Of a stretch of DNA of 64,000 nucleotides, positions 1 to 64,000 are shown one piece after another. The notes beneath the pieces were generated by a model. The model was not told the origin of the DNA, searched no databases, and was given only the letters and a program-made list of their open reading frames with translations. This stretch comes from an uncultured Actinomycetota bacterium. Its GTDB lineage: Bacteria > Actinomycetota > Actinomycetes > CAVWCF01. Numbering within the stretch: the stretch's first letter is position 1; every line of letters begins with the position of its first letter. The translations under genes and the position numbers were made by a program. The stretch is from positions 1,344,001 to 1,408,000 of the forward strand of contig CAVWCF010000001.1 of NCBI GenBank assembly GCA_963753435.1. The letters run 5' to 3'.

Positions 1-381
1 ATGCGAGGTCGAGGGATTCCGCGATGCGACTGTCGATGCGTGGGTCGAACTCATCCGCCTACGGGGCGACGGAAGCACCTGCGGCGTCGCCCGGGGAGTA
101 GTTACGCGCATCGTCATAACCCCAGCGGTCCACCATCTACGGGCGGTACTGCCTCCCGCTTTGGAACCGGCTGTGCAACCTTGTGGGGAGAAGGCGCTGT
201 CCCGAATCGTCCTCGTGCACGTGGCGGGCAACTCAGTCAACGTCGAGGGAACGCTCTATGGGGGGACGGCCCCGCAGTCGGCGTCCTGGCTGCGCGCCAG
301 TTAGTTCTCGCTGACCGCACGGTGGCCGCTCATGCGGCACTTGCAGCGACTCCTGATGGGCCCCGGTTGCGGACCAGCCGG

Positions 382-457
382 TGGCGCGCCCGAAGGGATT
401 CGAACCCCTAACCTTCTGATCCGTAGTCAGATGCTCTATCCGTTGAGCTACGGGCGC
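382..457 (-). tRNA. tRNA-Arg(ACG)
   Basis: Reverse complement GCGCCCGTAGCTCAACGGATAGAGCATCTGACT-ACG-GATCAGAAGGTTAGGGGTTCGAATCCCTTCGGGCGCGCCA; 76 nt with encoded CCA. Confidence 0.97.
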
Positions 458-538
458 GTGCCCCGAAGGACCGCCAGAGTGTATCCGCGGACTCCGATCC
501 ACCCCTAATCACGGGCGGGGCGGGCTAGCGTCCCATGA

Positions 539-1273
539 GTGGGTACGCCGGCGCTGGTCAAGCAACTGGACGCCCAGTTGCGGGAGCAGGCCGACCCCGA
601 ACGGGCTGTCAACGAGAAGCGCTACCTCAAGTCCGAGATGACTCACTACGGCGTTCGGGTCCCGGAAATGCACCGCATCGCCCGCAAGGCCGGCCGCGGC
701 CTGGACCGCTCTGTGCTGATCGGCACCGCTGGGCAACTTTGGGACCGGCCCAGCACACCAGTCTTCGAACGTCGGTTCCTGGCGGCAGACCTGCTAGCCG
801 CCCGCACGGACCTGCTCGACGCCAATGACGCGGACCTGTGCGAGCGGATGCTCCGGCAGTCCCGCACGTGGGCCCTCGTGGACTTGATCGCGCCCAGGGT
901 GGTGGGGCCGCTGGTTGAGCGCGACCCCGACGCCTGGCGATCCCGCCTAGCGAGCTGGCGTGACGACCCCGACTTCTGGCTGCGGCGGTCATCGCTGCTG
1001 GCGCTGTCGGTGCCACTGCGACGGGGAGAAGGCGACTTCGAGTGGTTCGCTGAATACGCAGACACCCTGCTGGAAGATAAGGAGTTCTTCGTCCGCAAGG
1101 CGATCGGCTGGGTGCTGCGCGACACCGCACGTCGCCGGCCGGACCTGGTCGCACAGTGGGTGCTGCCCCGGGCCCATCGCATGAACTCCGTCACCATCCG
1201 CGAGGCGGTCAAGCCGTTGGACCCCGCCGACCGCGAGCGCATCCTCGCCGCATGGAAGGACCCCGGCACGTGA
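539..1273 (+). CDS. DNA alkylation repair protein (AlkD-like HEAT-repeat glycosylase)
   Basis: Motifs YLKS..YGVRVP, TWALVD, FWLRR and EFFVRKAIGWVLR. Confidence 0.85.
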   Translation: MGTPALVKQLDAQLREQADPERAVNEKRYLKSEMTHYGVRVPEMHRIARKAGRGLDRSVLIGTAGQLWDRPSTPVFERRFLAADLLAARTDLLDANDADLCERMLRQSRTWALVDLIAPRVVGPLVERDPDAWRSRLASWRDDPDFWLRRSSLLALSVPLRRGEGDFEWFAEYADTLLEDKEFFVRKAIGWVLRDTARRRPDLVAQWVLPRAHRMNSVTIREAVKPLDPADRERILAAWKDPGT

Positions 1274-1298
1274 TGGCCGGGGTCCGTGCATCCGAGAG

Positions 1299-1389
1299 CG
1301 GAGGCGGCGGGATTTGAACCCGCGAGAGGGGATGAACCCTCAACCCGCTTAGCAGGCGGGCGCCATAGACCGGACTAGGCGACGCCTCC
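1299..1389 (-). tRNA. tRNA-Ser(GCT)
   Basis: Reverse complement GGAGGCGTCGCCTAGTCCGGTCTATGGCGCCCGCCT-GCT-AAGCGGG, long variable arm, then GGTTCAAATCCCGCCGCCTCCG. Confidence 0.96.
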
Positions 1390-1449
1390 CCACGGCCTCG
1401 GCCGCGGTGCGCAGGGTACCCGTGGCGCCGAACCCGGCACAAAGTGCGA

Positions 1450-2679
1450 TCAGAAGGTGTGGCGCAGCGGATACCCGGAGTCGCCGGATCGCGTTGTGAC
1501 GGTCCCGAGTACCTGGTGCAACTGGATGCGGTTCAGGTCGAACCCGACGCGCGAGGCGGCCAGGTACAGCCGCCAGATGCGGGCCTTCGCCTCGCCGACC
1601 TCGGCCACGGCGTCGTCCCAACGCTGGTCCAGGTTGGCGCTCCAGTCCCGAAGCGTCATCGCGTAGTGCTGGCGCAGGTTCTCCTCGTGCTGGATCTCAA
1701 AGCCGCCGTTGTTCATTTCGTCGATGATGCGACCAGGACCTTCGAGTTCGCCGTCGGGGAAGATGTAGTGGTCGATGAACCCGCCCGCGCGGGCCCGTTG
1801 CTGGCCGTCGAACCGGGTGATGCAGTGGTTCAGCAGCCTGCCCCCGTCGCGCAGCCGGCTGCGCAGGAATCGGAAGTACGCCCCCAACTGCGCCTCGCCG
1901 ATGTGCTCGGTCAGGCCGATCGAACTCACCGCGTCGAAGCCCCGTTCCCGCACGTCGCGGTAGTCACCGAAGCGCACCTCCGCGCGGCCGGTGAGCCCGG
2001 CCTCGGCCACGGCCTTGGCTCCCCACTCGGCCTGCTTGCGCGACAGCGTCACCCCGACCGCGGTCACGCCGTACTCGCGCACCGCATGCAGGACCATCCC
2101 GCCCCAGCCGCAGCCCACGTCCAACAGCCGCATCCCAGGCTGCAGTCCGAGTTTGCGACAAACCAGGTCGAACTTGGCTGCCTGCGCCTCTTCCAAGCTC
2201 GCATCCTGCGTCGGGTACAGCGCGCAGGTGTAAGCCATCGACGGTCCGAGCACCATGCGGTAGAAGTCGTTGGACACGTCGTAGTGGTAACTGATCGCGG
2301 CGGCGTCGCGCTGCTTGGAGTGACGGCGTCCGCTCAAGTGCGCTTCCTGCGCCGGAACCGGCGGTCGACGCAGGTTGCTCAGACCTACCGATCGGAACAG
2401 TCGAACCTTCTCCACCCAGGAGACAGCCGCGAAATCATGCGAGGCGATAGCACGCAAGGCGGCGTATAGATCTCCCTCGATGTCCAGCTGCTCCGACACA
2501 TAGGCGCGGGCCATCCCCAGATCGTTCGGCGCAGTAACCAAGTACTGCAGCGCCTGCGGTGAGCGCACGTGCAGCGTTGCCGCCGCGGTTATCGGCCCGG
2601 TGCTGCTGCCGTCGTACGCCTTGACCGCAACTGGTGACTCGTCCCCCAGCACGGCCTCGAAGATGTCTGCAACCGCCAT
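1450..2679 (-). CDS. cfa: SAM-dependent fatty-acid methyltransferase (Cfa / BfaB-TmsB-like, Rv3720-like)
   Basis: HYDVSNDFY, LLDVGCGWG, HYIFPDGEL and RIWRLYLA motifs; ATG at 2679. Confidence 0.88.
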   Translation of the reverse strand: MAVADIFEAVLGDESPVAVKAYDGSSTGPITAAATLHVRSPQALQYLVTAPNDLGMARAYVSEQLDIEGDLYAALRAIASHDFAAVSWVEKVRLFRSVGLSNLRRPPVPAQEAHLSGRRHSKQRDAAAISYHYDVSNDFYRMVLGPSMAYTCALYPTQDASLEEAQAAKFDLVCRKLGLQPGMRLLDVGCGWGGMVLHAVREYGVTAVGVTLSRKQAEWGAKAVAEAGLTGRAEVRFGDYRDVRERGFDAVSSIGLTEHIGEAQLGAYFRFLRSRLRDGGRLLNHCITRFDGQQRARAGGFIDHYIFPDGELEGPGRIIDEMNNGGFEIQHEENLRQHYAMTLRDWSANLDQRWDDAVAEVGEAKARIWRLYLAASRVGFDLNRIQLHQVLGTVTTRSGDSGYPLRHTF

Positions 2680-2683
2680 TGCG

Positions 2684-4069
2684 TCAACCCCTCCCAACCG
2701 TCTTTGCATACAGGTCCAGCAGGCGCGAGTCCGGGTCGTATTCCTTCTTCAACCGCCGGTACGCCTCGCCGTTGTAGATGCGCCAGAAGTCGTCCTCGTC
2801 GTAGAACGCATCCGAGTACAGGGACTTGCGGCCGCCGAGCCGGTCCACTTCCGCCTCGATGGCCCGATTGATCGCATCTGGCGCTTGGTCGTCGGCTCGT
2901 TCCACGCTGGACCAGAACCCGACGTTGACGTACGTGGTCGCCGGGTCGAACTGGTACAGGTCCCACCTGGCATTGGGATCGCGCTGCCGCATCGGACACA
3001 GCCAGATCGGCAGGATCCCGACCCGATCGTGGAAGAAGGCGAGGAACTCCGGCAGGGCACTCACCGGGACTTCGACGTCCTGAATGACGGTCTCCCGCTC
3101 CGGTTTGCCACGCAATCGATCGATGCGTGCGAAGAACCCATTTCGGCGTTCCCAGCCGACCGCCCGGAAGTACACGTCCGAACGCAGGTACCGGCTCGGG
3201 ATCAGGCGCCGCACCGTCGGCTGCTGCACTCCCAGTGCTCGGGAGCACCAGAACCAGTCGGTGTCCCAACGCCAGAGGTAGTCCCGAACCGTCAGGTAGT
3301 CACTGCGGCGGGTCTGCTGAGATCGGTAGTAGATCTGCTGACCGGTGTAGTCCGACGTGTACGGAGCTTCATCGACGAACGATCCGAACGTCACCACGAT
3401 GTCGTCTTCGCCGTAGACCGCGCCGTCGAGGAAGTCCACGGCCGAGCCCTCGTACTGACCGCTGTCGACCACCGCAGCCAACAGGTCTGCGGCAGCTTCG
3501 GCTGTCGGCACCCGCACATGACGCAGCGCCACATACGGACGAACCGGCTGCAGTTCGATGCGTAGCCGGAGGGCATAGCCGAGGGAGCCGTAGGAGTTGG
3601 GGAAGCCATGGAACAGGTCGGCATGGCCCCCGTCGGGAGTAACGGTGATCACGTCGCCGGCGCCGGTGAGGACATCCATCTCCAGAACGGACTCGTGCGG
3701 GCAGCCGTTACGGAAGGAGGTGGACTCCACTCCGAGGCCAGTCACCGCGCCCCCGAGGGTGATCGTCTTCAGCTCGGGCACCACCAGCGGCATCAGCCCG
3801 TGCGGCAACGTTGCATCGACCAGTTCCTCGTAGGTGGTCATGCCGAGCACGTCCGCGGTGGCCGCTTCGACGTCAACGTGCAGCACCCCGGCGAATCCGG
3901 AGACGTCCAACGCCACGCCCGCAGCGGGCTGACGAACACGGAAGAGGTTTGAGGTGTTCTTCGCGAGGCGAACCGGACGGTCGGCGGGCAAACGTCGGTA
4001 CTGCCCCTGCAGGTTGTCCAACAGGGACTGGTAGTGGTTGCGCGCCGATTCCGGCAGTTGCACACCCAT
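2684..4069 (-). CDS. FAD-binding oxidoreductase (BfaA/TmsA, Rv3719-like), likely 10-methyl branched fatty acid synthesis partner
   Basis: LAKNTSNLFR, VVPELKTITLGGAVTGLGVESTSF and YLWRWDTDWFWCS; directly upstream of the cfa-like gene. Confidence 0.85.
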   Translation of the reverse strand: MGVQLPESARNHYQSLLDNLQGQYRRLPADRPVRLAKNTSNLFRVRQPAAGVALDVSGFAGVLHVDVEAATADVLGMTTYEELVDATLPHGLMPLVVPELKTITLGGAVTGLGVESTSFRNGCPHESVLEMDVLTGAGDVITVTPDGGHADLFHGFPNSYGSLGYALRLRIELQPVRPYVALRHVRVPTAEAAADLLAAVVDSGQYEGSAVDFLDGAVYGEDDIVVTFGSFVDEAPYTSDYTGQQIYYRSQQTRRSDYLTVRDYLWRWDTDWFWCSRALGVQQPTVRRLIPSRYLRSDVYFRAVGWERRNGFFARIDRLRGKPERETVIQDVEVPVSALPEFLAFFHDRVGILPIWLCPMRQRDPNARWDLYQFDPATTYVNVGFWSSVERADDQAPDAINRAIEAEVDRLGGRKSLYSDAFYDEDDFWRIYNGEAYRRLKKEYDPDSRLLDLYAKTVGRG

Positions 4070-4109
4070 CGGTTCAGGGTAGCCAGCCGGATCGTGGCAG
4101 GCTGGCGTC

Positions 4110-4820
4110 GTGACAGAACCGGGACCGATTGCCCTGGTTGGTTCGGGCGAGTACCTGCCGGTCATGCTGGACGTGGAGCGCAGCCTGATCGCCGGCAGAC
4201 CCCAGCGCTACGTGCAACTGGCCACCGCGGCTGCCCCCGAGGGTGAGGCGTCGCTGCGGCGCTGGCACCGCCTCGGCGAAGAACAGGCCCACCGCTTGGG
4301 TGTTGAGCAGGTGGTGGTCGACGTCCGTAGCCGCGCCGACGCCGACGATCCGTCACATGCCGCCGCCATCGCCGGGGCCGGCCTGATCTACCTGTCCGGT
4401 GGCGACCCCGGGTTCCTGGGGCGCACGCTGCGGGGAACTCTCGTCTGGGACGCCATCGTCGACGAGTGGCGCAGCGGCGCAGCGTTGGCCGGCTGCAGCG
4501 CCGGTGCGATGGCCATGACTTCGTGGGTGCCGACGCCCATGCACCCACGCTCCGGTGTCGGCGACGGGACCGGCCTGTTGTCCCACCTGCGGGTACTACC
4601 GCACTTCGATCAGATGACCCGCTTCATGCCCAAGTCGGTGGTGCAACTCCTGATGACGCCTCCGGACGAAGGGTGGCTGGTCGGTGTGGACGAGAACACC
4701 GCCCTAGTCGGCGGACTGGAGGACTGGGAAGTGGCTGGGTCCGGGCAGGTGTGGCGCTTCGGCCCCGAAGGCCGAACAGCGCACTCCGCCGGCGAGCGGG
4801 TGTCGACGCCGATCAGCTAG
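4110..4820 (+). CDS. Peptidase S51 / cyanophycinase-like (class I GATase-like fold)
   Basis: IYLSGGDP, GCSAGAM nucleophile elbow, VLPHFD and GVDENTA. Confidence 0.8.
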   Translation: MTEPGPIALVGSGEYLPVMLDVERSLIAGRPQRYVQLATAAAPEGEASLRRWHRLGEEQAHRLGVEQVVVDVRSRADADDPSHAAAIAGAGLIYLSGGDPGFLGRTLRGTLVWDAIVDEWRSGAALAGCSAGAMAMTSWVPTPMHPRSGVGDGTGLLSHLRVLPHFDQMTRFMPKSVVQLLMTPPDEGWLVGVDENTALVGGLEDWEVAGSGQVWRFGPEGRTAHSAGERVSTPIS

Positions 4821-4841
4821 CCAGTCCGCCGGGTGAGCGCT

Positions 4842-5825
4842 CTAGGCGTTCTCATCCCCAGCGAAGACATCCAGCAGCAGGGCGGTCGCGTCCACCACGC
4901 CTTCGGGTACGACATCCGTGACAATCCCGCCGAGTTCAGCCAGACCCGGTTCGCCCTGCACCGCAGCCGCACTGGACAACGGGAATGACGCCCCCGGCCA
5001 GTTATGTCCGATGCCGGTGACGGAGTACAGCGTCACCCGGGTGTCCCCGGCGCAGCCGGGCCAGGTCAGTTGCACGGCTGTGCCCGACAACTGCTCAAGG
5101 GTGTAGTCCGCGTCGCACTTGGACCGCTTGGCCCATTGGGTCATGTCGTCCAGCACGTCGCCCAGGTAGTAGCCGGCGACTTCTTCATCGAAGCCCGGCG
5201 GCGGTGCGAACGGCACCAGTGCGTCGTCGTTGTCGTGGAACGCCACAACCGACAGTGGCGGTCCATCACATGGACGCACCAGATTCACCCCCGACACCGG
5301 CGCGACACCAGCGAACCGCGGCAGAGCGCACGTCAACCACATGGCGAAGCCGGCGCCATTGTCGAATCCGGTTGCGTACAGACCGTCCGGTGCCACGCAC
5401 ACACGGCGGCCGATGTCGTACAGGATCGACTCCACGAAACGCACATCGTCGGCCCCGGGAACGCCGGGAATGGCCCAGGCGCCATTGGCCGGTTCCGGCT
5501 GGATAACCACGAAACCGCGGTCGAGGGCCTTGGCCGAGACCCGGGTGAACTCATCCATCTCCGATTGCCCCACCTCGGGGCCGTTGAAGACGAGCAGCGC
5601 CGGTGAACGTGTCGTGGAGCTGACCAGGCTAGGAATGGACAACCGGTAGGCACGGCTTTGGCCGTCCACGTCGATCTGCACGGTCTGCACGCCTGGCTGT
5701 GGCGGCACCGAGTCCCCGGTGCAGGCCGGTGGCAAAGCGGTCGAGGTCGACGTGGTGCAGCCGGCCGCCAGTAGTGCCCCAGCCGCCAGGCCGATCACCC
5801 CGGCGATCCCCCGACGCGAAAACAT
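4842..5825 (-). CDS. PHB depolymerase-family esterase-like lipoprotein (LpqC/LpqP-like)
   Basis: Lipobox LAAGC; DDVRFV, YATGFDNGAG, FHD..D..VP and GHNWPG; the usual nucleophile Ser of GxSxG appears to be Asp. Confidence 0.75.
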   Translation of the reverse strand: MFSRRGIAGVIGLAAGALLAAGCTTSTSTALPPACTGDSVPPQPGVQTVQIDVDGQSRAYRLSIPSLVSSTTRSPALLVFNGPEVGQSEMDEFTRVSAKALDRGFVVIQPEPANGAWAIPGVPGADDVRFVESILYDIGRRVCVAPDGLYATGFDNGAGFAMWLTCALPRFAGVAPVSGVNLVRPCDGPPLSVVAFHDNDDALVPFAPPPGFDEEVAGYYLGDVLDDMTQWAKRSKCDADYTLEQLSGTAVQLTWPGCAGDTRVTLYSVTGIGHNWPGASFPLSSAAAVQGEPGLAELGGIVTDVVPEGVVDATALLLDVFAGDENA

Positions 5826-5827
5826 CC

Positions 5828-6499
5828 TTACCCGGCACCCCGATTGCGCCACCAGTCGATGACCGCGTCAGCGTCCAGCACCTCGCCGTACTTGGCTTGG
5901 ATGTCGAAGAGATTCGCCTCATGCGGCTCCGGTCGCCGGTCGCCCACGCCATCGCGGGCGACCACGGTGACGAAGCCGTGCTGACAACCGTCCACTGCCG
6001 TGGCGCGGACGCAGCCGCTGGTGGATACCCCGGTGAGAACCAGGCTGTCGACACCGGCAGCGGTCAAGGTCGCAGCCAACGAAGTGCCGAAGAAACTGGA
6101 TGCGTACTGCTTGGTGATGACGATCTCGTCGGCGGCCGGCTTGAGCGGTTCGGCTATCTGTGTGAGCGGGCCGTCACCGGCGAAGACCGCCAGCGCCGGC
6201 ACCTTCCGGTAGAACACGCCACCGTCGACCCCGCCGGCCTGATACGCAACAACGGTCCAGATGACCGGGATGGACTGCTGTCGCGCTTCGTCGACCAGGC
6301 GCCCGATGGTCGCCACGACGTTCGGCATCGACTCGCCCGCATATAGCGGTGAGCCGGGTTCGGTGTAGGCCCCAACCATGTCGATGACCACCAGGGCCGG
6401 GCGGTTCCCCAGCGCCAGGGCCCCGTCGAAGGCGCCCGCGTAGTTATCTCGCAGGTCCGCGGAACCCGCTGCATGCGTGCCCGCAGAGTTGGCCGTCAT
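5828..6499 (-). CDS. Isochorismatase-family cysteine hydrolase (maleamate / N-carbamoylsarcosine amidase-like)
   Basis: LVVIDM, ITKQYASSFFGT, GVSTSGCVRATAVD and NLFDIQAKYGEV. Confidence 0.88.
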   Translation of the reverse strand: MTANSAGTHAAGSADLRDNYAGAFDGALALGNRPALVVIDMVGAYTEPGSPLYAGESMPNVVATIGRLVDEARQQSIPVIWTVVAYQAGGVDGGVFYRKVPALAVFAGDGPLTQIAEPLKPAADEIVITKQYASSFFGTSLAATLTAAGVDSLVLTGVSTSGCVRATAVDGCQHGFVTVVARDGVGDRRPEPHEANLFDIQAKYGEVLDADAVIDWWRNRGAG

Positions 6500-6552
6500 G
6501 CGGCCGCAGCCTACTCTCGGCCCGTGAGATCCCCCCTCCCACGGTCTGCTTC

Positions 6553-7302
6553 GTGAGTGGCCGTACTCCGGGAGCGGAGAGCGGACGCAAGTTGCTGTCG
6601 GTGCTCCTGGCGTTCGATGAGCAGCGCCCCACTTGGACCGTCGGGCTGTTGTCGGAGCACCTGGCCTTGCCGCTGTCGACGACCTACCGCTATATCGCGT
6701 TGCTTCGCGAACAGGGCCTGCTGGACGCGTCCGGAGACGGCACGTATCGGGTCACGCACCGCGTCGCGTCGCTGGCTCGGGCCGCCGAAGCCGCGCGCGA
6801 AAGCATGGTCGAGTTGGCCCGACCGATCCTGGAAAGCACCCGCGACGCGGTCGACGAGACCGTCGTGCTGGTGACCCGCGGCGGCACCTACGCGTACTGC
6901 GTTGACCGGGCCGAATCGCGGCAGCCGGTGCGGCTGCAGTTCTCTGCGGGGCAGGCAATGCCACTGCATTCCGGTAGTGCGTCGCGGGTCCTGCTGGCAG
7001 CCATGCCGCGCGGGGAACGAAGCGAGTACCTGCGCGGGGTGCTGCCCACCCTGCCGGTCGAGCGGGCGGGCAACCTCGCCGACGACGCCCTGGACCGCGT
7101 CTCGGCCGCCGGATGGACAGAGTCGTTCGAGGAAGTCGACGACGGCATCTGGGGTGCGGCCGCCGCCGTGCGAGCCGAGGGCGACGTGATCGCCGCACTC
7201 GGTGCGGCCGGCCCCATCTACCGACTGTCGCCAGGCGACCGCAAACGCATCGTCACCGCGGTGCGGTCGGCCGCCGCGCAGTTGTCCGCTGCGCTGGGCT
7301 AG
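6553..7302 (+). CDS. IclR-family transcriptional regulator
   Basis: N-terminal wHTH (LPLSTTYRYIALL); effector domain PLHSGSASRVLLA. Confidence 0.9.
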   Translation: MSGRTPGAESGRKLLSVLLAFDEQRPTWTVGLLSEHLALPLSTTYRYIALLREQGLLDASGDGTYRVTHRVASLARAAEAARESMVELARPILESTRDAVDETVVLVTRGGTYAYCVDRAESRQPVRLQFSAGQAMPLHSGSASRVLLAAMPRGERSEYLRGVLPTLPVERAGNLADDALDRVSAAGWTESFEEVDDGIWGAAAAVRAEGDVIAALGAAGPIYRLSPGDRKRIVTAVRSAAAQLSAALG

Positions 7303-7305
7303 CGA

Positions 7306-8526
7306 TCAGCCGATCTCGGCTCGAACCCGCTCAATGCTCGGGATCGCCGAGGTCATCATCGACGCCGCCCGCAGGTACTCCCGGCAAGCCTCGTCGTCAT
7401 CCTGCAAGGAGCGCAGGAAGGCGTTGCGCTCCTGCCGGGCCGCCTCGTCCTGCTCCTGCATCTCCTTGAAGTTCTTCTTGGTGGTGGCCTGCACGTAGCC
7501 GTGGCAGATCTCACTGCGAACCCGGCCGAAGACCTCGCTGGCGTGCTCAGCGTCAACACCGCGCAATTGCACGGCCTCGATGGCGTCGGTGGCCGACCAC
7601 GCATCATGGATTCCGGAGTTCATGCCCATGCCGCCGAGCGGGTTGTTCATGTGCGCGGAGTCACCGGCAAGCAGCACCCGGTTGTGGCTGAAGTCCTTGG
7701 CGACGCGCTGGTTCACTCGATACAACGAGTGCTGGATGACTGGGAAATCGATCGGTCCCGCCCCGGCGTCGGCTAGCACTCCGTTGAGCCGCTGCTGGAT
7801 TCGCTCCGGCGAGGTGGCCACTTCGTCCGGTTCGTCGGCCGGGATCGGCATCAGCACGCGCCAATGGTCCGGCGTCTTCAGCAGGACGCACCATTCGACC
7901 GGGTCGGTGATGTAGGCGACCTCCACCAGGTCCGGGATGGCGTCGCGGAACTCGTAAGTCGTGGACATGACCAGGAACCGCTCAGGGAACGTGTCGCCGG
8001 GGAACTCAAAGCCGAAGCTCTGCCGAACCATCGAGTTGGCACCGTCGCACCCGATCAGCCAGTCGCACTCCACCCGCGTCCCGTCGTCCAGGATCGCCAC
8101 CGCGTAGTCGCCGTGATCCTCTGCACTGGCCACGCGCGTCCCGAAAACGATCTCGGCGTGGTCCATCTGGTCCAGGTACGGCTTGATGATGCGGGTGAGC
8201 TTGGACTGCTCCAACTGCAGGCGATACGGGTACTTGGTTTCGTCCGCGAGCAGGCTGAGATCGAGTTGGGCAATGACGCCACCCTTGCGATCCCGCTGCT
8301 GAAAGAGCGGGACCTGTAGTCCCTGCTCGAGCATCTCCTCGACGATGCCGAGCGTCTCGAGCAGTTCGAGGCTCGGGATGTGGAACGTCGACGCCTTGGA
8401 GTCGGTCGACAAGTCGTCGCCCATCTCGTAGACCCGCACCGCGATGCCGGCCTTGGCCAGCTTCAGCGCAGCAACCATGCCAACCGGACCGGCGCCGGCG
8501 ATCACAACGGGAAGACGCTCGCTCAT
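7306..8526 (-). CDS. FAD-dependent aromatic monooxygenase (PHBH/MhpA-like)
   Basis: GAGPVG, IGCDGANSMVR and LAGDSAHMNNPLGGMGMNSGIHDA. Confidence 0.88.
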   Translation of the reverse strand: MSERLPVVIAGAGPVGMVAALKLAKAGIAVRVYEMGDDLSTDSKASTFHIPSLELLETLGIVEEMLEQGLQVPLFQQRDRKGGVIAQLDLSLLADETKYPYRLQLEQSKLTRIIKPYLDQMDHAEIVFGTRVASAEDHGDYAVAILDDGTRVECDWLIGCDGANSMVRQSFGFEFPGDTFPERFLVMSTTYEFRDAIPDLVEVAYITDPVEWCVLLKTPDHWRVLMPIPADEPDEVATSPERIQQRLNGVLADAGAGPIDFPVIQHSLYRVNQRVAKDFSHNRVLLAGDSAHMNNPLGGMGMNSGIHDAWSATDAIEAVQLRGVDAEHASEVFGRVRSEICHGYVQATTKKNFKEMQEQDEAARQERNAFLRSLQDDDEACREYLRAASMMTSAIPSIERVRAEIG

Positions 8527-8529
8527 CTC

Positions 8530-8547
8530 TTCTCCATATTATGAGAA
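8530..8547. promoter_or_regulatory. Imperfect AT-rich palindrome (possible IclR operator) overlapping the -10/RBS of the monooxygenase gene
   Basis: TTCTcCATA-T-TATGAGAA directly upstream of ATG 8526. Confidence 0.45.
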
Positions 8548-8641
8548 TGGGGATTCCGTAAGGTGGGAGGAGTCTGGGCCAAGCCTCGGCCCAGGTCAAC
8601 ACCCGCCCCCCAAGTCGGGTCCAACGTCCCGACCAGCACTG

Positions 8642-9256
8642 TCAGTCGTCGACACGGCGGACCAGCCAGGCACCCACACCGGCCTGGTCCCACCGGTACT
8701 GCGACAGCAACCCGTCGGCGTCAACGGTGAACTCAGCGCCGGATTCATACGAGCCACCGACGACCCGGTGCGTGCTGGAGCCGCCGGTTTCGTCCACCAG
8801 CTCGGCGGTGCGTACGTCCACGACCGGTGCCAGCAGGTCCATCGGGTCAGCTCCCGGCCGGATGTCCGGCACGCACACGGGCGCGCCTTCGGGACCGGCC
8901 GCACCAAGAGCACGCACTACCGGGCCGGCGTAGATACGCAGCAACGGCAGCAGGAGCGCCGGACCGGAGACTTCGTCCTCGTAGGCGTGACCGTCGACGG
9001 TGCGCAACACCCGGATGCGGTCATCGGCCCGGCGGTACTCCGCAGTCACAGTCACGTTCGGCATCGTCAGGGCAATCGAGGCGGCCGCGAGGGCGGAGTC
9101 GAAGTCATCCAGATAGACCGCCGTCACAGCCAGGTCCACACCGAAGTCCGGTGCCTGCCGCCGGGAGGTCACCAGCGATCCGTCGACCGCGAACGTCTCC
9201 GTCAGCGGCTGCTGCTCACCGCCGAGGAAGTACTCAAACCGACCGGTCCGCTTCAC
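8642..9256 (-). CDS. Hypothetical protein (start uncertain, 9256-9289)
   Basis: Protein-like composition; overlaps the 3' end of nfnB, so probably co-transcribed. Confidence 0.6.
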   Translation of the reverse strand: MKRTGRFEYFLGGEQQPLTETFAVDGSLVTSRRQAPDFGVDLAVTAVYLDDFDSALAAASIALTMPNVTVTAEYRRADDRIRVLRTVDGHAYEDEVSGPALLLPLLRIYAGPVVRALGAAGPEGAPVCVPDIRPGADPMDLLAPVVDVRTAELVDETGGSSTHRVVGGSYESGAEFTVDADGLLSQYRWDQAGVGAWLVRRVDD

Positions 9257-10712
9257 GGCGCGCATCGTCGCATGCGCCCAAGTACCCATCGATCGCGGCG
9301 GCTATTCGCTTACCGTCGCCCATCGCCAGAATGACGGTGGCCGCGCCACGGACGATGTCGCCGCCGGCGAACACCCCCGGCATGGACGACTCCCCCTCTT
9401 CGTTGACGACGATGTAGCCGCGGGAGTCGAGTTCCAGGTCCGGTGCGGTTGCGGTCAACAGCGGGTTTGCCCTCGTCCCGATGGCCATGATGACGTTGTC
9501 GCATTCCACCGTGAACTCCGAATCGGGGATCGGCTCGGGACGCCGCCGGCCGGATTCGTCCGGCTCCCCCAGTTGCATCCGCACACACCGCAGCCCGCGC
9601 ACCCAACCGTCGTCATCGCCGAGCACCGCCACCGGCGAAGTCAGGAAGTCGAACTCCACGCCCTCGGCCTCGGCATGCCCAACCTCCTCCGCCCGGGCGG
9701 GCAGTTCGGCGGCGGACCGTCGATAGACGATCCGCGCGTGCTCGGCACCCAGGCGTCGGGCTGTGCGGACCGCGTCCATGGCCACGTTGCCGCCGCCGAC
9801 GACGGCGACGCTGTGCCCGTGCAGCACGGGGGTGTCGGAGTCCGGCCGCCAGGCGCCCATCAGGTTGACCCGGGTCAGGTACTCGTTCGCGGAGAAGACC
9901 CCCTTCAGGTTCTCTCCGGGGATGTCCATGAACACCGGTAGTCCCGCCCCAACTGCCACGAACACTGCGTCGAACTGCTCACGCAACTGCGGCAGTGTGT
10001 AGGTGCGGCCGATGATCGCGTTGCACTCAATGGTCACGCCCTGGCGCTCGAGCCGCTGCACCTCCCGGCGGACGATCTCCTTGGGCAGCCGAAACTCCGG
10101 GATGCCGTAAAGAAGCACGCCGCCGGGTTCGTGGAAAGCCTCGTACACGGTGACCGCGTGACCGAGTTTGGCCAGTTCGCCGGCAGCCGTGAGCCCAGCA
10201 GGCCCCGACCCGATGACCGCGACGCTACGCCCGGTCGGCGCGGCCGACTCGGGAATCAGATCCAAGTTCTCCGCAGCCCAGTCGGCGACGTAGCGCTCCA
10301 AGTAGCCGATACCGACCGGGGTGCCGTCCACCCCCAACATGCGCGTGCCGCGCGGGCACTCCCCTTCGCACTGCGTCTCCTGCGGACACACCCGCCCAGT
10401 GACGCCCGGCAGCGCGTTGCACTCCAGCAGCACGCGGGCGGCCGACTCCAGATCCCCGGCGACGACGTGACCGATGAACTCGGGCACGTTTACACCGACC
10501 GGGCACCCCTCCATGCAGTGCGGCTTACGGCAACCGAGGCACCGGCGCGCTTCCAGCACGGCGATGTCTCCGGGCAGCCCCAGGTTCACCTCGGCGAAGG
10601 TGTGTGCGCGTTCGGCCGCATCGCGCTCGGGCATGGACTGCCGGGCGATCTGCAGCCGCTGTTTGTTGTTGAGCGGCCCGTCAGGGATCTGCTGGGCGTC
10701 CAGGTGTGGCAT
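9234..10712 (-). CDS. nfnB: NfnB/SudA-type large subunit (GltD-like, two [4Fe-4S] clusters, FAD)
   Basis: CLGCRKPHCMEGCP, GRVCPQETQCEGEC, GSGPAGL, YGIPEFRLPK, VGGGNVAMDAVRTA and GGDIVRGAATVILAMGDG; no gltB nearby and adjacent to nfnA. Confidence 0.85.
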   Translation of the reverse strand: MPHLDAQQIPDGPLNNKQRLQIARQSMPERDAAERAHTFAEVNLGLPGDIAVLEARRCLGCRKPHCMEGCPVGVNVPEFIGHVVAGDLESAARVLLECNALPGVTGRVCPQETQCEGECPRGTRMLGVDGTPVGIGYLERYVADWAAENLDLIPESAAPTGRSVAVIGSGPAGLTAAGELAKLGHAVTVYEAFHEPGGVLLYGIPEFRLPKEIVRREVQRLERQGVTIECNAIIGRTYTLPQLREQFDAVFVAVGAGLPVFMDIPGENLKGVFSANEYLTRVNLMGAWRPDSDTPVLHGHSVAVVGGGNVAMDAVRTARRLGAEHARIVYRRSAAELPARAEEVGHAEAEGVEFDFLTSPVAVLGDDDGWVRGLRCVRMQLGEPDESGRRRPEPIPDSEFTVECDNVIMAIGTRANPLLTATAPDLELDSRGYIVVNEEGESSMPGVFAGGDIVRGAATVILAMGDGKRIAAAIDGYLGACDDARREADRSV

Positions 10713-11545
10713 CACACCTCCACCTGGCAGGCTCGACGTCGCATGGCTTCGGCTTCGAAGTGCGCGTAGGTCGTGAGGCGATCGGCCAAAGAGTCGAAGT
10801 CGACCACGTGACCATCGAACTCCGGACCGTCCACACAGGCGTACTGGGCCTGCCCGTCGATGCTCACCCGGCATCCGCCGCACATCCCGGTCCCGTCGAG
10901 CATGATCGAGTTCAGCGACACGACAGTGTCTATCTGCATCGGGCGGGTCAGCTCCGCGCAGGCGCGCATCATCGGCACCGGCCCGACCGCGTAGACGCGG
11001 TTCACGGATTCGGTTGCCATGACGTCAGCCAACGCATCGGTCACCAGACCCTTGCGTCCGGCGCTGCCGTCCTCGGTGCAGACCACGACGTCGCCGATCT
11101 CGGACAACTCGTCGGTCAGGATCAAACCGCCTGCTGTCCGGGCGCCGACTATGGAAGTCACTGCCACACCACTGTCCGCCAGCGCACTGGCGATGGGCCA
11201 GGTGACCGCGGTCCCCACGCCCCCGCCGACGCAAACGGCACGTCCGGCCGCGAGCAGATCCGTTGGCCGTCCGAGCGGACCGGCGACATCCCTGATGTCA
11301 TCGCCCACTTCGAGATCGCAAAGGTCGGCCGTGCTCTTGCCGACGGCTTGAATGATCAGCGTGATCGTCCCGGCGTCCGGATCCGCCGCGGCGATGGTCA
11401 ACGGGATGCGCTCCGCACCGTCGCCCAGGCGAACGATCACGAATTGGCCCGGTCGGCGTACCTGCGCGATGCGCGGGGCTTCAACGTCGAAACGGGTCAC
11501 CGTTTCCGACAGCGGGTCCTTGGCTCGAATCAGCGCCACTGGCAC
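10712..11545 (-). CDS. nfnA: NfnA/SudB-type small subunit (FNR-like, [2Fe-2S])
   Basis: RPGQFVIVR, ERIPLTIA, GPLGRP, VGGGVGTA and LNSIMLDGTGMCGGCRV..ACVDGPEFD; stop/start overlap with nfnB. Confidence 0.88.
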   Translation of the reverse strand: MPVALIRAKDPLSETVTRFDVEAPRIAQVRRPGQFVIVRLGDGAERIPLTIAAADPDAGTITLIIQAVGKSTADLCDLEVGDDIRDVAGPLGRPTDLLAAGRAVCVGGGVGTAVTWPIASALADSGVAVTSIVGARTAGGLILTDELSEIGDVVVCTEDGSAGRKGLVTDALADVMATESVNRVYAVGPVPMMRACAELTRPMQIDTVVSLNSIMLDGTGMCGGCRVSIDGQAQYACVDGPEFDGHVVDFDSLADRLTTYAHFEAEAMRRRACQVEV

Positions 11546-11597
11546 CTCCGGCTCCAGGAAGTGCCTTCAGTCTTGTCGAAGCAACGCAGACCCGGCA

Positions 11598-11611
11598 GGG
11601 CCCGAGGTCCC
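11598..11611 (-). promoter_or_regulatory. DosR/DevR-like box upstream of nfnA
   Basis: GGGACCTCGGGCCC on the minus strand, about 53 nt upstream of the start; resembles GGGAC-N4-G(T/G)CCC. Confidence 0.55.
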
Positions 11612-11647
11612 CGCGACGGCCAGCCCTTCTCCGCGTGGGCGCCTTTG

Positions 11648-13021
11648 TCAGCGAGGCGAGCGCTTGCTCGACCCCTGGCTGCTGCCCCGGCCGCGCCCAC
11701 TTCTGCCGGCACCCCGATCGGAGTGCGCACCGTGCCGCTGCTGCGGACGACGCGACCGGCCACGAGCCGGCCTGGCAGCGGCGGGTTGAGCCGGGCCCGA
11801 GTGGCTCACGACGGGCTCCACGTGCGGTGCTCGCGGGCCGCGCAGCTCTTCAATGACCGAGTGTCCCTCGGAGACGTTCGTCCGCGTCGGGTTGATGCCT
11901 GCGCGCTTGGACAGGCCCCGGACGCTGCCGTGCTGGTCAGGCGTGGCCAGGGTGATGACGGTGCCACCGGAACCGGCGCGGGCGGTACGCCCCGACCGGT
12001 GCAGGTAGGTCTTGTGATCGGCGGGCGGGTCGACGTGCACCACTAGGCCGATGTCATCGACGTGGATGCCGCGGGCGGCGATGTCGGTGGCGACCAGAAC
12101 CCGAACCTGCCCGTTTGAGAACGCGGCGAGGTTGCGCTCGCGCTGCTTCTGGCTCAGGTTGCCGTGCAGGTCCACTGCCGGGATGCCGGCCTTGGTCAGG
12201 TTCGACGCCATCCGCTTGGCCATGTGCTTGGTGCGGGTGAAGAACAGGGTGCGCCCATGACCGGCGGCAAGGTCATGCACGATCGCGGTCTTGTCGTTGT
12301 GCGCCACGGCGAACACGTGGTGCTCCATCGGCGTTGAATCCACCGAGACCGGCGGGTCGACCTCAACCACCAGCGGATCGCGCGTGTACCGGCGAACCAG
12401 AACGTCGATGTCCTTGTCCAGGGTGGCGGAGAAGAACAGACGCTGGCCCGTCTTGGGCGTGGCGTCCAGCAACCGCTTCACCGGGGGCAGGAAGCCGAGG
12501 TCGGCCATGTGATCGGCCTCGTCCAGGACCGCGACCTCGACCGCGTCGAGGTTGCAGTTACCGGACTTGATGAGGTCCTCAAGGCGACCCGGGGTCGCAA
12601 TCAGTACGTCGACGCCCTTGCGCAGCGCGCTGAGTTGCGGCCCATAGCCAACGCCGCCGAAAACGGTGGTGACCGTCATTCCGGCTGCGCGCGCCAGCGG
12701 TGCGAACGTCTCAGCGACCTGACGTGCCAACTCACGGGTCGGCACCAGCACCAGCGCCCGGGGCCGAAGCACCTGGCGCCGCTTTCCGGAGGCGTCCAGT
12801 GCCATCACGGTCGGCACCGCGAACGCCACGGTCTTGCCGGAACCGGTACGGCCCCGGCCAAGGACGTCGCGTCCGTTGATGGCAGCCGGGATGGCAGCGG
12901 TCTGAATCGGGAACGGATCGGTGATGCCCTGCTTGGCAAGGGCGTTGATCAAGTGGTCGGGGAGCCCGAGCGCGGCGAATCCGGGCGCAGACGTGCGGGA
13001 CTGTTCGGTGTGCGTGTTCAT
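11648..13021 (-). CDS. DEAD-box RNA helicase
   Basis: Q motif, GRTGSGKT, VPTRELA, TPGRL, DEAD, SAT, ARGIHV and HRSGRTARAG; RBS GAGG before ATG 13021. Confidence 0.93.
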   Translation of the reverse strand: MNTHTEQSRTSAPGFAALGLPDHLINALAKQGITDPFPIQTAAIPAAINGRDVLGRGRTGSGKTVAFAVPTVMALDASGKRRQVLRPRALVLVPTRELARQVAETFAPLARAAGMTVTTVFGGVGYGPQLSALRKGVDVLIATPGRLEDLIKSGNCNLDAVEVAVLDEADHMADLGFLPPVKRLLDATPKTGQRLFFSATLDKDIDVLVRRYTRDPLVVEVDPPVSVDSTPMEHHVFAVAHNDKTAIVHDLAAGHGRTLFFTRTKHMAKRMASNLTKAGIPAVDLHGNLSQKQRERNLAAFSNGQVRVLVATDIAARGIHVDDIGLVVHVDPPADHKTYLHRSGRTARAGSGGTVITLATPDQHGSVRGLSKRAGINPTRTNVSEGHSVIEELRGPRAPHVEPVVSHSGPAQPAAARPARGRSRRPQQRHGAHSDRGAGRSGRGRGSSQGSSKRSPR

Positions 13022-13175
13022 TGCTTCCTCAAACTGAAGGTGGGCGGCCGCGGGTGCGGGATACCCAAGCGTCAGCGGGGAATCAGCGCGCCGAATCGGC
13101 GCTCGCAAGTCGACCCGGAATTCGCCCGGCGGGCGCGTTCCGTGCCGGAATCGTCTCACGGATGCGCTGCAGAAC

Positions 13176-14051
13176 CTATTCGCGACTTCGCCCGGGTGCC
13201 ACGGCTTGCAGCACCGCCTCGCTGCCGGCGTACACACCGTCGGCCCGGGGCCAGTGCACGAGCAGGTCGGTGAAGCCAAGTTCGGCGGCGCGCCCGGCGC
13301 AGTCCTCGAAGAAGTCCACCGAAGACAACGCGGCTCTGCCGTTCGAATCGACCATCAGGTATCGGTCCACCGAATCTGCGTTGCGGCCGGCGGCAGCAAG
13401 GGTTTCGGTGAACCGCTGACTCAGTTCAGCCACGCCGTCCCACCACGCCGTCAATCCGTCGGCACCCTCGGTCGTTCCGGTGGTGACCCACCCCTGCCCG
13501 AACCTGGCGGCCAGGCGCATCAGGCGCGGGCCGTTGGCGGCGACTACGAATGGCGGTCGGGGCTGCTGCACCGATGCCGGGATCATCCTCGCGTCCACCG
13601 CCTTGAAGTAGTCCCCGTCGTAGTCGGTACGCGGCCGGGTGAGCAGGGCGTCAAGCAGTTCGACGAACTCCGCGAACCGGTCGGCCCGCTGCGACGGCGG
13701 CAACACTTCGCCGCCGAGGACGGTCGCGTCGAAACCCACGCCGCCGGCCCCCATGCCCACCAGGAGTCGACCGCCGCTGACGTCGTCGAGCGTCATCAGG
13801 TCCTTGGCCAGCGGCACCGGATGCCGGTAGTTGGGGGAGGTGACCATCGTGCCGAGGCGGATGCGGTCGGTTACCCCGGCGGCGGCTGTGAGTGTTGTTA
13901 GGGCGCCGAACCAGGGACCGTCGGCCAACGTGCGCCAGGACAGGTGGTCGTACGTCCAGGCGTGCGCGAAGCCGTACTCCTCAGCCGCCACCCAAAGCGG
14001 CCGTGCTTGTGCCCAGCGGTACTCCGGAAGGATCACGATGCCGAGCCGCAT
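13176..14051 (-). CDS. LLM-class flavin-dependent oxidoreductase
   Basis: HAWTYDHLSW, IRLGTMVTSPNYRHP and LDDVSGGRLLVGMGAG. Confidence 0.88.
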   Translation of the reverse strand: MRLGIVILPEYRWAQARPLWVAAEEYGFAHAWTYDHLSWRTLADGPWFGALTTLTAAAGVTDRIRLGTMVTSPNYRHPVPLAKDLMTLDDVSGGRLLVGMGAGGVGFDATVLGGEVLPPSQRADRFAEFVELLDALLTRPRTDYDGDYFKAVDARMIPASVQQPRPPFVVAANGPRLMRLAARFGQGWVTTGTTEGADGLTAWWDGVAELSQRFTETLAAAGRNADSVDRYLMVDSNGRAALSSVDFFEDCAGRAAELGFTDLLVHWPRADGVYAGSEAVLQAVAPGRSRE

Positions 14052-14093
14052 GGACACGTCGTCATCCTGGCACCGCTAGGCCAGACTCAAGTC

Positions 14094-15488
14094 GTGGACT
14101 TGACGCGACCCTGGCGGGAGTACCCGAGTGCGGCGGAGCTGTCGGCGCGCACGCCCCCTGCACGGGATCGAGTGGTGGACCTCGTTCGCGCGTTCTCGCT
14201 GGTGGTGGTCGTCTTCGGCCATTCCTTCATGGCTCAGGTCGCCTTCGTCGACGGCGGCCTGGAGTTGGGCAACACCTTGGCGCAAACACGGTGGCTGCAG
14301 CCGGCCACGTGGGTGCTGCAGGTGATGCCGCTGTTCTTCGCAGCAGGCGCCTGGGCCAACGCGCTCAGCTACCGCAAGGCCACGGCCTACCCGCAGTGGC
14401 TGAACTCCCGGGTGCGCCGGCTAGTCCGCCCGGTCATCGCCTACACCGGGTTCTGGATCATCGCCTCGCCGCTGCTGCTGGCCTGGAACTACGACGTCGC
14501 CCTCGCGCTGCTGCGGATCTCCACGCAGTTGCTGTGGTTCCTGGGGGCATATCTCCTGGTGACCGCCCTGACGCCGGTACTGATGCGGCTGGCGACCCGA
14601 CCGGTACTGGCCTGTGTCGGCTGGCTGTCGGGTGCATTGCTGGTGGACGTAATCCGGCTGGCCGGAGGTCCCGGTGCCGTCGGCCTGGCCAACTTCGTTG
14701 TTGTCTGGGCACTGGCGGGCCAAGCCGGATTGTGGGCCTTCTCGGCGCGGCACCGGCCGAGCGTTCCCGCGGCGCTGGCCCTGGCCGCGGCCGGCATCGG
14801 CACCAACGCCCTGCTGGTCGGGCTCGGTCCGTGGCCGCTGAGCCTGGTGGGCCTGTCCACGGACGAGATCTCCAACATGGCGCCGCCGTCGGTGGTCCTG
14901 GCGATCCACTGCATCGTCCTGGCGAGCCTCGTCGTCGTCGCCTACTCCTGGCTGACCCGGGTCAGCCAACGGGAGTGGGTGTGGCGACCGACGACGGTCG
15001 TGAACGCCGCCGCGATGACGGTCTACCTGTGGCATCTGGCGGCCATGATCCTGGCGCTGTCCGTACTCGCCGCTGCCGGACAGGACCTGCCCGGCTTCTC
15101 CGGCGGTTCCTGGCTGTGGCCGCGACTGGGGTTCTGGCTGCTCTTCGCCACTTTCACATTCGGGCTGGTCTGGTTGATGCGGCCGTTCGAGCACATCCCG
15201 CTGCCCTGGTGGGACGCCCCGCCCAAATTGCACCCCCTGCAGTCCTGGCCGTACCGGCTGCGCAGTTCGGTCTCGGTGTTGGGCGTCGTCCTGGTCGCGG
15301 TCGGGCTGCTGGCGCTGTCGGTGACCGGACTGGTCGGCTTCCCCTTCGGGGTGACGTCGTCCTACGCCGGGTTCGAGTTCACCCCGGGTCTCAGCATCCT
15401 GGTCGCGCTGGTCGGCATCGGCCTGATCCGTGCCGGCGCCGTGGGCGTGGATCGCTCCGGCTCATCCATCGCCGCCCACTTCGAGTAG
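14094..15488 (+). CDS. Acyltransferase-3 family membrane protein
   Basis: RDRVVDLVRA..VVFGH, TWVLQVMPLFF, LWFLGAY, SNMAPP and MTVYLWH. Confidence 0.85.
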   Translation: MDLTRPWREYPSAAELSARTPPARDRVVDLVRAFSLVVVVFGHSFMAQVAFVDGGLELGNTLAQTRWLQPATWVLQVMPLFFAAGAWANALSYRKATAYPQWLNSRVRRLVRPVIAYTGFWIIASPLLLAWNYDVALALLRISTQLLWFLGAYLLVTALTPVLMRLATRPVLACVGWLSGALLVDVIRLAGGPGAVGLANFVVVWALAGQAGLWAFSARHRPSVPAALALAAAGIGTNALLVGLGPWPLSLVGLSTDEISNMAPPSVVLAIHCIVLASLVVVAYSWLTRVSQREWVWRPTTVVNAAAMTVYLWHLAAMILALSVLAAAGQDLPGFSGGSWLWPRLGFWLLFATFTFGLVWLMRPFEHIPLPWWDAPPKLHPLQSWPYRLRSSVSVLGVVLVAVGLLALSVTGLVGFPFGVTSSYAGFEFTPGLSILVALVGIGLIRAGAVGVDRSGSSIAAHFE

Positions 15489-15632
15489 AGCGAACCGCAC
15501 TCAGCTGGATCGGCCTTTTCCATCGAAGACTAGGGACCTAAGTCACGTTTACCGAATCTCGGGAACGCGACCTCATGCGGTGCCGTCTCCTAATTGTCCG
15601 ACCAATGCACAGATCAGGAGGATCTGAACCTA

Positions 15633-16463
15633 ATGAAGAAGACTTGGATGGCAGGCATCGCAACCGCAGTCGCCGCCGGTGCGATCGCCGTTCCCACCGT
15701 GGCCGGCGCAGCCGAGGGCTACGAGACCAACAACGGGCTTCGCTTCAGCAACCTGACCACCTACTGCGCCGAGGTGCAGATCAAGACCGCCGGCCTGGAC
15801 CGTGGTGCCGTCGCGATCGTTGTTGACGAGTACACCGCCAACGCCGATGTCACCGACCCCAAGGGCTTCAGCGCCTTCAAGAAGTCCAAGCCCACGGCCA
15901 ACGCTGATACCGGGACCATCACGGTCAGCCAGCTCGTCGCTCGCGATGCCGCGGGCAACCCGACGCAGGTGCTGTGCAAGACGAAGGCGTTCGACGGCCT
16001 CGAGGCCGCGTTCGGCCCGGAGATCTTCGACCCGGAGACCCCAGCAATGCCCGCCAACGCCGTGACCGAGTCGGTCTTGCGCGAGGCGCTCGTCACCACC
16101 GACCCCGCGGAGCGCGCGAAGGTGGCCAAGCGGCTAGACACCACCATCGTTGACCCGACCACCTACCAGTTGGGCGGCAACGGCTGGGCCGTGCTGAACT
16201 TCGAGACCATCAAGGCCGACGCCGGTCTGACGCACCTGCGCACCAACGCGCTGTCGACGTCCGCCGACCCGGCAGCCACTCTGCCGAACCCGGTTGTGGA
16301 CGCGCTGAACGCCCAGTTCGGCCGCTTCATGCCGGCACCGCTGCCCTACGGGACCACCCAGGGCGACCTGATCCGGGCCGGACTGCTGGACGCCGGAATC
16401 CTGGGCACGCTGTACACCACGACCCCGACGGTGAACGCGGTCGCGGACGCGCTGACTGCCTGA
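15633..16463 (+). CDS. Secreted hypothetical protein
   Basis: AGGAGG RBS; signal peptide MKKTW..AGA-AE; strong C-ending codon bias; followed by a terminator. Confidence 0.8.
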   Translation: MKKTWMAGIATAVAAGAIAVPTVAGAAEGYETNNGLRFSNLTTYCAEVQIKTAGLDRGAVAIVVDEYTANADVTDPKGFSAFKKSKPTANADTGTITVSQLVARDAAGNPTQVLCKTKAFDGLEAAFGPEIFDPETPAMPANAVTESVLREALVTTDPAERAKVAKRLDTTIVDPTTYQLGGNGWAVLNFETIKADAGLTHLRTNALSTSADPAATLPNPVVDALNAQFGRFMPAPLPYGTTQGDLIRAGLLDAGILGTLYTTTPTVNAVADALTA

Positions 16464-16479
16464 TCTACGCAGCCAACTC

Positions 16480-16520
16480 AAGGGCCACGCGGTCTCCACT
16501 CGGGGACCGCGTGGTTCTTT
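16480..16520 (+). terminator. Intrinsic terminator
   Basis: AAGGGCCACGCGGTCTCC / GGGGACCGCGTGGTTCTTT hairpin. Confidence 0.75.
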
Positions 16521-16620
16521 GCTTCGAACGGTTGCCCCGCACCTGCACCTGTGCGCTTGCGCGGCCTGGGCTAGGTTCCGCCAGCCGTCGTGCATCAGCA
16601 CACTGAGGTAAGGAGTCCGC

Positions 16621-17460
16621 GTGCGTTACTTCGTTCTCGGCGCCGGGTTGACCGGTCAAGCAGTCGCCCGCGAATTGCGCTCTGCCGGGCATCACGTCAT
16701 CGGCAGCACCACGACCCCAGCCAAGGTCGAACCGCTGCAGGAGCATTTCGACGAAGTGCGGGTGCTGCGCGGCTCTGATCGCGAGGCCATTACGGAGGTC
16801 CTAGGTGGCGTCGACGGCGTAGTGATCTCAGCCGGCCCGCCAGCCCTGTTCGACGAGGCCGAACGCGAACGCATTTACCGCGCGGTGTTGGTGGACACTG
16901 CCGAATCCATCGTCGCCGGAGTACGAGCCTCGGGGATGTCCGGCCCGGTGGTCGCCATGTCCTCGATCTCGGTCTACGGCGACGCCCAGAACGACCGGGA
17001 CGAGATCACCGAGGATGGGCCGCTGGCCGAGCCGACCCTCGCCAGCCCCCGCAACTTCCAATTGATGGAACGCACATATCTCGACGGTCTACCCGAGCAG
17101 GCGTGCATCTTCCGCTGCGTCGAGATCTACGGCGCCGACGACCCGCCCGCTGAGGTGCAGCTGAAGATGGTCGTTGACAACCTGGGCGGCCGGTTGCCGT
17201 TCGCGGCCGATGCGTTGCTGTACCGGACCGAGGTTCGTGAGGTCGCCAAAGCCTTGGCGCACGCGCTGGAGCATCGGATGTCCGGCGTCTACAACCTCGC
17301 AGCCCAGGAAGTGCCCGAGACGATCCAGGCCAAGTGCGACGGCATTGCCGCTGAGCAGGGCTGGCCGCCGTTCGAGTACCTGGCCGAACTGGCGAACCCG
17401 ACCAAGCCGCTGTCGGTCGAGCGGCTGACCCAGGCCGGCTTCGCGTTCAGCGGCAACTGA
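16621..17460 (+). CDS. NAD-dependent epimerase / atypical SDR
   Basis: VLGAGLTG Rossmann motif, SSISVYGD, IYG and GVYNL; AAGGAG RBS. Confidence 0.8.
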   Translation: MRYFVLGAGLTGQAVARELRSAGHHVIGSTTTPAKVEPLQEHFDEVRVLRGSDREAITEVLGGVDGVVISAGPPALFDEAERERIYRAVLVDTAESIVAGVRASGMSGPVVAMSSISVYGDAQNDRDEITEDGPLAEPTLASPRNFQLMERTYLDGLPEQACIFRCVEIYGADDPPAEVQLKMVVDNLGGRLPFAADALLYRTEVREVAKALAHALEHRMSGVYNLAAQEVPETIQAKCDGIAAEQGWPPFEYLAELANPTKPLSVERLTQAGFAFSGN

Positions 17461-17516
17461 GCGGAGGGCGTGGGATTCGAACCCACGAGGAGCGTGAACT
17501 CCTAGCGGTTTTCAAG
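17459..17516 (-). repeat. 58-bp exact copy of the 3' part of tRNA-Ser(TGA) (att-like)
   Basis: Identical to 21063-21120; identity ends just past the anticodon. Confidence 0.92.
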
Positions 17517-17860
17517 TTCGCCGGTTGCCCTGCTAGGTAGTCCAAGCCCATGTCATTGAGCCAGTACAGGGTGGTAGTGGGCCGATCCCACAGGCTGCCT
17601 GTCCTGATGCGAGTCGTCTCGCCGCGTGGTTTCGTGACGATTTCGTGAAGCGGGCTTGAGCCTGATTCCCGTCGATGCCGACGACTCACCGCGTCATCAC
17701 TCTGGGCTAGCGCACAGCACCCAAACCGGCCCCTTCGAGTCCAACCGCTCTCGTGCAGGGCGGGCCTTGCGACCCTGACTGCGGGTGGATCGCCGCTTCT
17801 AGTCTGGGGGTGTCGCACCGGTACCGCTGATGGCGGGACTGCGGGGCCCAGGCGAGGTGA

Positions 17861-18625
17861 TTGCTCGTGTCCTCATCCTCATCGGTGTCCGTCGATGCCC
17901 GGCTGGGCGCCGTCGGCTCGCGGATCGACCTTGATGACGTCCACCGGGCGTATCAGGTGGGCGCGACGCAGGTGGTCGCGCTGGACGACATCAACCTGCA
18001 CGTCGATGAGGCCGCGTTCGTCGTGGTGCTCGGTGCGTCGGGATCGGGCAAGACGACGCTGCTGAACATGATCGGGGCTCTCGACACGCCGACCAGTGGG
18101 ACCGTCGGGATCAACGGCGAGGACATCACCCACGCCTCCCGGGAGCAGCGCCGCAAGATCCGCCGAGGCACGGTCAGTTTCATCTTCCAGAGTTTCAACC
18201 TCTTCCCCGCGCTCACTGCGCTGGAGAACGTCCAGTTCGGCGCCGACGCGGCGGGCCGGGACGACTCCTCCGCCGTGGCGGAGGAGACCCTGGCCGATGT
18301 CGGCCTGGCCGAACGGAGTCGCCACTTCCCCCATCAGCTGTCCGGCGGAGAGCAGCAGCGTGTGGCGATCGCCCGGGCCCTGGCCACCGGCAACCCGATC
18401 CTGCTGGCCGACGAACCGACCGGTGAACTGGACTTCCACACCGGCGTACAGATCCTTGAACTGCTCCGCGAGCAGGCAGTGGCGGGCAAGACGGTCCTCG
18501 TCGTGACGCACAACCGCGAGATCTCCCGCGTCGCCGATCGGGTGATCGAGTTGAGCAGCGGGACGATTGTGGGCGACGGACCGCCGGCTGGTGGCCGGGC
18601 GGACATCTCGGACCTGCGCTGGTAG
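17861..18625 (+). CDS. ABC transporter ATP-binding protein (LolD/MacB type)
   Basis: GASGSGKTT, FQSFNL, LSGGEQQRVAIARAL, LADEPTG and VVTHN. Confidence 0.93.
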   Translation: MLVSSSSSVSVDARLGAVGSRIDLDDVHRAYQVGATQVVALDDINLHVDEAAFVVVLGASGSGKTTLLNMIGALDTPTSGTVGINGEDITHASREQRRKIRRGTVSFIFQSFNLFPALTALENVQFGADAAGRDDSSAVAEETLADVGLAERSRHFPHQLSGGEQQRVAIARALATGNPILLADEPTGELDFHTGVQILELLREQAVAGKTVLVVTHNREISRVADRVIELSSGTIVGDGPPAGGRADISDLRW

Positions 18626-18628
18626 CCC

Positions 18629-21043
18629 ATGGGCGGCCTTTGGACACGGTGGATCGCCCGGGACCTGCGACGGCGGTGGCTCCTGGTTCTTGCGATCGCC
18701 TTGGTGGTCGCATTGGGCACCGGCACCTACGCGGCCCTCATTGGGACCAGCACCTGGCGGACGCAGTCCAACGACGCGAGCTTTGAGGCGCTGGCCTTCC
18801 ATGACGTGCGGGTCTCGCTCACGACCGGAGCCACAGTTCAGGAGGGCAGGCTCGCCGGTTTGCTGAGCGACCTACCGTCGGCGGCAGCGGTCACCGCCGC
18901 CGAGGAGCGTCTCGCCGTGCCGACCCTGGTGGAGGTTGGTGAGTCGCTGGTGTCCGGGCGCCTGGTGGGGTCCGGGTCCGGGGCGCAGCCGCTGACCGTC
19001 AACCGTGTTCACATTGAGGCGGGGAACGCACCTGTCGCCGGACAGCCTGCCGGGATCCTGGAGTACAAGTTCGCGAGCGCCGTCGACGCGCCCGCCTCCG
19101 GAACGGTCCGGCTGAGCGGTGGTGCGCCGCTGGCCTACACCGGCCTCGGCTACCCGCCCGACGACTTCATCGTCTCCGGCGGCGGTGCCGGCTTCTTCCT
19201 CGCAGACAGCGGCTTCGCCTCGGTGTACACCTCGCTGCCGCTGTCCCAGCAGATCAGTGGCGCGGCCGCCCAGGTCAACGAAGTGGTTGTCAGGCTGGCG
19301 CCTGATGCCCAGCCCGCCGTGATAGCGGAGGAACTGACCGCCGCCTTGGCGGCTGCCGAACCGCCGATCAGCGCGACCGTGACCGTCGGGACCGAGGAGA
19401 TCTCTTACCGCGTGCTCTACGAGGACATCGAGCAGGACGAGGAGTTCTGGACGATCATCGCGATGCTCATGCTGATCGGAGCCACTTTCGCCGCGCTGAA
19501 TCTGATTGGCCGAGTGGTGGAGGGCGAGCGTCGCGAGATCGGCGTCGGCATGGCCCTGGGAAAGCCGACCTGGACCCTGGCGGTCCGTCCGATGCTGCTG
19601 GGCCTGGAGATCGCCGTGGTCGGCGTAGTGCTTGGCCTGCTGATCGGCTGGCTTCTGACCATTCCGTTGGAGAGTCTGTTCACGTCCCTGCTGCCGCTGC
19701 CGGTGTGGGAGACGCCGCTCGTTCTGGCTCCATTCTTCCGTGCCGCGGCCTTCGGCGTGCTCCTTCCGATGGCTGCGGTGACCTGGCCAGTGTGGCGGGC
19801 CGTGCGGGTTGAGCCGGTCGACGCCATTCGGGTCGGCCACCTCGCGGCCCACGGCGCCGGCTGGTCCGGGCTGCTGCGACGGATCCCAATGCCGGGCCGT
19901 TCCTACTGGGAGATGCCGCTGCGCAACCTGCTCCGCACCCCCCGCCGCACCGTGCTCACTGCACTCGGGGTGGCCATGGCCATCACCGTGACCATCACCG
20001 TCAGCGGGTTGATCGACTCCTTCAGCGCCACGATCGACGAGGCGGAAGCAGAGATGACGACCACCTCGCCCGATCGGTTGTCGGTCCGGCTGGACAGCTA
20101 CCGGCCGCTCAACGACCCGGTCTTCGCCGAGGTGTCGGCCCTGCCAGGGGTCGCCGAGGTGATCCCCGGGCTGGTGGTCGGGGCACGAGGGGCCAACGGC
20201 GACAGTGGGGACGTCGACCTCCTCGTGGAGGTCCTCGACCCGGCGACAGCGCCCTGGCAGCCCACCGTGATCGAAGGCGCCACCGGCGACGGGCTACTGC
20301 TGACCGAACCTGCACTGCGGGACCTGGGTGCCGCGGTCGGCGACGAGGTGACCCTGACCCATCCGGTCGTGACGGCGACCGGCGTCGCCCTCACCGACAG
20401 CCGGCTCCCCGTGGCAGGGGTCCACCCCTATCCACTGCGCCCCGTCACCTACCTTGATCCCGCCTCGGCGGTGGTCTTCGGCTTGAGCGGTGCGGCCAAC
20501 CAGTTGACGGTGCTACCCGAGGGCGACGCGAACCCCGACGACGTGAGGCGGGCCCTGTTCGGTGTCCCAGCAGTCGCCGGGGTCACTTCGCCTACCGGCC
20601 TGGCCGATGCCTTCCGTCAGGCGGTCGACGATTTCGTCGGAATCCTCGCCGTGGTCGCCCTGGTGACCATTGCCCTGGTCCTGCTGATCGCGTTCAACTC
20701 GGCCAGCATCTCCGCCGACGAGCGCCGCCGCGAGCACGCAACGATGTTCGCGTACGGCCTGCGCAGCCGGACGGTCCTCGGTATGACGATCACGGAGAGC
20801 GCGCTGCTCGGCGTTCTCGGGACGGCGTTCGGCATCGCTTTGGGGTCCGTCGTGCTCCGCTGGATGATCCTGTCGCAACTGCCTGACACCCTGCCCGAGA
20901 TCGGCCTCACGGTGGACTTGACTCGGGCCTCGATCGTGCAGGCGGCCGCGCTCGGCATCATCGCGCTCTCAGTGGCACCGCTCTTCACCGCTGGCCGGCT
21001 ACGTCACATGGACATACCGGGAACCCTGCGGGTCGTGGAATGA
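18629..21043 (+). CDS. FtsX/MacB-like ABC permease with duplicated architecture
   Basis: Two repeats of TM + extracellular domain + ERREIG/ERRREHA + three TM. Confidence 0.88.
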   Translation: MGGLWTRWIARDLRRRWLLVLAIALVVALGTGTYAALIGTSTWRTQSNDASFEALAFHDVRVSLTTGATVQEGRLAGLLSDLPSAAAVTAAEERLAVPTLVEVGESLVSGRLVGSGSGAQPLTVNRVHIEAGNAPVAGQPAGILEYKFASAVDAPASGTVRLSGGAPLAYTGLGYPPDDFIVSGGGAGFFLADSGFASVYTSLPLSQQISGAAAQVNEVVVRLAPDAQPAVIAEELTAALAAAEPPISATVTVGTEEISYRVLYEDIEQDEEFWTIIAMLMLIGATFAALNLIGRVVEGERREIGVGMALGKPTWTLAVRPMLLGLEIAVVGVVLGLLIGWLLTIPLESLFTSLLPLPVWETPLVLAPFFRAAAFGVLLPMAAVTWPVWRAVRVEPVDAIRVGHLAAHGAGWSGLLRRIPMPGRSYWEMPLRNLLRTPRRTVLTALGVAMAITVTITVSGLIDSFSATIDEAEAEMTTTSPDRLSVRLDSYRPLNDPVFAEVSALPGVAEVIPGLVVGARGANGDSGDVDLLVEVLDPATAPWQPTVIEGATGDGLLLTEPALRDLGAAVGDEVTLTHPVVTATGVALTDSRLPVAGVHPYPLRPVTYLDPASAVVFGLSGAANQLTVLPEGDANPDDVRRALFGVPAVAGVTSPTGLADAFRQAVDDFVGILAVVALVTIALVLLIAFNSASISADERRREHATMFAYGLRSRTVLGMTITESALLGVLGTAFGIALGSVVLRWMILSQLPDTLPEIGLTVDLTRASIVQAAALGIIALSVAPLFTAGRLRHMDIPGTLRVVE

Positions 21044-21065
21044 GCGGAGGGCGTGAACTCACGAG

Positions 21066-21152
21066 CGGAGGGCGTGGGATTCGAACCCACGAGGAGCGTG
21101 AACTCCTAGCGGTTTTCAAGACCGCCGCCATCGGCCACTAGGCGAGCCCTCC
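21066..21152 (-). tRNA. tRNA-Ser(TGA)
   Basis: Reverse complement GGAGGGCTCGCCTAGTGGCCGATGGCGGCGGTCT-TGA-AAACCGCTAGGAGTTCACGCTCCTCGTGGGTTCGAATCCCACGCCCTCCG. Confidence 0.96.
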
Positions 21153-21214
21153 CGGCTCGACAAGGGTAGGCGCTGCGCCGAGCGGTCGATGCGGCGTCAT
21201 GTCAGGGTGTCGAC

Positions 21215-21640
21215 ATGACGCATGACACCCATCATCGCCAGGTCCACATCGAGCGCACCGCACCCAAGCGGCTGACTGCCGTCAATGCCCGCGGCGGTCG
21301 GCTGGAAATGGGCACCGGGGACGACGCCGACTTCAGCCCGACCGAGCTGCTGCTGGCGGCACTGGGTGGCTGCACCGCCATCGATGTCGACGTGGTCACC
21401 AGTCGTCGCGCCGAACCGGAGGAGTTCAGCGTCCAGGTCGACGCGGAGAAGATCCGCGACGACGACGGCAACCGGCTGACTGATCTCGCGATCACGTTTC
21501 GCATCCGATTCCCTGAGGGCGAGGCCGGCGACGCGGCCCGCGAGGTCCTACCCGAGGCAGTGCGCAAGTCGCACGACCGCTGGTGCACCGTCGGTCGGAC
21601 CGTGACCGTGGGTACGCCGAGCACCGTCACGATCGAGTGA
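21215..21640 (+). CDS. OsmC-family protein
   Basis: PTELLLAALGGC and SHDRWCTVGRT cysteine pair. Confidence 0.88.
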   Translation: MTHDTHHRQVHIERTAPKRLTAVNARGGRLEMGTGDDADFSPTELLLAALGGCTAIDVDVVTSRRAEPEEFSVQVDAEKIRDDDGNRLTDLAITFRIRFPEGEAGDAAREVLPEAVRKSHDRWCTVGRTVTVGTPSTVTIE

Positions 21641-21665
21641 CCGCGACGGCTGAGAGGATGACGCC

Positions 21666-21980
21666 GTGAAAGGCGCGCTGCTCCGCTACCGAGTGATGTC
21701 CTACGTCACCGGCGTAGTGCTGGCGCTGGGCACGATCGCCGCGTTGCTGAAGTACGCCGGCGGCCCGGAGTTGCCCGGATACAGCGCGTTGTGGATCGGC
21801 CACGGCTGGCTCTACATGATCTACCTGGTCACCGTTCTGGACCTTGGTATTCGCGCCCGATTCGGGTTGGCCAAGATCGTCGGCGTCTGTCTGGCCGGGA
21901 CGATCCCGTTCGCCGCGTTCTTCGTTGAACCCCGCATCCACCGCTCGGTGGAACGGCTCAGCAACGACCTATTGGCCTGA
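21666..21980 (+). CDS. DUF3817-like membrane protein
   Basis: RYRVMSYVTGV, HGWLYMIYL and LAGTIPF. Confidence 0.85.
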   Translation: MKGALLRYRVMSYVTGVVLALGTIAALLKYAGGPELPGYSALWIGHGWLYMIYLVTVLDLGIRARFGLAKIVGVCLAGTIPFAAFFVEPRIHRSVERLSNDLLA

Positions 21981-21989
21981 ATGGCGCAT

Positions 21990-22715
21990 TCACGTTGGTG
22001 GCCCTGTTGGGGTTGAGTGGGCGTGCGTGCCGATCGCGCGGATGGTCAGGAAGCCGGCGACCGCGGCGACCACCCACCACTGGATCGCGTAGCCCAACGA
22101 CCGCCACGACGTGCGCACCACGGGCGCCGTCTGCGGTGACGGCAACGGCTCCACGCCTTGAGGCGTCGGCGTCTGCTCCGCCAACTGCAGCACCGCGTTG
22201 ACGAGCCGATAGTCGACCTCGCTCACCAAGGGCACCGGGCTCAACGCCGGCAACTCGGTGGGTGTGAGCCCGGCTAGATCGGCCGGGTCCAGCGGTTCAG
22301 CCGCGATCAGCCAGCCGAGCACCTCGACTTCGCCGCCGTTCGGCGGCGGTGCCGCCGATCCGGTGGGCACTGTTCCCCGGGCGACCAGGACCGCGTCTCC
22401 GGTAGCGAACAACAACGGCGTCATCACTACGTCCGTAGCTGGAACCAAGCCCGGGTCGACGACGATGCGCTGCTGCGTCTCGTCGAAGCGGCCGATCACC
22501 CGGACCGCGCGCGGCGGCTCCCCAACGCGCACGATGCGGTCCTCGCCGATGGCGTCCGCAAGGTCCACGGCCTCGTCCAGACCGACCTGCGGCGGCGGTA
22601 GTTCCGTGCGCGCCCGGTCCCACTGCCAGGCACCAAGACCGACGAAGAACACCATCGTCACCAGTGCCACCAGGATCAGTGCAATCCACCGGGGCGAAAG
22701 CAGGAACCGGTACAC
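21990..22715 (-). CDS. SURF1-family membrane protein
   Basis: LGAWQWDRA, VLVARG and GYAIQWW. Confidence 0.82.
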   Translation of the reverse strand: MYRFLLSPRWIALILVALVTMVFFVGLGAWQWDRARTELPPPQVGLDEAVDLADAIGEDRIVRVGEPPRAVRVIGRFDETQQRIVVDPGLVPATDVVMTPLLFATGDAVLVARGTVPTGSAAPPPNGGEVEVLGWLIAAEPLDPADLAGLTPTELPALSPVPLVSEVDYRLVNAVLQLAEQTPTPQGVEPLPSPQTAPVVRTSWRSLGYAIQWWVVAAVAGFLTIRAIGTHAHSTPTGPPT

Positions 22716-22725
22716 CGGGAAATCG

Positions 22726-23805
22726 TCAGGCCCGCGGCCGGCGCAATCCGGCGGCGCCCTTGGCCCCCCTGGCGATCACCAACTGGTCGCCACGCTCCAG
22801 CTCGGCGACCACCGGCTCGTCGTAGCGACGCTTCACGCCATCGCGGATGACGGCGATTACCGGTTCGTTCACTTCCCGCGGGGACTTGCCGACCTCGTCG
22901 GGGGTGATGGGCCGCTGCGCCAGTTCCAGCCCCGAGCCGGCCGACAGCAGATCCTCGATGACCTCGCCGACCAGTGGGGCGTTTGCTGCCAGACCCATGA
23001 TCCGGCCAGCGGCCTCTGAGGACGTGATCACGTTGTCGGCGCCGGACTCCCGGGCCAGGTCAACGTTGGAGTCCTCCCGGACCGACGTCACGATCAGGGC
23101 GGTCGGGTTGAGCCGACGAGCGTTCAGCGTGGCCAGGATCGCGGTGGCGTCGTCCTTGACCGCGATGATGAACCTGCGCGCCCGGAGCGCCTCGGCCTGC
23201 CGCAGGATGTCCGCGTCGGCACCGGAGCCGGTGATGGCGGTGTAACCGTCGGCCTTGGCCCGGCTGAGTTCCTCCTCGCCGGACTCGATCACCACGATGT
23301 CCTTGCTCGGCACGCCGGAGTCGATCAGCGACTGCACAGCCGCGCGACCCTTGACGCCGTACCCGATGACGATGTTGTGGGCGATCACGCTCTTCCTCCA
23401 ACGATCTCTTCGGTACCCGGCCCGCGCGTCCTTGGTGAGCAACTCAACTGTCGTCCCGACCAGGGTGAACAGGAACAGGACGCGCAGCGGCGTCACCAGG
23501 AAGACGTTCGACAGCCGGGCCAGGTCCGACACCGGCGAGACGTCCCCGTACCCGGTTGTCGACAGCGTGACGGTCGAGTAATACAGCGCGTCCAGATACG
23601 AGACTTCGCCGTCGGCGGTATCGGTGTAACCATCCCGGTCCAGCCAGACCAGCACCGACAGCAGCACCAGCAGGAACACCGCGAACCCGACGCGGACGGC
23701 AACCTTCCGGAGTGCCGGCACCTCGCGCTCGGGCAGAATGACTTCGCCGTACGCGTACTCCGCACGCGGGCCGTCGGCCACGGCGCTGGGTCTTGCCTCG
23801 CTCAC
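22726..23805 (-). CDS. Potassium channel with TrkA-N/RCK domain
   Basis: LYYSTVTLSTTGYGD selectivity filter; IGYGVKG RCK motif. Confidence 0.9.
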   Translation of the reverse strand: MSEARPSAVADGPRAEYAYGEVILPEREVPALRKVAVRVGFAVFLLVLLSVLVWLDRDGYTDTADGEVSYLDALYYSTVTLSTTGYGDVSPVSDLARLSNVFLVTPLRVLFLFTLVGTTVELLTKDARAGYRRDRWRKSVIAHNIVIGYGVKGRAAVQSLIDSGVPSKDIVVIESGEEELSRAKADGYTAITGSGADADILRQAEALRARRFIIAVKDDATAILATLNARRLNPTALIVTSVREDSNVDLARESGADNVITSSEAAGRIMGLAANAPLVGEVIEDLLSAGSGLELAQRPITPDEVGKSPREVNEPVIAVIRDGVKRRYDEPVVAELERGDQLVIARGAKGAAGLRRPRA

Positions 23806-23815
23806 GAGCCGAACC

Positions 23816-24577
23816 CTACGGCGGCTTCGGCGCCCAATCCGGCAGGCGCTGCTCACGGAACGCGGCTATCCCTTCGGCCGCCTCCGCGGACGCGAACCGT
23901 TCCGCCGACACCTCCGCCGCCCAGGCGGCTGCGGACTCACCCGACTCCGGCCCCCGCCGCAGCACCTCCTTGGTGGCCGCCAGCGCTTGCGGACCGCCGC
24001 GGCGGATCGACGCCACCCAGGCGTCCACCTGCTCATCCAATGCGGCAATGTCGTCGGCGGACCGGGTGAGCAGACCCGCAGCTGCCATGAACTCCGCGTC
24101 CACGCGCTCGCCGGTGAGCATCAACTCCGCGGCCTGCCGCGTTCGCATCACCCGCAGGCAATGCCCGGCGATCACGGCCGGGGTCACCCCCAAACGCACT
24201 TCGGCGAAGGCAAACCTCGCGGTGCGCGGCGCGATGGCCAGGTCGCAGGCGGCTATCAGTCCCAGGCCACCGCCGTAAGCGTCACCGTTGACCCGCGCGA
24301 TCGTTGGTACGGGCAGCGCCGCGAGGGCGCCCAGCAGCCCACCCAACTGTTGCGGCGCGTCTTCGTCGAAGCCGCTGAGGTCGGCGCCGGCGCAGAACAC
24401 CGGACCGGCCGCCGTCAGCACGACGACTCGCACCGACCCGTCAGCGGCCACGCCGGTGAGCGCTGAGCCCAGCCCGGACATCAGCTCGCGGCTCAGGCGG
24501 TTGCGGTGCTTGGGGTCGGCGAGGGTGATCGTGGCCCGGCCGTCAGCCACGGTGACGGTGACCAGGTCGGAGCTCAC
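23816..24577 (-). CDS. Enoyl-CoA hydratase (methylglutaconyl-CoA hydratase-like)
   Basis: FCAGADL, GGGLGLIAACD and FAFAEVRLG. Confidence 0.88.
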   Translation of the reverse strand: MSSDLVTVTVADGRATITLADPKHRNRLSRELMSGLGSALTGVAADGSVRVVVLTAAGPVFCAGADLSGFDEDAPQQLGGLLGALAALPVPTIARVNGDAYGGGLGLIAACDLAIAPRTARFAFAEVRLGVTPAVIAGHCLRVMRTRQAAELMLTGERVDAEFMAAAGLLTRSADDIAALDEQVDAWVASIRRGGPQALAATKEVLRRGPESGESAAAWAAEVSAERFASAEAAEGIAAFREQRLPDWAPKPP

Positions 24578-24636
24578 CCGCCCACCTTGCCGTAGCCGGT
24601 GCCGTCCGCGCAGGCGCTCGCTCTACGCTCGCGCAG

Positions 24637-25617
24637 GTGCGCGCAATAGTCATCACGGAACCGGGCGACCCTTCGGTGCTGTCCTGGGAAGAGGTCATCG
24701 ACCCCGTACCCGCTGCCGGTGAGGTGCTGGTGCGGGTAGCCGCCAGCGCCGTCAACCGGGCCGACGTCCTGCAACGCAAGGGCTACTACCCCCCGCCGCC
24801 GGGCGCCTCGCCGCTGCCGGGCCTGGAGTGCTCCGGAACCGTCGCCGCGTTGGGGCCTGGCGTCACCGATTGGACGGTCGGCGACGAGGTGTGCGCGATC
24901 GTGTCCGGCGGTGGCTATGCCGAATTGGTGGCGGTGCCCGCCGGCCAACTCATGCCCGTGCCGCCCGGCATCGACCTGGTTACCGCCGCCGCAATACCGG
25001 AGGTCGCGGCCACCGTCTGGTCGAACGTGTTCATGCTCGCCGGACTGCGGCCCGGCGAGACGCTGCTGTTGCATGGCGGCTCCTCCGGAATCGGCACATT
25101 CGGGATCCAGTTGGCAAAGGCGCTAGGCGCCCGCGTCGCCGTCACCGCCGGGACCGACCAGAAACTGCAGCGCTGCGCGGAACTAGGCGCGGAGGTGCTG
25201 ATCAACTATCGGGAGCAGGACTTCGTCGCCGAGGTGCTGGCTGCCACCGAAGGTGCCGGTGCGGACGTGATCCTGGACAACATGGGGGCCAAGTACCTGG
25301 CCCGCAACGTCGAGGTGTTGGCCGTGAACGGCCGCCTGGTCATCATCGGCATGCAAGGCGGCACCACCGCCGAACTGGACATCGCGAGGCTGCTGAACAA
25401 GCGGGCTGCGGTGCTGGCTACCTCACTGCGGCAACGCAGCGAGGCGGAGAAGGCCGCGATTGTTGCGTCCACCGTCGAACACGTTTGGCCGCTGCTGGCT
25501 GACGGCACGATTCACCCGGTCGTGGATCGCGTCCTGCCCATGAGCGACGCGGCGGCGGCGCACGCGCTGATGGAGTCCTCAGAGCACGTCGGCAAGATCC
25601 TGCTCAAGACGCCGTGA
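24637..25617 (+). CDS. NAD(P)H-quinone oxidoreductase (PIG3 family)
   Basis: VNRADVLQRKG.YPPP, GGGYAE and LHGGSSGIG. Confidence 0.92.
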   Translation: MRAIVITEPGDPSVLSWEEVIDPVPAAGEVLVRVAASAVNRADVLQRKGYYPPPPGASPLPGLECSGTVAALGPGVTDWTVGDEVCAIVSGGGYAELVAVPAGQLMPVPPGIDLVTAAAIPEVAATVWSNVFMLAGLRPGETLLLHGGSSGIGTFGIQLAKALGARVAVTAGTDQKLQRCAELGAEVLINYREQDFVAEVLAATEGAGADVILDNMGAKYLARNVEVLAVNGRLVIIGMQGGTTAELDIARLLNKRAAVLATSLRQRSEAEKAAIVASTVEHVWPLLADGTIHPVVDRVLPMSDAAAAHALMESSEHVGKILLKTP

Positions 25618-26764
25618 CCGGGCGCAGCCGAGTCGGCACCAGTCGACTGGTCAGCGGACCCAGGATCGCCAGGATCAGGACGTAGGCGGTCGCCAACGGC
25701 GCCAGCTCGTTGTTCACGCCGGCCGCGATGCCCGCGATCACCAGCGAGAACTCGCCCCGGGCCACGAGCGCGGTGCCGGCCCGCAAGCGGCCGCGGGTCG
25801 CCGCACCTTCGCGGGCAGCGGCGTTGGCGCCCGACCACACCTTTGTCACTGCGGTGACGACGGCCAGCAACAGCGCGGCCGGCAGAACTGGTGGTAGGTC
25901 GCTCAGGTCCACGTTGAGCCCGATGCTGACGAAGAAGAGCGCGGCGAACACGTCCCGCAACGGTGCGATGAGCTCTCGGGCCCGCCGCGCCTCCTGTCCG
26001 ACCAAGGCCAGGCCGACCAGGAACGCGCCAACGGCGGCCGAAGCGTCCACGAACTCCGCAAGGCCGGCGACCAGCAGGGTGAGACCCAGGACGCGCAGGA
26101 GCAGATGCTCGTCACGCTGGGAGGAGACCGCCCGGGCGACCCGCTCGCCCTGCCGTGCCGACAGCCAAAGCGCGGCGGCGACCACGGCGACAGCCAGCGC
26201 CACCCCAAGCAGCGCCCGGGGCCACTCGCCACCGCTGGCCAGCACCGCCAGCACCGGCAGGTAGATCGCCATGGCGATGTCTTCCAGCACCAGCACGCTC
26301 AGCACTGCCGGTGTCTCCCGGTTGGCCAGTCGACCCAGGTCGGAAAGCAGCTGCGCCACGATCCCTGATGACGAAATCCAGGTAACCCCGGCCAGAGCGA
26401 AACTGCCCACGAAGCCGAAACCCAACAACCAGCCGATGACGAAACCCGGTGTTGCGTTGGCCAGCAGGTCGATGAAGCCGGAAGGCAAATGCCGACGCAT
26501 GGCCGAGGAGAACTCCGCGGCGGTGAACTCCAGGCCCAGGCTGAGCAGGAGCAGCACCACGCCCAGGACCGCCGCCACCTCTATGAATCCGGCCGCCGGG
26601 TCGGTGTCGAACCACGGAGTGGCGCCCAGCCCCAGCCCGGCCAGCAGATACAGCGGGATCCCCGGAAGGGAGAGGCGACTGGCGAGCACCCCAAGTAGAC
26701 CCAGCCCGAGGAGTACGGCGCCGAGTTCCAGCAGTGCCGAGGCGCTATCGCCTCCGGCGGCCAT
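25604..26764 (-). CDS. CPA2 cation:proton antiporter (KhtU-like)
   Basis: ISSSGI, VLVLEDIAMA, FFVSIG and ARGEFS. Confidence 0.9.
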   Translation of the reverse strand: MAAGGDSASALLELGAVLLGLGLLGVLASRLSLPGIPLYLLAGLGLGATPWFDTDPAAGFIEVAAVLGVVLLLLSLGLEFTAAEFSSAMRRHLPSGFIDLLANATPGFVIGWLLGFGFVGSFALAGVTWISSSGIVAQLLSDLGRLANRETPAVLSVLVLEDIAMAIYLPVLAVLASGGEWPRALLGVALAVAVVAAALWLSARQGERVARAVSSQRDEHLLLRVLGLTLLVAGLAEFVDASAAVGAFLVGLALVGQEARRARELIAPLRDVFAALFFVSIGLNVDLSDLPPVLPAALLLAVVTAVTKVWSGANAAAREGAATRGRLRAGTALVARGEFSLVIAGIAAGVNNELAPLATAYVLILAILGPLTSRLVPTRLRPVTAS

Positions 26765-26774
26765 GACGAACAGG

Positions 26775-27254
26775 TCAGGCCCCCAGAATCCGCTCGACGC
26801 CGTGGATGCCCTCATGGGTCCCGATCACCACGAGCACGTCCCCGGCCCGCAGTGGCTCCGCCGGACTCGGCGACGCAACCACGTCGTCGCCGCGCACGAT
26901 GGCAACAACGCTTGCCCCGGTGAGGGTGCGCGCCCTCGTGTCCCCAAGGGTCTTGCCGTCGTACTCCGAGCCCGGACCAATAGCCACCTGGCCCGCCGAC
27001 AGCCCAGGCACCTCTTTGGTGAGGTCCGCGAACCGTTCAGCGATGCGCGGGGCGCCGAGGATCTCGGCCACGGCCTCAGCCTCGTGCGGGGTCAGGCTGA
27101 TGAGTTCGCGGCACTCGTCGGGATCGCCGGACTCGTACAGCGCCAGATCTATCTCGCCGCTTCGACGCGCGACCATGGCCATCCGCTGCCCGGCAGCGGT
27201 GGTGAACTCGTAGCGCAGCCCGACGCCGGGCAGCAGCACTTCGGTGACGTCCAT
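26775..27254 (-). CDS. Antiporter regulatory subunit (KhtT-like, TrkA-C)
   Basis: LPGVGLRYEF; GASVVAIVRG..SPSP..L.AGD. Confidence 0.9.
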   Translation of the reverse strand: MDVTEVLLPGVGLRYEFTTAAGQRMAMVARRSGEIDLALYESGDPDECRELISLTPHEAEAVAEILGAPRIAERFADLTKEVPGLSAGQVAIGPGSEYDGKTLGDTRARTLTGASVVAIVRGDDVVASPSPAEPLRAGDVLVVIGTHEGIHGVERILGA

Positions 27255-27294
27255 ACCCGCATCCTGCCGCGAACGTTGGCCGGCGGCAGCAGCG

Positions 27295-28251
27295 CTACTC
27301 CTCGTCGCCGAAGACGCTGAACACCGCGAGGGCATGCATTCCCACGGATTCGTACAGCCGGACCGCGCCGGTCGGGTTGGCCGCGTCCACGGTCAACTGC
27401 AGTTGGCCGTAGCCGGCATCGGCCGCGTCGTGCATGGCCCGGTGCAGAAGCGCCTTGGCCAACCCCCGGCCACGGTGCTGCGGCACCGTCGCCAGCGTGT
27501 ACACGAAACCGGCATTCAGCTCAGCCATGCGGTGACCACCGATCATGGTTGCCGCGATCTGCGCGTCGTTGGTCTCAACCAGCCACCACAAGCCGGGGTC
27601 GTGGCCGGCCACACCTTGCAGGTCGCTTAGCCAGACCTCGTAGGCACGCGGATGCGAGCGCCAGTGGTCGGCAAAGCCCGCCTCGGTGGCCGCATGAAAC
27701 GCCCGCAGCTCCGCGTCCGTCGCCGCTGCCCGCCGCAGCCGGTACCCGTCCGGCAGTGACACCGAGGGCAGAACCGGCGGCAGGTTCATCCCCATCCGCC
27801 AGAACATGCGGACCCGGCGCAGCCCAGCGGCCTCGTAGTGGCTGATGCTGCGGGCATCGTGTTGGTGCACGCCAGCTGTGAGCGGCAGACGCAGTCCGCT
27901 GATTTGCCGCGCCGCCGCCACCGCCTGTAGGCCCCGGGTCAGTAGCCACGTGATCACATCTTCGGCGACTTCGGGATGCGGGTAGACGTCGATCTCCGCC
28001 TCGTCGGTTGCGGTGTCGACGTAGACCAATGCGGCGGCGCGCAACTGCCCGGCGGGGTCGTGCACCAGCCAGGCCCGGGAAACCAGGTCGACCGTGCGCT
28101 CCTGCAGCAGCGCCTCGATCTGCCCCAAGGTCACATCCGGCGCAGCCAGAAACTGCGCGTCGTGAGCCAGCACCAAGTCGGTGATGGCGGGTGCATCGGA
28201 CAGTTGCGGGTGCCGCCAGGAGTAGCCCAGGGGCAGCGTCGGATCGGTCAC
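27295..28251 (-). CDS. Tandem GNAT acetyltransferase
   Basis: TVPQHRGRGLAKALL and VDAANPTGAVRLYESVG. Confidence 0.85.
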   Translation of the reverse strand: MTDPTLPLGYSWRHPQLSDAPAITDLVLAHDAQFLAAPDVTLGQIEALLQERTVDLVSRAWLVHDPAGQLRAAALVYVDTATDEAEIDVYPHPEVAEDVITWLLTRGLQAVAAARQISGLRLPLTAGVHQHDARSISHYEAAGLRRVRMFWRMGMNLPPVLPSVSLPDGYRLRRAAATDAELRAFHAATEAGFADHWRSHPRAYEVWLSDLQGVAGHDPGLWWLVETNDAQIAATMIGGHRMAELNAGFVYTLATVPQHRGRGLAKALLHRAMHDAADAGYGQLQLTVDAANPTGAVRLYESVGMHALAVFSVFGDEE

Positions 28252-28313
28252 GCAGCGGAGCCTGGCGCAGGGGTGGCGTCGCGGTCCAACCCGACCTGCG
28301 TGAAGATGGCGGG

Positions 28314-28826
28314 ATGACACAGCAACCGCCATTTCAGCCAGGCACCGACGCGATCGTCGTCGTCGGCCCGGACAGCGGGCCAGTGGGCGAGGAGCAGGCG
28401 GGTACACAGCTGACCGACTTGGTTGAGCAGCCGGCCAAGGTCATGCGCGTCGGCAGCATGATCAAGCAGTTGCTGGAGGAGGTGCGCAACGCCCCGCTGG
28501 ATGAGGCGGGCCGCCGTCGCCTGCGCGACATCCACCACCGCAGCATCGCCGAACTGGAGGACGGACTGGCTCCCGAACTCGTGGCCGAGTTGGACCGACT
28601 GTCACTGCCGTTCGGCGATGACGAGGTACCCACCGAGGCCGAACTGCGCATCGCGCAAGCGCAACTGGTCGGTTGGCTGGAGGGCCTGTTCCACGGCATC
28701 CAGACCGCGCTCTTCGCCCAGCAGATGGCCGCCCGCGCCCAGTTCGAGGAGATGCGCCGCCGGGCACTGCCGGCCGGCGAAGGCGAGCAGCCGGAGCAAC
28801 CGGGAATTCACGGCAACTACCTGTGA
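28314..28826 (+). CDS. bpa: Bacterial proteasome activator (Bpa/PafE)
   Basis: QPAKVMRVGSMIKQLLEEV, ELRIAQAQLVGWLEGLFHGIQ and C-terminal GNYL (GQYL-like). Confidence 0.93.
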   Translation: MTQQPPFQPGTDAIVVVGPDSGPVGEEQAGTQLTDLVEQPAKVMRVGSMIKQLLEEVRNAPLDEAGRRRLRDIHHRSIAELEDGLAPELVAELDRLSLPFGDDEVPTEAELRIAQAQLVGWLEGLFHGIQTALFAQQMAARAQFEEMRRRALPAGEGEQPEQPGIHGNYL

Positions 28827-29515
28827 GTACCTGGTGGGTCGTGCAGCACGTCCCCTACGAGGCGCCCGGGCTCATCGCTGACGTCGTCGCGGGCGGCGGT
28901 GACGAACTGCGGCTGTGGCCGACGTGGGCGGGTCAGACACCCACCGTCGCCGACTGGGATGCGCAGGCGCCGGACGCCTTCGTGGTCATGGGCGGGCCGA
29001 TGAGCGCCGGGGACGACGACGAATACCCCAACCTCGCCATCGAGCGGGACCTGTTGCGCCGGGGCGTGGCCGAACAGGTGCCGGTGCTCGGGATCTGTCT
29101 GGGTGCGCAACTGCTCGCTGCGGCCACCGGCGCGGAGGTTTACCGCGGCCCCACCGACGAGCTCGGGCCGGGCTCGGTGACGTTGACCGAGGCCGGGATC
29201 AGCGACCCAGTGCTGGCTGCAGCCAGCCTGGCCGAGGTTCCGGTGATGCACTGGCACCACGACACGTTCGACCTACCGGACGGCGCGGTGCACCTTGCCC
29301 GGTCGTCGCAATACGAGAACCAGGCGTTCCGCGTCGGGTCGTCCGCCTACGGCCTGCAGTTCCACGTGGAGGCGTCACCGGCGTGGGCCGAGGCGGTTAG
29401 CCCGAAACTGCCCCCCGGCATCGCCCTTACCGCTGGGGACGTCGATCGCATCTCGGGGCCGGGCCGACTCATCCTTGCGGCATTCGCGCAACTGGTCCGG
29501 ACTGAGCCGCGCTGA
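28823..29515 (+). CDS. Class I glutamine amidotransferase
   Basis: VMGGPMS, LGICLGAQ, HWHHD and QFHVE; GTGA overlap with bpa. Confidence 0.88.
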   Translation: MSTWWVVQHVPYEAPGLIADVVAGGGDELRLWPTWAGQTPTVADWDAQAPDAFVVMGGPMSAGDDDEYPNLAIERDLLRRGVAEQVPVLGICLGAQLLAAATGAEVYRGPTDELGPGSVTLTEAGISDPVLAAASLAEVPVMHWHHDTFDLPDGAVHLARSSQYENQAFRVGSSAYGLQFHVEASPAWAEAVSPKLPPGIALTAGDVDRISGPGRLILAAFAQLVRTEPR

Positions 29516-29996
29516 TTCGCACCGCGAGGTACGGGGAGAACCAGCCTCGGTACTTCGCCTGCAGATTCGGATCGCGCCAGTCGTTGCCCGTAACGAGCCC
29601 TCGACAGGTGCTCGCGCCGCACCCGCAGGCGAATTCGTCGTAGTCGGTGCCGTCGCACATGGCGTAGTCGAAAGTGATCTCCTCGCCGACGGCGATGTCA
29701 CGCATCGCGACCACGACCACGCCGCCGCGCAGCCCGCAGTTGGGTTCGCAGGAGTGGTTCACCATGTCACCGGGCTCGGGCTGCTCGGCCGACAACATGA
29801 ACAGGTTGTCATCGATCTGAATGGATCTGCCTTGTCGCTCCTCCGGGAGGGTCCGGAATACGTCACCGCCGACGACGTGCCCACCGAAGGCAGCGACCGT
29901 CGTACCCGCGGGGATCGACGTCTGGGCGAAGGATCCCCAGCCCTTGTCGCCACTGGGGCTCGCCTGGCACAGCGGACTCAACCAGTTCAGGTCCAT
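29469..29996 (-). CDS. SET-domain methyltransferase with post-SET zinc motif
   Basis: KGWG.FA, NHSCEPN, GEEITFDY and CGCGASTCRG. Confidence 0.9.
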   Translation of the reverse strand: MDLNWLSPLCQASPSGDKGWGSFAQTSIPAGTTVAAFGGHVVGGDVFRTLPEERQGRSIQIDDNLFMLSAEQPEPGDMVNHSCEPNCGLRGGVVVVAMRDIAVGEEITFDYAMCDGTDYDEFACGCGASTCRGLVTGNDWRDPNLQAKYRGWFSPYLAVRISAAQSGPVARMPQG

Positions 29997-30796
29997 CAGT
30001 TCTCCATCACCGAAAGCAGCTCCTCCAGTTGGGCTGCGACACCATCTTCAGTCACCGGGGCAACGGTCGCGTCGGCGACCCGTTGCGCGGCCAGGTGGCC
30101 ATCGGCCATGGCGTAGGAGCGGCCGGCCCAGGCCAGCATCTCTACGTCGTTGAGCCCGTCGCCGAAGGCGACCACTTCGGCTGCGTCTATCCCCCACTCG
30201 TCGGCCACGACTTGCAGGGTGTGGGCCTTGGTGACGCCGGGGGCGGAGACCTCGATCAGCCCCTCGTTGTCACCGACCGAGTGCGTCACCTGTGCCAATC
30301 CGGCCAGCACCGGCTCCACCAACGCGTGCATCTCGTCACCGGTCAGGTCATCGCGCACCAGGAGTTTGCCGATCGGTACTGAGAGCAACTCCTCGATCGG
30401 CGCCACCCGGGTATCCGGCGGCGGCGGCCAGTACGGGCGGTAGTCCGGCGCGTGCGCGTACTCCTCACCCGTCTCGATCGCGAAGGCGGCACGCGGCAGC
30501 ACCGAACGGACCCGCTCCACCGATTCGGTGGCGGCAGCAACCGACAACGGGAACCTCTCGGTGATCCGCTCGGCGTGCAGGTCGTAGACGAAAGCCCCGT
30601 TGCCGCAGACAGCAGTACCGCGATGCCCGGTGGCCTCGACGACCGGGTGCATCCAGCGCGGCGGGCGACCGGTCACGATTACCAGACGCAAGCCCGCCGC
30701 CTCCACGGCGCGCAGCGCGGCCACCATCCGCGGCGACATCGACCCGTCGGGACGCACGACGGTGCCGTCGAGATCCGTCGCGATCAGACGAATCAC
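29996..30796 (-). CDS. Cof-type HAD-IIB hydrolase
   Basis: ATDLDGT, TGRPPRW and AFGDGLND. Confidence 0.92.
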
Positions 30797-32067
30797 TGGC
30801 TCGTTGGCTCCAGCAGGTCGCGCCCCAGCAGCGGCTGCAACGCAGCTGGGACCCGGACCGAGCCGTCGGCGTTCTGGTGGTTCTCCAACAACGCCACGAT
30901 CGTGCGGGGTATGGCCACGAGCGTGCCATTCAGCGTCGCGACCGGGCGGGTCCCCGACTCCTCGCGCATGCGCACCCGCAGCCGCCGGGCCTGGAACTCG
31001 GTGCAGTCCGATGTGGACGTCACCTCCCGGTATTTGCCCTGGGTCGGGATCCAGGCCTCGCAGTCGAACTTGCGTCGCGCCGATGCGCCCAGGTCTCCGG
31101 TGGCAACGTCGATGACCCGATAGGGCAGTTCGAGCGCATCCAGGAACTGCTGTTCCCAGGCGAGCAACCGTTGGTGCTCGCTGTCGGTGTCGTCGGGATG
31201 GCAGAAGCTGAACATCTCGACCTTGTCGAACCAGTGAACTCGGAAGATGCCCCGGGTGTCCTTGCCGTGGCTTCCGGCTTCACGCCGAAAGCAGGGTGAG
31301 AACCCGGCGTAGCGCAGCGGAAGCCGCTCAGCGTCGAGGATCTCGTCCATGTGGTACGCCGCAAGTGGCACCTCGGCGGTTCCGACCAGGTACAGGTCAT
31401 CGTCCGGCAGCGCGTACACGTTCTCCGCGGCCTGGCCGAGGAAACCGGTCCCCTCCATGGCCGCCGAGCGAACCAATGCCGGTGGGATGACCGGCACGAG
31501 ACCGGCCGCGGCGGCCTGCTGCATGGCCAGATTCACCAACGCCAACTCCAGCTGGGCGCCGACACCGGTCAGGTAGTAGAAGCGTGACCCCGACACCTTG
31601 GCGCCGCGCTCGATGTCGATGGCGCCGAGCAGCCGGCCCAGGTCGACGTGGTCGCGGGGAGCGAAACCCTCGGCCTCGAAGTCGCGGATGCGGCCGTGTT
31701 CGCCCAGCACGACGAAGTCCTCTTCGCCGCCGCGAGGCGCATCCGGGTGCACGAGGTTGGACGGCACCAACGCCAGCTCGTCGAACTGGACGGTTGCCGC
31801 CTCGCGTTCGGCCTCGGCCTGCTTGACCTGATCGGCGAGGGACTTCGCGGTATCCAACAGGGCTTGCTTGTCCGCACCGGATGCCTGCGCGACCTGCTTG
31901 CCGATGCTCTTCTGCTGGCTGCGCAGTTCATCGAACCGGGTGCCCGCCGCCCTGCGGGTCACATCCGCGGCGATCAGCGCATCAACGACGCCTGGGTCCT
32001 CGCCGCGGGCGGCCTGAGAGTCGCGAACGACCTGCGGGTCGTCTCGGTAGATACGCGGGTCCAGCAC
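30793..32067 (-). CDS. serS: Serine--tRNA ligase
   Basis: [39 protein letters not shown] and TLNGT..PRT. Confidence 0.97.
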
Positions 32068-32097
32068 AGCGGGACCCTACCGGCGGTGTCGGCGGAC

Positions 32098-33024
32098 TCA
32101 GTCGGCCCGCAGGCCCCGCAACCACTGCCGCGCCGAGGTGTAGTCCTCATCCCGCACTCGCCGGGTCAAGGTCGGGGTGGCCCCGTCGGAGCGCGCGTAG
32201 GAACCCAGGTACCGGACGTCCTGACAAACCCGGCGCAATCCCATCAGCGCCTCACCCATGCGCTCATCGAGCAGGTGTCCTTCAGCGTCGACGCTGAAGA
32301 AGTAGGAGCCCAACCGACCACCGGTGGGGCGGGATTCGATCCGAGTCAGGTTGATCCCGCGTACGGCGAACTCGGTGAGGATCTCCAGCAGCGCACCGGG
32401 GTGGTCGTCGCCCATGAACAGCGCCAACGTCGTCGTGTCCGCCCCCGTGGGCGCCGGCGGCGGCCCAGCCGGCCGCACGAGAACAAAGCGCGTCTCCGCG
32501 CCGGCGGTGTCGCCGATGTCCTCGGCCAGCACCTCAAGTCCGTAGACCTCGGCCGCAAAGGGCGAGGTGACCGCAGCCTCCGCGTGCGGCTGTTCCTCGA
32601 CCACGTCGATGGCCGCAGCCGCGTTGGAGGCTGCGGGCACGACGGTTGCTTGCGGCATGTGAGTGGCCAGCCAGGCCCGGGTCTGCGCCTCGGCGTGCGG
32701 ATGTGCGGCGACCTTGCGGACCTGCGCCAACTCCCGGCCGGCGACACTGGCCAGGCAGAAGGTGACCGGCAGTCGAATCTCCTGGGCGATGACCAGGGAC
32801 CGATCGCCGACCGCCAGCCCGTCGACTGCGGCTGCTACGGCGCCCTCAACGCTGTTCTCCAACGGGATCATGGCCGCGTCGACTTCGCCGCCGCGAACCG
32901 CCGCAAGGGCAGCGGGGACCGTGGCGAACGGGACCAGTTCGGCCGAGTCAGTGGAAGCTGCCGCCAGGAGCGCGGCCTCCGCGTAAGTGCCCGCCGGGCC
33001 CAGGTAGCCGTACACGTCAGCCAC
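32098..33024 (-). CDS. pheA: Prephenate dehydratase
   Basis: YLGPAGT, PLENSVEG, TRF and NLTRIESRP. Confidence 0.95.
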   Translation of the reverse strand: MADVYGYLGPAGTYAEAALLAAASTDSAELVPFATVPAALAAVRGGEVDAAMIPLENSVEGAVAAAVDGLAVGDRSLVIAQEIRLPVTFCLASVAGRELAQVRKVAAHPHAEAQTRAWLATHMPQATVVPAASNAAAAIDVVEEQPHAEAAVTSPFAAEVYGLEVLAEDIGDTAGAETRFVLVRPAGPPPAPTGADTTTLALFMGDDHPGALLEILTEFAVRGINLTRIESRPTGGRLGSYFFSVDAEGHLLDERMGEALMGLRRVCQDVRYLGSYARSDGATPTLTRRVRDEDYTSARQWLRGLRAD

Positions 33025-33514
33025 GAGCGACTCCCTTGTACGCGTGGTCTACCGCCTGCTGTTCTTCCGGCGACAGCTCCACGTCACCGCGGCCGCCGAT
33101 GACGCCGCGGGCGTACGACCGTGACTCGGTGCGTCCGGAGATCGACGTGAGCACCAGTCCGTCGCCGGCGTCGTCGAGCAGCGCGACTGAGAACGAGAAC
33201 CGCCCACCCATGTCGCCGAATGCGTCGTAGCGCACCACAGCCACGTGCCGGATGGCAGCTGAAAGGTCGGTACGCAAGGACCGGGTGTCCACCGTCAGGG
33301 CCGCGACCTCGGAACGCAGCGCGGCCACCTGCTCGCCCTGCCGACTCACTGCCTCCAGGAACGTGCGCCCGTCGCCGGCGTCGTCGAGCACCGTGAGCGC
33401 TCGGCGCAAGCGCGCCGAGCGGATGCTGCTGATCAGCGCAACCAGGACGGCCAGTACCGCAAGCGCTATTGCGACGACAGCGAGGATCGACAGCGTCTGG
33501 TCATCAAGCGTCAC
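33017..33514 (-). CDS. DUF4446-like membrane-anchored coiled-coil protein
   Basis: VVRYDAFGDMGG..SFSVALLD..GDG and LSPEE. Confidence 0.85.
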   Translation of the reverse strand: MTLDDQTLSILAVVAIALAVLAVLVALISSIRSARLRRALTVLDDAGDGRTFLEAVSRQGEQVAALRSEVAALTVDTRSLRTDLSAAIRHVAVVRYDAFGDMGGRFSFSVALLDDAGDGLVLTSISGRTESRSYARGVIGGRGDVELSPEEQQAVDHAYKGVARG

Positions 33515-33581
33515 AAGCGTTCTCCTGGCGGCGGCTGAGCCGTTGGGGGCCGCTCAGGGTAGCCGGACGACCGGAGCCGGA

Positions 33582-33692
33582 ACGGCGATCAGCGGGGCCG
33601 AAGCGACGTCTCGCCAGGCCCCGCTGATCGACTCCTCCAGAGGGAAGAGAGGCCCGAACGCCGCCGACGGGGGACACAACGACGTCCGGGCA
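33582..33692 (-). ncRNA. Candidate small RNA with C-rich loops (6C/F6-like architecture)
   Basis: -10 TACGGT at 33698-33703; 15-bp stem with loop UGUCCCCCGU whose four G-U pairs exist only on the minus strand; a 7-bp hairpin; a 14-bp terminal hairpin. Confidence 0.6.
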
Positions 33693-33743
33693 GCTTCACC
33701 GTAGGGTTTCCGGGGCCTCTTGCGCCAACTATTTGCGCCGTTT

Positions 33744-34136
33744 CTAGCGAGGAATCGAGACCGTGACCTCGGTCTGAGCGGGCCCGGAGCAGCGCACAGT
33801 GAGCCGGCCGACGCGGCTGGCCAGCCAAAGTCCGACTCCCGAGGTCGCCCCCGGCGGCGGGGCGTGCTCCGGTGCGCCGAACCCGGTAGCGCAACCGCCG
33901 TCACGGACAGCAACGCGGACGCGATGGTGAGACCAACGGGCTTCCAGGCGGACGGTTCCGTCCGGCAGCGCCCGTCCGTGCAGCGCCGCGTTGGCCAGGA
34001 GCTCGCCCGCAGCCAGTTCGGCGTCCCGGGTCGAGGGTTCAGCGACGCCGTTTGCGGTTAGCGCCTCGACGAGGCGCCGCCTGGTCGCTGCGACCGTCTC
34101 CGGCCCGTGGGCGGGGGTCAGCAGCAGTCGCGTCAC
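33744..34136 (-). CDS. HATPase_c anti-sigma-like ATP-binding protein
   Basis: DAELAAGELLANAALHG, VAVRDGG and SGVGL. Confidence 0.85.
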   Translation of the reverse strand: MTRLLLTPAHGPETVAATRRRLVEALTANGVAEPSTRDAELAAGELLANAALHGRALPDGTVRLEARWSHHRVRVAVRDGGCATGFGAPEHAPPPGATSGVGLWLASRVGRLTVRCSGPAQTEVTVSIPR

Positions 34137-34954
34137 GGAGGGTTATCTACCCCATTTGGGCTCGCGCCAAACCCCCGGTCGGCCAGGACCTGCAGGACCC
34201 GGTCGGGGCGATTGCTGATCAGCGCGTCGACCCCCAGGTCCACCGCCCACTCGATGTCCGCCGCATCGTCGACCGTCCAGACGTGCACCTGCCCGCCCGA
34301 CGCGTGCACTCGGCGCACGTAGTGGGGGTTGGTACGCAGGGCGGCCAGCGACGGCCCGGCAGCCGCCACCCGTCCGGGCAACGCACCACGACGCAGCCGC
34401 CAAGGCAACTCCTTCATCAGCAACACGGTGGGCAACGCCGGCGCCAGGCGGTGGACCCGGCGCACGGCGGCCAGGGAGAAGGACATGACCCGCACCAGGG
34501 ACGCCTCCGGATCCTCCGGTCGGGCCAGCCCGAAGTCCTCCAGGACTTCGACCAGGCGCTCCTCCACGTATCCGCCGTAGCGGGTGGGGTGCTTGGTCTC
34601 GATCGCCAACCGGACCGGTCGGGACGCTGTGGTGGCCTCGGTCAGCAAGCCCGCCAACGTCAGTACCTCCGTTGGTGCGGCCGGGTCCTCGTAGTCGGCC
34701 ATGTCCTCGCGGTGCGCACCGAAGTCCAGTTCCGCCAACTCGTCCAGGCGCATGGTGGACACGACGCCGCGTTCTTGCGCGAGACGGTCGGTACGTCGGT
34801 CGTGCACGCAAACGGGCACCCCGTCGGCGGTCAACCGAACGTCCACCTCGATTCCGTCGACACCCGCCGCGATCGCGTGCCGCACGGCCGACAGGGTGTT
34901 CTCCGGTCGCTCGCTGGAGAACCCGCGGTGGGCGATGACTTCGGGCCGCTTCAT
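34133..34954 (-). CDS. Glycerophosphodiester phosphodiesterase
   Basis: AHRG, PENT, EVDVRLTADG..VCVHD and HVWTVD. Confidence 0.92.
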   Translation of the reverse strand: MKRPEVIAHRGFSSERPENTLSAVRHAIAAGVDGIEVDVRLTADGVPVCVHDRRTDRLAQERGVVSTMRLDELAELDFGAHREDMADYEDPAAPTEVLTLAGLLTEATTASRPVRLAIETKHPTRYGGYVEERLVEVLEDFGLARPEDPEASLVRVMSFSLAAVRRVHRLAPALPTVLLMKELPWRLRRGALPGRVAAAGPSLAALRTNPHYVRRVHASGGQVHVWTVDDAADIEWAVDLGVDALISNRPDRVLQVLADRGFGASPNGVDNPP

Positions 34955-34969
34955 CAACTCCGACCGCCC

Positions 34970-36256
34970 TCAGCCGACCAGCACGCCCGGGTTCAGCAAC
35001 CCGTTCGGATCCAGCGCCGTCTTGATGGAACGCATCGCTTCGATCTCCGCTTCGGATCGGGTCATCGACAAGTACTGGCGCTTGGCCCGGCCCACACCGT
35101 GCTCGGCGCTGATGGATCCACCCGCGGCCGCAACCGCCTGCAGGACTGCGGCGTCGACCGATTCATCGTCAGCGTCCGGTCCCAGCACGTTGACGTGCAG
35201 GTTGCCCACACCCAGGTGCCCATAGACGAAAGCCTGCGCCGGCGGCGGGGCCACCTGGGGCAAGGACGCCACGAAACCGGCCAACGCCACCAGCGGCAAC
35301 GCCACGTCCATCTTGTGCACGACCCCGGTAGCCGCGATCGCCTCCGGTGCGCTCTCGCGGTACTGCCACAACCGCACGTCGCCGGCGACCGCGTCGATCG
35401 AGTCCGGCACTCGCGGCGTCCCGACAACGTCAAGAAGTACATAGCCCGGCCAGTGCCTGGACAGCGGATCCGGCAGGCCAGTCACCTGCTGGGTGATGCG
35501 CAGAGTCGCGTCGTCGAAGTACTCCGCTGCCAAGAGTGCGGGCTGGTCCAAGAGGTCGAGTGCCGCATCGATGCCGGCGACGCCGGCCAGCACGAGCGTC
35601 GATTTCGGTGGCGGTGGCACGAGTCGCAACCGGGCCGCGGTGATGACACCGAGAGTGCCTTCGTTGCCGACCATGAGCCCGGCCAGGTCGTAGCCGGAGG
35701 AATCGACCAGCGGTCCGGCGGTGCTGTCGATGAGCGAACCATCGGCGAGCACCGCCTGCACGCCGCTCACCTGCGCGCGCGTGTCCCCGTACGCAAGCAC
35801 GCGTAGACCGCCGGCGTTGGTCGCCAGCGTTCCGCCGACGGTGGCGGAGTCGCGGGCCCCGAGATCCACCCCGTAGCGAAGCCCGGCCGCGGTGGCGTGG
35901 CGTTGCAGGGCCGACAGCGTCTCGCCGGCGCCCGCCACGACGCTGCGAGCGCGGGTGTCGACCTCACCAAGACCAGTCAGTCCCCGCAGGCTCAGCACCA
36001 CCTGCGGACGGCCGTTGTCGGCCCCTGGCACAGCGGCTCCCACCAGGCCGGTGTTGCCGCCCTGCGGGATGACGGCTGCGGCGTGGTCGGCACAGACGGA
36101 CAGCACGGCGGCCACCTCGTCGGCGGTCTGCGGTCGCGCCACCGCGACAGCCGGACCGCTGAACCGCCGGGTCCAGTCCGTTGTGTAGCCAGCGACCACA
36201 GCCGGGTCGGTCACGACGTCGCGAACCACGGCGCGCAGATCCGCAACCAGGTTCAC
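34970..36256 (-). CDS. FAD-linked oxidase (D-2-hydroxyacid dehydrogenase-like)
   Basis: PQGGNTGLVG, ATNAGG, GNEGTLGVIT, GHLGVGNLH and SISAEHGVG. Confidence 0.9.
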   Translation of the reverse strand: MNLVADLRAVVRDVVTDPAVVAGYTTDWTRRFSGPAVAVARPQTADEVAAVLSVCADHAAAVIPQGGNTGLVGAAVPGADNGRPQVVLSLRGLTGLGEVDTRARSVVAGAGETLSALQRHATAAGLRYGVDLGARDSATVGGTLATNAGGLRVLAYGDTRAQVSGVQAVLADGSLIDSTAGPLVDSSGYDLAGLMVGNEGTLGVITAARLRLVPPPPKSTLVLAGVAGIDAALDLLDQPALLAAEYFDDATLRITQQVTGLPDPLSRHWPGYVLLDVVGTPRVPDSIDAVAGDVRLWQYRESAPEAIAATGVVHKMDVALPLVALAGFVASLPQVAPPPAQAFVYGHLGVGNLHVNVLGPDADDESVDAAVLQAVAAAGGSISAEHGVGRAKRQYLSMTRSEAEIEAMRSIKTALDPNGLLNPGVLVG

Positions 36257-36357
36257 GGCCGCAAGTCTGGCGGAAACTTGCACCTGGGTACGCGCACTGC
36301 CATTCCCGCACGCCGTACCAGCACGTTGCGGCAGGGTGAGACCGGAAAGGGGCGGCG

Positions 36358-37272
36358 ATGCGTTTCGGAATGGTGGGACTCGGGCGGATGGGCGCGGGGT
36401 TGTCCCGCCGAGCTGCCCAGGGCGGTCACGAGGTGGTGGCGTTCGACCAGGACGAGTCGGTGCGAGCCGCGCTGGGCGCCGAATCGAACATCGAGACGGT
36501 GGCATCGCTGTCGGCACTCGTTACCGCCTTGCCGCAGCCGCGGACTGTCTGGTTGATGCTGCCGGCCGGGGAAATCACCGAGTCCGTGCTGCGCCAGGTC
36601 GCGGACCTGCTCGGTCGCGGTGACCTGATCATCGAAGGGGGCAACTCCCACTACCCGGACTCCCAACGGCGCGGCCAGGAACTGGCCGAACGCGGAATCA
36701 GTTTCGTGGACGCCGGGGTGTCCGGTGGGGTCTGGGGTCTGACCGAGGGCTTCGGTCTCATGGTCGGCGGCAGCGCACAGTCGGTGGCGCACGTGGAACC
36801 CCTGCTACGCAGCCTGGCCCCCACTCCCGACACCGGCTGGGTGCACGCTGGCGATGTCGGCGCCGGGCACTTCACGAAGATGGTGCACAACGGCATCGAG
36901 TACGGGCTCATGCAGGCCTACGCCGAAGGCTTCGCTGTCCTGCAGGCCAAACCCGAGTTCGACATCGACGTGGCCGCGGTCGCCGAGGCCTGGCGCTACG
37001 GGACGGTGATCCGGTCGTGGCTGCTGGATCTGATGGCGCAGGCGCTGTCCGCCGACGACCTGGACGAGATTGCCCCGGTCGTGGCCGACTCCGGGGAGGG
37101 TCGGTGGACGGTCAAGGAGTCGGTGGACCTTGGCATTCCCGCACCGGTCATCAGCGCCGCGTTGACGGCACGGTTCGCCAGTCAGGGCGATGCGGACCTG
37201 GCCAATCGCCTGCTTGCCGCCACCCGTCGCGGCTTCGGCGGCCATGCCGTCATGCCGGAGCCGCCGGACTGA
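36358..37272 (+). CDS. gnd: 6-phosphogluconate dehydrogenase, short form
   Basis: GLGRMG, DAGVSGGVWG, KMVHNGIEYG, DSGEGRW and FGGH. Confidence 0.93.
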   Translation: MRFGMVGLGRMGAGLSRRAAQGGHEVVAFDQDESVRAALGAESNIETVASLSALVTALPQPRTVWLMLPAGEITESVLRQVADLLGRGDLIIEGGNSHYPDSQRRGQELAERGISFVDAGVSGGVWGLTEGFGLMVGGSAQSVAHVEPLLRSLAPTPDTGWVHAGDVGAGHFTKMVHNGIEYGLMQAYAEGFAVLQAKPEFDIDVAAVAEAWRYGTVIRSWLLDLMAQALSADDLDEIAPVVADSGEGRWTVKESVDLGIPAPVISAALTARFASQGDADLANRLLAATRRGFGGHAVMPEPPD

Positions 37273-37978
37273 GCGCAGCCTGGTCCGTAACGAGTACCGC
37301 GCCCGGTGGGATCACCTGGGCAGCGATGCTGCCCGGATCGGACGCGAGCAGCGCGGCGACGGCGTCGGTCTTGCCAGGCCCCGTGGCCAGAACCACGCAG
37401 GTGCGCGCGGCCGACAGAACCGGTGCGGTCAGCGTCACCCGACGATGACCCCGGTAGGCGCCGGTGGCGGTAGCGAACTTCTGCCGCTCCAGCCGCGCCG
37501 GGTCGCCGGGGACGAGCGAGGCGGTATGCCCGTCATCGCCCAGCCCCAGGTGCAGCACGTCGAGCACCGGTGGGTCGCCGCCAACGCCGACGAGGGTCGC
37601 CGCGTAGGCAGCAGCGGATTCGTCCAGGTCCGAGCCGATGGGGATCAGATGCACCTGCCCGCTCGGGATCACGTCGATCAAGGGCAGCAACGAACTCGCG
37701 TTGCGCTCAGCGCTACCCGCGGCGACTTGACGCTCGTCGACCTGAAACAACTCGACCTCGGCAAAGGGCACGGGCAGCTCGGCTAGGTAGCGCAACATCG
37801 GCGCTGGGGTGCTCCCGCCGCTGACGGCCAGCAGCGCCCGGCCGCGCTCGGACACCGCGGCTACCAAAGCGTCGGCGAGCAATTCGGCCGCGACCGCGGC
37901 CGCCGCATCCGCAGTGGGACAGGCAATAACGCTGCCCGGGGCCGTACTCATTGAGCCGTACTCATCGGGGCCTGTCAC
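37250..37978 (-). CDS. pgl: 6-phosphogluconolactonase
   Basis: [22 protein letters not shown] and RVTLT. Confidence 0.9.
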
Positions 37979-39363
37979 TCGGCCGGTTCATGCCAGCCGC
38001 CCACATCAGCAGCCAGGGCGTCACCGGCTGACGGGCCCCAGGTGCCCTGCCGGTAGGAGTCCGGGGAGCCGGCGGCGCCGTCCAGCAGCGGGTCGACGAT
38101 GCGCCACGCCTCCGCAACAGCATCGGAACGGGCGAACAGGGTCTGGTCCCCGTCAAGGGCGTCCCCGATCAAGCGCTCGTAGGCAGTGGCATGTGCGGCG
38201 GAGTCGTCCACGGTGAGTAGTTCCACGTTGCGCCCGGCCATGTCCTCGCCGGGCCGCTTGACCCGGTTGCCAAGAGCGATCGTGATCCGATCCGGACCCA
38301 ACCGGAAGCGGACGTGGTTGGTGTCACGAGGCAGGGTCTCGTCGAACACCCGGTGCGGCGGCCGGTGGAAGGTGACCAGGACCTCGGTCGCGGTCACCGG
38401 TAGGCCCTTACCCGCGCGAACCAGGAAGGGCACCCCGGCCCACCGCCAGGAGTCGACGTTGAGGCGAACCGCTGCGTAGGTCTCGGTGTCCGATTCGGCC
38501 GCGACCCCGTCGACTTCGCGATAACCCTCGTACTGCCCACGCACGAGGTCAGCCGGTCCCGGTGCGGTGATGGCGCGCAACACCTTGACCCGTTCGTCGC
38601 GAACCGCGGCCGAGTCCATGCCCACCGGTGGCTCCATCGCCAGCAGGGAAACCACTTGCAGCAAGTGGTTCTGCACCACATCGCGCACCGCGCCGAGTTC
38701 CTCATACAGGGCGCCGCGGCCGCGAACCCCGAACGCCTCAGCCATCGTCACCTGCACGCTGGAGACATAGGTGCGGTTCCACAACGGTTCCCACACCGAG
38801 TTGGCGAACCGGAAGTACAGGAGGTTCTGCACCGACTCTTTGCCGAGGTAGTGATCGATCCGGAAGATCGACTCCTCGGCAAAGGCCCGGTGCAGCACTG
38901 CGTCCAACTCGCGCATCGAGTCGAGGTCGCGCCCGTACGGCTTCTCCACGACCACGCGGCCACCCCGGATCGCGTCGGCGGACTCCAAGTGCTCAACCAC
39001 GTCGTCGAACAGGCTTGGTGGGATGGCCAGGTAGAAGAGGGGCCGCTCGGCTTGCCCCAATGCCTGCCGCAGCCGCTCGAAAGTGGCCGGGTCGGAGTAG
39101 TCGCCCGCGACGAAGCGCAGGTTCTTCTCGATCTGGTCCAGGGCGTCGTTGTCCGGACTGCCGAACTCCGCGACGCTGTCGACGATGCGGTCGCGCAGCC
39201 AGGACTCCGACCGATCGCCGCGCGCGACGCCGATTATCGGGATGTCCAGGCGGCCGGCCTGCATGAGCGACTGCAACGCCGGGAAGATCTTTCGGTAGGA
39301 GAGGTCACCCGTGACCCCGAAAAGCACCAGGGCGTCACAAGAGCCACCGACCGACACGCTCAT
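37975..39363 (-). CDS. zwf: Glucose-6-phosphate dehydrogenase
   Basis: [28 protein letters not shown] and AYERL. Confidence 0.96.
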
Positions 39364-39466
39364 GGCCCGACCTTAGGACGGACCGGGTGCATCTGCCCGG
39401 GGCGCATTGCCGGAAGAAGGGGTGACAGCAAGGCCAACACGGCCCCTACCCCCTCCAGGAGCAACC

Positions 39467-40009
39467 ATGCGCATCTCGACCCGAGTGGCCGCGCTCACCG
39501 CCGCCACCGCCCTCACCCTCGGCGGTGTGGCTCTCGCCGCCCCCGCCGCCACCGCAGCTGAGCCCAAGGGCAAGGCAAAGGGCTACACATCTGTCGTTCT
39601 GGACGCCACCGCAGCCGGAGCCATCCTCGGCCCGCTGGGCGGCGGTCTGCTGACCCCCGGTGCGATCGACCTCGGCGCCGGCTCCGTCGGGTTCCCGATC
39701 GTGGGCAACTCCAAGGGCGGCGTCATCAAGCACGTCGGCGGCCTGTCGTTCTCCGGCGCCAACACCGTGGAGATCCGCAACTTCTACATCGACACCAACG
39801 AGCTCGGCCCGGACGGCGGGGCCCTGTCCGCAGAGGTGTTCGTGAACGGCGACTCCCTCGGGCGCGCACCCGTGTTCAACGTCTCCGAAACCCTTGAGGT
39901 CACGTTGACCGACTTCGCCGCCGGCGCGCTGAGCGCCCTCGTTCTGGACTCCCCCGGGGCCATCCCCGGCGGCTTCCTGATCGGCCAGGCGGCTGTGAAC
40001 GCTCGCTGA
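39467..40009 (+). CDS. Secreted beta-rich hypothetical protein
   Basis: AGGAG RBS; signal peptide; FPIVG..G.IKHVGGL..NFYID motif; followed by a terminator. Confidence 0.75.
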   Translation: MRISTRVAALTAATALTLGGVALAAPAATAAEPKGKAKGYTSVVLDATAAGAILGPLGGGLLTPGAIDLGAGSVGFPIVGNSKGGVIKHVGGLSFSGANTVEIRNFYIDTNELGPDGGALSAEVFVNGDSLGRAPVFNVSETLEVTLTDFAAGALSALVLDSPGAIPGGFLIGQAAVNAR

Positions 40010-40019
40010 CCCAACCCGC

Positions 40020-40064
40020 AACCGGATCCCTCGCGCGCCCCAGCGCGGGGGATCCGGTTCTTTT
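40020..40064 (+). terminator. Intrinsic terminator
   Basis: AACCGGATCCCTCGCGC / GCGCGGGGGATCCGGTT followed by CTTTT. Confidence 0.8.
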
Positions 40065-40074
40065 CGCGGACCGA

Positions 40075-40939
40075 CTACTTCAGCAGCCGGGACAGCCGCC
40101 GGTCGGCCAACCGCTTGCCGCCGGTCTGACAAGTCGCGCAGTACTGCAATGCGGAGTCCGCGAAGGACACCTCACGCACCTGGTCCCCACACGCCGGGCA
40201 GTCGTGTCCGGTGCGTCCGTGCACACGCATACCCATCCGCTTACCGTCCTTCAGTTGGGCGGCCTCCAGCCCGCGGGCGGCCTCGACTGCGCCCAACAGC
40301 ACGTCCCGCAGGGCCCCGATAGAGGACCTGGGACTCGTCTGAAGACAGGCCGCCGGCGGGCTTGAACGGCGACATGCGCGCCGCATGCAGAACCTCGTCG
40401 CTGTAGGCGTTACCCACCCCCGCGATCAGGCCCTGATCGCGGAGCAATCCCTTCAGTTGCTTCCGCGGATGGGCCTGCAAGATGGCGTCGAAGGCCACCT
40501 GATCGAACTCGTCGGCCAGTGGGTCGGGCCCGAGCCGGGCCACGCCCGGCACGTCGGCGGGGTTCAGCACCACGCTCACTGACAGGCGCTTCTGGGTGCC
40601 CGCTTCCGTGACGTCGAAGCCGCTGCCGTCGTCCAGGCGCACCCTTAGCGCCAGCGGGCCCTTTCCCGGCTTGGCCGGGGTCTGGGGCAGTTGTTCGCTC
40701 CAGCGGATCCACCCACCGCGGGCGAGGTGGATCACCAGATGCACGCCGTCGGCATCCAAGTCCAGGAACTTGCCGTGCCGCCGGACGCCGTTGATCGCCA
40801 GGCCAGCCATCGCCGTCACCGGCGGGTCGAAGGTCTTGAGCGCATTGATGGCGGCCACCTCCACGCCGGCCACGTGCCGGCCGCGGCAGCGGTCGGTCAG
40901 GAACTCCGCCAGCGCCTGCACCTCGGGTAGTTCGGGCAC
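40075..40939 (-). pseudogene. Fpg/Nei-family DNA glycosylase split by a one-base insertion (pseudogene or sequencing error)
   Basis: PELPEV N-terminus and H2TH GVGNAYSDE in one frame; zinc finger CPAC..YCATCQ in another; extra base in the C4 run at 40314-40317. Confidence 0.8.
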
Positions 40940-41003
40940 TGCTGGAGTCTCGCACCGTTACTCCATTCGGGTGAACGGGCCGTTCGGGGGCGCCGTGTCG
41001 GTT

Positions 41004-41030
41004 TCAAGTGCTCCGCGGGCGGGCCGAAAC
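41004..41030 (+). promoter_or_regulatory. Sigma-28 (FliA/WhiG)-like promoter
   Basis: TCAA-N15-GCCGAAAC, ending 7 nt before GTG 41038. Confidence 0.55.
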
Positions 41031-41037
41031 CGGGAAG

Positions 41038-41880
41038 GTGAACCGACTCCTCCGCGCCATCGCCGTGACCCTCGCCCTGCTGCTTTCGGGGGGAGGCCTG
41101 GCCGTCGTGGCTGCGACGGCACCGGCGCAGGCGGGCACGTCGTTCTACAGCCTGATCAACTCCGCTCGCGCCGCGAAGGGACTGCCGGGGCTGAAGTCGG
41201 ACAGTTCGCTGGCAGCGGTCGCGCTGGCGCACAGCAAGAAGATGGCCAGCTCCGGCAAGCTGTACCACAACCCATCGCTGGGATCGCAGGTCTCCGGCTA
41301 CAAGCTGCTGGGCGAGAACGTCGGATACGGACCGAATGAGTCCACCATCCACAAGGCGTTCATGAACTCCTCCGGTCACCGCGCCAACATTCTGAACAGC
41401 AAGTACACCCAGGTGGGTGTGGGCGTGGTTGCGGACAGCAACGGCCGGCTGTGGGTGACGGAGGTCTTCCGCCAGCCGACGACCGCGGCGAAGGCGGCAC
41501 CCGCGCCAGCACCCAAGCCCACGAAGAAGGCCGCACCGGCGCCAGCGCCGAAGCCGACGAAGAAGGCGGCACCGGCGCCCAAGCCCACCAAGAAGGCGGC
41601 ACCGGCGCCCAAGCCAAGCCCCAAGCCGACGAAGAAGGCGGCCCCGGCGCCAGCACCCAAGCCCACCCCGACTCCAACGCCCACGCCGACACCCACGCCG
41701 ACACCGACCAAGGTGGGCCCGGTGGCCGCGCAGGTGAACGCCGAAGCCTGGTTCGCTGGGAACGCGCCCACGGAGATCAAGCCGATCGAGCGGCCAAGCC
41801 AGCCCTCTCCCGGCGTCGTGCTCGCCGCCTTCGGGGCCGCTGTGCTGGCCGGGCTGGGTCTGCGTCTGCCGCTGGGCTGA
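41038..41880 (+). CDS. CAP/SCP-domain surface protein with Pro/Lys/Ala-rich stalk and C-terminal hydrophobic anchor
   Basis: Signal peptide; [24 protein letters not shown] and QVGVGV; repeats of [10 protein letters not shown] and PT. Confidence 0.88.
41490..41712 (+). repeat. Coding tandem repeats (about 5x KAAPAP(AP)KP, then PT repeats)
   Basis: Repeated AAGAAGGCGGCACCGGCGCC-like units. Confidence 0.85.
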
Positions 41881-41929
41881 TCCGCCAGTTCCGCCTACGA
41901 CCACCGACGTCAATGGGCAAGATGCCCGC

Positions 41930-42763
41930 ATGACGCAGGTCCTGCGCTACGCGGCGTTCACTGACGACCCGGCCGGCGGCAACCCGGCCGGAGTGGTGCT
42001 GGACGCAGATCTGACCGACGCAGCCAGGATGCAGCGCATCGCCGCTGAGGTCGGCTTCTCCGAGACCGCGTTCGTTCGCCGCAACGACGCCGAATCGGTG
42101 ACGGTGCGGTACTTCGCGCCCGCAACCGAGGTGCCGTTCTGCGGACACGCCACCATCGCGGCCGCGGTGGCGCTGGCCGAACGCGAGGGCCCGGGCAGCA
42201 TCCGCTTCGACACCCCGGCCGGTTCGGTGCCGGTAGAAACGAGTTCGGCGTCCGGGCGAATGCTGGCAACGCTGGTATCCGTGGAACCCGACGTAACCGA
42301 GGTGGCCGAGGCAGTCGCGTCCGCGGCACTTGCCGCGCTCGGCTGGCACCGCGACGACCTGAATCCGGAGTTGCCGATCCGGTCGGCGTACGCCGGGGCG
42401 GAGCACCTAGTCCTGGTCGCGCGCACCCGACAGCGGTTGGCGCACCTGGATTACGACGTCGATGCGCTGCGCGCGCTGATGCTGGCTCACAACTGGACCA
42501 CAGTGCACCTGGCCTGGCCGCAGAACGCGGACCTGCACCATGTGCGCAACCCGTTCCCGGTTGGTGGCGTGTACGAGGACCCGGCTACCGGCGCGGCGGC
42601 GGCCGCTTACGGCGCCTACCTCCGCGACCTTGGCGCGGTACCGAACGACGCCACCGTCACTTTGCTGCAGGGTGAGGACATGGGCCGACCCAGCCGGCTT
42701 GAGGTCCAACTGGTCGCCGACGACGCCCGGGTGCGGGTCAGTGGCGGAGCAGTCGAACTCTGA
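41930..42763 (+). CDS. PhzF-family isomerase
   Basis: AFT...GGNPAGV, FSETAF, EVPFCGHAT, EDPATGAA and QG..MGRPS. Confidence 0.92.
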   Translation: MTQVLRYAAFTDDPAGGNPAGVVLDADLTDAARMQRIAAEVGFSETAFVRRNDAESVTVRYFAPATEVPFCGHATIAAAVALAEREGPGSIRFDTPAGSVPVETSSASGRMLATLVSVEPDVTEVAEAVASAALAALGWHRDDLNPELPIRSAYAGAEHLVLVARTRQRLAHLDYDVDALRALMLAHNWTTVHLAWPQNADLHHVRNPFPVGGVYEDPATGAAAAAYGAYLRDLGAVPNDATVTLLQGEDMGRPSRLEVQLVADDARVRVSGGAVEL

Positions 42764-42771
42764 GTCGCTCG

Positions 42772-42942
42772 CTACTCCTTGCTGGGCAGCACCGCGATGA
42801 CGATCAGGCCGATGAGCGGCAGCACGAACCCCAGCAGGCCGTAGCCGAGCCGGCTGCGGTTCTTCCGCGCGGCGATCGCGGCACAGATGAGCCCGAAGAC
42901 CGCCGCGACCACGAGGGCGACCAATAGCACCCAGACGTCCAT
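42772..42942 (-). CDS. 56-aa two-TM small membrane protein (not in the ORF track)
   Basis: MDVWVLLVALVVAAVFGLICAAIAARKNRSRLGYGLLGFVLPLIGLIVIAVLPSKE; AGGAGG RBS. Confidence 0.8.
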   Translation of the reverse strand: MDVWVLLVALVVAAVFGLICAAIAARKNRSRLGYGLLGFVLPLIGLIVIAVLPSKE

Positions 42943-42982
42943 CACATTCCTCCTGTTGTGCTGGTCCGGCTACGCTTCCCGC

Positions 42983-43645
42983 ATGAGTGCCGTGATGCCC
43001 CTGGCTGCTGGCCGCGGGACCACGCGCGAGCGCATTGTGTCGCAGTTGCGTGATCAGATCGTGGACGGCTCGCTGTCTCCGGGGTTCCCGCTGCGCACCG
43101 AGGAGTTCATGAAGCGGCTGGGAGTGTCCAGTTCTCCGCTGCGTGAGGCGTTCGTGCAGTTGGAGGCCGAGGGCCTGGTCACGGTGAGCCCGAACCGGGG
43201 CGCATCGGTCACCACACTCACACAACGCGACGCGTCGGACCTGCTGCAAGTGACCGCGCTGCTGTGGGACGCCGTTGCCCGCTGGACGGTGCCGGTTCTC
43301 GATACCGACCAGGTCACCAAATTGCGCAGAGCAGCAGGGAACTTCGCCCTGGCGTTGCGCAGCGGGGACGTCCGGGGCGCGGTGCTTGAGGCCGAGAGGT
43401 TCCAGTCCGAACTGCTGCTTGCTTGCTGGAGCACTGAGCTCGTTCGGTCGGTGCAGGCGATCCGCTCCCGCCAGCAGCGCGTGCTGCGGGCGCTGGCGAC
43501 GCCGGAGACCCTGGACCCCATCATCGATTTCCATGAAGCCGTTCTGGTCCACGCCGGCGAATCGAGCGCCGAGGCCGCCTGCGAGGCCCTGCGCGAGGTG
43601 TGGCGCGTGCAGCAAGCCGCATTGGGAGTTCTGCCAGCACAGTGA
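42983..43645 (+). CDS. GntR-family (FCD) regulator
   Basis: LRDQIVDG.L.PG, LGVSSSPLREA..QLEAEGLV and NRGA.V. Confidence 0.88.
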   Translation: MSAVMPLAAGRGTTRERIVSQLRDQIVDGSLSPGFPLRTEEFMKRLGVSSSPLREAFVQLEAEGLVTVSPNRGASVTTLTQRDASDLLQVTALLWDAVARWTVPVLDTDQVTKLRRAAGNFALALRSGDVRGAVLEAERFQSELLLACWSTELVRSVQAIRSRQQRVLRALATPETLDPIIDFHEAVLVHAGESSAEAACEALREVWRVQQAALGVLPAQ

Positions 43646-44115
43646 CTGTGCAAGGACGCCTTCCCCAGACGGCTGAGTCAGCCGCGGAACGAAGGCGCGC
43701 CCGACAGCGATCGGCTGCGATGCGCCAACGTGCCGGCGCCTGGAACCGTCGGCTGGGCTGGATCCTGCTCCCGATCGTCCTGACCGCGGTCACCATGCAC
43801 TACCTGGGCGCCCAGACCGGAACTGCCAACACCGTCGTCCTGGTACTGCAGTTCACCTTTGTGCCGCTGTGGGCTGTGCACACCGCGCTCAGCGTCTACG
43901 TGTTCGGTTGGGTGCGACCCGCCTTGACCTTGCGGGTATTCCACATCTGGTTCGGGTACGCATACATCGGGTTGGTGCTGCTGTCGCAGACCACCTTCGG
44001 GGTTGAACCGCTGCACGCGATCGCGACGGTTGCGATGTTCGCCGCCCTCGCCACCCACGTCGGAATCGGTATCTACTACGCCCGCTGGCGGCGGCGCGGA
44101 GTGCTCCTGCCGTAG
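43642..44115 (+). CDS. Four-TM His-containing membrane protein
   Basis: GTGA overlap with the GntR gene; hydrophobic helices carrying five His. Confidence 0.6.
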   Translation: MTVQGRLPQTAESAAERRRARQRSAAMRQRAGAWNRRLGWILLPIVLTAVTMHYLGAQTGTANTVVLVLQFTFVPLWAVHTALSVYVFGWVRPALTLRVFHIWFGYAYIGLVLLSQTTFGVEPLHAIATVAMFAALATHVGIGIYYARWRRRGVLLP

Positions 44116-44120
44116 GCCGC

Positions 44121-44136
44121 GTTACCGAATCGTTAC
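44121..44136 (+). promoter_or_regulatory. MtrA/GlnR-type direct repeat
   Basis: GTTAC-N6-GTTAC upstream of the FG-GAP gene. Confidence 0.5.
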
Positions 44137-44228
44137 CAAAACTGGGTTGTTGTGCCCAATCTTGTACGCAAACCTAATCCGAACCCGGCGCGAACTGCGC
44201 ACAGCCCATGACTCCTGGAGCCCACTTC

Positions 44229-45728
44229 ATGAATCGCTACCTTCGAACCGGCCTAGCCGCCGGGGCAGCCGTGCTGCTGCCCATCGGCTTCGTCGGCGTG
44301 GCCGATGCGGCCACCGACCCAGTCTTTGATCTCACCCTCGTCGATGCCGCACTGCCCGGCGCCGCCTTCATCGTGAACGGCAACGTCAATGGCGACGTGC
44401 GGCCCGAACTAGTTGCCACCGCCTTCGGTCCGTACGCCGGTCCGGCGCCGGCCGGAGCGGGGACCGTCACGCTCTACAACAACACCGCCAAGAACAAGCA
44501 GGGCGGCGACATCGACAGCTGGGCGCCGACCACGATCGTTCCGCAGAGCGCGGGCATCTACGGCCCCAACCAGCCCACGCTTTCCGACGTCGACGGTGAC
44601 GGCGACGTGGATGTCATCCTGCCGGGCGGCAACTTCTTCAAGTCCACGTTCTCGACGCTCGGCCCGCCGTTCAGCAATGTGGGCAGCGGCACCCTCTCCT
44701 GGTGGGAGAACCGCGCCAACGGCAGCACCTGGATCGGCCATGACATCGTCGCCGACAGCACCTTCACCGGTCCGTCGACGGCGCCGTTCGACCCGGATGG
44801 TCCCGGCCCCGCGCCCGCCATTCCCGGTACGACGCAGCGGAACTACTCCTACCACGGCGTGGAGCACGTTGACTTCGACGGCGACGGCATCAAGGACCTC
44901 GTTACCGTCGGCGAGGACGGCGGGAACCCGTCCGACGCAACCGACGACCTCACGCAGTTGCAGTACCTGCCCGGCCTCGGCGGCGGCAACTTCGGTGCGC
45001 CGGTCGACCTCGGTCCCGGTGGCGGCAGCCTCCCGGTCGTGGACGACGTGAACGGCGACGGCGACTTGGATGTCGTCTCTGCGCAGTTCTTCGGCGCGGT
45101 TCAAGGTCAGCCGTTCATCCCGCCGTTCGCACGTACCCCAGCGAGTTCGTCGTACGTGTGGTTCGACCGGACCGGTACCGCGGCCGACGGTCTGGACGCG
45201 TCTGACTTCACCCCGCGCATCATCGGAGCCGCCCAGGGCCCCGGCTTCTCCATCCAGAAGGTGGAGAACCTCCGCGGCGATGGCATCGACAGGTGGGTCG
45301 CGACCAACCACACCAACGACAAGGTTCCGTTCCCGCCGTTCAGCCTCCAGCCGAAGCCGAACGTGTACGAGTTCACGCCTGGAGCCAACCCGACCCAGCC
45401 GTGGAGCGTCGTCCAGCTGACGCAGGACGGTGACATCTCCATCACCGGCCCGCCGCCGTCGAACCCGGGCCAGGCCGCACCTGGCGTCACTTCCCCTGGC
45501 GACCTGGACGGCGATGGCGACATCGACCTGGCAGTGTCTGGGGACGGTGACCGTCAGGTGTTCTGGCTGGAGCAGGTGAGCCCCGGGTCCTTCGAGTTGA
45601 ACCAACTGCCCGGAGGCACTGGATGGGGTCAGGCTGGCGCGACCGCGGGCGACCTCAACCGGGACGGCGTCGCCGAGATGGCGTTCGCCTCCTTCGACAA
45701 GAGCCAGGTAGGTATCTGGCAGAGCTAG
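44229..45728 (+). CDS. Secreted FG-GAP/VCBS repeat beta-propeller protein
   Basis: Signal peptide; about seven DxDGDG-type Ca-binding motifs. Confidence 0.85.
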   Translation: MNRYLRTGLAAGAAVLLPIGFVGVADAATDPVFDLTLVDAALPGAAFIVNGNVNGDVRPELVATAFGPYAGPAPAGAGTVTLYNNTAKNKQGGDIDSWAPTTIVPQSAGIYGPNQPTLSDVDGDGDVDVILPGGNFFKSTFSTLGPPFSNVGSGTLSWWENRANGSTWIGHDIVADSTFTGPSTAPFDPDGPGPAPAIPGTTQRNYSYHGVEHVDFDGDGIKDLVTVGEDGGNPSDATDDLTQLQYLPGLGGGNFGAPVDLGPGGGSLPVVDDVNGDGDLDVVSAQFFGAVQGQPFIPPFARTPASSSYVWFDRTGTAADGLDASDFTPRIIGAAQGPGFSIQKVENLRGDGIDRWVATNHTNDKVPFPPFSLQPKPNVYEFTPGANPTQPWSVVQLTQDGDISITGPPPSNPGQAAPGVTSPGDLDGDGDIDLAVSGDGDRQVFWLEQVSPGSFELNQLPGGTGWGQAGATAGDLNRDGVAEMAFASFDKSQVGIWQS

Positions 45729-45745
45729 TCACGTAACCAGAGGGA

Positions 45746-45783
45746 AGAGTTGGGGCCCGGCCTTACGGCCGGGCCCCAACTCT
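45746..45783. terminator. Hairpin terminator between convergent genes
   Basis: Perfect 17-bp stem AGAGTTGGGGCCCGGCC-TTAC-GGCCGGGCCCCAACTCT. Confidence 0.8.
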
Positions 45784-45817
45784 GTTCCGTAGACCGAGAT
45801 TGCGGTCAAAGCGGCAG

Positions 45818-46330
45818 TCAGATGAAGAGCAACTGCGCGCCTTCAGTCATCTCGATGAAGTCCGACGCGGAGATGATCGCCTCGACTCCCTCGTACAGGT
45901 CGTCCTTGCCCAGGTGGTTCATGTCCGCGGACATCTTGCAGGCCCATAGGCGGCCACCGGAAGCGCTGATCTGATCGAGGAAGTCCGGGACCTCCGGAAC
46001 GTCGAGCTCGGCGATCGACTTCTTCAACTTGTTCGTGGCCATCGCGGTGACGCCGGGCAGTCCGCCCATCCCTTGGGGCATGTGCGTGGCGGGGTTGCCC
46101 AGGGGCGTGAACTTGAGGTGCCCCATCGTTTCCTTGTTGATGATCTCGAAACCCCAGAAGGTGAAGAAGAGGTGCACCTCAACACCTTCACCGAGTGCGG
46201 CGTTGGCGAGGATCAGGCCCGGGTAGGCCATGTCCAGGCTGCCCTTGGAGCAGATGATCGCCAGCTTGCGCTGACCGCCTTCTTCGTCGTCGAAGGCCGG
46301 TACTAGCGGGGCTGTTGATGTGGTGGTCAT
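45818..46330 (-). CDS. DsrE2/DsrH-like (DsrE/F family) sulfurtransferase
   Basis: SKGSLDMAYP, LFFTFWG and WACKMSAD. Confidence 0.88.
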   Translation of the reverse strand: MTTTSTAPLVPAFDDEEGGQRKLAIICSKGSLDMAYPGLILANAALGEGVEVHLFFTFWGFEIINKETMGHLKFTPLGNPATHMPQGMGGLPGVTAMATNKLKKSIAELDVPEVPDFLDQISASGGRLWACKMSADMNHLGKDDLYEGVEAIISASDFIEMTEGAQLLFI

Positions 46331-46342
46331 TTCAATCTCCAA

Positions 46343-46657
46343 TCAGACGCAGCCGACAGGCTTGGGTAGCCCGGCTACGTACGCCATCTTCTTGGCCGGC
46401 TTCTTCGGGAACAGGGTGAACAACTCCTTGGTCGGAATGCCGCCGACTGTGGAGACCCGGCGCAGCGTGGGCGTCTCGCCCTCGGCCTTGAAGTCCTCGC
46501 GCAGGAAGCGGATCGCCTTCCAGTGCTCATCGGTCATCTCGATACCGATCAGCGTGGCCAACTCCTTGCCGAGCGTCTCATCCCACTCGTCGTAGTTGGT
46601 CATGAAACCCTCGTCGTCGACCTGAACGTCGCGACCGGCGATGGTTGTGGTGGTCAT
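46343..46657 (-). CDS. tusE: TusE/DsrC-family sulfur carrier with a single C-terminal Cys
   Basis: DDEGFM, MTDEHW..IRFLR and LFP.KP....YVAGLPKPVGCV. Confidence 0.9.
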   Translation of the reverse strand: MTTTTIAGRDVQVDDEGFMTNYDEWDETLGKELATLIGIEMTDEHWKAIRFLREDFKAEGETPTLRRVSTVGGIPTKELFTLFPKKPAKKMAYVAGLPKPVGCV

Positions 46658-46695
46658 GAACTCATTCCTCTCTTCGTGCGCCTGAGGTTGTGCAT

Positions 46696-47934
46696 CTACG
46701 CAGCGGATTCGTCTTTGCCGGCCATGCTCATGGCCGCGGGCACTGGCATGGGGCGACCCGGCAGCAGCACGTTCCAGTACATCCAGCGGAACGCCAACTT
46801 GCCCCAGTGGTTCTGCCGTGTCTCCTTGAGCAGGCTGAACGGGCCGACCCCCGGCACCGGGTACTTGCCCGGCAACGGCTGGGTGTCGTAGTTGAAGTCG
46901 ATCAGCAGGGCCTTGCCCTGGCCTGACTCGATGAAGCAGTTGGCGTGCCCGTCGAACAACTCCGTCATCGGGCGGCCGGCAATGTGCTCGACGAAGTTGT
47001 CGGCGAACATGTCGACGGCGAAGTGGGCCACCGAACCAGCCTTCGACGTCGGCAGGTCAGCGGCGTCACCAAGGGCGAAGACGTTGTCGTACTTCTTCGA
47101 AAGCATGGTGTGTTTGTCGACAGCGACGTAGTTCAACTCGTTGCCGAGACCACTACGGGCGATGAAGTCCGCTCCCATGTTCAGCGGCACGGTGACCAGC
47201 AGATCGAACGGCACCTCGCGCTCGTCCATGGAGACGATCTGCTTCTTCTCGTTGTCGACGGTGTCGATGTAGAAGTCCGGCTCCAGGGCGATCCCCCGCG
47301 ACTGCAGCATGTCGCCGAGATGCTTGGAGGCAACCGGCTTGGTGAAAGCGCCGTCCAGCGGCGTCACGTAGGTGATGTCAACCCGGTCCCGGATCCCACG
47401 CTGCTTGAAGTAGTCGTCGGCCAGGAAGGTGAACTCCAGCGGAGCCACCGGGCACTTGATCGGCATCTCAGTGATGTGCACGACCAAGCGGCCGCCGTGG
47501 AAGTCCTTCAGCGTCTGAGCCAGCGCCGTCGCCCCCTCCAGCGTGTAGAACTCATGCACGCTCTTGCGGAACTCCGGCCCATCCATTCCCGGTGTTTGGT
47601 CCGGGCGCGGAGACGACCCGGACGCGATGATCAGGTAGTCGTACTCCAGGGTGTGACCACCCTTGAGATGCACCTGATTGGCATCGGCGTCCACCTTGTC
47701 GATGTCGGCCAATACCAACTTCACCCCGGGGTCGAGCTGCTTGCGCTTGGGCTTGGTTAGGTCCTCGGGTTGGTACCAACCAAACGGAACAAACAGATAC
47801 CCAGGCTGGTAGTAGTGATCCGGGTCGACGTCTACGACCGTGATCTCCCACTCACCCGCGGGTAGTCGGGGACGCAACTTGTTGGCAGCCATCGTGCCTG
47901 CCGTGCCGCCCCCGAGAATTACGAGTCGACTCAT
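46696..47934 (-). CDS. sqr: Sulfide:quinone oxidoreductase-like flavoprotein (type III-like)
   Basis: LGGGTAG, HYYQPG, IKCPVAPLE, FALGDA, TSKAGS and FDGHANCFIE. Confidence 0.85.
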   Translation of the reverse strand: MSRLVILGGGTAGTMAANKLRPRLPAGEWEITVVDVDPDHYYQPGYLFVPFGWYQPEDLTKPKRKQLDPGVKLVLADIDKVDADANQVHLKGGHTLEYDYLIIASGSSPRPDQTPGMDGPEFRKSVHEFYTLEGATALAQTLKDFHGGRLVVHITEMPIKCPVAPLEFTFLADDYFKQRGIRDRVDITYVTPLDGAFTKPVASKHLGDMLQSRGIALEPDFYIDTVDNEKKQIVSMDEREVPFDLLVTVPLNMGADFIARSGLGNELNYVAVDKHTMLSKKYDNVFALGDAADLPTSKAGSVAHFAVDMFADNFVEHIAGRPMTELFDGHANCFIESGQGKALLIDFNYDTQPLPGKYPVPGVGPFSLLKETRQNHWGKLAFRWMYWNVLLPGRPMPVPAAMSMAGKDESAA

Positions 47935-47969
47935 GACTGGCTCCCTTCGCCCACATTGAACGCTGCCGA

Positions 47970-47983
47970 TACCCCAGGGGGTA
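47970..47983. promoter_or_regulatory. CsoR/CstR/RcnR-family operator
   Basis: Perfect palindrome TACCCC-AG-GGGGTA, 36 nt upstream of the sqr start. Confidence 0.7.
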
Positions 47984-47997
47984 GTGGCCAAAGTCCC
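47984..47997 (-). promoter_or_regulatory. DosR/DevR-like box upstream of sqr
   Basis: GGGACTTTGGCCAC on the minus strand, about 50 nt upstream of the start. Confidence 0.5.
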
Positions 47998-48036
47998 CGC
48001 GCGCAGTGTGATCTGGGCGACATGGCGGCTGTCGAC

Positions 48037-49431
48037 CTAGCCCGGCGGACCTTCCACCAGGGTGGACTGCAAAGCCACCTCCAGCAACTCGTCCCCCAAT
48101 GGATCCTCCGGGTGGGGCCGGATTCGCATGGTCGACGACTCCTCGCCCGGCGGGGGTGGCTCGGTCCGGTACCGGGCACCGTGAGGACTCACCCACTGCA
48201 GGCCGCCCGCCCGGCCCTGGTCAGGCTGGACCGACCAGCCCGACTCGTGCTTGAACCGGTGATGGCGCCGACACAAGGCAGCCAGATTGGCTGCAGCAGT
48301 TGGGCCCTCCGGGAAACGGACTGTGTGGTCGAGATCGCACCCCGTCGCCCGTCGCCGACAGCCCGGGAATCGACAGTAGCCATCCCGGACCCGCACGAAC
48401 CGGTCCAAATCGGTCGGCGGGGCGTAGCGGGTCCGACCGACGTCCAGAACGGTCCCTGCAGCGGGGTCGGTGAGGATGCGCCGCCACGTGGCCTCCTTGG
48501 CCAACTCCTTGGCCAGGTCCGCAGGAATGGGCCCGCACCCGGAGAGATCTGCGGGCTCCCCGTCGAGGCCAAGCAACGACGTGATCGACACGGTGAGGTG
48601 CAGTTGCGGACGCGGACGCGACTCGGGCGTGCCAGCCAGCAACTCCACGAACGCGTCCGCTCGTCGCTGATCGGCAGTCCGCGGGTCACTGCCTTGCTTG
48701 CGGCCGGCAGCTTGGTTGAGCACTGTGTTGATTGCGGCCGCGTCCGAAGCGGAAAGCAGTGCCCACAGTTCAGCCATTCCGTCATCGGTGGGGGTAATGG
48801 TCACGTGCCGAGACCTCTGCGCCTCGGCCACGCGGTCCGCAGCTGTGGGGCCGAGTGCGATCACGGCACGGCGCAGGCAGGCACGCAGTTGTGCCAGGGT
48901 CTGAAACTCAGCTCTGGGCAGCACTCGCCGCTCAAGTGCCGCGGTCGCATCCTCATCCAGCAGCGATACGGCGTCGATGATGGCCCTCACCTTGGCCGCA
49001 TCAATGCGTCCCGTGCGTAGCGCGCCGAGCGTCAGGGGCAAGCTCGCGCAAAGAGTCACCGCATCCCGAACTTTGGTCTCAGCAGCCCGCGGGGACCATT
49101 TGAGAACCGAGCCCACCTCCAGCGCCGCGGGCGCTAGCGGGGACATACCCGCCGGCGCCGGTATCTCCGGCTCGCGGGCGGCGAACTCCGCGATCAATTC
49201 CGCTTCCCGCGCCTGCAGCCAGGCGATTGCCCGCGCCGTATCGGACAGGGCGTTCAGGAGTTGGTCGGGCGACGCAGTGCTGTGGTCGAAGCCGGCCAAC
49301 TCGTAGGACACGTCGGCTGACTGAACCGGACGATCAGGGTCCGGGTAGGTGCTAGGCCCCGACAACGCCGCTGCTTGGTGCATGAACCGGACGCTAGAAA
49401 CAGGGTCCGACACGGCGCCGCCACAATCCAC
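48037..49431 (-). CDS. DUF222 + HNH endonuclease protein (REP13E12-like)
   Basis: QRRADAF, RRILTDP, RDGYCRFPGC, CDLDH and NLAALCRRHHRFKH; start uncertain. Confidence 0.9.
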   Translation of the reverse strand: MDCGGAVSDPVSSVRFMHQAAALSGPSTYPDPDRPVQSADVSYELAGFDHSTASPDQLLNALSDTARAIAWLQAREAELIAEFAAREPEIPAPAGMSPLAPAALEVGSVLKWSPRAAETKVRDAVTLCASLPLTLGALRTGRIDAAKVRAIIDAVSLLDEDATAALERRVLPRAEFQTLAQLRACLRRAVIALGPTAADRVAEAQRSRHVTITPTDDGMAELWALLSASDAAAINTVLNQAAGRKQGSDPRTADQRRADAFVELLAGTPESRPRPQLHLTVSITSLLGLDGEPADLSGCGPIPADLAKELAKEATWRRILTDPAAGTVLDVGRTRYAPPTDLDRFVRVRDGYCRFPGCRRRATGCDLDHTVRFPEGPTAAANLAALCRRHHRFKHESGWSVQPDQGRAGGLQWVSPHGARYRTEPPPPGEESSTMRIRPHPEDPLGDELLEVALQSTLVEGPPG

Positions 49432-49508
49432 ATGGCGTCAGGGTTCCCCCGGCCAGGCAGTGACTCCGAATCCGAAACGGCGGCGTGACCTCTCGCTGCG
49501 TCCAGCGC

Positions 49509-50735
49509 TCAGGCGAATGCCTGACCCGGCTCGATCTCAACGGTGTCATGGTGGATGCCGTCGCGATCGAGAATGGCCAGATACGGGTCCGGGTCAAAGG
49601 AGTCCGCGGACAAGACACCGACACCCGACCACGCGCCGTCGGCGAGCAACTCCATCGCCACGACCGGATTGAATCCCGCCTGCCATGCGACTGGTTGAAG
49701 TCCGAACCGCTCCACCGTGTCTTGGGCATCGCACATCTGGTAGCTGAAGATCTCGCGCGCTTTCCCATCCTTCATGCCCGTGACGTGGGTTCCTACGATC
49801 ACGCGCCCGGTCATGTGATCCCCCAGCGTCGCCGGGTCAGGGACTAGCGCTGCCACAACGTTGCGGGGGATGACCAGCTGACCATCAACCTCAATCGCAT
49901 CGGTGCGATCGAGGCCGATCGCGTGGAGCACCTTTAGGGCGCCGATGAACTCCTCGCCGAGGGCGAACTTGAAGGTGACTCGCCTGGCATCAAGCACCCG
50001 AGGGATCATCGCGACGTCTTCATGCTCGACGTGCACACACTCCACGGGTCCGATGCCCTCGGGGAATATGAACTTCTCCGGTTCTGCGAACGGTGGGACC
50101 GTGAAGAAGCCGCGTTCCTTCTCCCAGACCAAAGGCGGGTTGAGGCACTCCTCGATCGTGGTCCAGATGGAGAAGACCGTCGCGAATGGGTAGTCCTGAA
50201 TCCGCAGGTCCCCGCCCGCGCGGATGTTCACATCGTGCACCTCGTCAAAGAGGTGCTTGGAAGCGTGCGCGGCGAACACTTGCGCGAGCCCGGGGCTGAC
50301 CCCTTGCCCGATCAGCGCCAGCCGACCTTTCTCACGCCACGCAGCGTCGAGCGCGAACTGATCATCACCCAGCTTCACACCGACGGCCGAATAGGGGTTG
50401 GCTGCATCCGGGGAAGAGACACTGAGGGCCATGTCCATGTAATCGACATCGGCCGCCAAGGCCCCCGTGAAGATCGGCATGACGAAGCGCGGATCAGCGG
50501 CGTTCATCACGAGGTCGACCCCGTGCGATCGAGCCAGCGACTCGACCGCGGATGCGTCGGAGGCGTCCAACTGGGCCACGCTGTGGAGTTCCGGCGCGCC
50601 GATCGCGCTGGCGACCTCCTGCGCTCGAACTACATCCTGATCGGCCAGGATCATGTGCTCCAACCACGGTCGACCGGCACTGAGCCGCGCAATCGCCTCG
50701 CCGACGGTTCCGATCCCGATCAACAGTACTTTCAC
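49509..50735 (-). CDS. Saccharopine dehydrogenase-like oxidoreductase
   Basis: IGIGTVG, NAADPRF, FSIWTTIEECLNPP, HVEHED and FDPDPYL. Confidence 0.87.
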   Translation of the reverse strand: MKVLLIGIGTVGEAIARLSAGRPWLEHMILADQDVVRAQEVASAIGAPELHSVAQLDASDASAVESLARSHGVDLVMNAADPRFVMPIFTGALAADVDYMDMALSVSSPDAANPYSAVGVKLGDDQFALDAAWREKGRLALIGQGVSPGLAQVFAAHASKHLFDEVHDVNIRAGGDLRIQDYPFATVFSIWTTIEECLNPPLVWEKERGFFTVPPFAEPEKFIFPEGIGPVECVHVEHEDVAMIPRVLDARRVTFKFALGEEFIGALKVLHAIGLDRTDAIEVDGQLVIPRNVVAALVPDPATLGDHMTGRVIVGTHVTGMKDGKAREIFSYQMCDAQDTVERFGLQPVAWQAGFNPVVAMELLADGAWSGVGVLSADSFDPDPYLAILDRDGIHHDTVEIEPGQAFA

Positions 50736-50856
50736 ATCACACCTCTACTTGGTCGCCCGGTCGTCTCGCCGACTAGGTGAACCTACTGCGCAGCCAGGCG
50801 AGGTGCGCGCGCAAGTCGGTCGGGCGAGGAAGGCGCCCCACGGGCTGCCCCACGAG

Positions 50857-50892
50857 CAAAGGCCCCGACCGCGTTTCCGCTGGTCGGGGCCT
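50857..50892 (-). terminator. tRNA-Leu terminator
   Basis: AGGCCCCGACC / GGTCGGGGCCT stem followed by T residues on the minus strand. Confidence 0.7.
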
Positions 50893-50903
50893 CATTTGCA
50901 CCG

Positions 50904-50987
50904 TGCGCGAGGGGGGAGTTGAACCCCCACGCCCTTTCGGGCACACGGACCTGAACCGTGCGCGTCTGCCTGTTCCGCCACTCGCGC
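50904..50987 (-). tRNA. tRNA-Leu(CAG)
   Basis: Reverse complement GCGCGAGTGGCGGAACAGGCAGACGCGCACGGTT-CAG-GTCCGTGTGCCCGAAAGGGCGTGGGGGTTCAACTCCCCCCTCGCGCA. Confidence 0.97.
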
Positions 50988-51102
50988 GCGCCGGCGAACT
51001 GTATCAGCCATCACGCGATGCGATTCCGGCTCAGACGGGCGGTCCTCACTAGGCTGAAGCCCGTTCCAGTCGCCCACGGCGACCAAGAGATCGGGGTCTG
51101 CA

Positions 51103-51792
51103 TTGAGTCTGCTCGGCCGGTTCGAGCAACGGTTGGAGAAGCTGGTCAGCGGCTCCTTCGGCCGGGCCTTCCGCTCCGACCTGCAACCGGTGGAGGTTGC
51201 CGCCGCGCTGCAGCGCGAGTGCGACGATCGCGCCGCGGTCATCGACACCGACCGGACGCTGGTCCCCAACGCGTTCGTTGTTGAGATCGCGCCCCCGGAT
51301 GCCGATCGGCTCGACCCCTACTTGGCGCCGCTCACCTCGGAGTTGGCGACCATGGTGGCCGAGCACGTCGCCGCGCAGCGCTACCAGACCGTCAGCTCGG
51401 TGAAGGTGGGCTTCGAGACCCACGAGGACCTGCACACCGGGATGTTCCGGATCCGCAGCGCGGTGGAGGGCGGCGTGATCCCGGTGACACCGGTGCCGTT
51501 GGACACCGAGACGGTCGGCCCGCGCCTGATCGCCGGCGACACTGTTTACCCGCTGGCCCGGGACGTGACCGTGATCGGGCGGGGCACGGACGTGGACTTG
51601 CGCCTGGAGGACCCCGGGGTGTCCCGGCGGCACTGTCGGGTACGGCTGCGCGACGGCTACCCGTTCGTCCAAGACCTTGGCTCCACCAACGGCACCTTCG
51701 TCGACGGCAAGCGCATCACCGAATCGGTCGAGGTCGACGACGGTGCCGTCATCACCCTGGGTGGGGCCACCCTGACGCTGCGATTGACCTGA
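51103..51792 (+). CDS. fhaA: FhaA (DUF3662 + FHA)
   Basis: FE.RLE..V...F.R.F...QPVEVA; FHA motifs IGRG, VSRRH and DLGSTNGT. Confidence 0.92.
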   Translation: MSLLGRFEQRLEKLVSGSFGRAFRSDLQPVEVAAALQRECDDRAAVIDTDRTLVPNAFVVEIAPPDADRLDPYLAPLTSELATMVAEHVAAQRYQTVSSVKVGFETHEDLHTGMFRIRSAVEGGVIPVTPVPLDTETVGPRLIAGDTVYPLARDVTVIGRGTDVDLRLEDPGVSRRHCRVRLRDGYPFVQDLGSTNGTFVDGKRITESVEVDDGAVITLGGATLTLRLT

Positions 51793-52265
51793 TGTCCGAC
51801 GTCACGCTGCTGTTGCTGCGGCTGTCCTTCCTGGCCCTGCTGTGGCTGTTCGTGCTGCTCGTTGTGGCCGTGCTCCGCGCGGAGTTGGCGCCCAAGCGGA
51901 CCGGAGCCCCGGGATCGAGTAAGGCCCGTGGACCGGCGAAGGCCAAGGCGAAGCCGGCGGCCAAGCCCAGCAAGTCGGCCGGAGCTGTTCTTGTCACGCT
52001 GCACACCGCCGCCGGTTCGCGCGCAGTCGAACTCGACGGCGACCAGATCACCTTCGGTCGCAATGCCGACAACAACGTGACGCTTACTGATGACTACGCC
52101 TCCGGCCACCACTGCCGCCTCGTCCGCGACGGCAAGACCTGGCGCTTAGAGGACACCGGCTCGACCAACGGCACCTACGTCAAAGGCAATCGGATCAACG
52201 CGCCCGTGCGGCTCAAGGCGGGCAGTCGGTTCACCATCGGCAGCACCGAGATCGAGATCTCGTGA
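51792..52265 (+). CDS. fhaB: FhaB/FipA (TM + FHA)
   Basis: FLALLWLFV; FGR, DDYAS..H and GSTNGT. Confidence 0.9.
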   Translation: MSDVTLLLLRLSFLALLWLFVLLVVAVLRAELAPKRTGAPGSSKARGPAKAKAKPAAKPSKSAGAVLVTLHTAAGSRAVELDGDQITFGRNADNNVTLTDDYASGHHCRLVRDGKTWRLEDTGSTNGTYVKGNRINAPVRLKAGSRFTIGSTEIEIS

Positions 52266-53458
52266 CGCTGGGTCTGCGCACCGCCGGACGCTCCGACGTC
52301 GGACTGGTACGAGCCGGAAACGAGGACTCCGGCTTTGCTCAGGACGGACCGCAGGCGCTGCTGGTCGTTGCCGATGGCATGGGTGGGCACGCCGCCGGCG
52401 AGGTCGCCAGCCGCCTCGCCACGGAACAAGTGGTGGAGCGCGCTCCAACCCAAGCCAGTACACCGGACCCCGATCCGGCGGAGGCGCTGCGAAAGGTGGT
52501 GGCTGAGGCCGACGCCGCCGTAGCGGCGGCCGTTCGCCAGCAGGCGGAACGTGCTGGGATGGGCACCACCCTCACGATCGCCTTGCTCGACGCTGACGAA
52601 CTGGTTGTGGCGCAGGTGGGTGACTCTCGCGGCTATCTGCTGCGTGACGGCGAGTTGACCCAACTCACCCACGACCAGACCTATGTACAGACGCTGATCG
52701 ACGACGGCCAACTCACCGCCGACGAGGCCGCCGAGCACCCGGCCCGATCGGTCCTGACGCAGGCAGTTGACGGTTCCGGGCACGCCGAACCGGTCATCTC
52801 GCGGATCCCCGTCCGCGCCGGTGACCGAGTGCTGTTGTGCAGCGACGGTTTGACGGCGGTCGTAGCCGACGCGGAACTGGCACAACTGCTGGCCGATGAC
52901 TCGGTGGATCGAGTAGTCGACGCGCTGGTCCGCGCCGCCCTGGATGGCGGTGCGCCGGACAACGTCACCGTGGTCGTGGCCGACGTCGTCGAGGACGGCC
53001 CGACCAGTGCGCCCATGTGGCTTGGGGCGGCAACCCCACACCCGCCCGCGACCTCGGAGTCGCCGGACCTGGCCAGCGAGGACGACGCTGAGGCGGACCA
53101 GCCGCGCGGGGGCCCCCTGGGGCTGCTCGGCCTGGCCCTGGCCCTCAGTGGTCTGGCGGTGATCGCGTTCGCGGGCGCCCACGCCTGGGCGTCCAACCAA
53201 TGGCAGGTTGGCGAGCGGGACGGGCGCGTGGCGGTCTACCGCGGACTGCCCGAAGGTCTACTTGGGCTGCCCACCGGTGGGCCCGTGTCGATTTCCGAGG
53301 TGCGGGTCGCGAACCTGCCCGCCATCGAGAAGGCCTCCGTCGAGTCCGGGTTGGCTGCTGACGACGAGCTCGACGCCCGTGCGATTCTCGACCGGCTGCG
53401 AGCGGCCGAACGGCTGTGCGTCCAGGCCGATCCGGAACCGGGGTGCCCCGGGAGATGA
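52262..53458 (+). CDS. pstP: PP2C Ser/Thr phosphatase
   Basis: GLVR..NED, VADGMGGH, GDSR, LCSDGL and DNVT; C-terminal TM. Confidence 0.93.
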   Translation: MTLGLRTAGRSDVGLVRAGNEDSGFAQDGPQALLVVADGMGGHAAGEVASRLATEQVVERAPTQASTPDPDPAEALRKVVAEADAAVAAAVRQQAERAGMGTTLTIALLDADELVVAQVGDSRGYLLRDGELTQLTHDQTYVQTLIDDGQLTADEAAEHPARSVLTQAVDGSGHAEPVISRIPVRAGDRVLLCSDGLTAVVADAELAQLLADDSVDRVVDALVRAALDGGAPDNVTVVVADVVEDGPTSAPMWLGAATPHPPATSESPDLASEDDAEADQPRGGPLGLLGLALALSGLAVIAFAGAHAWASNQWQVGERDGRVAVYRGLPEGLLGLPTGGPVSISEVRVANLPAIEKASVESGLAADDELDARAILDRLRAAERLCVQADPEPGCPGR

Positions 53459-54831
53459 CGGCCACGCGCAACCGGGAAGCTGCATTGCTGCTGGCGGCTT
53501 TGGTGGCGGTGGCGTTCGCCTGGGGCCAGGTTCAAGAGGCCATGACCGGCAGCCTCGGCGACCGTTTCTGGCTGGTCGTGGCCGGGTTCGCGGCGCTGGC
53601 CGCAGCGGCGCACTTGATGGTCCGACGGTTCGCGCCCGCAGCCGACCCGGCGTTGCTGCCGGCGGTGGTGCTGCTCAACGGCCTAGGTCTGGCGATGATC
53701 CATCGGCTGGACCTGGGCGAGGCCAACCGCGCTGAAGCCGCCGGGCTGGCGGCGCCGCAGGCGACCGCTCCGTCGCAGTTGCTCTGGACCGCGCTCTCCG
53801 TGGTGTCCTTCGCGCTCATCCTGATCTGGATCCGGGATCACCGGGTGCTGCAGCGGTACACGTTCACGGCGATGGTGGTGGGCCTGGTCCTGCTGCTGCT
53901 GCCGCTGCTTCCGGTGCTGGGCGTGACGATCAACGGCGCACGCATCTGGGTGCGGGCGCTCGGGCTGTCGTTTCAGCCGGCCGAGGTGGCCAAGGTGCTG
54001 CTGATCATCTTTTTCGCCGGCTACCTGACCCGGCAGCGGGACAGCCTGCGATCGATCCGGGCCCATGTGCTCGGGGTCCCCGTCCCGCGTGCGAAGGACC
54101 TCGGTCCGATCCTGCTCGCCTGGGCCGTTTCCATGGGCGTGCTCATCTTCGAGCGCGACCTGGGTGCCGCCCTGCTGCTCTTCGGCGTTTTCGTCGTCAT
54201 GCTCGCGGTCGCTACCGAACGATTCAGTTGGGTGCTGCTCGGCGCAGTCCTATTCGCGGCCGGGGCCTTCGTCGCGTACCAGTTGTTCGGTCACGTGCGG
54301 ACCCGTGTGGACATCTGGCTGGACCCGTTCGCCGACCCCAGCGGTTCCGGCTACCAAGTGGTGCAGAGCCTCTACGGACTGGCAAACGGCGGGCTGCTCG
54401 GGGCCGGCTGGGGGCAGGGGTCCCCGGGACTGGTGCCGTTCGCCAAGACCGACTTCATCGTGTCCGCCCTCGGTGAGGAACTCGGCCTGACCGGTCTCAT
54501 GGTGGTGGTCCTCGTCTACCTAGTGCTCGTACAGCGTGGCATCGCCACCGGACTGCGCGTCCGCGATGTGTTCGGGCGGCTGCTGGCCACCGGGCTGGCC
54601 TTCGTCATCGGCTTCCAGGTCTTCGTCATCATCGGCGGCGTTTCCGGCCTCATCCCACTGACCGGCCTGACCACCCCGTTCCTGTCCGCAGGTGGGTCCT
54701 CGCTGCTGGCCAACTGGGTGATCGTCGCGCTGTTGATGCGGGTGTCCGACGCAGCCCGGCGGCCGCCGCCGCCCCCGCCGCCGGCCCCGGAGCAGGCCGC
54801 AACCCAGGTAGTGCCGGTGGTGCCCTCATGA
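53455..54831 (+). CDS. rodA: SEDS glycosyltransferase RodA/FtsW
   Basis: NGARIW, FQPAEVAK, RDLG, TDF...LGEELG and IPLTGLTTPFLSAGGSS. Confidence 0.94.
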   Translation: MTATRNREAALLLAALVAVAFAWGQVQEAMTGSLGDRFWLVVAGFAALAAAAHLMVRRFAPAADPALLPAVVLLNGLGLAMIHRLDLGEANRAEAAGLAAPQATAPSQLLWTALSVVSFALILIWIRDHRVLQRYTFTAMVVGLVLLLLPLLPVLGVTINGARIWVRALGLSFQPAEVAKVLLIIFFAGYLTRQRDSLRSIRAHVLGVPVPRAKDLGPILLAWAVSMGVLIFERDLGAALLLFGVFVVMLAVATERFSWVLLGAVLFAAGAFVAYQLFGHVRTRVDIWLDPFADPSGSGYQVVQSLYGLANGGLLGAGWGQGSPGLVPFAKTDFIVSALGEELGLTGLMVVVLVYLVLVQRGIATGLRVRDVFGRLLATGLAFVIGFQVFVIIGGVSGLIPLTGLTTPFLSAGGSSLLANWVIVALLMRVSDAARRPPPPPPPAPEQAATQVVPVVPS

Positions 54832-56288
54832 TGGCCGGGTCGATCCGACGCACCGCGGTGATCCTCGGACTGCTGATGCTTGCGCTACTGGTCAACCTCT
54901 CGTTGATCCAGACCGTGCGCGCGGAGAACCTCAACGAACGAAACGACAACGCGCGCACGCTGATCCGTGAGTACTCCTACCCCCGCGGCCCCATCGTGGT
55001 CGGGGCCGATCCCGTTGCGGTGTCCGTGGCCGACCAAGGGACGCTGGAGTTCCTGCGCACGTACGCGACGGGTCCGCTGTACGCGCCGGCGACCGGCTTC
55101 TACTCACTGGTCTACGGACGCACCGCCATCGAGGAGGAGGAGAACTCCGTTCTCAGCGGTACGGACCCCGGGTTGTCCGCGGAACCACTGCTGGACTCGC
55201 TGCTGCGCCGCCCGACCGATCCGGGCAGCGTGCTGCTGACGCTCAACGCCGACGCCCAGCAGGCAGCCTTCGAAGGGCTCGGCCAACAGCGCGGCGCGGT
55301 CGTGGCACTGGAGCCGAACACCGGGCGGATCCTCGCTCTGGCGTCAACGCCGTCGTACGACCCGAACACCCTGTCCGGTCAGGACACCGCGGCGGTGAGC
55401 GATGCCTACAACGCCTACAACGAGGACCCCGATCAACCGCTGTTGAACCGACCGCTGGCCCGCACCTACCCACCAGGTTCGACGTTCAAGTTGGTGACCA
55501 GCGCAGCCGCGCTAATGAGCGGTGAGTACACGCCCGACACCGAGATCCCCGGCCCGGCCAGCCTGCCGCTGCCCGACACCAACATCTCGCTGTCGAACCT
55601 GGGCAAGCGCGCGTGCCTGGATGGAACCGTCACCCTCACTGAGGCGCTGCGTGTTTCGTGCAACACGGCCTTCGCACAGATCGGGCTGGACCTCGGCGCC
55701 GACGCCCTGCGCGAGCAGGCGGAGGCGTTCGGCTTCAACGACTCCTTCGATGTGCCCATGACGGCGGCCACCAGCGTGTTCCCGGACGATCTGAACCGGC
55801 CCCAGACGGCGCAGTCGGCGATCGGTCAGTTCGACGTTCGGGCGACGGCGCTGCAGATGGCACAGGTGACGGCGGCCATCGCCAACGGCGGCGAGTTGAT
55901 GAATCCCTACCTGGTCGATGAGGTCCGCGACTCCGACCTCGGCGTGCTGCGCCGAACGGTGCCGTCGGTCTTCAACCAATCGGTGACCCCAGAGGTGGCC
56001 GCCCAGCTGAACGCCATGATGGTTGACGTCGTGACGCGTGGCACGGGCCGCCCGGTCGCCATTCCTGGCGTCACGGTCGGCGGCAAGACCGGCACGGCGG
56101 AGACGGCACCCGGGGAGAATCCGCACGTTTGGTTCGTGGCGTTCGCGCCGGCGGAGCAGCCTCAGGTGGCCGTGGCGGTTGTGGTGGAGAACGGTGGCGA
56201 CCTGGGTTCAGAGGCCACCGGCGGCAGAGTTTCGGCCCCGATCGCGCGTGCCGTGATCGAGGCGGTGTTGGGATCTACGGGAGGATGA
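54828..56288 (+). CDS. pbpA: Class B penicillin-binding protein
   Basis: PGSTFK (SxxK), SCN and KTGTA. Confidence 0.94.
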   Translation: MMAGSIRRTAVILGLLMLALLVNLSLIQTVRAENLNERNDNARTLIREYSYPRGPIVVGADPVAVSVADQGTLEFLRTYATGPLYAPATGFYSLVYGRTAIEEEENSVLSGTDPGLSAEPLLDSLLRRPTDPGSVLLTLNADAQQAAFEGLGQQRGAVVALEPNTGRILALASTPSYDPNTLSGQDTAAVSDAYNAYNEDPDQPLLNRPLARTYPPGSTFKLVTSAAALMSGEYTPDTEIPGPASLPLPDTNISLSNLGKRACLDGTVTLTEALRVSCNTAFAQIGLDLGADALREQAEAFGFNDSFDVPMTAATSVFPDDLNRPQTAQSAIGQFDVRATALQMAQVTAAIANGGELMNPYLVDEVRDSDLGVLRRTVPSVFNQSVTPEVAAQLNAMMVDVVTRGTGRPVAIPGVTVGGKTGTAETAPGENPHVWFVAFAPAEQPQVAVAVVVENGGDLGSEATGGRVSAPIARAVIEAVLGSTGG

Positions 56289-56292
56289 GCCG

Positions 56293-57993
56293 GTGACGGA
56301 AACCAATGGTGGCCCGGGTGCCCTGCTGGACGCTCGCTACGAACTAGGGCCGGTCGTCGGCCGCGGCGGGATGGCCGAGGTTTACGAGGCGCTGGACACC
56401 CGGCTCGGCCGCCGCGTGGCCATCAAGGTGCTGCGTTCGGAGTTGGCGCGTGACCCGTCCTTCCACACCCGCTTCCGTCGCGAGGCGCAATCCGCGGCCT
56501 CGTTGAACCACCCGAACATCGTGGCCGTGTACGACAGCGGCGAAGGCGAACTGAACGGATCGGTCGCGCCCTACATCGTCATGGAGTACGTCGACGGCGC
56601 CACCCTGCGGGACCTGACCAAGTCCGGCAGCCGGCTGCGGCCGGAGCGGGCGCTGGAGATAACCGACGGCGTCCTGGCCGCGCTGGACTACAGCCACCGC
56701 CAAGGCATCGTCCACCGCGACATCAAGCCCGGAAACATCATGATCACCAAATCCGGTGATGTGAAGGTTGCCGACTTCGGCATCGCCCGAGCCCTTTCCG
56801 ACAGTGCCGCCACCATGACCGGCGGTGGGTCAGTGATGGGCACCGCGCAGTACCTGTCCCCGGAGCAGGCGCGCGGGGAGAAGGTGGACGGTCGCTCCGA
56901 CCTGTACTCCACCGGCTGCCTGCTCTACGAGATGCTGGCCGGTCGGCCGCCGTTCGTCGGGGAGTCGCCGGTGGCAGTCGCCTACCAGCACGTCCGGGAA
57001 ACCGTGCCGCCGCCGAGCAGCCTGAGCCCCGACGTGTCCACCGCGTGCGACACCGTTTGCATGCGGGCACTGCAGAAGGACGTCGAGGCCCGCTACCAGA
57101 CCGCTGCCGAGATGCGCAGCGACGTGGAGCGAGCGATGCGCGGCTTCCCGGTGGCCGGGCCGACGGCGGTGGCCGGAACCGGCGACACGACCCAGGTGAT
57201 GCCTATCGCCGCCGCGGACGAGCAGTCCGGTCGCACGCGCACCATCTTGATCACGCTGGGCGTCGTCCTCGCGCTGGCAGCTGTTGGCACCTTGGCCTTC
57301 CTGCTGCTGCGCGGTGGCGACCAGGTGCGCATCCCGGATCTGACGGGTCAGACGCTGGAGGAAGCACGGACCAGCCTGACTGATCGCGGTCTGACGCTTG
57401 GCGACGTCAGCAGCGAGGAGTCCGACCGGCCCGCCGACGAGGTGTTGTCACAAGACCCGGCCGCCGGAGAGACCGTCGAGGAAGGCGCGACGGTAAACGT
57501 GACCGTCTCGGCCGGACCCGGACAAACCGTGGTCCCGACCCTGGTCGGGTTGAGCAAGGAGGCCGCGACCGAACAGCTCATCCGAGCCGGCCTGGAGCTG
57601 GGCCGACTGACCACGGTCGACAGCGCGGCTCCGGTCGATCAGGTCGTGACCGCCAACCCGGCTGAGGGAACCGAAGTCGACAAGGGGTCGGCCGTCGACC
57701 TGGAGATAAGCAGCGGCCGGTTCACCGTGCCCAACGTGGTCGGCAAGACCGAGGCGGAGGCACGAACGGAATTGGAGCAGGCCGGCTTCACGGTGCAGTC
57801 GGTCCCGCAGGTGACCAGCGCCGTGCCCGCCGGAACTGTCGTGCAGCAATCGCCAACCGCCGGCGCGGTGGTACGCCAGGGCAGCACCGTGACCATCTCG
57901 GTGGCTACGGCCCCGCCAACTCCGACACCAACACCCACGCCGACCCCGACACCAACACCCACGCCGACCCCGACACCAACACCGACGCCCTAG
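56293..57993 (+). CDS. pknB: PASTA-domain Ser/Thr kinase (three PASTA domains, PT-repeat tail)
   Basis: GRGGMAEVY, HRDIKPGN, DFGIAR and GTAQYLSPEQ; TM; three PASTA repeats. Confidence 0.96.
   Translation: MTETNGGPGALLDARYELGPVVGRGGMAEVYEALDTRLGRRVAIKVLRSELARDPSFHTRFRREAQSAASLNHPNIVAVYDSGEGELNGSVAPYIVMEYVDGATLRDLTKSGSRLRPERALEITDGVLAALDYSHRQGIVHRDIKPGNIMITKSGDVKVADFGIARALSDSAATMTGGGSVMGTAQYLSPEQARGEKVDGRSDLYSTGCLLYEMLAGRPPFVGESPVAVAYQHVRETVPPPSSLSPDVSTACDTVCMRALQKDVEARYQTAAEMRSDVERAMRGFPVAGPTAVAGTGDTTQVMPIAAADEQSGRTRTILITLGVVLALAAVGTLAFLLLRGGDQVRIPDLTGQTLEEARTSLTDRGLTLGDVSSEESDRPADEVLSQDPAAGETVEEGATVNVTVSAGPGQTVVPTLVGLSKEAATEQLIRAGLELGRLTTVDSAAPVDQVVTANPAEGTEVDKGSAVDLEISSGRFTVPNVVGKTEAEARTELEQAGFTVQSVPQVTSAVPAGTVVQQSPTAGAVVRQGSTVTISVATAPPTPTPTPTPTPTPTPTPTPTPTPTP
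57922..57983 (+). repeat. 24-bp tandem repeat (about 2.6 copies) encoding (PT)n
   Basis: Unit CCGACACCAACACCCACGCCGACC. Confidence 0.85.
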
Positions 57994-58030
57994 GCGCAAG
58001 GGGTTAGTTCGCGACGGTCAGTCGGCGCGG

Positions 58031-58645
58031 TCAGTTCGCGACGACCGGCGCCAGACCCGCCGACCGCGCCACCGCGTCCGGGTCGCCACAGGTCGACAGC
58101 CAGTTGGCCAGCAGCCGGTGACCGCCTTCGGTCAGTACCGACTCCGGGTGGAACTGCACCCCTTCGACGGGCAGGTCCGGGTGCCGCAACGCCATCACCA
58201 CGCCGGAATCGGTGTGGGCATTGACCAGCAACGGCTCCGGGACGCTGGTTGTCGCCAGCGAGTGGTACCTGGTGGCCGTGAACGGGCTGGGCAACCCGGT
58301 CAGTACGCCGGTGCCGTCGTGAAACACCGGCGAGGTCTTGCCGTGCAGTAGTTCCGGCGCCTGGCCAACTGAACCGCCGAACGCCACCGCGATGGCCTGG
58401 TGCCCAAGACAGACGCCGAGGATCGGCACCCGGCCGGCCTGCTCGCGAACAAGGTCAACACACACGCCGGCGCGCTCCGGTGTTCCCGGACCGGGACTGA
58501 GCAACACCCCGTCGTAGCCAGCGGCATCCGCCGGGGCGACTTCGTCGTTACGCCGAACGTCGCACTCCGCACCCAACTGGGCCAAGTACTGCACCAGGTT
58601 GAACACGAACGAGTCGTAGTTGTCGACCACCAGGATCCGTGCCAT
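58031..58645 (-). CDS. trpG: Anthranilate / aminodeoxychorismate synthase component II
   Basis: VDNYDSF, SPGPG, GVCLGHQ, TRYHSL and QFHPES. Confidence 0.95.
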   Translation of the reverse strand: MARILVVDNYDSFVFNLVQYLAQLGAECDVRRNDEVAPADAAGYDGVLLSPGPGTPERAGVCVDLVREQAGRVPILGVCLGHQAIAVAFGGSVGQAPELLHGKTSPVFHDGTGVLTGLPSPFTATRYHSLATTSVPEPLLVNAHTDSGVVMALRHPDLPVEGVQFHPESVLTEGGHRLLANWLSTCGDPDAVARSAGLAPVVAN

Positions 58646-58646
58646 C

Positions 58647-58859
58647 TCAGCCTCCGGAGTCAACAGTGCCGGACTCAAGCGTGCCCGAGTCCAAGGTTCC
58701 GGACTCGTCCACCGTTACGTCGTTGAACGGCAGTTGCGGCTCGACCCAGGGGAAGACCCAGATGAACAAGGACAGCACGATCGCAGCCACCAAGGTCAGG
58801 CTGACCAGCAGTTTGACGAACACCGGTCCGGGCAGGTGCCGCCAGATCCATGCGTACAC
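58647..58859 (-). CDS. Small conserved actinobacterial membrane protein
   Basis: MYAWIWRHLPGP..LF.WVFPW; usual position between sortase and trpG. Confidence 0.82.
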   Translation of the reverse strand: MYAWIWRHLPGPVFVKLLVSLTLVAAIVLSLFIWVFPWVEPQLPFNDVTVDESGTLDSGTLESGTVDSGG

Positions 58860-59552
58860 CTACAGCACCGGCGAGCCGGCCAGCGCCTCCGGCGGTCCGG
58901 CTTCCTTCAGCCGTTCGGACTCCAAGGTGCTGTAGACGATGAGGCGCTCGGTGGAGGCCCAGCGGGGGTGACACGTGGTCATGGTGAGCAGCGCCTGGCT
59001 GGGAGCCACTCCCGGCTGCTTGGGCACCGGCAGGATCACTTCGGTCTGCGTGGGCTTGACGATCTCCTGGTCCGTAACCCGATAGGTGAACCACTTCTCC
59101 TCGGTCTCGATGACCACCAGATCACCGGCCTCAAGAAGGTCCAGGTTTCGGAACGGCTCACCGTTGGTGGCGCGGTGACCGGCGATCGAGAAGTTGCCGA
59201 CCTGCCCCGGCAGCACCGTCTCGGGGTAGTGACCGATCCCCTTCTTCAGGTCGCCTTCGTTGACGCCCTCAACAACGGGCTTGACCCAGTCGGCGCCGAG
59301 CTTGGGGATGTAGATGAATGCGAATCCCTCACCCAGCGGCGGCTTGACCGGTACCGGTTCGACCGGTTCCACCGGGACCGGCACGGGCTGGCTGGACCAG
59401 TTCTGCCGGACGTCGCCGCTGACTCCGCTGGCTGCGGCATTCGCCGTGACGTTCGTCCACACCAGTTGGTAGACGCAGAAGAGCAGCACGACAACGCCGG
59501 CGGTGATCAGCAACTCGCCGGTGCCCCGGATCCCGGCCCGGATGGCGTTCAT
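58860..59552 (-). CDS. Class E sortase
   Basis: GHYP..LPGQVGNFSIAGHR; TMTTCHP and RLIV. Confidence 0.92.
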   Translation of the reverse strand: MNAIRAGIRGTGELLITAGVVVLLFCVYQLVWTNVTANAAASGVSGDVRQNWSSQPVPVPVEPVEPVPVKPPLGEGFAFIYIPKLGADWVKPVVEGVNEGDLKKGIGHYPETVLPGQVGNFSIAGHRATNGEPFRNLDLLEAGDLVVIETEEKWFTYRVTDQEIVKPTQTEVILPVPKQPGVAPSQALLTMTTCHPRWASTERLIVYSTLESERLKEAGPPEALAGSPVL

Positions 59553-60289
59553 CCGGTCACCTGCGCATTCGGGAGCTGCAGCGGGCCTTCGTACGCGGGC
59601 AACTCCACCTCCGTGCGGGAGACCTGATAGCCGAGACCGACGATCCCAGCCCACTCACGGTAGACGGCCACCGCCGGATCGGTATCCAGGCCCTCCTGAA
59701 GTCGGGTCTGGTCGCCGATCGCGACGATCTCGTAGGGCGGGGAGTAGACGCGGCCGTGCAGGATCAGGGTGTTGCCGACGCAACGGACGGCGCTCGTCGC
59801 CACGATTCGCTGACCCATGATGCTCATGGCTTCGGCGCCGGAACCCCACAAGGAGTTCACCACCGCCTGTACGTCCTGTTGGTGCACGACCAGATCGTCG
59901 TAGGTGATACCCACCGGCAACGGCTGGCCGGGCTCCGGGGCCGGTGCGTCGTCCAAGGCGACGGCCACGGCGGGCCCGCGTACCGCGCTCAGCCCCGCCT
60001 GCGGGGCGACCGTGTCACCGGCGCTGCGCTCGGCCGCCAGTGCCGAGTCCGTCTCGGCAAGGCGCGCGGAGTCCGCTTCCAGTTGCTCGCGCTCCGCCGC
60101 CGCCTGGGCGTCCAAGGCGGCGACCTCATCGGCGCGCTGGCCCACCAGGGCGGTCAGGTCCGTGCGTCGATCGGCGCGCTCATCCGCGGGGATGGACTGC
60201 GCCGAAGCCGCGATCAGCAGCCCAAAGACCACGAACACGCCGACAACTGCCACCCTCGGCAGCACCCGGCGTCCCGGCTCGGACTTCAT
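59549..60289 (-). CDS. DUF881 family protein
   Basis: LVVHQQDVQAVVNSLW..GAEA and RCVGNTL. Confidence 0.92.
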   Translation of the reverse strand: MKSEPGRRVLPRVAVVGVFVVFGLLIAASAQSIPADERADRRTDLTALVGQRADEVAALDAQAAAEREQLEADSARLAETDSALAAERSAGDTVAPQAGLSAVRGPAVAVALDDAPAPEPGQPLPVGITYDDLVVHQQDVQAVVNSLWGSGAEAMSIMGQRIVATSAVRCVGNTLILHGRVYSPPYEIVAIGDQTRLQEGLDTDPAVAVYREWAGIVGLGYQVSRTEVELPAYEGPLQLPNAQVTG

Positions 60290-60373
60290 CGGCTCCTCCA
60301 CGACGTCTACGCTAGGCGGACGCGCGGGAAACTCGAACCGTTCCGCGCTGGCGCCGAAAGCTGGAGGAATGCC

Positions 60374-60628
60374 GTGCCCAAGTCCCGGGTCCGCAAGAAG
60401 GACAACTACAAGCCGCCGACGAACGCCGGTGGTCAGGCAGTCCGCAAGGAACCCGCGCGCTGGCCGCTGCCCACGATGCTGACTCTGTTCGGTATCGGAC
60501 TGGTGTGGATCATCGTGTTCTACCTGACCAGCGGGAGTTACCCGATCGAGGCGATCGGCAACTGGAACCTCATCGTGGGCTTCGTCTTCTTCGGCGGCGG
60601 CTTCGTCGCCGCCACCCAGTGGCGGTAG
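60374..60628 (+). CDS. crgA: Cell division protein CrgA
   Basis: VPKSRVRKK, GLVWIIVFY, GNWN and C-terminal TQWR. Confidence 0.93.
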   Translation: MPKSRVRKKDNYKPPTNAGGQAVRKEPARWPLPTMLTLFGIGLVWIIVFYLTSGSYPIEAIGNWNLIVGFVFFGGGFVAATQWR

Positions 60629-60652
60629 GCACCGACTTACACCGTTGGAATT

Positions 60653-60684
60653 CGATCCACATTGGGGACAACCCCTGTGGATAA
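60653..60684. promoter_or_regulatory. Cluster of DnaA boxes
   Basis: TGTGGATAA at 60676-60684 (perfect), TGGGGACAA at 60663-60671 and CGATCCACA at 60653-60661. Confidence 0.65.
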
Positions 60685-60690
60685 CTCCGC

Positions 60691-61833
60691 CTACAGCGCT
60701 TCGATGATGGTGGCGTTGGCCATGCCGCCGCCCTCGCACATCGTCTGCAGGCCGTAGCGCCCGCCGGTTTGGCGCAAGTGGTGCACGAGCGTGGTCAGCA
60801 GCCGCGCCCCCGAAGCCCCCAGTGGGTGCCCCAGCGCGATCGCCCCACCTAGTGGGTTGACCTTGCCCGGGTCCGCTCCCGTCTCGTCCAACCAGGCGCA
60901 GACCACGGCGGCGAACGCTTCGTTGACCTCAAACGCGTCGATGTCCCCCAAGGCGAGTCCGGAGCGGGCGAGCACGCGCTCGGTAGCCGGGATCGGACCG
61001 GTCAGCATGATCACCGGGTCCACGCCGGCCAGGGCGACGGTGTGCACCCGCGCCAACGGCGTCAGGCCCAGCTCGGCGGCGGTTTCGGAAGTGGTCATCA
61101 CGACCGCAGCGGCACCGTCGGAGATCTGCGAGGAGTTGCCGGCCGTGACGACACCGGATTCGGCGAAAGCCGGGGGCAGGGCTGCCAACCGTTCCGCCGA
61201 GGTGTCCCGCCGCACACCCTGATCGGTGCGAACGTCGCCGATCGGGACGATCTCGGCGTCGAAACGGCCGTCGTCGGCCGCCGCCGCAGCGCGCTGATGG
61301 CTCTGCAAGGCCCAGTCGTCGAGCCGTTGGCGGTCAAGGCCCCAGCGCTCGGCAATCATCTCGGCACTGATTCCCTGCGACACGAGCCCGTCGTCGTATC
61401 GGGACCGCATCCGCGGCCCGAAGGGGCCGTCACCGCCCAGGGCATTGGAGAACATCGGCACCCGCGACATCGACTCCACCCCACCGGCGATGACGACGTC
61501 GTAGTGGCCGGCGATCAGACCGGCCGCGGCGAACTGCACGGCCTGCTGGCTGGAGCCACACTGCCGATCCACCGTCGTGCCTGGCACGGACTCCGGCAGT
61601 CCGGCGGCGAGTGCGGCGTTGCGACCGACGTTGAACGACTGCTCGCCGACCTGCGACACGCACCCGAGGATCACATCGTCGATCCGGTTGGGGTCGACCC
61701 CGCTGCGCTTGAGGACCGCCTCCACCGCGGCGGCGGCCAGGTCGACGGGGTGCACCAGGCTCAGGTCACCCTTGCCCGGCTTGCCAATGCCGACTGGGGT
61801 CCGCACGGCGGCGGCGATCACCGCGTCACGCAT
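60691..61833 (-). CDS. Thiolase (acetyl-CoA C-acyltransferase)
   Basis: DRQCGSS, EVNEAFA, GHPLGASG and MCEGGG. Confidence 0.95.
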   Translation of the reverse strand: MRDAVIAAAVRTPVGIGKPGKGDLSLVHPVDLAAAAVEAVLKRSGVDPNRIDDVILGCVSQVGEQSFNVGRNAALAAGLPESVPGTTVDRQCGSSQQAVQFAAAGLIAGHYDVVIAGGVESMSRVPMFSNALGGDGPFGPRMRSRYDDGLVSQGISAEMIAERWGLDRQRLDDWALQSHQRAAAAADDGRFDAEIVPIGDVRTDQGVRRDTSAERLAALPPAFAESGVVTAGNSSQISDGAAAVVMTTSETAAELGLTPLARVHTVALAGVDPVIMLTGPIPATERVLARSGLALGDIDAFEVNEAFAAVVCAWLDETGADPGKVNPLGGAIALGHPLGASGARLLTTLVHHLRQTGGRYGLQTMCEGGGMANATIIEAL

Positions 61834-62767
61834 CGGAAAGCACCTGCACCTGCACTGGCCCCGTCGCCTGCGCCGACTGCCGATTCGACGGGTCGCTGAG
61901 ATCCCGCAACTCGGTGGTACGGGCAGCCACGAGCAAGGCGTCGATGGTCAAGACCACCAAACACACGACGACGAACGCGGCCTGCCGCAATCGCGGGGCG
62001 GAGAAGGCCAACACCGCCGCCACGAGCGCGCCCGCGATCAGCCCACCCAGGTGCGCGCGCCAGTCGATGTTGGGGATGACGAACCCAAGGACGAGGTTGA
62101 GCACCAACAACCCGAGGATCTCGTTGGTACGCCGGCCCAACCGATGGTTGATGACAAGTGCTGCGCCGAAGAGCCCGAAGATCGCTCCGGAGGCGCCGAC
62201 GCTGAGCGTTTGCGGGTCGTTGAACAGGTAGGACGCCACTGCGCCGGTTACGCCGCTGATGAGGAACAACGCCAGGAACCGCCAGCGCCCGATCGCGGAC
62301 TCCACGAAGGGCCCGATTACGAACAGCACGTAGGAGTTGAACAACAGGTGCAGCAGGCCGCCGTGCACGAACTGCGCGGTGAAGAGGCGGTAGTACTCCC
62401 CGTCCGCGACGCCGATCAAGGTCGGCCCGGACTCGGTCACGTCGATGGCCAGGCCCACGACACCCAGCGTCGTGCGCAGGTCCGGGCCGCCGACGGCGTT
62501 CAACAAGAAGCCGAGAACGGCGACACCGATGATGATCGCAACCAAGCTGTACGACACCAGGCCGGCCCGGGCGTCCACCTTGGCCCCCAGCACGGTGCGC
62601 ACCTCCCGGGTGCGAGCGGCGGCCGCGGCCACGCACTCCGGGCACTGAAACCCGACGGCGGCTTCGTTCATGCAGTCCGGGCAGATGGGCCGGTCGCACC
62701 GAGCGCACCGGATGTAGGTCTCCCGGTCGGCATGCCGGAAGCACACCGGCACCTGGGCCGGTGGCAC
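61826..62767 (-). CDS. Rhomboid protease with N-terminal B-box-like zinc finger
   Basis: C.RH...C.RC.RPIC..C..CPEC; HLLFN, GASG and AHLGG. Confidence 0.93.
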   Translation of the reverse strand: MPPAQVPVCFRHADRETYIRCARCDRPICPDCMNEAAVGFQCPECVAAAAARTREVRTVLGAKVDARAGLVSYSLVAIIIGVAVLGFLLNAVGGPDLRTTLGVVGLAIDVTESGPTLIGVADGEYYRLFTAQFVHGGLLHLLFNSYVLFVIGPFVESAIGRWRFLALFLISGVTGAVASYLFNDPQTLSVGASGAIFGLFGAALVINHRLGRRTNEILGLLVLNLVLGFVIPNIDWRAHLGGLIAGALVAAVLAFSAPRLRQAAFVVVCLVVLTIDALLVAARTTELRDLSDPSNRQSAQATGPVQVQVLSDA

Positions 62768-62791
62768 CGCGGCAGTGGGTTCGGTCAGGGC

Positions 62792-63322
<531 letters not shown>

Positions 63323-63455
63323 GTCGGTCCTTTCGTCGAGGTCGGGCTCGGTACCGGTCAGGTTCTTTCGCAGTCCGAATGCAATGCCATCTTCGCACTC
63401 GACGCCACTGGCCGGTCGTGCCAGGCTGGTTGGACCGGACCCGAGGAGGGGCGAG

Positions 63456-63665
63456 ATGAGTCAGGAAACAGTGGAGTCCGCCCAGGCGGCAGTAGCCGAT
63501 CTGAGCGAAGCACTGGAGGAGATCCAGGTCGAGGAGGAGGCCCACCGCCGCCGCGGTGGCGGGATCCTGAAGATGATCGGGCTGCTGGTCGTCCTGGGTG
63601 CGATCGGCGCCGCAGTCGCCGGCGTCATCCGCAGCCGCTCCACCGACGATTGGACGACGGCCTGA
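63456..63665 (+). CDS. Small single-TM protein divergent from ppiA (cwsA position)
   Basis: GAGGAGG RBS; acidic N-terminus, RRRGG, TM helix. Confidence 0.7.
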   Translation: MSQETVESAQAAVADLSEALEEIQVEEEAHRRRGGGILKMIGLLVVLGAIGAAVAGVIRSRSTDDWTTA

Positions 63666-64000
63666 CCCACGGCGCGACCCCGACCGAGCCCGATCCGGAC
63701 GGAGAAGTCGCCGAGTTCGGCGCCGGATACGACCCGGAGCGCCCCGATCCGACGCCGGTTCCGGCGTGGGCCGACGTGGCGAAGCGCCTCGAGTCGGCAC
63801 GCAACTACTGGGTGGTCACTCGGCGCCCGGACGGCCGCCCGCACGCCGCGCCGATCTGGGGTCTGTGGTGGCGGGGCACGTTGTGGTTCAGCACTGGGCC
63901 GAACACGGTTAAGGCGCGCAACCTGCTCGCCGAACCGTCCGCCGTCGTCCACTTGGAGTCCGGCGATGACGTCGTGGTCGTGGAGGGCGACATCGATCTC
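63650..64000 (+). CDS. Pyridoxamine 5'-phosphate oxidase-family protein, truncated by the window end
   Basis: W..V..RL..ARNYWV.T.RPDGRPH..PIWG.W, KARNL and VVHLESGDDVVVVEG; start uncertain. Confidence 0.85.
   Translation, partial: MDDGLTHGATPTEPDPDGEVAEFGAGYDPERPDPTPVPAWADVAKRLESARNYWVVTRRPDGRPHAAPIWGLWWRGTLWFSTGPNTVKARNLLAEPSAVVHLESGDDVVVVEGDIDL

Follow-up and report, generated by a model that had tools for sequence, protein, structure and literature searches.

Sequence comparison indicates that nfnAB and sqr-tusE-dsrE2, two operons of the window (the whole stretch of DNA that was analysed, 64,000 nt), are probably part of a single broad low-oxygen regulon and not the halves of a dedicated sulfur pathway; NfnAB would balance electrons together with a hydrogenase, and sqr would be controlled by an AND gate. 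It is likely that the two operons are co-induced at low O2, because the genome encodes a DosR orthologue with its kinase, the sites in front of the operons are significant and conserved, and the operons co-occur at class level.

The nfn genes are adjacent on the minus strand. nfnA (10712-11539) is predicted to encode an NfnS/SudB-like FAD and [2Fe-2S] subunit (NF004862, 354 bits against a cut-off of 220), and nfnB (9234-10712), the start of which overlaps the nfnA stop, an NfnL/SudA-like FAD and 2[4Fe-4S] subunit (TIGR01316, 570 bits, cut-off 472). The [2Fe-2S] motif of nfnA, DGTGMCGxCR...C (Asp/Cys3), is identical to that of NfnI in the alignment and is not the PyrK motif; we take its Asp to be a cluster ligand. 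The best PDB matches of nfnA were P. furiosus NfnI (5jca_S, E 8e-77) and T. maritima 4ylf_A, and the protein is nearer to the bifurcating NfnI than to NfnII, which matched at E 2e-43; nfnB matched 4ylf_B (E 1e-147) and 5jca_L (E 4e-145). The adjacent two-subunit layout is like that of NfnAB/NfnI (SudAB) of P. furiosus, T. maritima and Clostridium kluyveri (PMC5861303; PDB 5jca, 4ylf). Those enzymes were described from anaerobes, whereas the genes found here belong to an actinomycete with cytochrome bd and nitrate reductase and would be under a predicted oxygen-sensing activator. P. furiosus also has a non-bifurcating Nfn paralogue (PMC5861303). In two other genomes (G149 and G304) the nfn genes directly follow genes for a 2-oxoacid:ferredoxin oxidoreductase. 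NfnAB likely balances ferredoxin and NAD(P)H with PFOR and the hydrogenase; the in vivo direction of NfnAB and the cofactor of the hydrogenase are assigned provisionally, from knowledge of the families.

The second operon, also on the minus strand, consists of three genes. The first (46696-47934) encodes a predicted type III sulfide:quinone oxidoreductase, the Cys form of a selenoprotein subtype (NF049943, 643 bits, cut-off 525), in which Cys161 and Cys333 (HxxC333) align with conserved Cys residues of human SQOR. It is followed by a TusE/DsrC-like sulfur carrier (46343-46657; TIGR03342, 80 bits, cut-off 53.5; PF04358), which has a single C-terminal Cys and ends in ...GCV, and by a DsrE2-like sulfur carrier (45818-46330; PF13686, 104 bits, cut-off 25), which stays under the NF047629 equivalog cut-off (102 against 210). 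The products of this operon likely oxidise sulfide. A type III SQR with two small sulfur carriers is also encoded by MFUM_v2_0219-21 of Methylacidiphilum fumariolicum SolV, an operon which, according to the accessible part of PMC10205796, is up-regulated with H2S and coupled to a sulfide-insensitive oxidase, and for which that part names no regulator. SolV differs in having TusA where a TusE/DsrC-like carrier is found here, and ba3 where cytochrome bd is found here.

A predicted DosR-type operator core precedes each operon, with one mismatch to GGGAC-N4-GTCCC at nfnAB (11598-11611, minus strand) and two at sqr-tusE-dsrE2 (47984-47997, minus strand). Both 14-mers had been pointed out in a first-pass annotation, and we found them where it had placed them, on the same strand as nfnA and sqr. 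Scoring against a background, which the annotation had proposed as a check, gave significant results for both boxes with cross-trained matrices. With a palindromic matrix trained on 47 sqr leaders, all from other genomes, and an order-2 Markov null, the nfnA box (13.2 bits) was intergenic site no. 18 where about 1.4 were expected, and the sqr box (12.1 bits) was no. 31 where about 4.6 were expected. When the matrix was trained on nfnA leaders instead (19, none from the studied genome), the sqr box ranked 10 among 348,788 intergenic windows, against 3.7 expected. De novo EM without a seed, on leader sets with none from the studied genome, recovered the DosR motif as the top motif both in the 47 sqr leaders (log-likelihood 168 vs 26-32 in shuffled sets) and in the 19 nfnA leaders (43 vs 22-29). 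Unconstrained EM on the genome's own intergenic DNA drifted to a CRP-like motif and was replaced by this discovery in orthologue leaders.

The box was found in 53 of 71 sqr leaders, compared with 5.0 in shuffles, and it is kept before nfnA in 11 of the 13 DosR-bearing nfnA genomes, so that the conservation upstream of orthologues that had been suggested as a test is borne out. Two DosR-bearing genomes (G682 and G066) are without a strong nfnA box, and G683, which has no clear DosR match, has a strong one. The DosR search covered 85 genomes, and 19 nfnA-bearing genomes of the phylum sample lay outside it; the nfnA box is absent from 7/7 nfnA genomes that were checked and found to lack DosR and from 18 of these 19, and many of the DosR-less or unsearched genomes are GC-rich. 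In G410, one of the 19, a perfect core lies upstream at 142 nt, outside the 150-nt scan. These counts bear on the earlier caveat that such motifs arise by chance at high GC. It is true that the sqr core has two mismatches, as do 157 intergenic and 1,292 coding 14-mers, and that chance alone would account for about 15% of intergenic sites with the score of the sqr box. However, the box is conserved across more than 40 genera, is recovered de novo, keeps a fixed spacing to the -10 element, and is missing from the 7 nfnA genomes that were checked and lack DosR and from 18 of the 19 outside the DosR search. The caveat is thus largely refuted by conservation, de novo recovery and cross-trained scores, and we consider it very improbable that one or both boxes are chance GC-rich palindromes. 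Judged by sequence, both are conserved copies of a DosR-type operator.

Of 90 orthologue sites, 48 have a [TC]ANNNT hexamer 23-24 nt past the core, as do 19 of 55 sites of the studied genome. The predicted -10 hexamer of nfnAB, AAGACT (11569-11574, minus strand), is found 23 nt after the core, within this modal spacing. The candidate -10 hexamer of the sqr operon, CAATGT (47953-47958, minus strand), is uncertain, because its spacing of 25 nt is 1-2 nt longer than the mode. The boxes stand at a predicted activator position, before the -10 element. In leaderless orthologues the core lies 35-36 nt from the start, in agreement with the 18-bp DosR box of M. tuberculosis, which is 33-34 nt from the transcription start (PMC3177182). 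The first-pass annotation had taken nearly equal distances to the start codons (53 and 50 nt) as a sign that the operons are paired. This does not hold: the nfnA start is probably 11539 rather than 11545, as the start codons of 12/12 close orthologues examined align with GTG 11539 and not with GTG 11545, and the distances are then 59 and 50 nt. Even if 53 and 50 nt are taken, the likeness is weak, because 6.6% of leader pairs (among 44 leaders scoring at least 11 bits) agree within 3 nt; equal start-codon distance was dropped as a sign of pairing. The predicted spacing that is conserved is that from box to -10 element (23-24 nt), not that from box to start codon. No secondary DosR site was scored at nfnA or sqr, with at most two of the three key bases found at offsets -19 to -26. 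This is unlike M. tuberculosis, where all DosR promoters have two or more boxes and the secondary sites are mostly invisible to prediction (PMC3177182). Tandem boxes do occur in several sqr and nfnA orthologues.

The DosR orthologue that the proposal presupposed is present (C1:1469939-1470589; E 9e-77 to PDB 3c3w, next best 3e-43), and in the alignment its recognition helix is the same as that of M. tuberculosis DevR. Close to it, a DosS/T-like heme-type kinase with the architecture GAF-GAF-HisKA_3 is encoded (C1:1468300-1469925), which keeps the equivalents of His149 (proximal heme) and Tyr171 (distal) and has Ala at the Glu87 position. The mapping of the His149 and Tyr171 numbering onto the kinase alignment and the role given to Glu87 in DosS and DosT are in part our assumptions. 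Roles of His149 and Tyr171 in the heme kinase are treated in PMC9062744. The same paper bears on an explanation that we regard as unlikely, namely that the boxes are real, but that the kinase senses mainly the quinone redox state, NO, CO or sulfide, or that another regulator binds a similar palindrome. DosS of M. tuberculosis is described there as answering also to H2S, NO and CO; the boxed set includes genes without an obvious link to hypoxia; and sqr boxes occur in G681 and G686, where the best DosR match has a different recognition helix, in assemblies that may be incomplete. Against this, only one of the five LuxR-type regulators of the genome is DevR-like, the classic DosR targets carry the box, and the Ala at the Glu87 position is like the O2-binding DosT and unlike the autoxidisable, H2S-binding DosS (in part from PMC9062744). 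The four genomes that have only a DosR paralogue with a different helix and partly keep the boxes (G681, G683, G685 and G686) were counted neither for nor against, because the assemblies may be incomplete. As DosR is found at E <= 1e-70 in 54 of the 58 sqr genomes, these offer no clean DosR-negative control.

The boxed set is much broader than the two operons, which are two of about 35-45 boxed promoters in the genome. Among 1,238 promoter leaders, scored with the motif learned from other genomes only, nfnA ranked 19 and sqr 34, in the company of korA (6), usp-acg (8), ppdK (16), the nar leader (22), cydA (33), the group 3b hydrogenase (38), DUF1918 (39) and PFOR (45); pdo and cstR ranked 996 and 979. 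A ferredoxin operon also carries a DosR-type box. Some of the top-ranked boxes stand before unrelated genes, among them those for a cell-wall protein with a CAP domain and for an ABC binding protein, which counts against the regulon reading. In PFOR leaders of other genomes the core is less regular (12 of 29 with a match at two mismatches or fewer) and the starts are uncertain; these leaders were dropped as an independent training set as too poorly defined. An orthologous regulator with a heme-GAF kinase is shared with DosR-DosS/DosT of M. tuberculosis and M. smegmatis and with OsdR-OsdK of S. coelicolor, as described in PMC3177182, PMC5069765 and 10.1101/2023.09.11.557286. The palindrome and its predicted position relative to the promoter are also alike, and usp, Acg, ppdK, nitrate reductase and group 3b hydrogenase appear there as common targets; in M. 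smegmatis the group 3b hydrogenase is under DosR control (10.1101/2023.09.11.557286). Unlike in those systems, the boxed set here adds NfnAB, PFOR, KorAB, cytochrome bd and the type III SQR-TusE-DsrE2; cytochrome bd of M. smegmatis is treated apart from the dos regulon in the available part of PMC8125079.

Directly adjoining the sqr DosR core, a predicted CsoR/CstR-family operator palindrome, TACCCC-N2-GGGGTA (47970-47983, no strand assigned), had been overlooked in the first-pass annotation. The pattern TACCC-N4-GGGTA has five exact matches in the genome, all intergenic and one of them at 47970-47983, compared with a shuffle mean of 0.07. This type of operator also precedes MBL-rhodanese/rhodanese/TauE, trxA/DUF302 and CMD/rhodanese genes, a Rieske-like gene and csoR itself, and is common to sqr and the pdo-rhodanese-tauE genes of the genome. 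It was found in 22 of 71 sqr leaders vs 0 of 47 nfnA leaders, and 19 of the 71 have it together with the DosR box; these 19 represent 11 genus-level groups. The CstR-like protein of the genome has x-C-G-C without the Cu-binding His, with Gly in 31/31 homologues where Cu-CsoR alignments have His; among the 30 other homologues, 23 have the operator upstream of their own gene and 24 lie beside sulfur-detoxification homologues. An x-C-x-C without the Cu-ligating His is the rule for persulfide-type repressors of the CsoR family (PMC8643695), and the protein is likely a persulfide-sensing repressor of sqr. In its His-less x-C-x-C it is like ScCsoR (SCO0620) of S. coelicolor, CsoR-family SSN cluster 3 and S. 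aureus CstR (PMC7533328, PMC8643695), as it is in its ATACC-n6-GGTAT-type operator, its predicted autoregulation and its predicted PDO, rhodanese and TauE targets; 47970-47983 matches 9/10 of the ScCsoR consensus ATACC-n6-GGTAT (PMC7533328). In S. aureus, sqr is known to be controlled by CstR (PMC8148161). Unlike in ScCsoR/CstR systems, the operator here abuts or overlaps the DosR box at sqr, for which dual control is predicted, the presumed target is a type III SQR with TusE/DsrE2, and the gene for the repressor is not linked to it in this genome. Since the operator is found at sqr and pdo-rhodanese-tauE and not at nfnA, sqr-tusE-dsrE2 likely takes two inputs jointly, low O2 and persulfide.

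The first-pass annotation had further proposed that NfnAB and SQR form one sulfane-sulfur electron route. Of the co-occurrence that it had named as a check, the class-level part was borne out: nfn was found with sqr in 10 of 11 class-level genomes (2.1 expected), with the group 3b hydrogenase in 11/11 and with PFOR in 9/11. The association with sqr held within hydrogenase-positive (10/11 vs 14/33) and PFOR-positive genomes (8/9 vs 9/30), for which lifestyle alone may be insufficient as an explanation, and sqr was found in nine of 13 further nfnA-bearing actinobacterial genomes. In the phylum sample, this sqr was present in only 3 of 29 nfnA-bearing genomes. Redox potentials would permit a shuttle in which NfnAB and/or the group 3b hydrogenase reduce a carrier persulfide with NADPH, SQR re-oxidises the sulfide into the quinone pool, TusE/DsrE2 recycle the sulfur, and ferredoxin/NADPH electrons pass to cytochrome bd or nitrate reductase. 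The DosR box common to both operons and the co-occurrence are consistent with it; moreover, Nfn1 of P. furiosus can use NADPH to reduce polysulfide in vitro (PMC5861303), sulfur-respiring Desulfurella contains NfnAB in abundance (PMC6378623), and for M. fumariolicum it has been proposed that the group 3b hydrogenase reduces S0 (PMC10205796). On the other hand, nfnA is without the CstR operator, none of 105 nfn loci (flanks of 1.5-4 kb) had a sqr, tusE, dsrE2, pdo, rhodanese or tauE homologue, none of 85 sqr loci had an nfn gene, and 48 of the 58 sqr genomes are without nfn. The co-occurrence itself was drawn from six families and counted without phylogenetic correction, and in eight of its 11 nfn-bearing cases the genes found belong to a less closely related nfnB-nfnA form (42-44% identity). 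After the operator and locus counts, which speak against the proposed route, only the shared box and the co-occurrence are left of a SudAB-type link to sulfur genes, and we think the shuttle unlikely. The same low probability is given to its wider form, a DosR-driven cryptic sulfur cycle within one cell of low-oxygen actinobacteria, in which NfnAB and the group 3b hydrogenase would reduce persulfide, the persulfide-gated SQR-TusE-DsrE2 would return sulfide to the quinone pool, and catalytic sulfur would link fermentation-type enzymes to cytochrome bd and nitrate respiration.

Under the preferred reading of one broad regulon, phosphorylated DosR would, as O2 falls, shift the oxidation of pyruvate and 2-oxoglutarate to ferredoxin-linked enzymes. 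NfnAB would confurcate reduced ferredoxin and NADH to NADPH, which could be vented as H2 by the group 3b hydrogenase or used in biosynthesis. The SQR operon would pass sulfide electrons to menaquinone and on to cytochrome bd or nitrate reductase, and sulfane sulfur through TusE/DsrE2 to the PDO-rhodanese-TauE branch. In the manner of an AND gate, the promoter of this operon would combine DosR activation with release of the CstR-like repressor, whose predicted operator covers the -35 region.

Most of what is known about the DosR dormancy switch comes from mycobacteria and Streptomyces; in other actinobacteria it appears to run an anaerobe-type set of PFOR, KorAB, ferredoxin, electron-bifurcating NfnAB and group 3b hydrogenase. 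If true, this would account for the way in which 'aerobic' actinobacteria get rid of ferredoxin electrons under hypoxia. As a candidate for combined oxygen and persulfide control, the sqr promoter is compact and conserved, and such control would couple the detoxification of sulfide to the period in which heme-copper oxidases are blocked by it. The parts, like the two regulators, are of known kinds, and the combination was not found in the literature searched (full texts, few subscription journals, no supplements); this literature held no report of DosR control of NfnAB or SQR-TusE-DsrE2, which supplementary regulon tables could list. RegPrecise, we assume, could also list nfnAB or sqr as DosR targets already.

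A box which we take to be CRP/GlxR-like (TGTGA-N6-TCACA with two mismatches; 48007-48022, no strand assigned) is centred 24 nt upstream of the sqr DosR box, and a Crp-family gene is present in the genome. The box is weak, because just 4 of the 70 other sqr leaders have it (5 of 71 with its own), and a third input to sqr is possible. Of eight metatranscriptome runs with 5-14% of words, four were compared, and short, near-identical contigs, which show presence only, covered sqr, tusE and nfn; as they also span neighbouring genes and the upstream promoter stretch, nothing follows from them on start sites, induction or habitat. In 10 of 54 genomes sqr and dosR are no more than 40 kb apart, and in G257 sqr sits within a usp/acg/dosR/dosS island.

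The genome under study (2.17 Mb, 68% GC, 98% complete; the window is C1:1344001-1408000) is that of an actinomycete, judging by its gene content and the closest relatives of its nfnA. It was annotated with our own hexamer model, so some error in gene starts is to be expected. The predicted products of nfnA and nfnB score above the cut-offs of NF004862 and TIGR01316, respectively, and that of sqr above the cut-off of NF049943 (type III SQR). Both cysteines of this SQR align with the Cys pair of human SQOR, and its gene is followed by those for a TusE/DsrC-like carrier and a DsrE2-like protein. The two 14-mers described in the first-pass annotation, at 11598-11611 (nfnA) and 47984-47997 (sqr), were both found on the minus strand, the same strand as their genes. 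Their equal distance to the start codons did not hold up: the sqr box lies 50 nt from its start, and since all 12 close nfnA orthologues (12/12) begin at the codon equivalent to the GTG at 11539, the nfnA distance is probably 59 nt, not 53. When the 44 leaders with scores of 11 bits or more were compared pairwise, 6.6% of the pairs differed by 3 nt or less, so an equal distance is no evidence for a special pair. A G6PD-6PGL pair, a source of NADPH, sits between the two operons (37250-39363), and 40 nt separate the sqr DosR box from the end of a DUF222 gene upstream of it (48037-49311).

The genome encodes an ortholog of DosR at C1:1469939-1470589 (contig C1), which matches M. tuberculosis DevR with an E value of 9e-77 and has an identical recognition helix. 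Immediately behind cydABDC lies a gene for a GAF-GAF-HisKA_3 kinase (C1:1468300-1469925), which retains the equivalents of His149 and Tyr171 and has Ala at the Glu87 position (for the roles of these residues see PMC9062744). This dosS-like gene overlaps the 3' end of cydABDC, which is itself preceded by a DosR box (L001:2457-10590, equal to C1:1462456-1470589); the kinase may therefore be under feedback. At the same locus, dosR lies opposite and overlaps the end of a purD-like gene.

Cores carrying one mismatch or none occurred 27 times in 179 kb of intergenic sequence versus 75 times in 1,988 kb of coding sequence, an intergenic enrichment of about fourfold. Unseeded EM on leaders taken solely from other genomes returned GGGACcTTcGgCCCT as the top motif both for the leaders of 47 sqr operons, each from a different genus (palindromic log-likelihood 168 versus 26-32 in four shuffles), and for 19 nfnA leaders (43 versus 22-29 in shuffles). 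Circularity was avoided because each site was scored with the matrix trained on the other operon's leaders. The nfnA site reached 13.2 bits and was the 18th intergenic site, with about 1.4 expected, and the sqr site ranked 10th among 348,788 windows, with 3.7 expected. The motif is also conserved upstream of orthologs: 53 of 71 sqr leaders reached at least 8 bits with the nfnA-trained core (shuffle mean 5.0, maximum 11 in 200). With the sqr-trained matrix, nfnA leaders of at least 11 bits were found in 11 of the 13 genomes having DosR at approximately E <= 1e-69 and nfnA first in the operon, in one of five with a weak DosR-like match only, in none of seven lacking DosR and in one of a further 19 of unassessed DosR status; two operon-internal nfnA copies in one genome (G304) were excluded. 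Of 90 orthologue sites, 48 had a [TC]ANNNT hexamer 23-24 nt past the core, with 9 at a spacing of 18 nt and 0-2 at most others; within the genome under study, 19 of the 55 sites had it at 23-24 nt. The spacing is 23 nt at nfnA, which fits this mode, and 25 nt at sqr, and the predicted transcription starts lie near 11562 (nfnA) and 47947 (sqr). In leaderless orthologues the core lies 35-36 nt from the start, in agreement with the M. tuberculosis proximal Dev box (18 bp), which lies at 33-34 nt (PMC3177182). From these sequence comparisons, we concluded that the nfnA and sqr boxes are not chance matches. No secondary DosR box scored at either promoter. At sqr, a CRP/GlxR-like box (48007-48022) is centred 24 nt upstream of the DosR box, the position expected of a secondary DosR site, and a similar geometry was seen only in comparison genome G011.

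Abutting the sqr DosR core is a second palindrome, TACCCC-N2-GGGGTA (47970-47983), which was absent from the first-pass annotation. Exact TACCC-N4-GGGTA matches number five in the genome, each in intergenic DNA; besides the one at sqr, they lie at an MBL-rhodanese/rhodanese/TauE operon, trxA/DUF302, CMD/rhodanese and a Rieske-like gene. In a 146-kb intergenic set, four were observed versus a shuffle mean of 0.07. An N5 variant precedes the single CsoR-family gene (C1:1652069-1652338), whose product has two Cys and a Gly replacing the Cu-binding His, a combination that marks actinomycete persulfide sensors (PMC8643695). The sqr-adjacent box matches the consensus of S. coelicolor ScCsoR at 9 of 10 positions (PMC7533328). 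Among the 30 best CsoR-family homologues from 60 genomes searched, all 30 share the two Cys and the Gly, 23 have the operator box upstream of their own gene, and 24 adjoin homologues of pdo, rhodanese, tauE, DUF302, CMD or sqr. The CstR-type box was present in 22 of 71 sqr leaders and in none of 47 nfnA or 30 PFOR leaders; 19 of the 71 carried it together with a DosR box, in varied arrangements and from 11 genus-level groups, six of the 19 leaders coming from one genus. The pdo and cstR leaders rank 996th and 979th of 1,238 for the DosR motif. Because of this distribution across sqr, nfnA, pdo and cstR leaders, we place the sqr operon where two predicted regulons meet, and nfnAB in just one of them. 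In our full-text searches of the literature, which covered main texts, we found no description of a joint DosR/CstR promoter and no account of DosR control of NfnAB or SQR-TusE-DsrE2.

The predicted DosR-type regulon is broad. Among the 1,238 leader genes, korA ranks 6th for the motif, usp-acg 8th, ppdK 16th, nfnA 19th, the gene heading narGHJI 22nd, cydA 33rd, sqr 34th, the group 3b hydrogenase 38th, DUF1918 39th and PFOR 45th, with a ctpF-like gene (99th) and a CBS gene (779th) ranking low. Targets of S. coelicolor OsdR include ppdK, usp, nitroreductase and nitrate reductase (PMC5069765), and in M. smegmatis DosR controls the group 3b hydrogenase (10.1101/2023.09.11.557286; PMC8125079). Elsewhere, dosR is no more than 40 kb away from sqr in 10 of 54 other genomes (5 families). 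In G257, sqr is part of a usp-acg-dosR-dosS island, and in G063 it follows DUF1918 opposite PFOR-dosR. An operon of DUF169, 2[4Fe-4S] ferredoxin and small-protein genes (C1:824679-825922, L342:679-1922) has a 14.2-bit box at the leaderless distance of 35 nt, and its ferredoxin is a candidate partner of PFOR and NfnAB.

Further DosR-type boxes in the window lie at 8617-8630 (14.4 bits), 90 nt before an FAD monooxygenase gene (7306-8526), at 15533-15546 (16.2 bits), 86 nt before the gene for an unannotated secreted-looking protein (15633-16463), and, in front of an ABC transporter, at 17762-17775 (9.3 bits, -10 at 24 nt). Three ferredoxin-dependent bilin reductase/RCC reductase-like genes stand behind DosR boxes (C1:506530, C1:1570329 and C2:126917; L026, L033, L038), one ending the PFOR operon and the others ranking 2nd and 29th of the 1,238; their products are possible ferredoxin sinks. 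Arginine deiminase genes (arcC, arcA, OTC-like; C1:1621441-1624701, L034:8441-11701), a further low-oxygen ATP source, lie near a boxed flavodoxin-like gene.

From the genes, boxes, geometry, conservation and co-occurrence seen in the sequence, we infer that low O2 would activate the kinase and DosR, PFOR and KorAB would provide reduced ferredoxin, and NfnAB would couple ferredoxin and NADH to NADPH (reaction in PMC5861303). The NADPH could be vented as H2 by the hydrogenase or used in biosynthesis. SQR would oxidise sulfide and pass the electrons to the quinone pool, and its sulfane sulfur would go to the carriers TusE/DsrE2 and to the PDO branch under predicted CstR control. A similar operon in M. 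fumariolicum is upregulated by H2S along with a sulfide-insensitive oxidase (PMC10205796).

The first-pass annotation had instead linked the two operons through a sulfur shuttle from NfnAB via persulfide carriers to SQR and quinone, which is possible. Nfn1 reduces polysulfide in vitro (PMC5861303), sulfur-respiring Desulfurella has abundant NfnAB (PMC6378623), and in the present case the support consists of predicted co-regulation and co-occurrence. Of 300 genomes of the class, 58 carried sqr, 11 nfnA-like genes, 39 PFOR and 44 the group 3b large subunit. In the 11 genomes with nfn, which represent six families and are not independent, it was accompanied by sqr in 10 (2.1 expected), by the hydrogenase in 11 (1.6 expected) and by PFOR in 9 (1.4). 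Within hydrogenase-positive genomes, sqr was present in 10 of 11 with nfn versus 14 of 33 without, which favours the shuttle. Across 400 genomes of the phylum, nfnA occurred in 137; this sqr was in 3 of the 29 best nfnA-bearing genomes, plus one partial match; of the 13 close nfnA holders among actinobacteria, 9 had it. The 105 nfn loci examined, some of which overlapped (flanks 1.5-4 kb), held no sulfur-handling homologues, and the 85 sqr loci no nfn genes. A DosR-driven cryptic sulfur cycle in one cell, NfnAB and hydrogenase reducing persulfide and SQR-TusE-DsrE2 returning sulfide electrons to quinone, seems to us improbable.

The stand-alone nfnA-nfnB form was shared by 3 of the 11 nfn-bearing class genomes, the other 8 having a more distant nfnB-nfnA. 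In several Actinomycetes a fused NfnB-NfnA protein is encoded directly behind a POR/ferredoxin-domain gene (1,120 aa in G149, L302:49-5972, where it represents the more distant form; also L303 and L304). In G304, nfnAB follows 2-oxoacid oxidoreductase genes, and in G066 hydrogenase, PFOR and nfnAB lie within about 28 kb, not as a single operon. One of the 105 nfn loci contains a CsoR-family gene next to a metal chaperone-like gene.

In 20 other genomes (20 of 71 sqr leaders, for example L186, L188 and L182), the sqr operon is headed by a gene for an HTH-headed regulator, presumably PocR-like, which was not found in the genome under study; these operons are usually leaderless, their DosR box lying at 36 nt. 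Five SQR homologues (L024, L244, L246, L247 and L254) have a single in-frame TGA, as would fit the selenoprotein subtype that NF049943 names.
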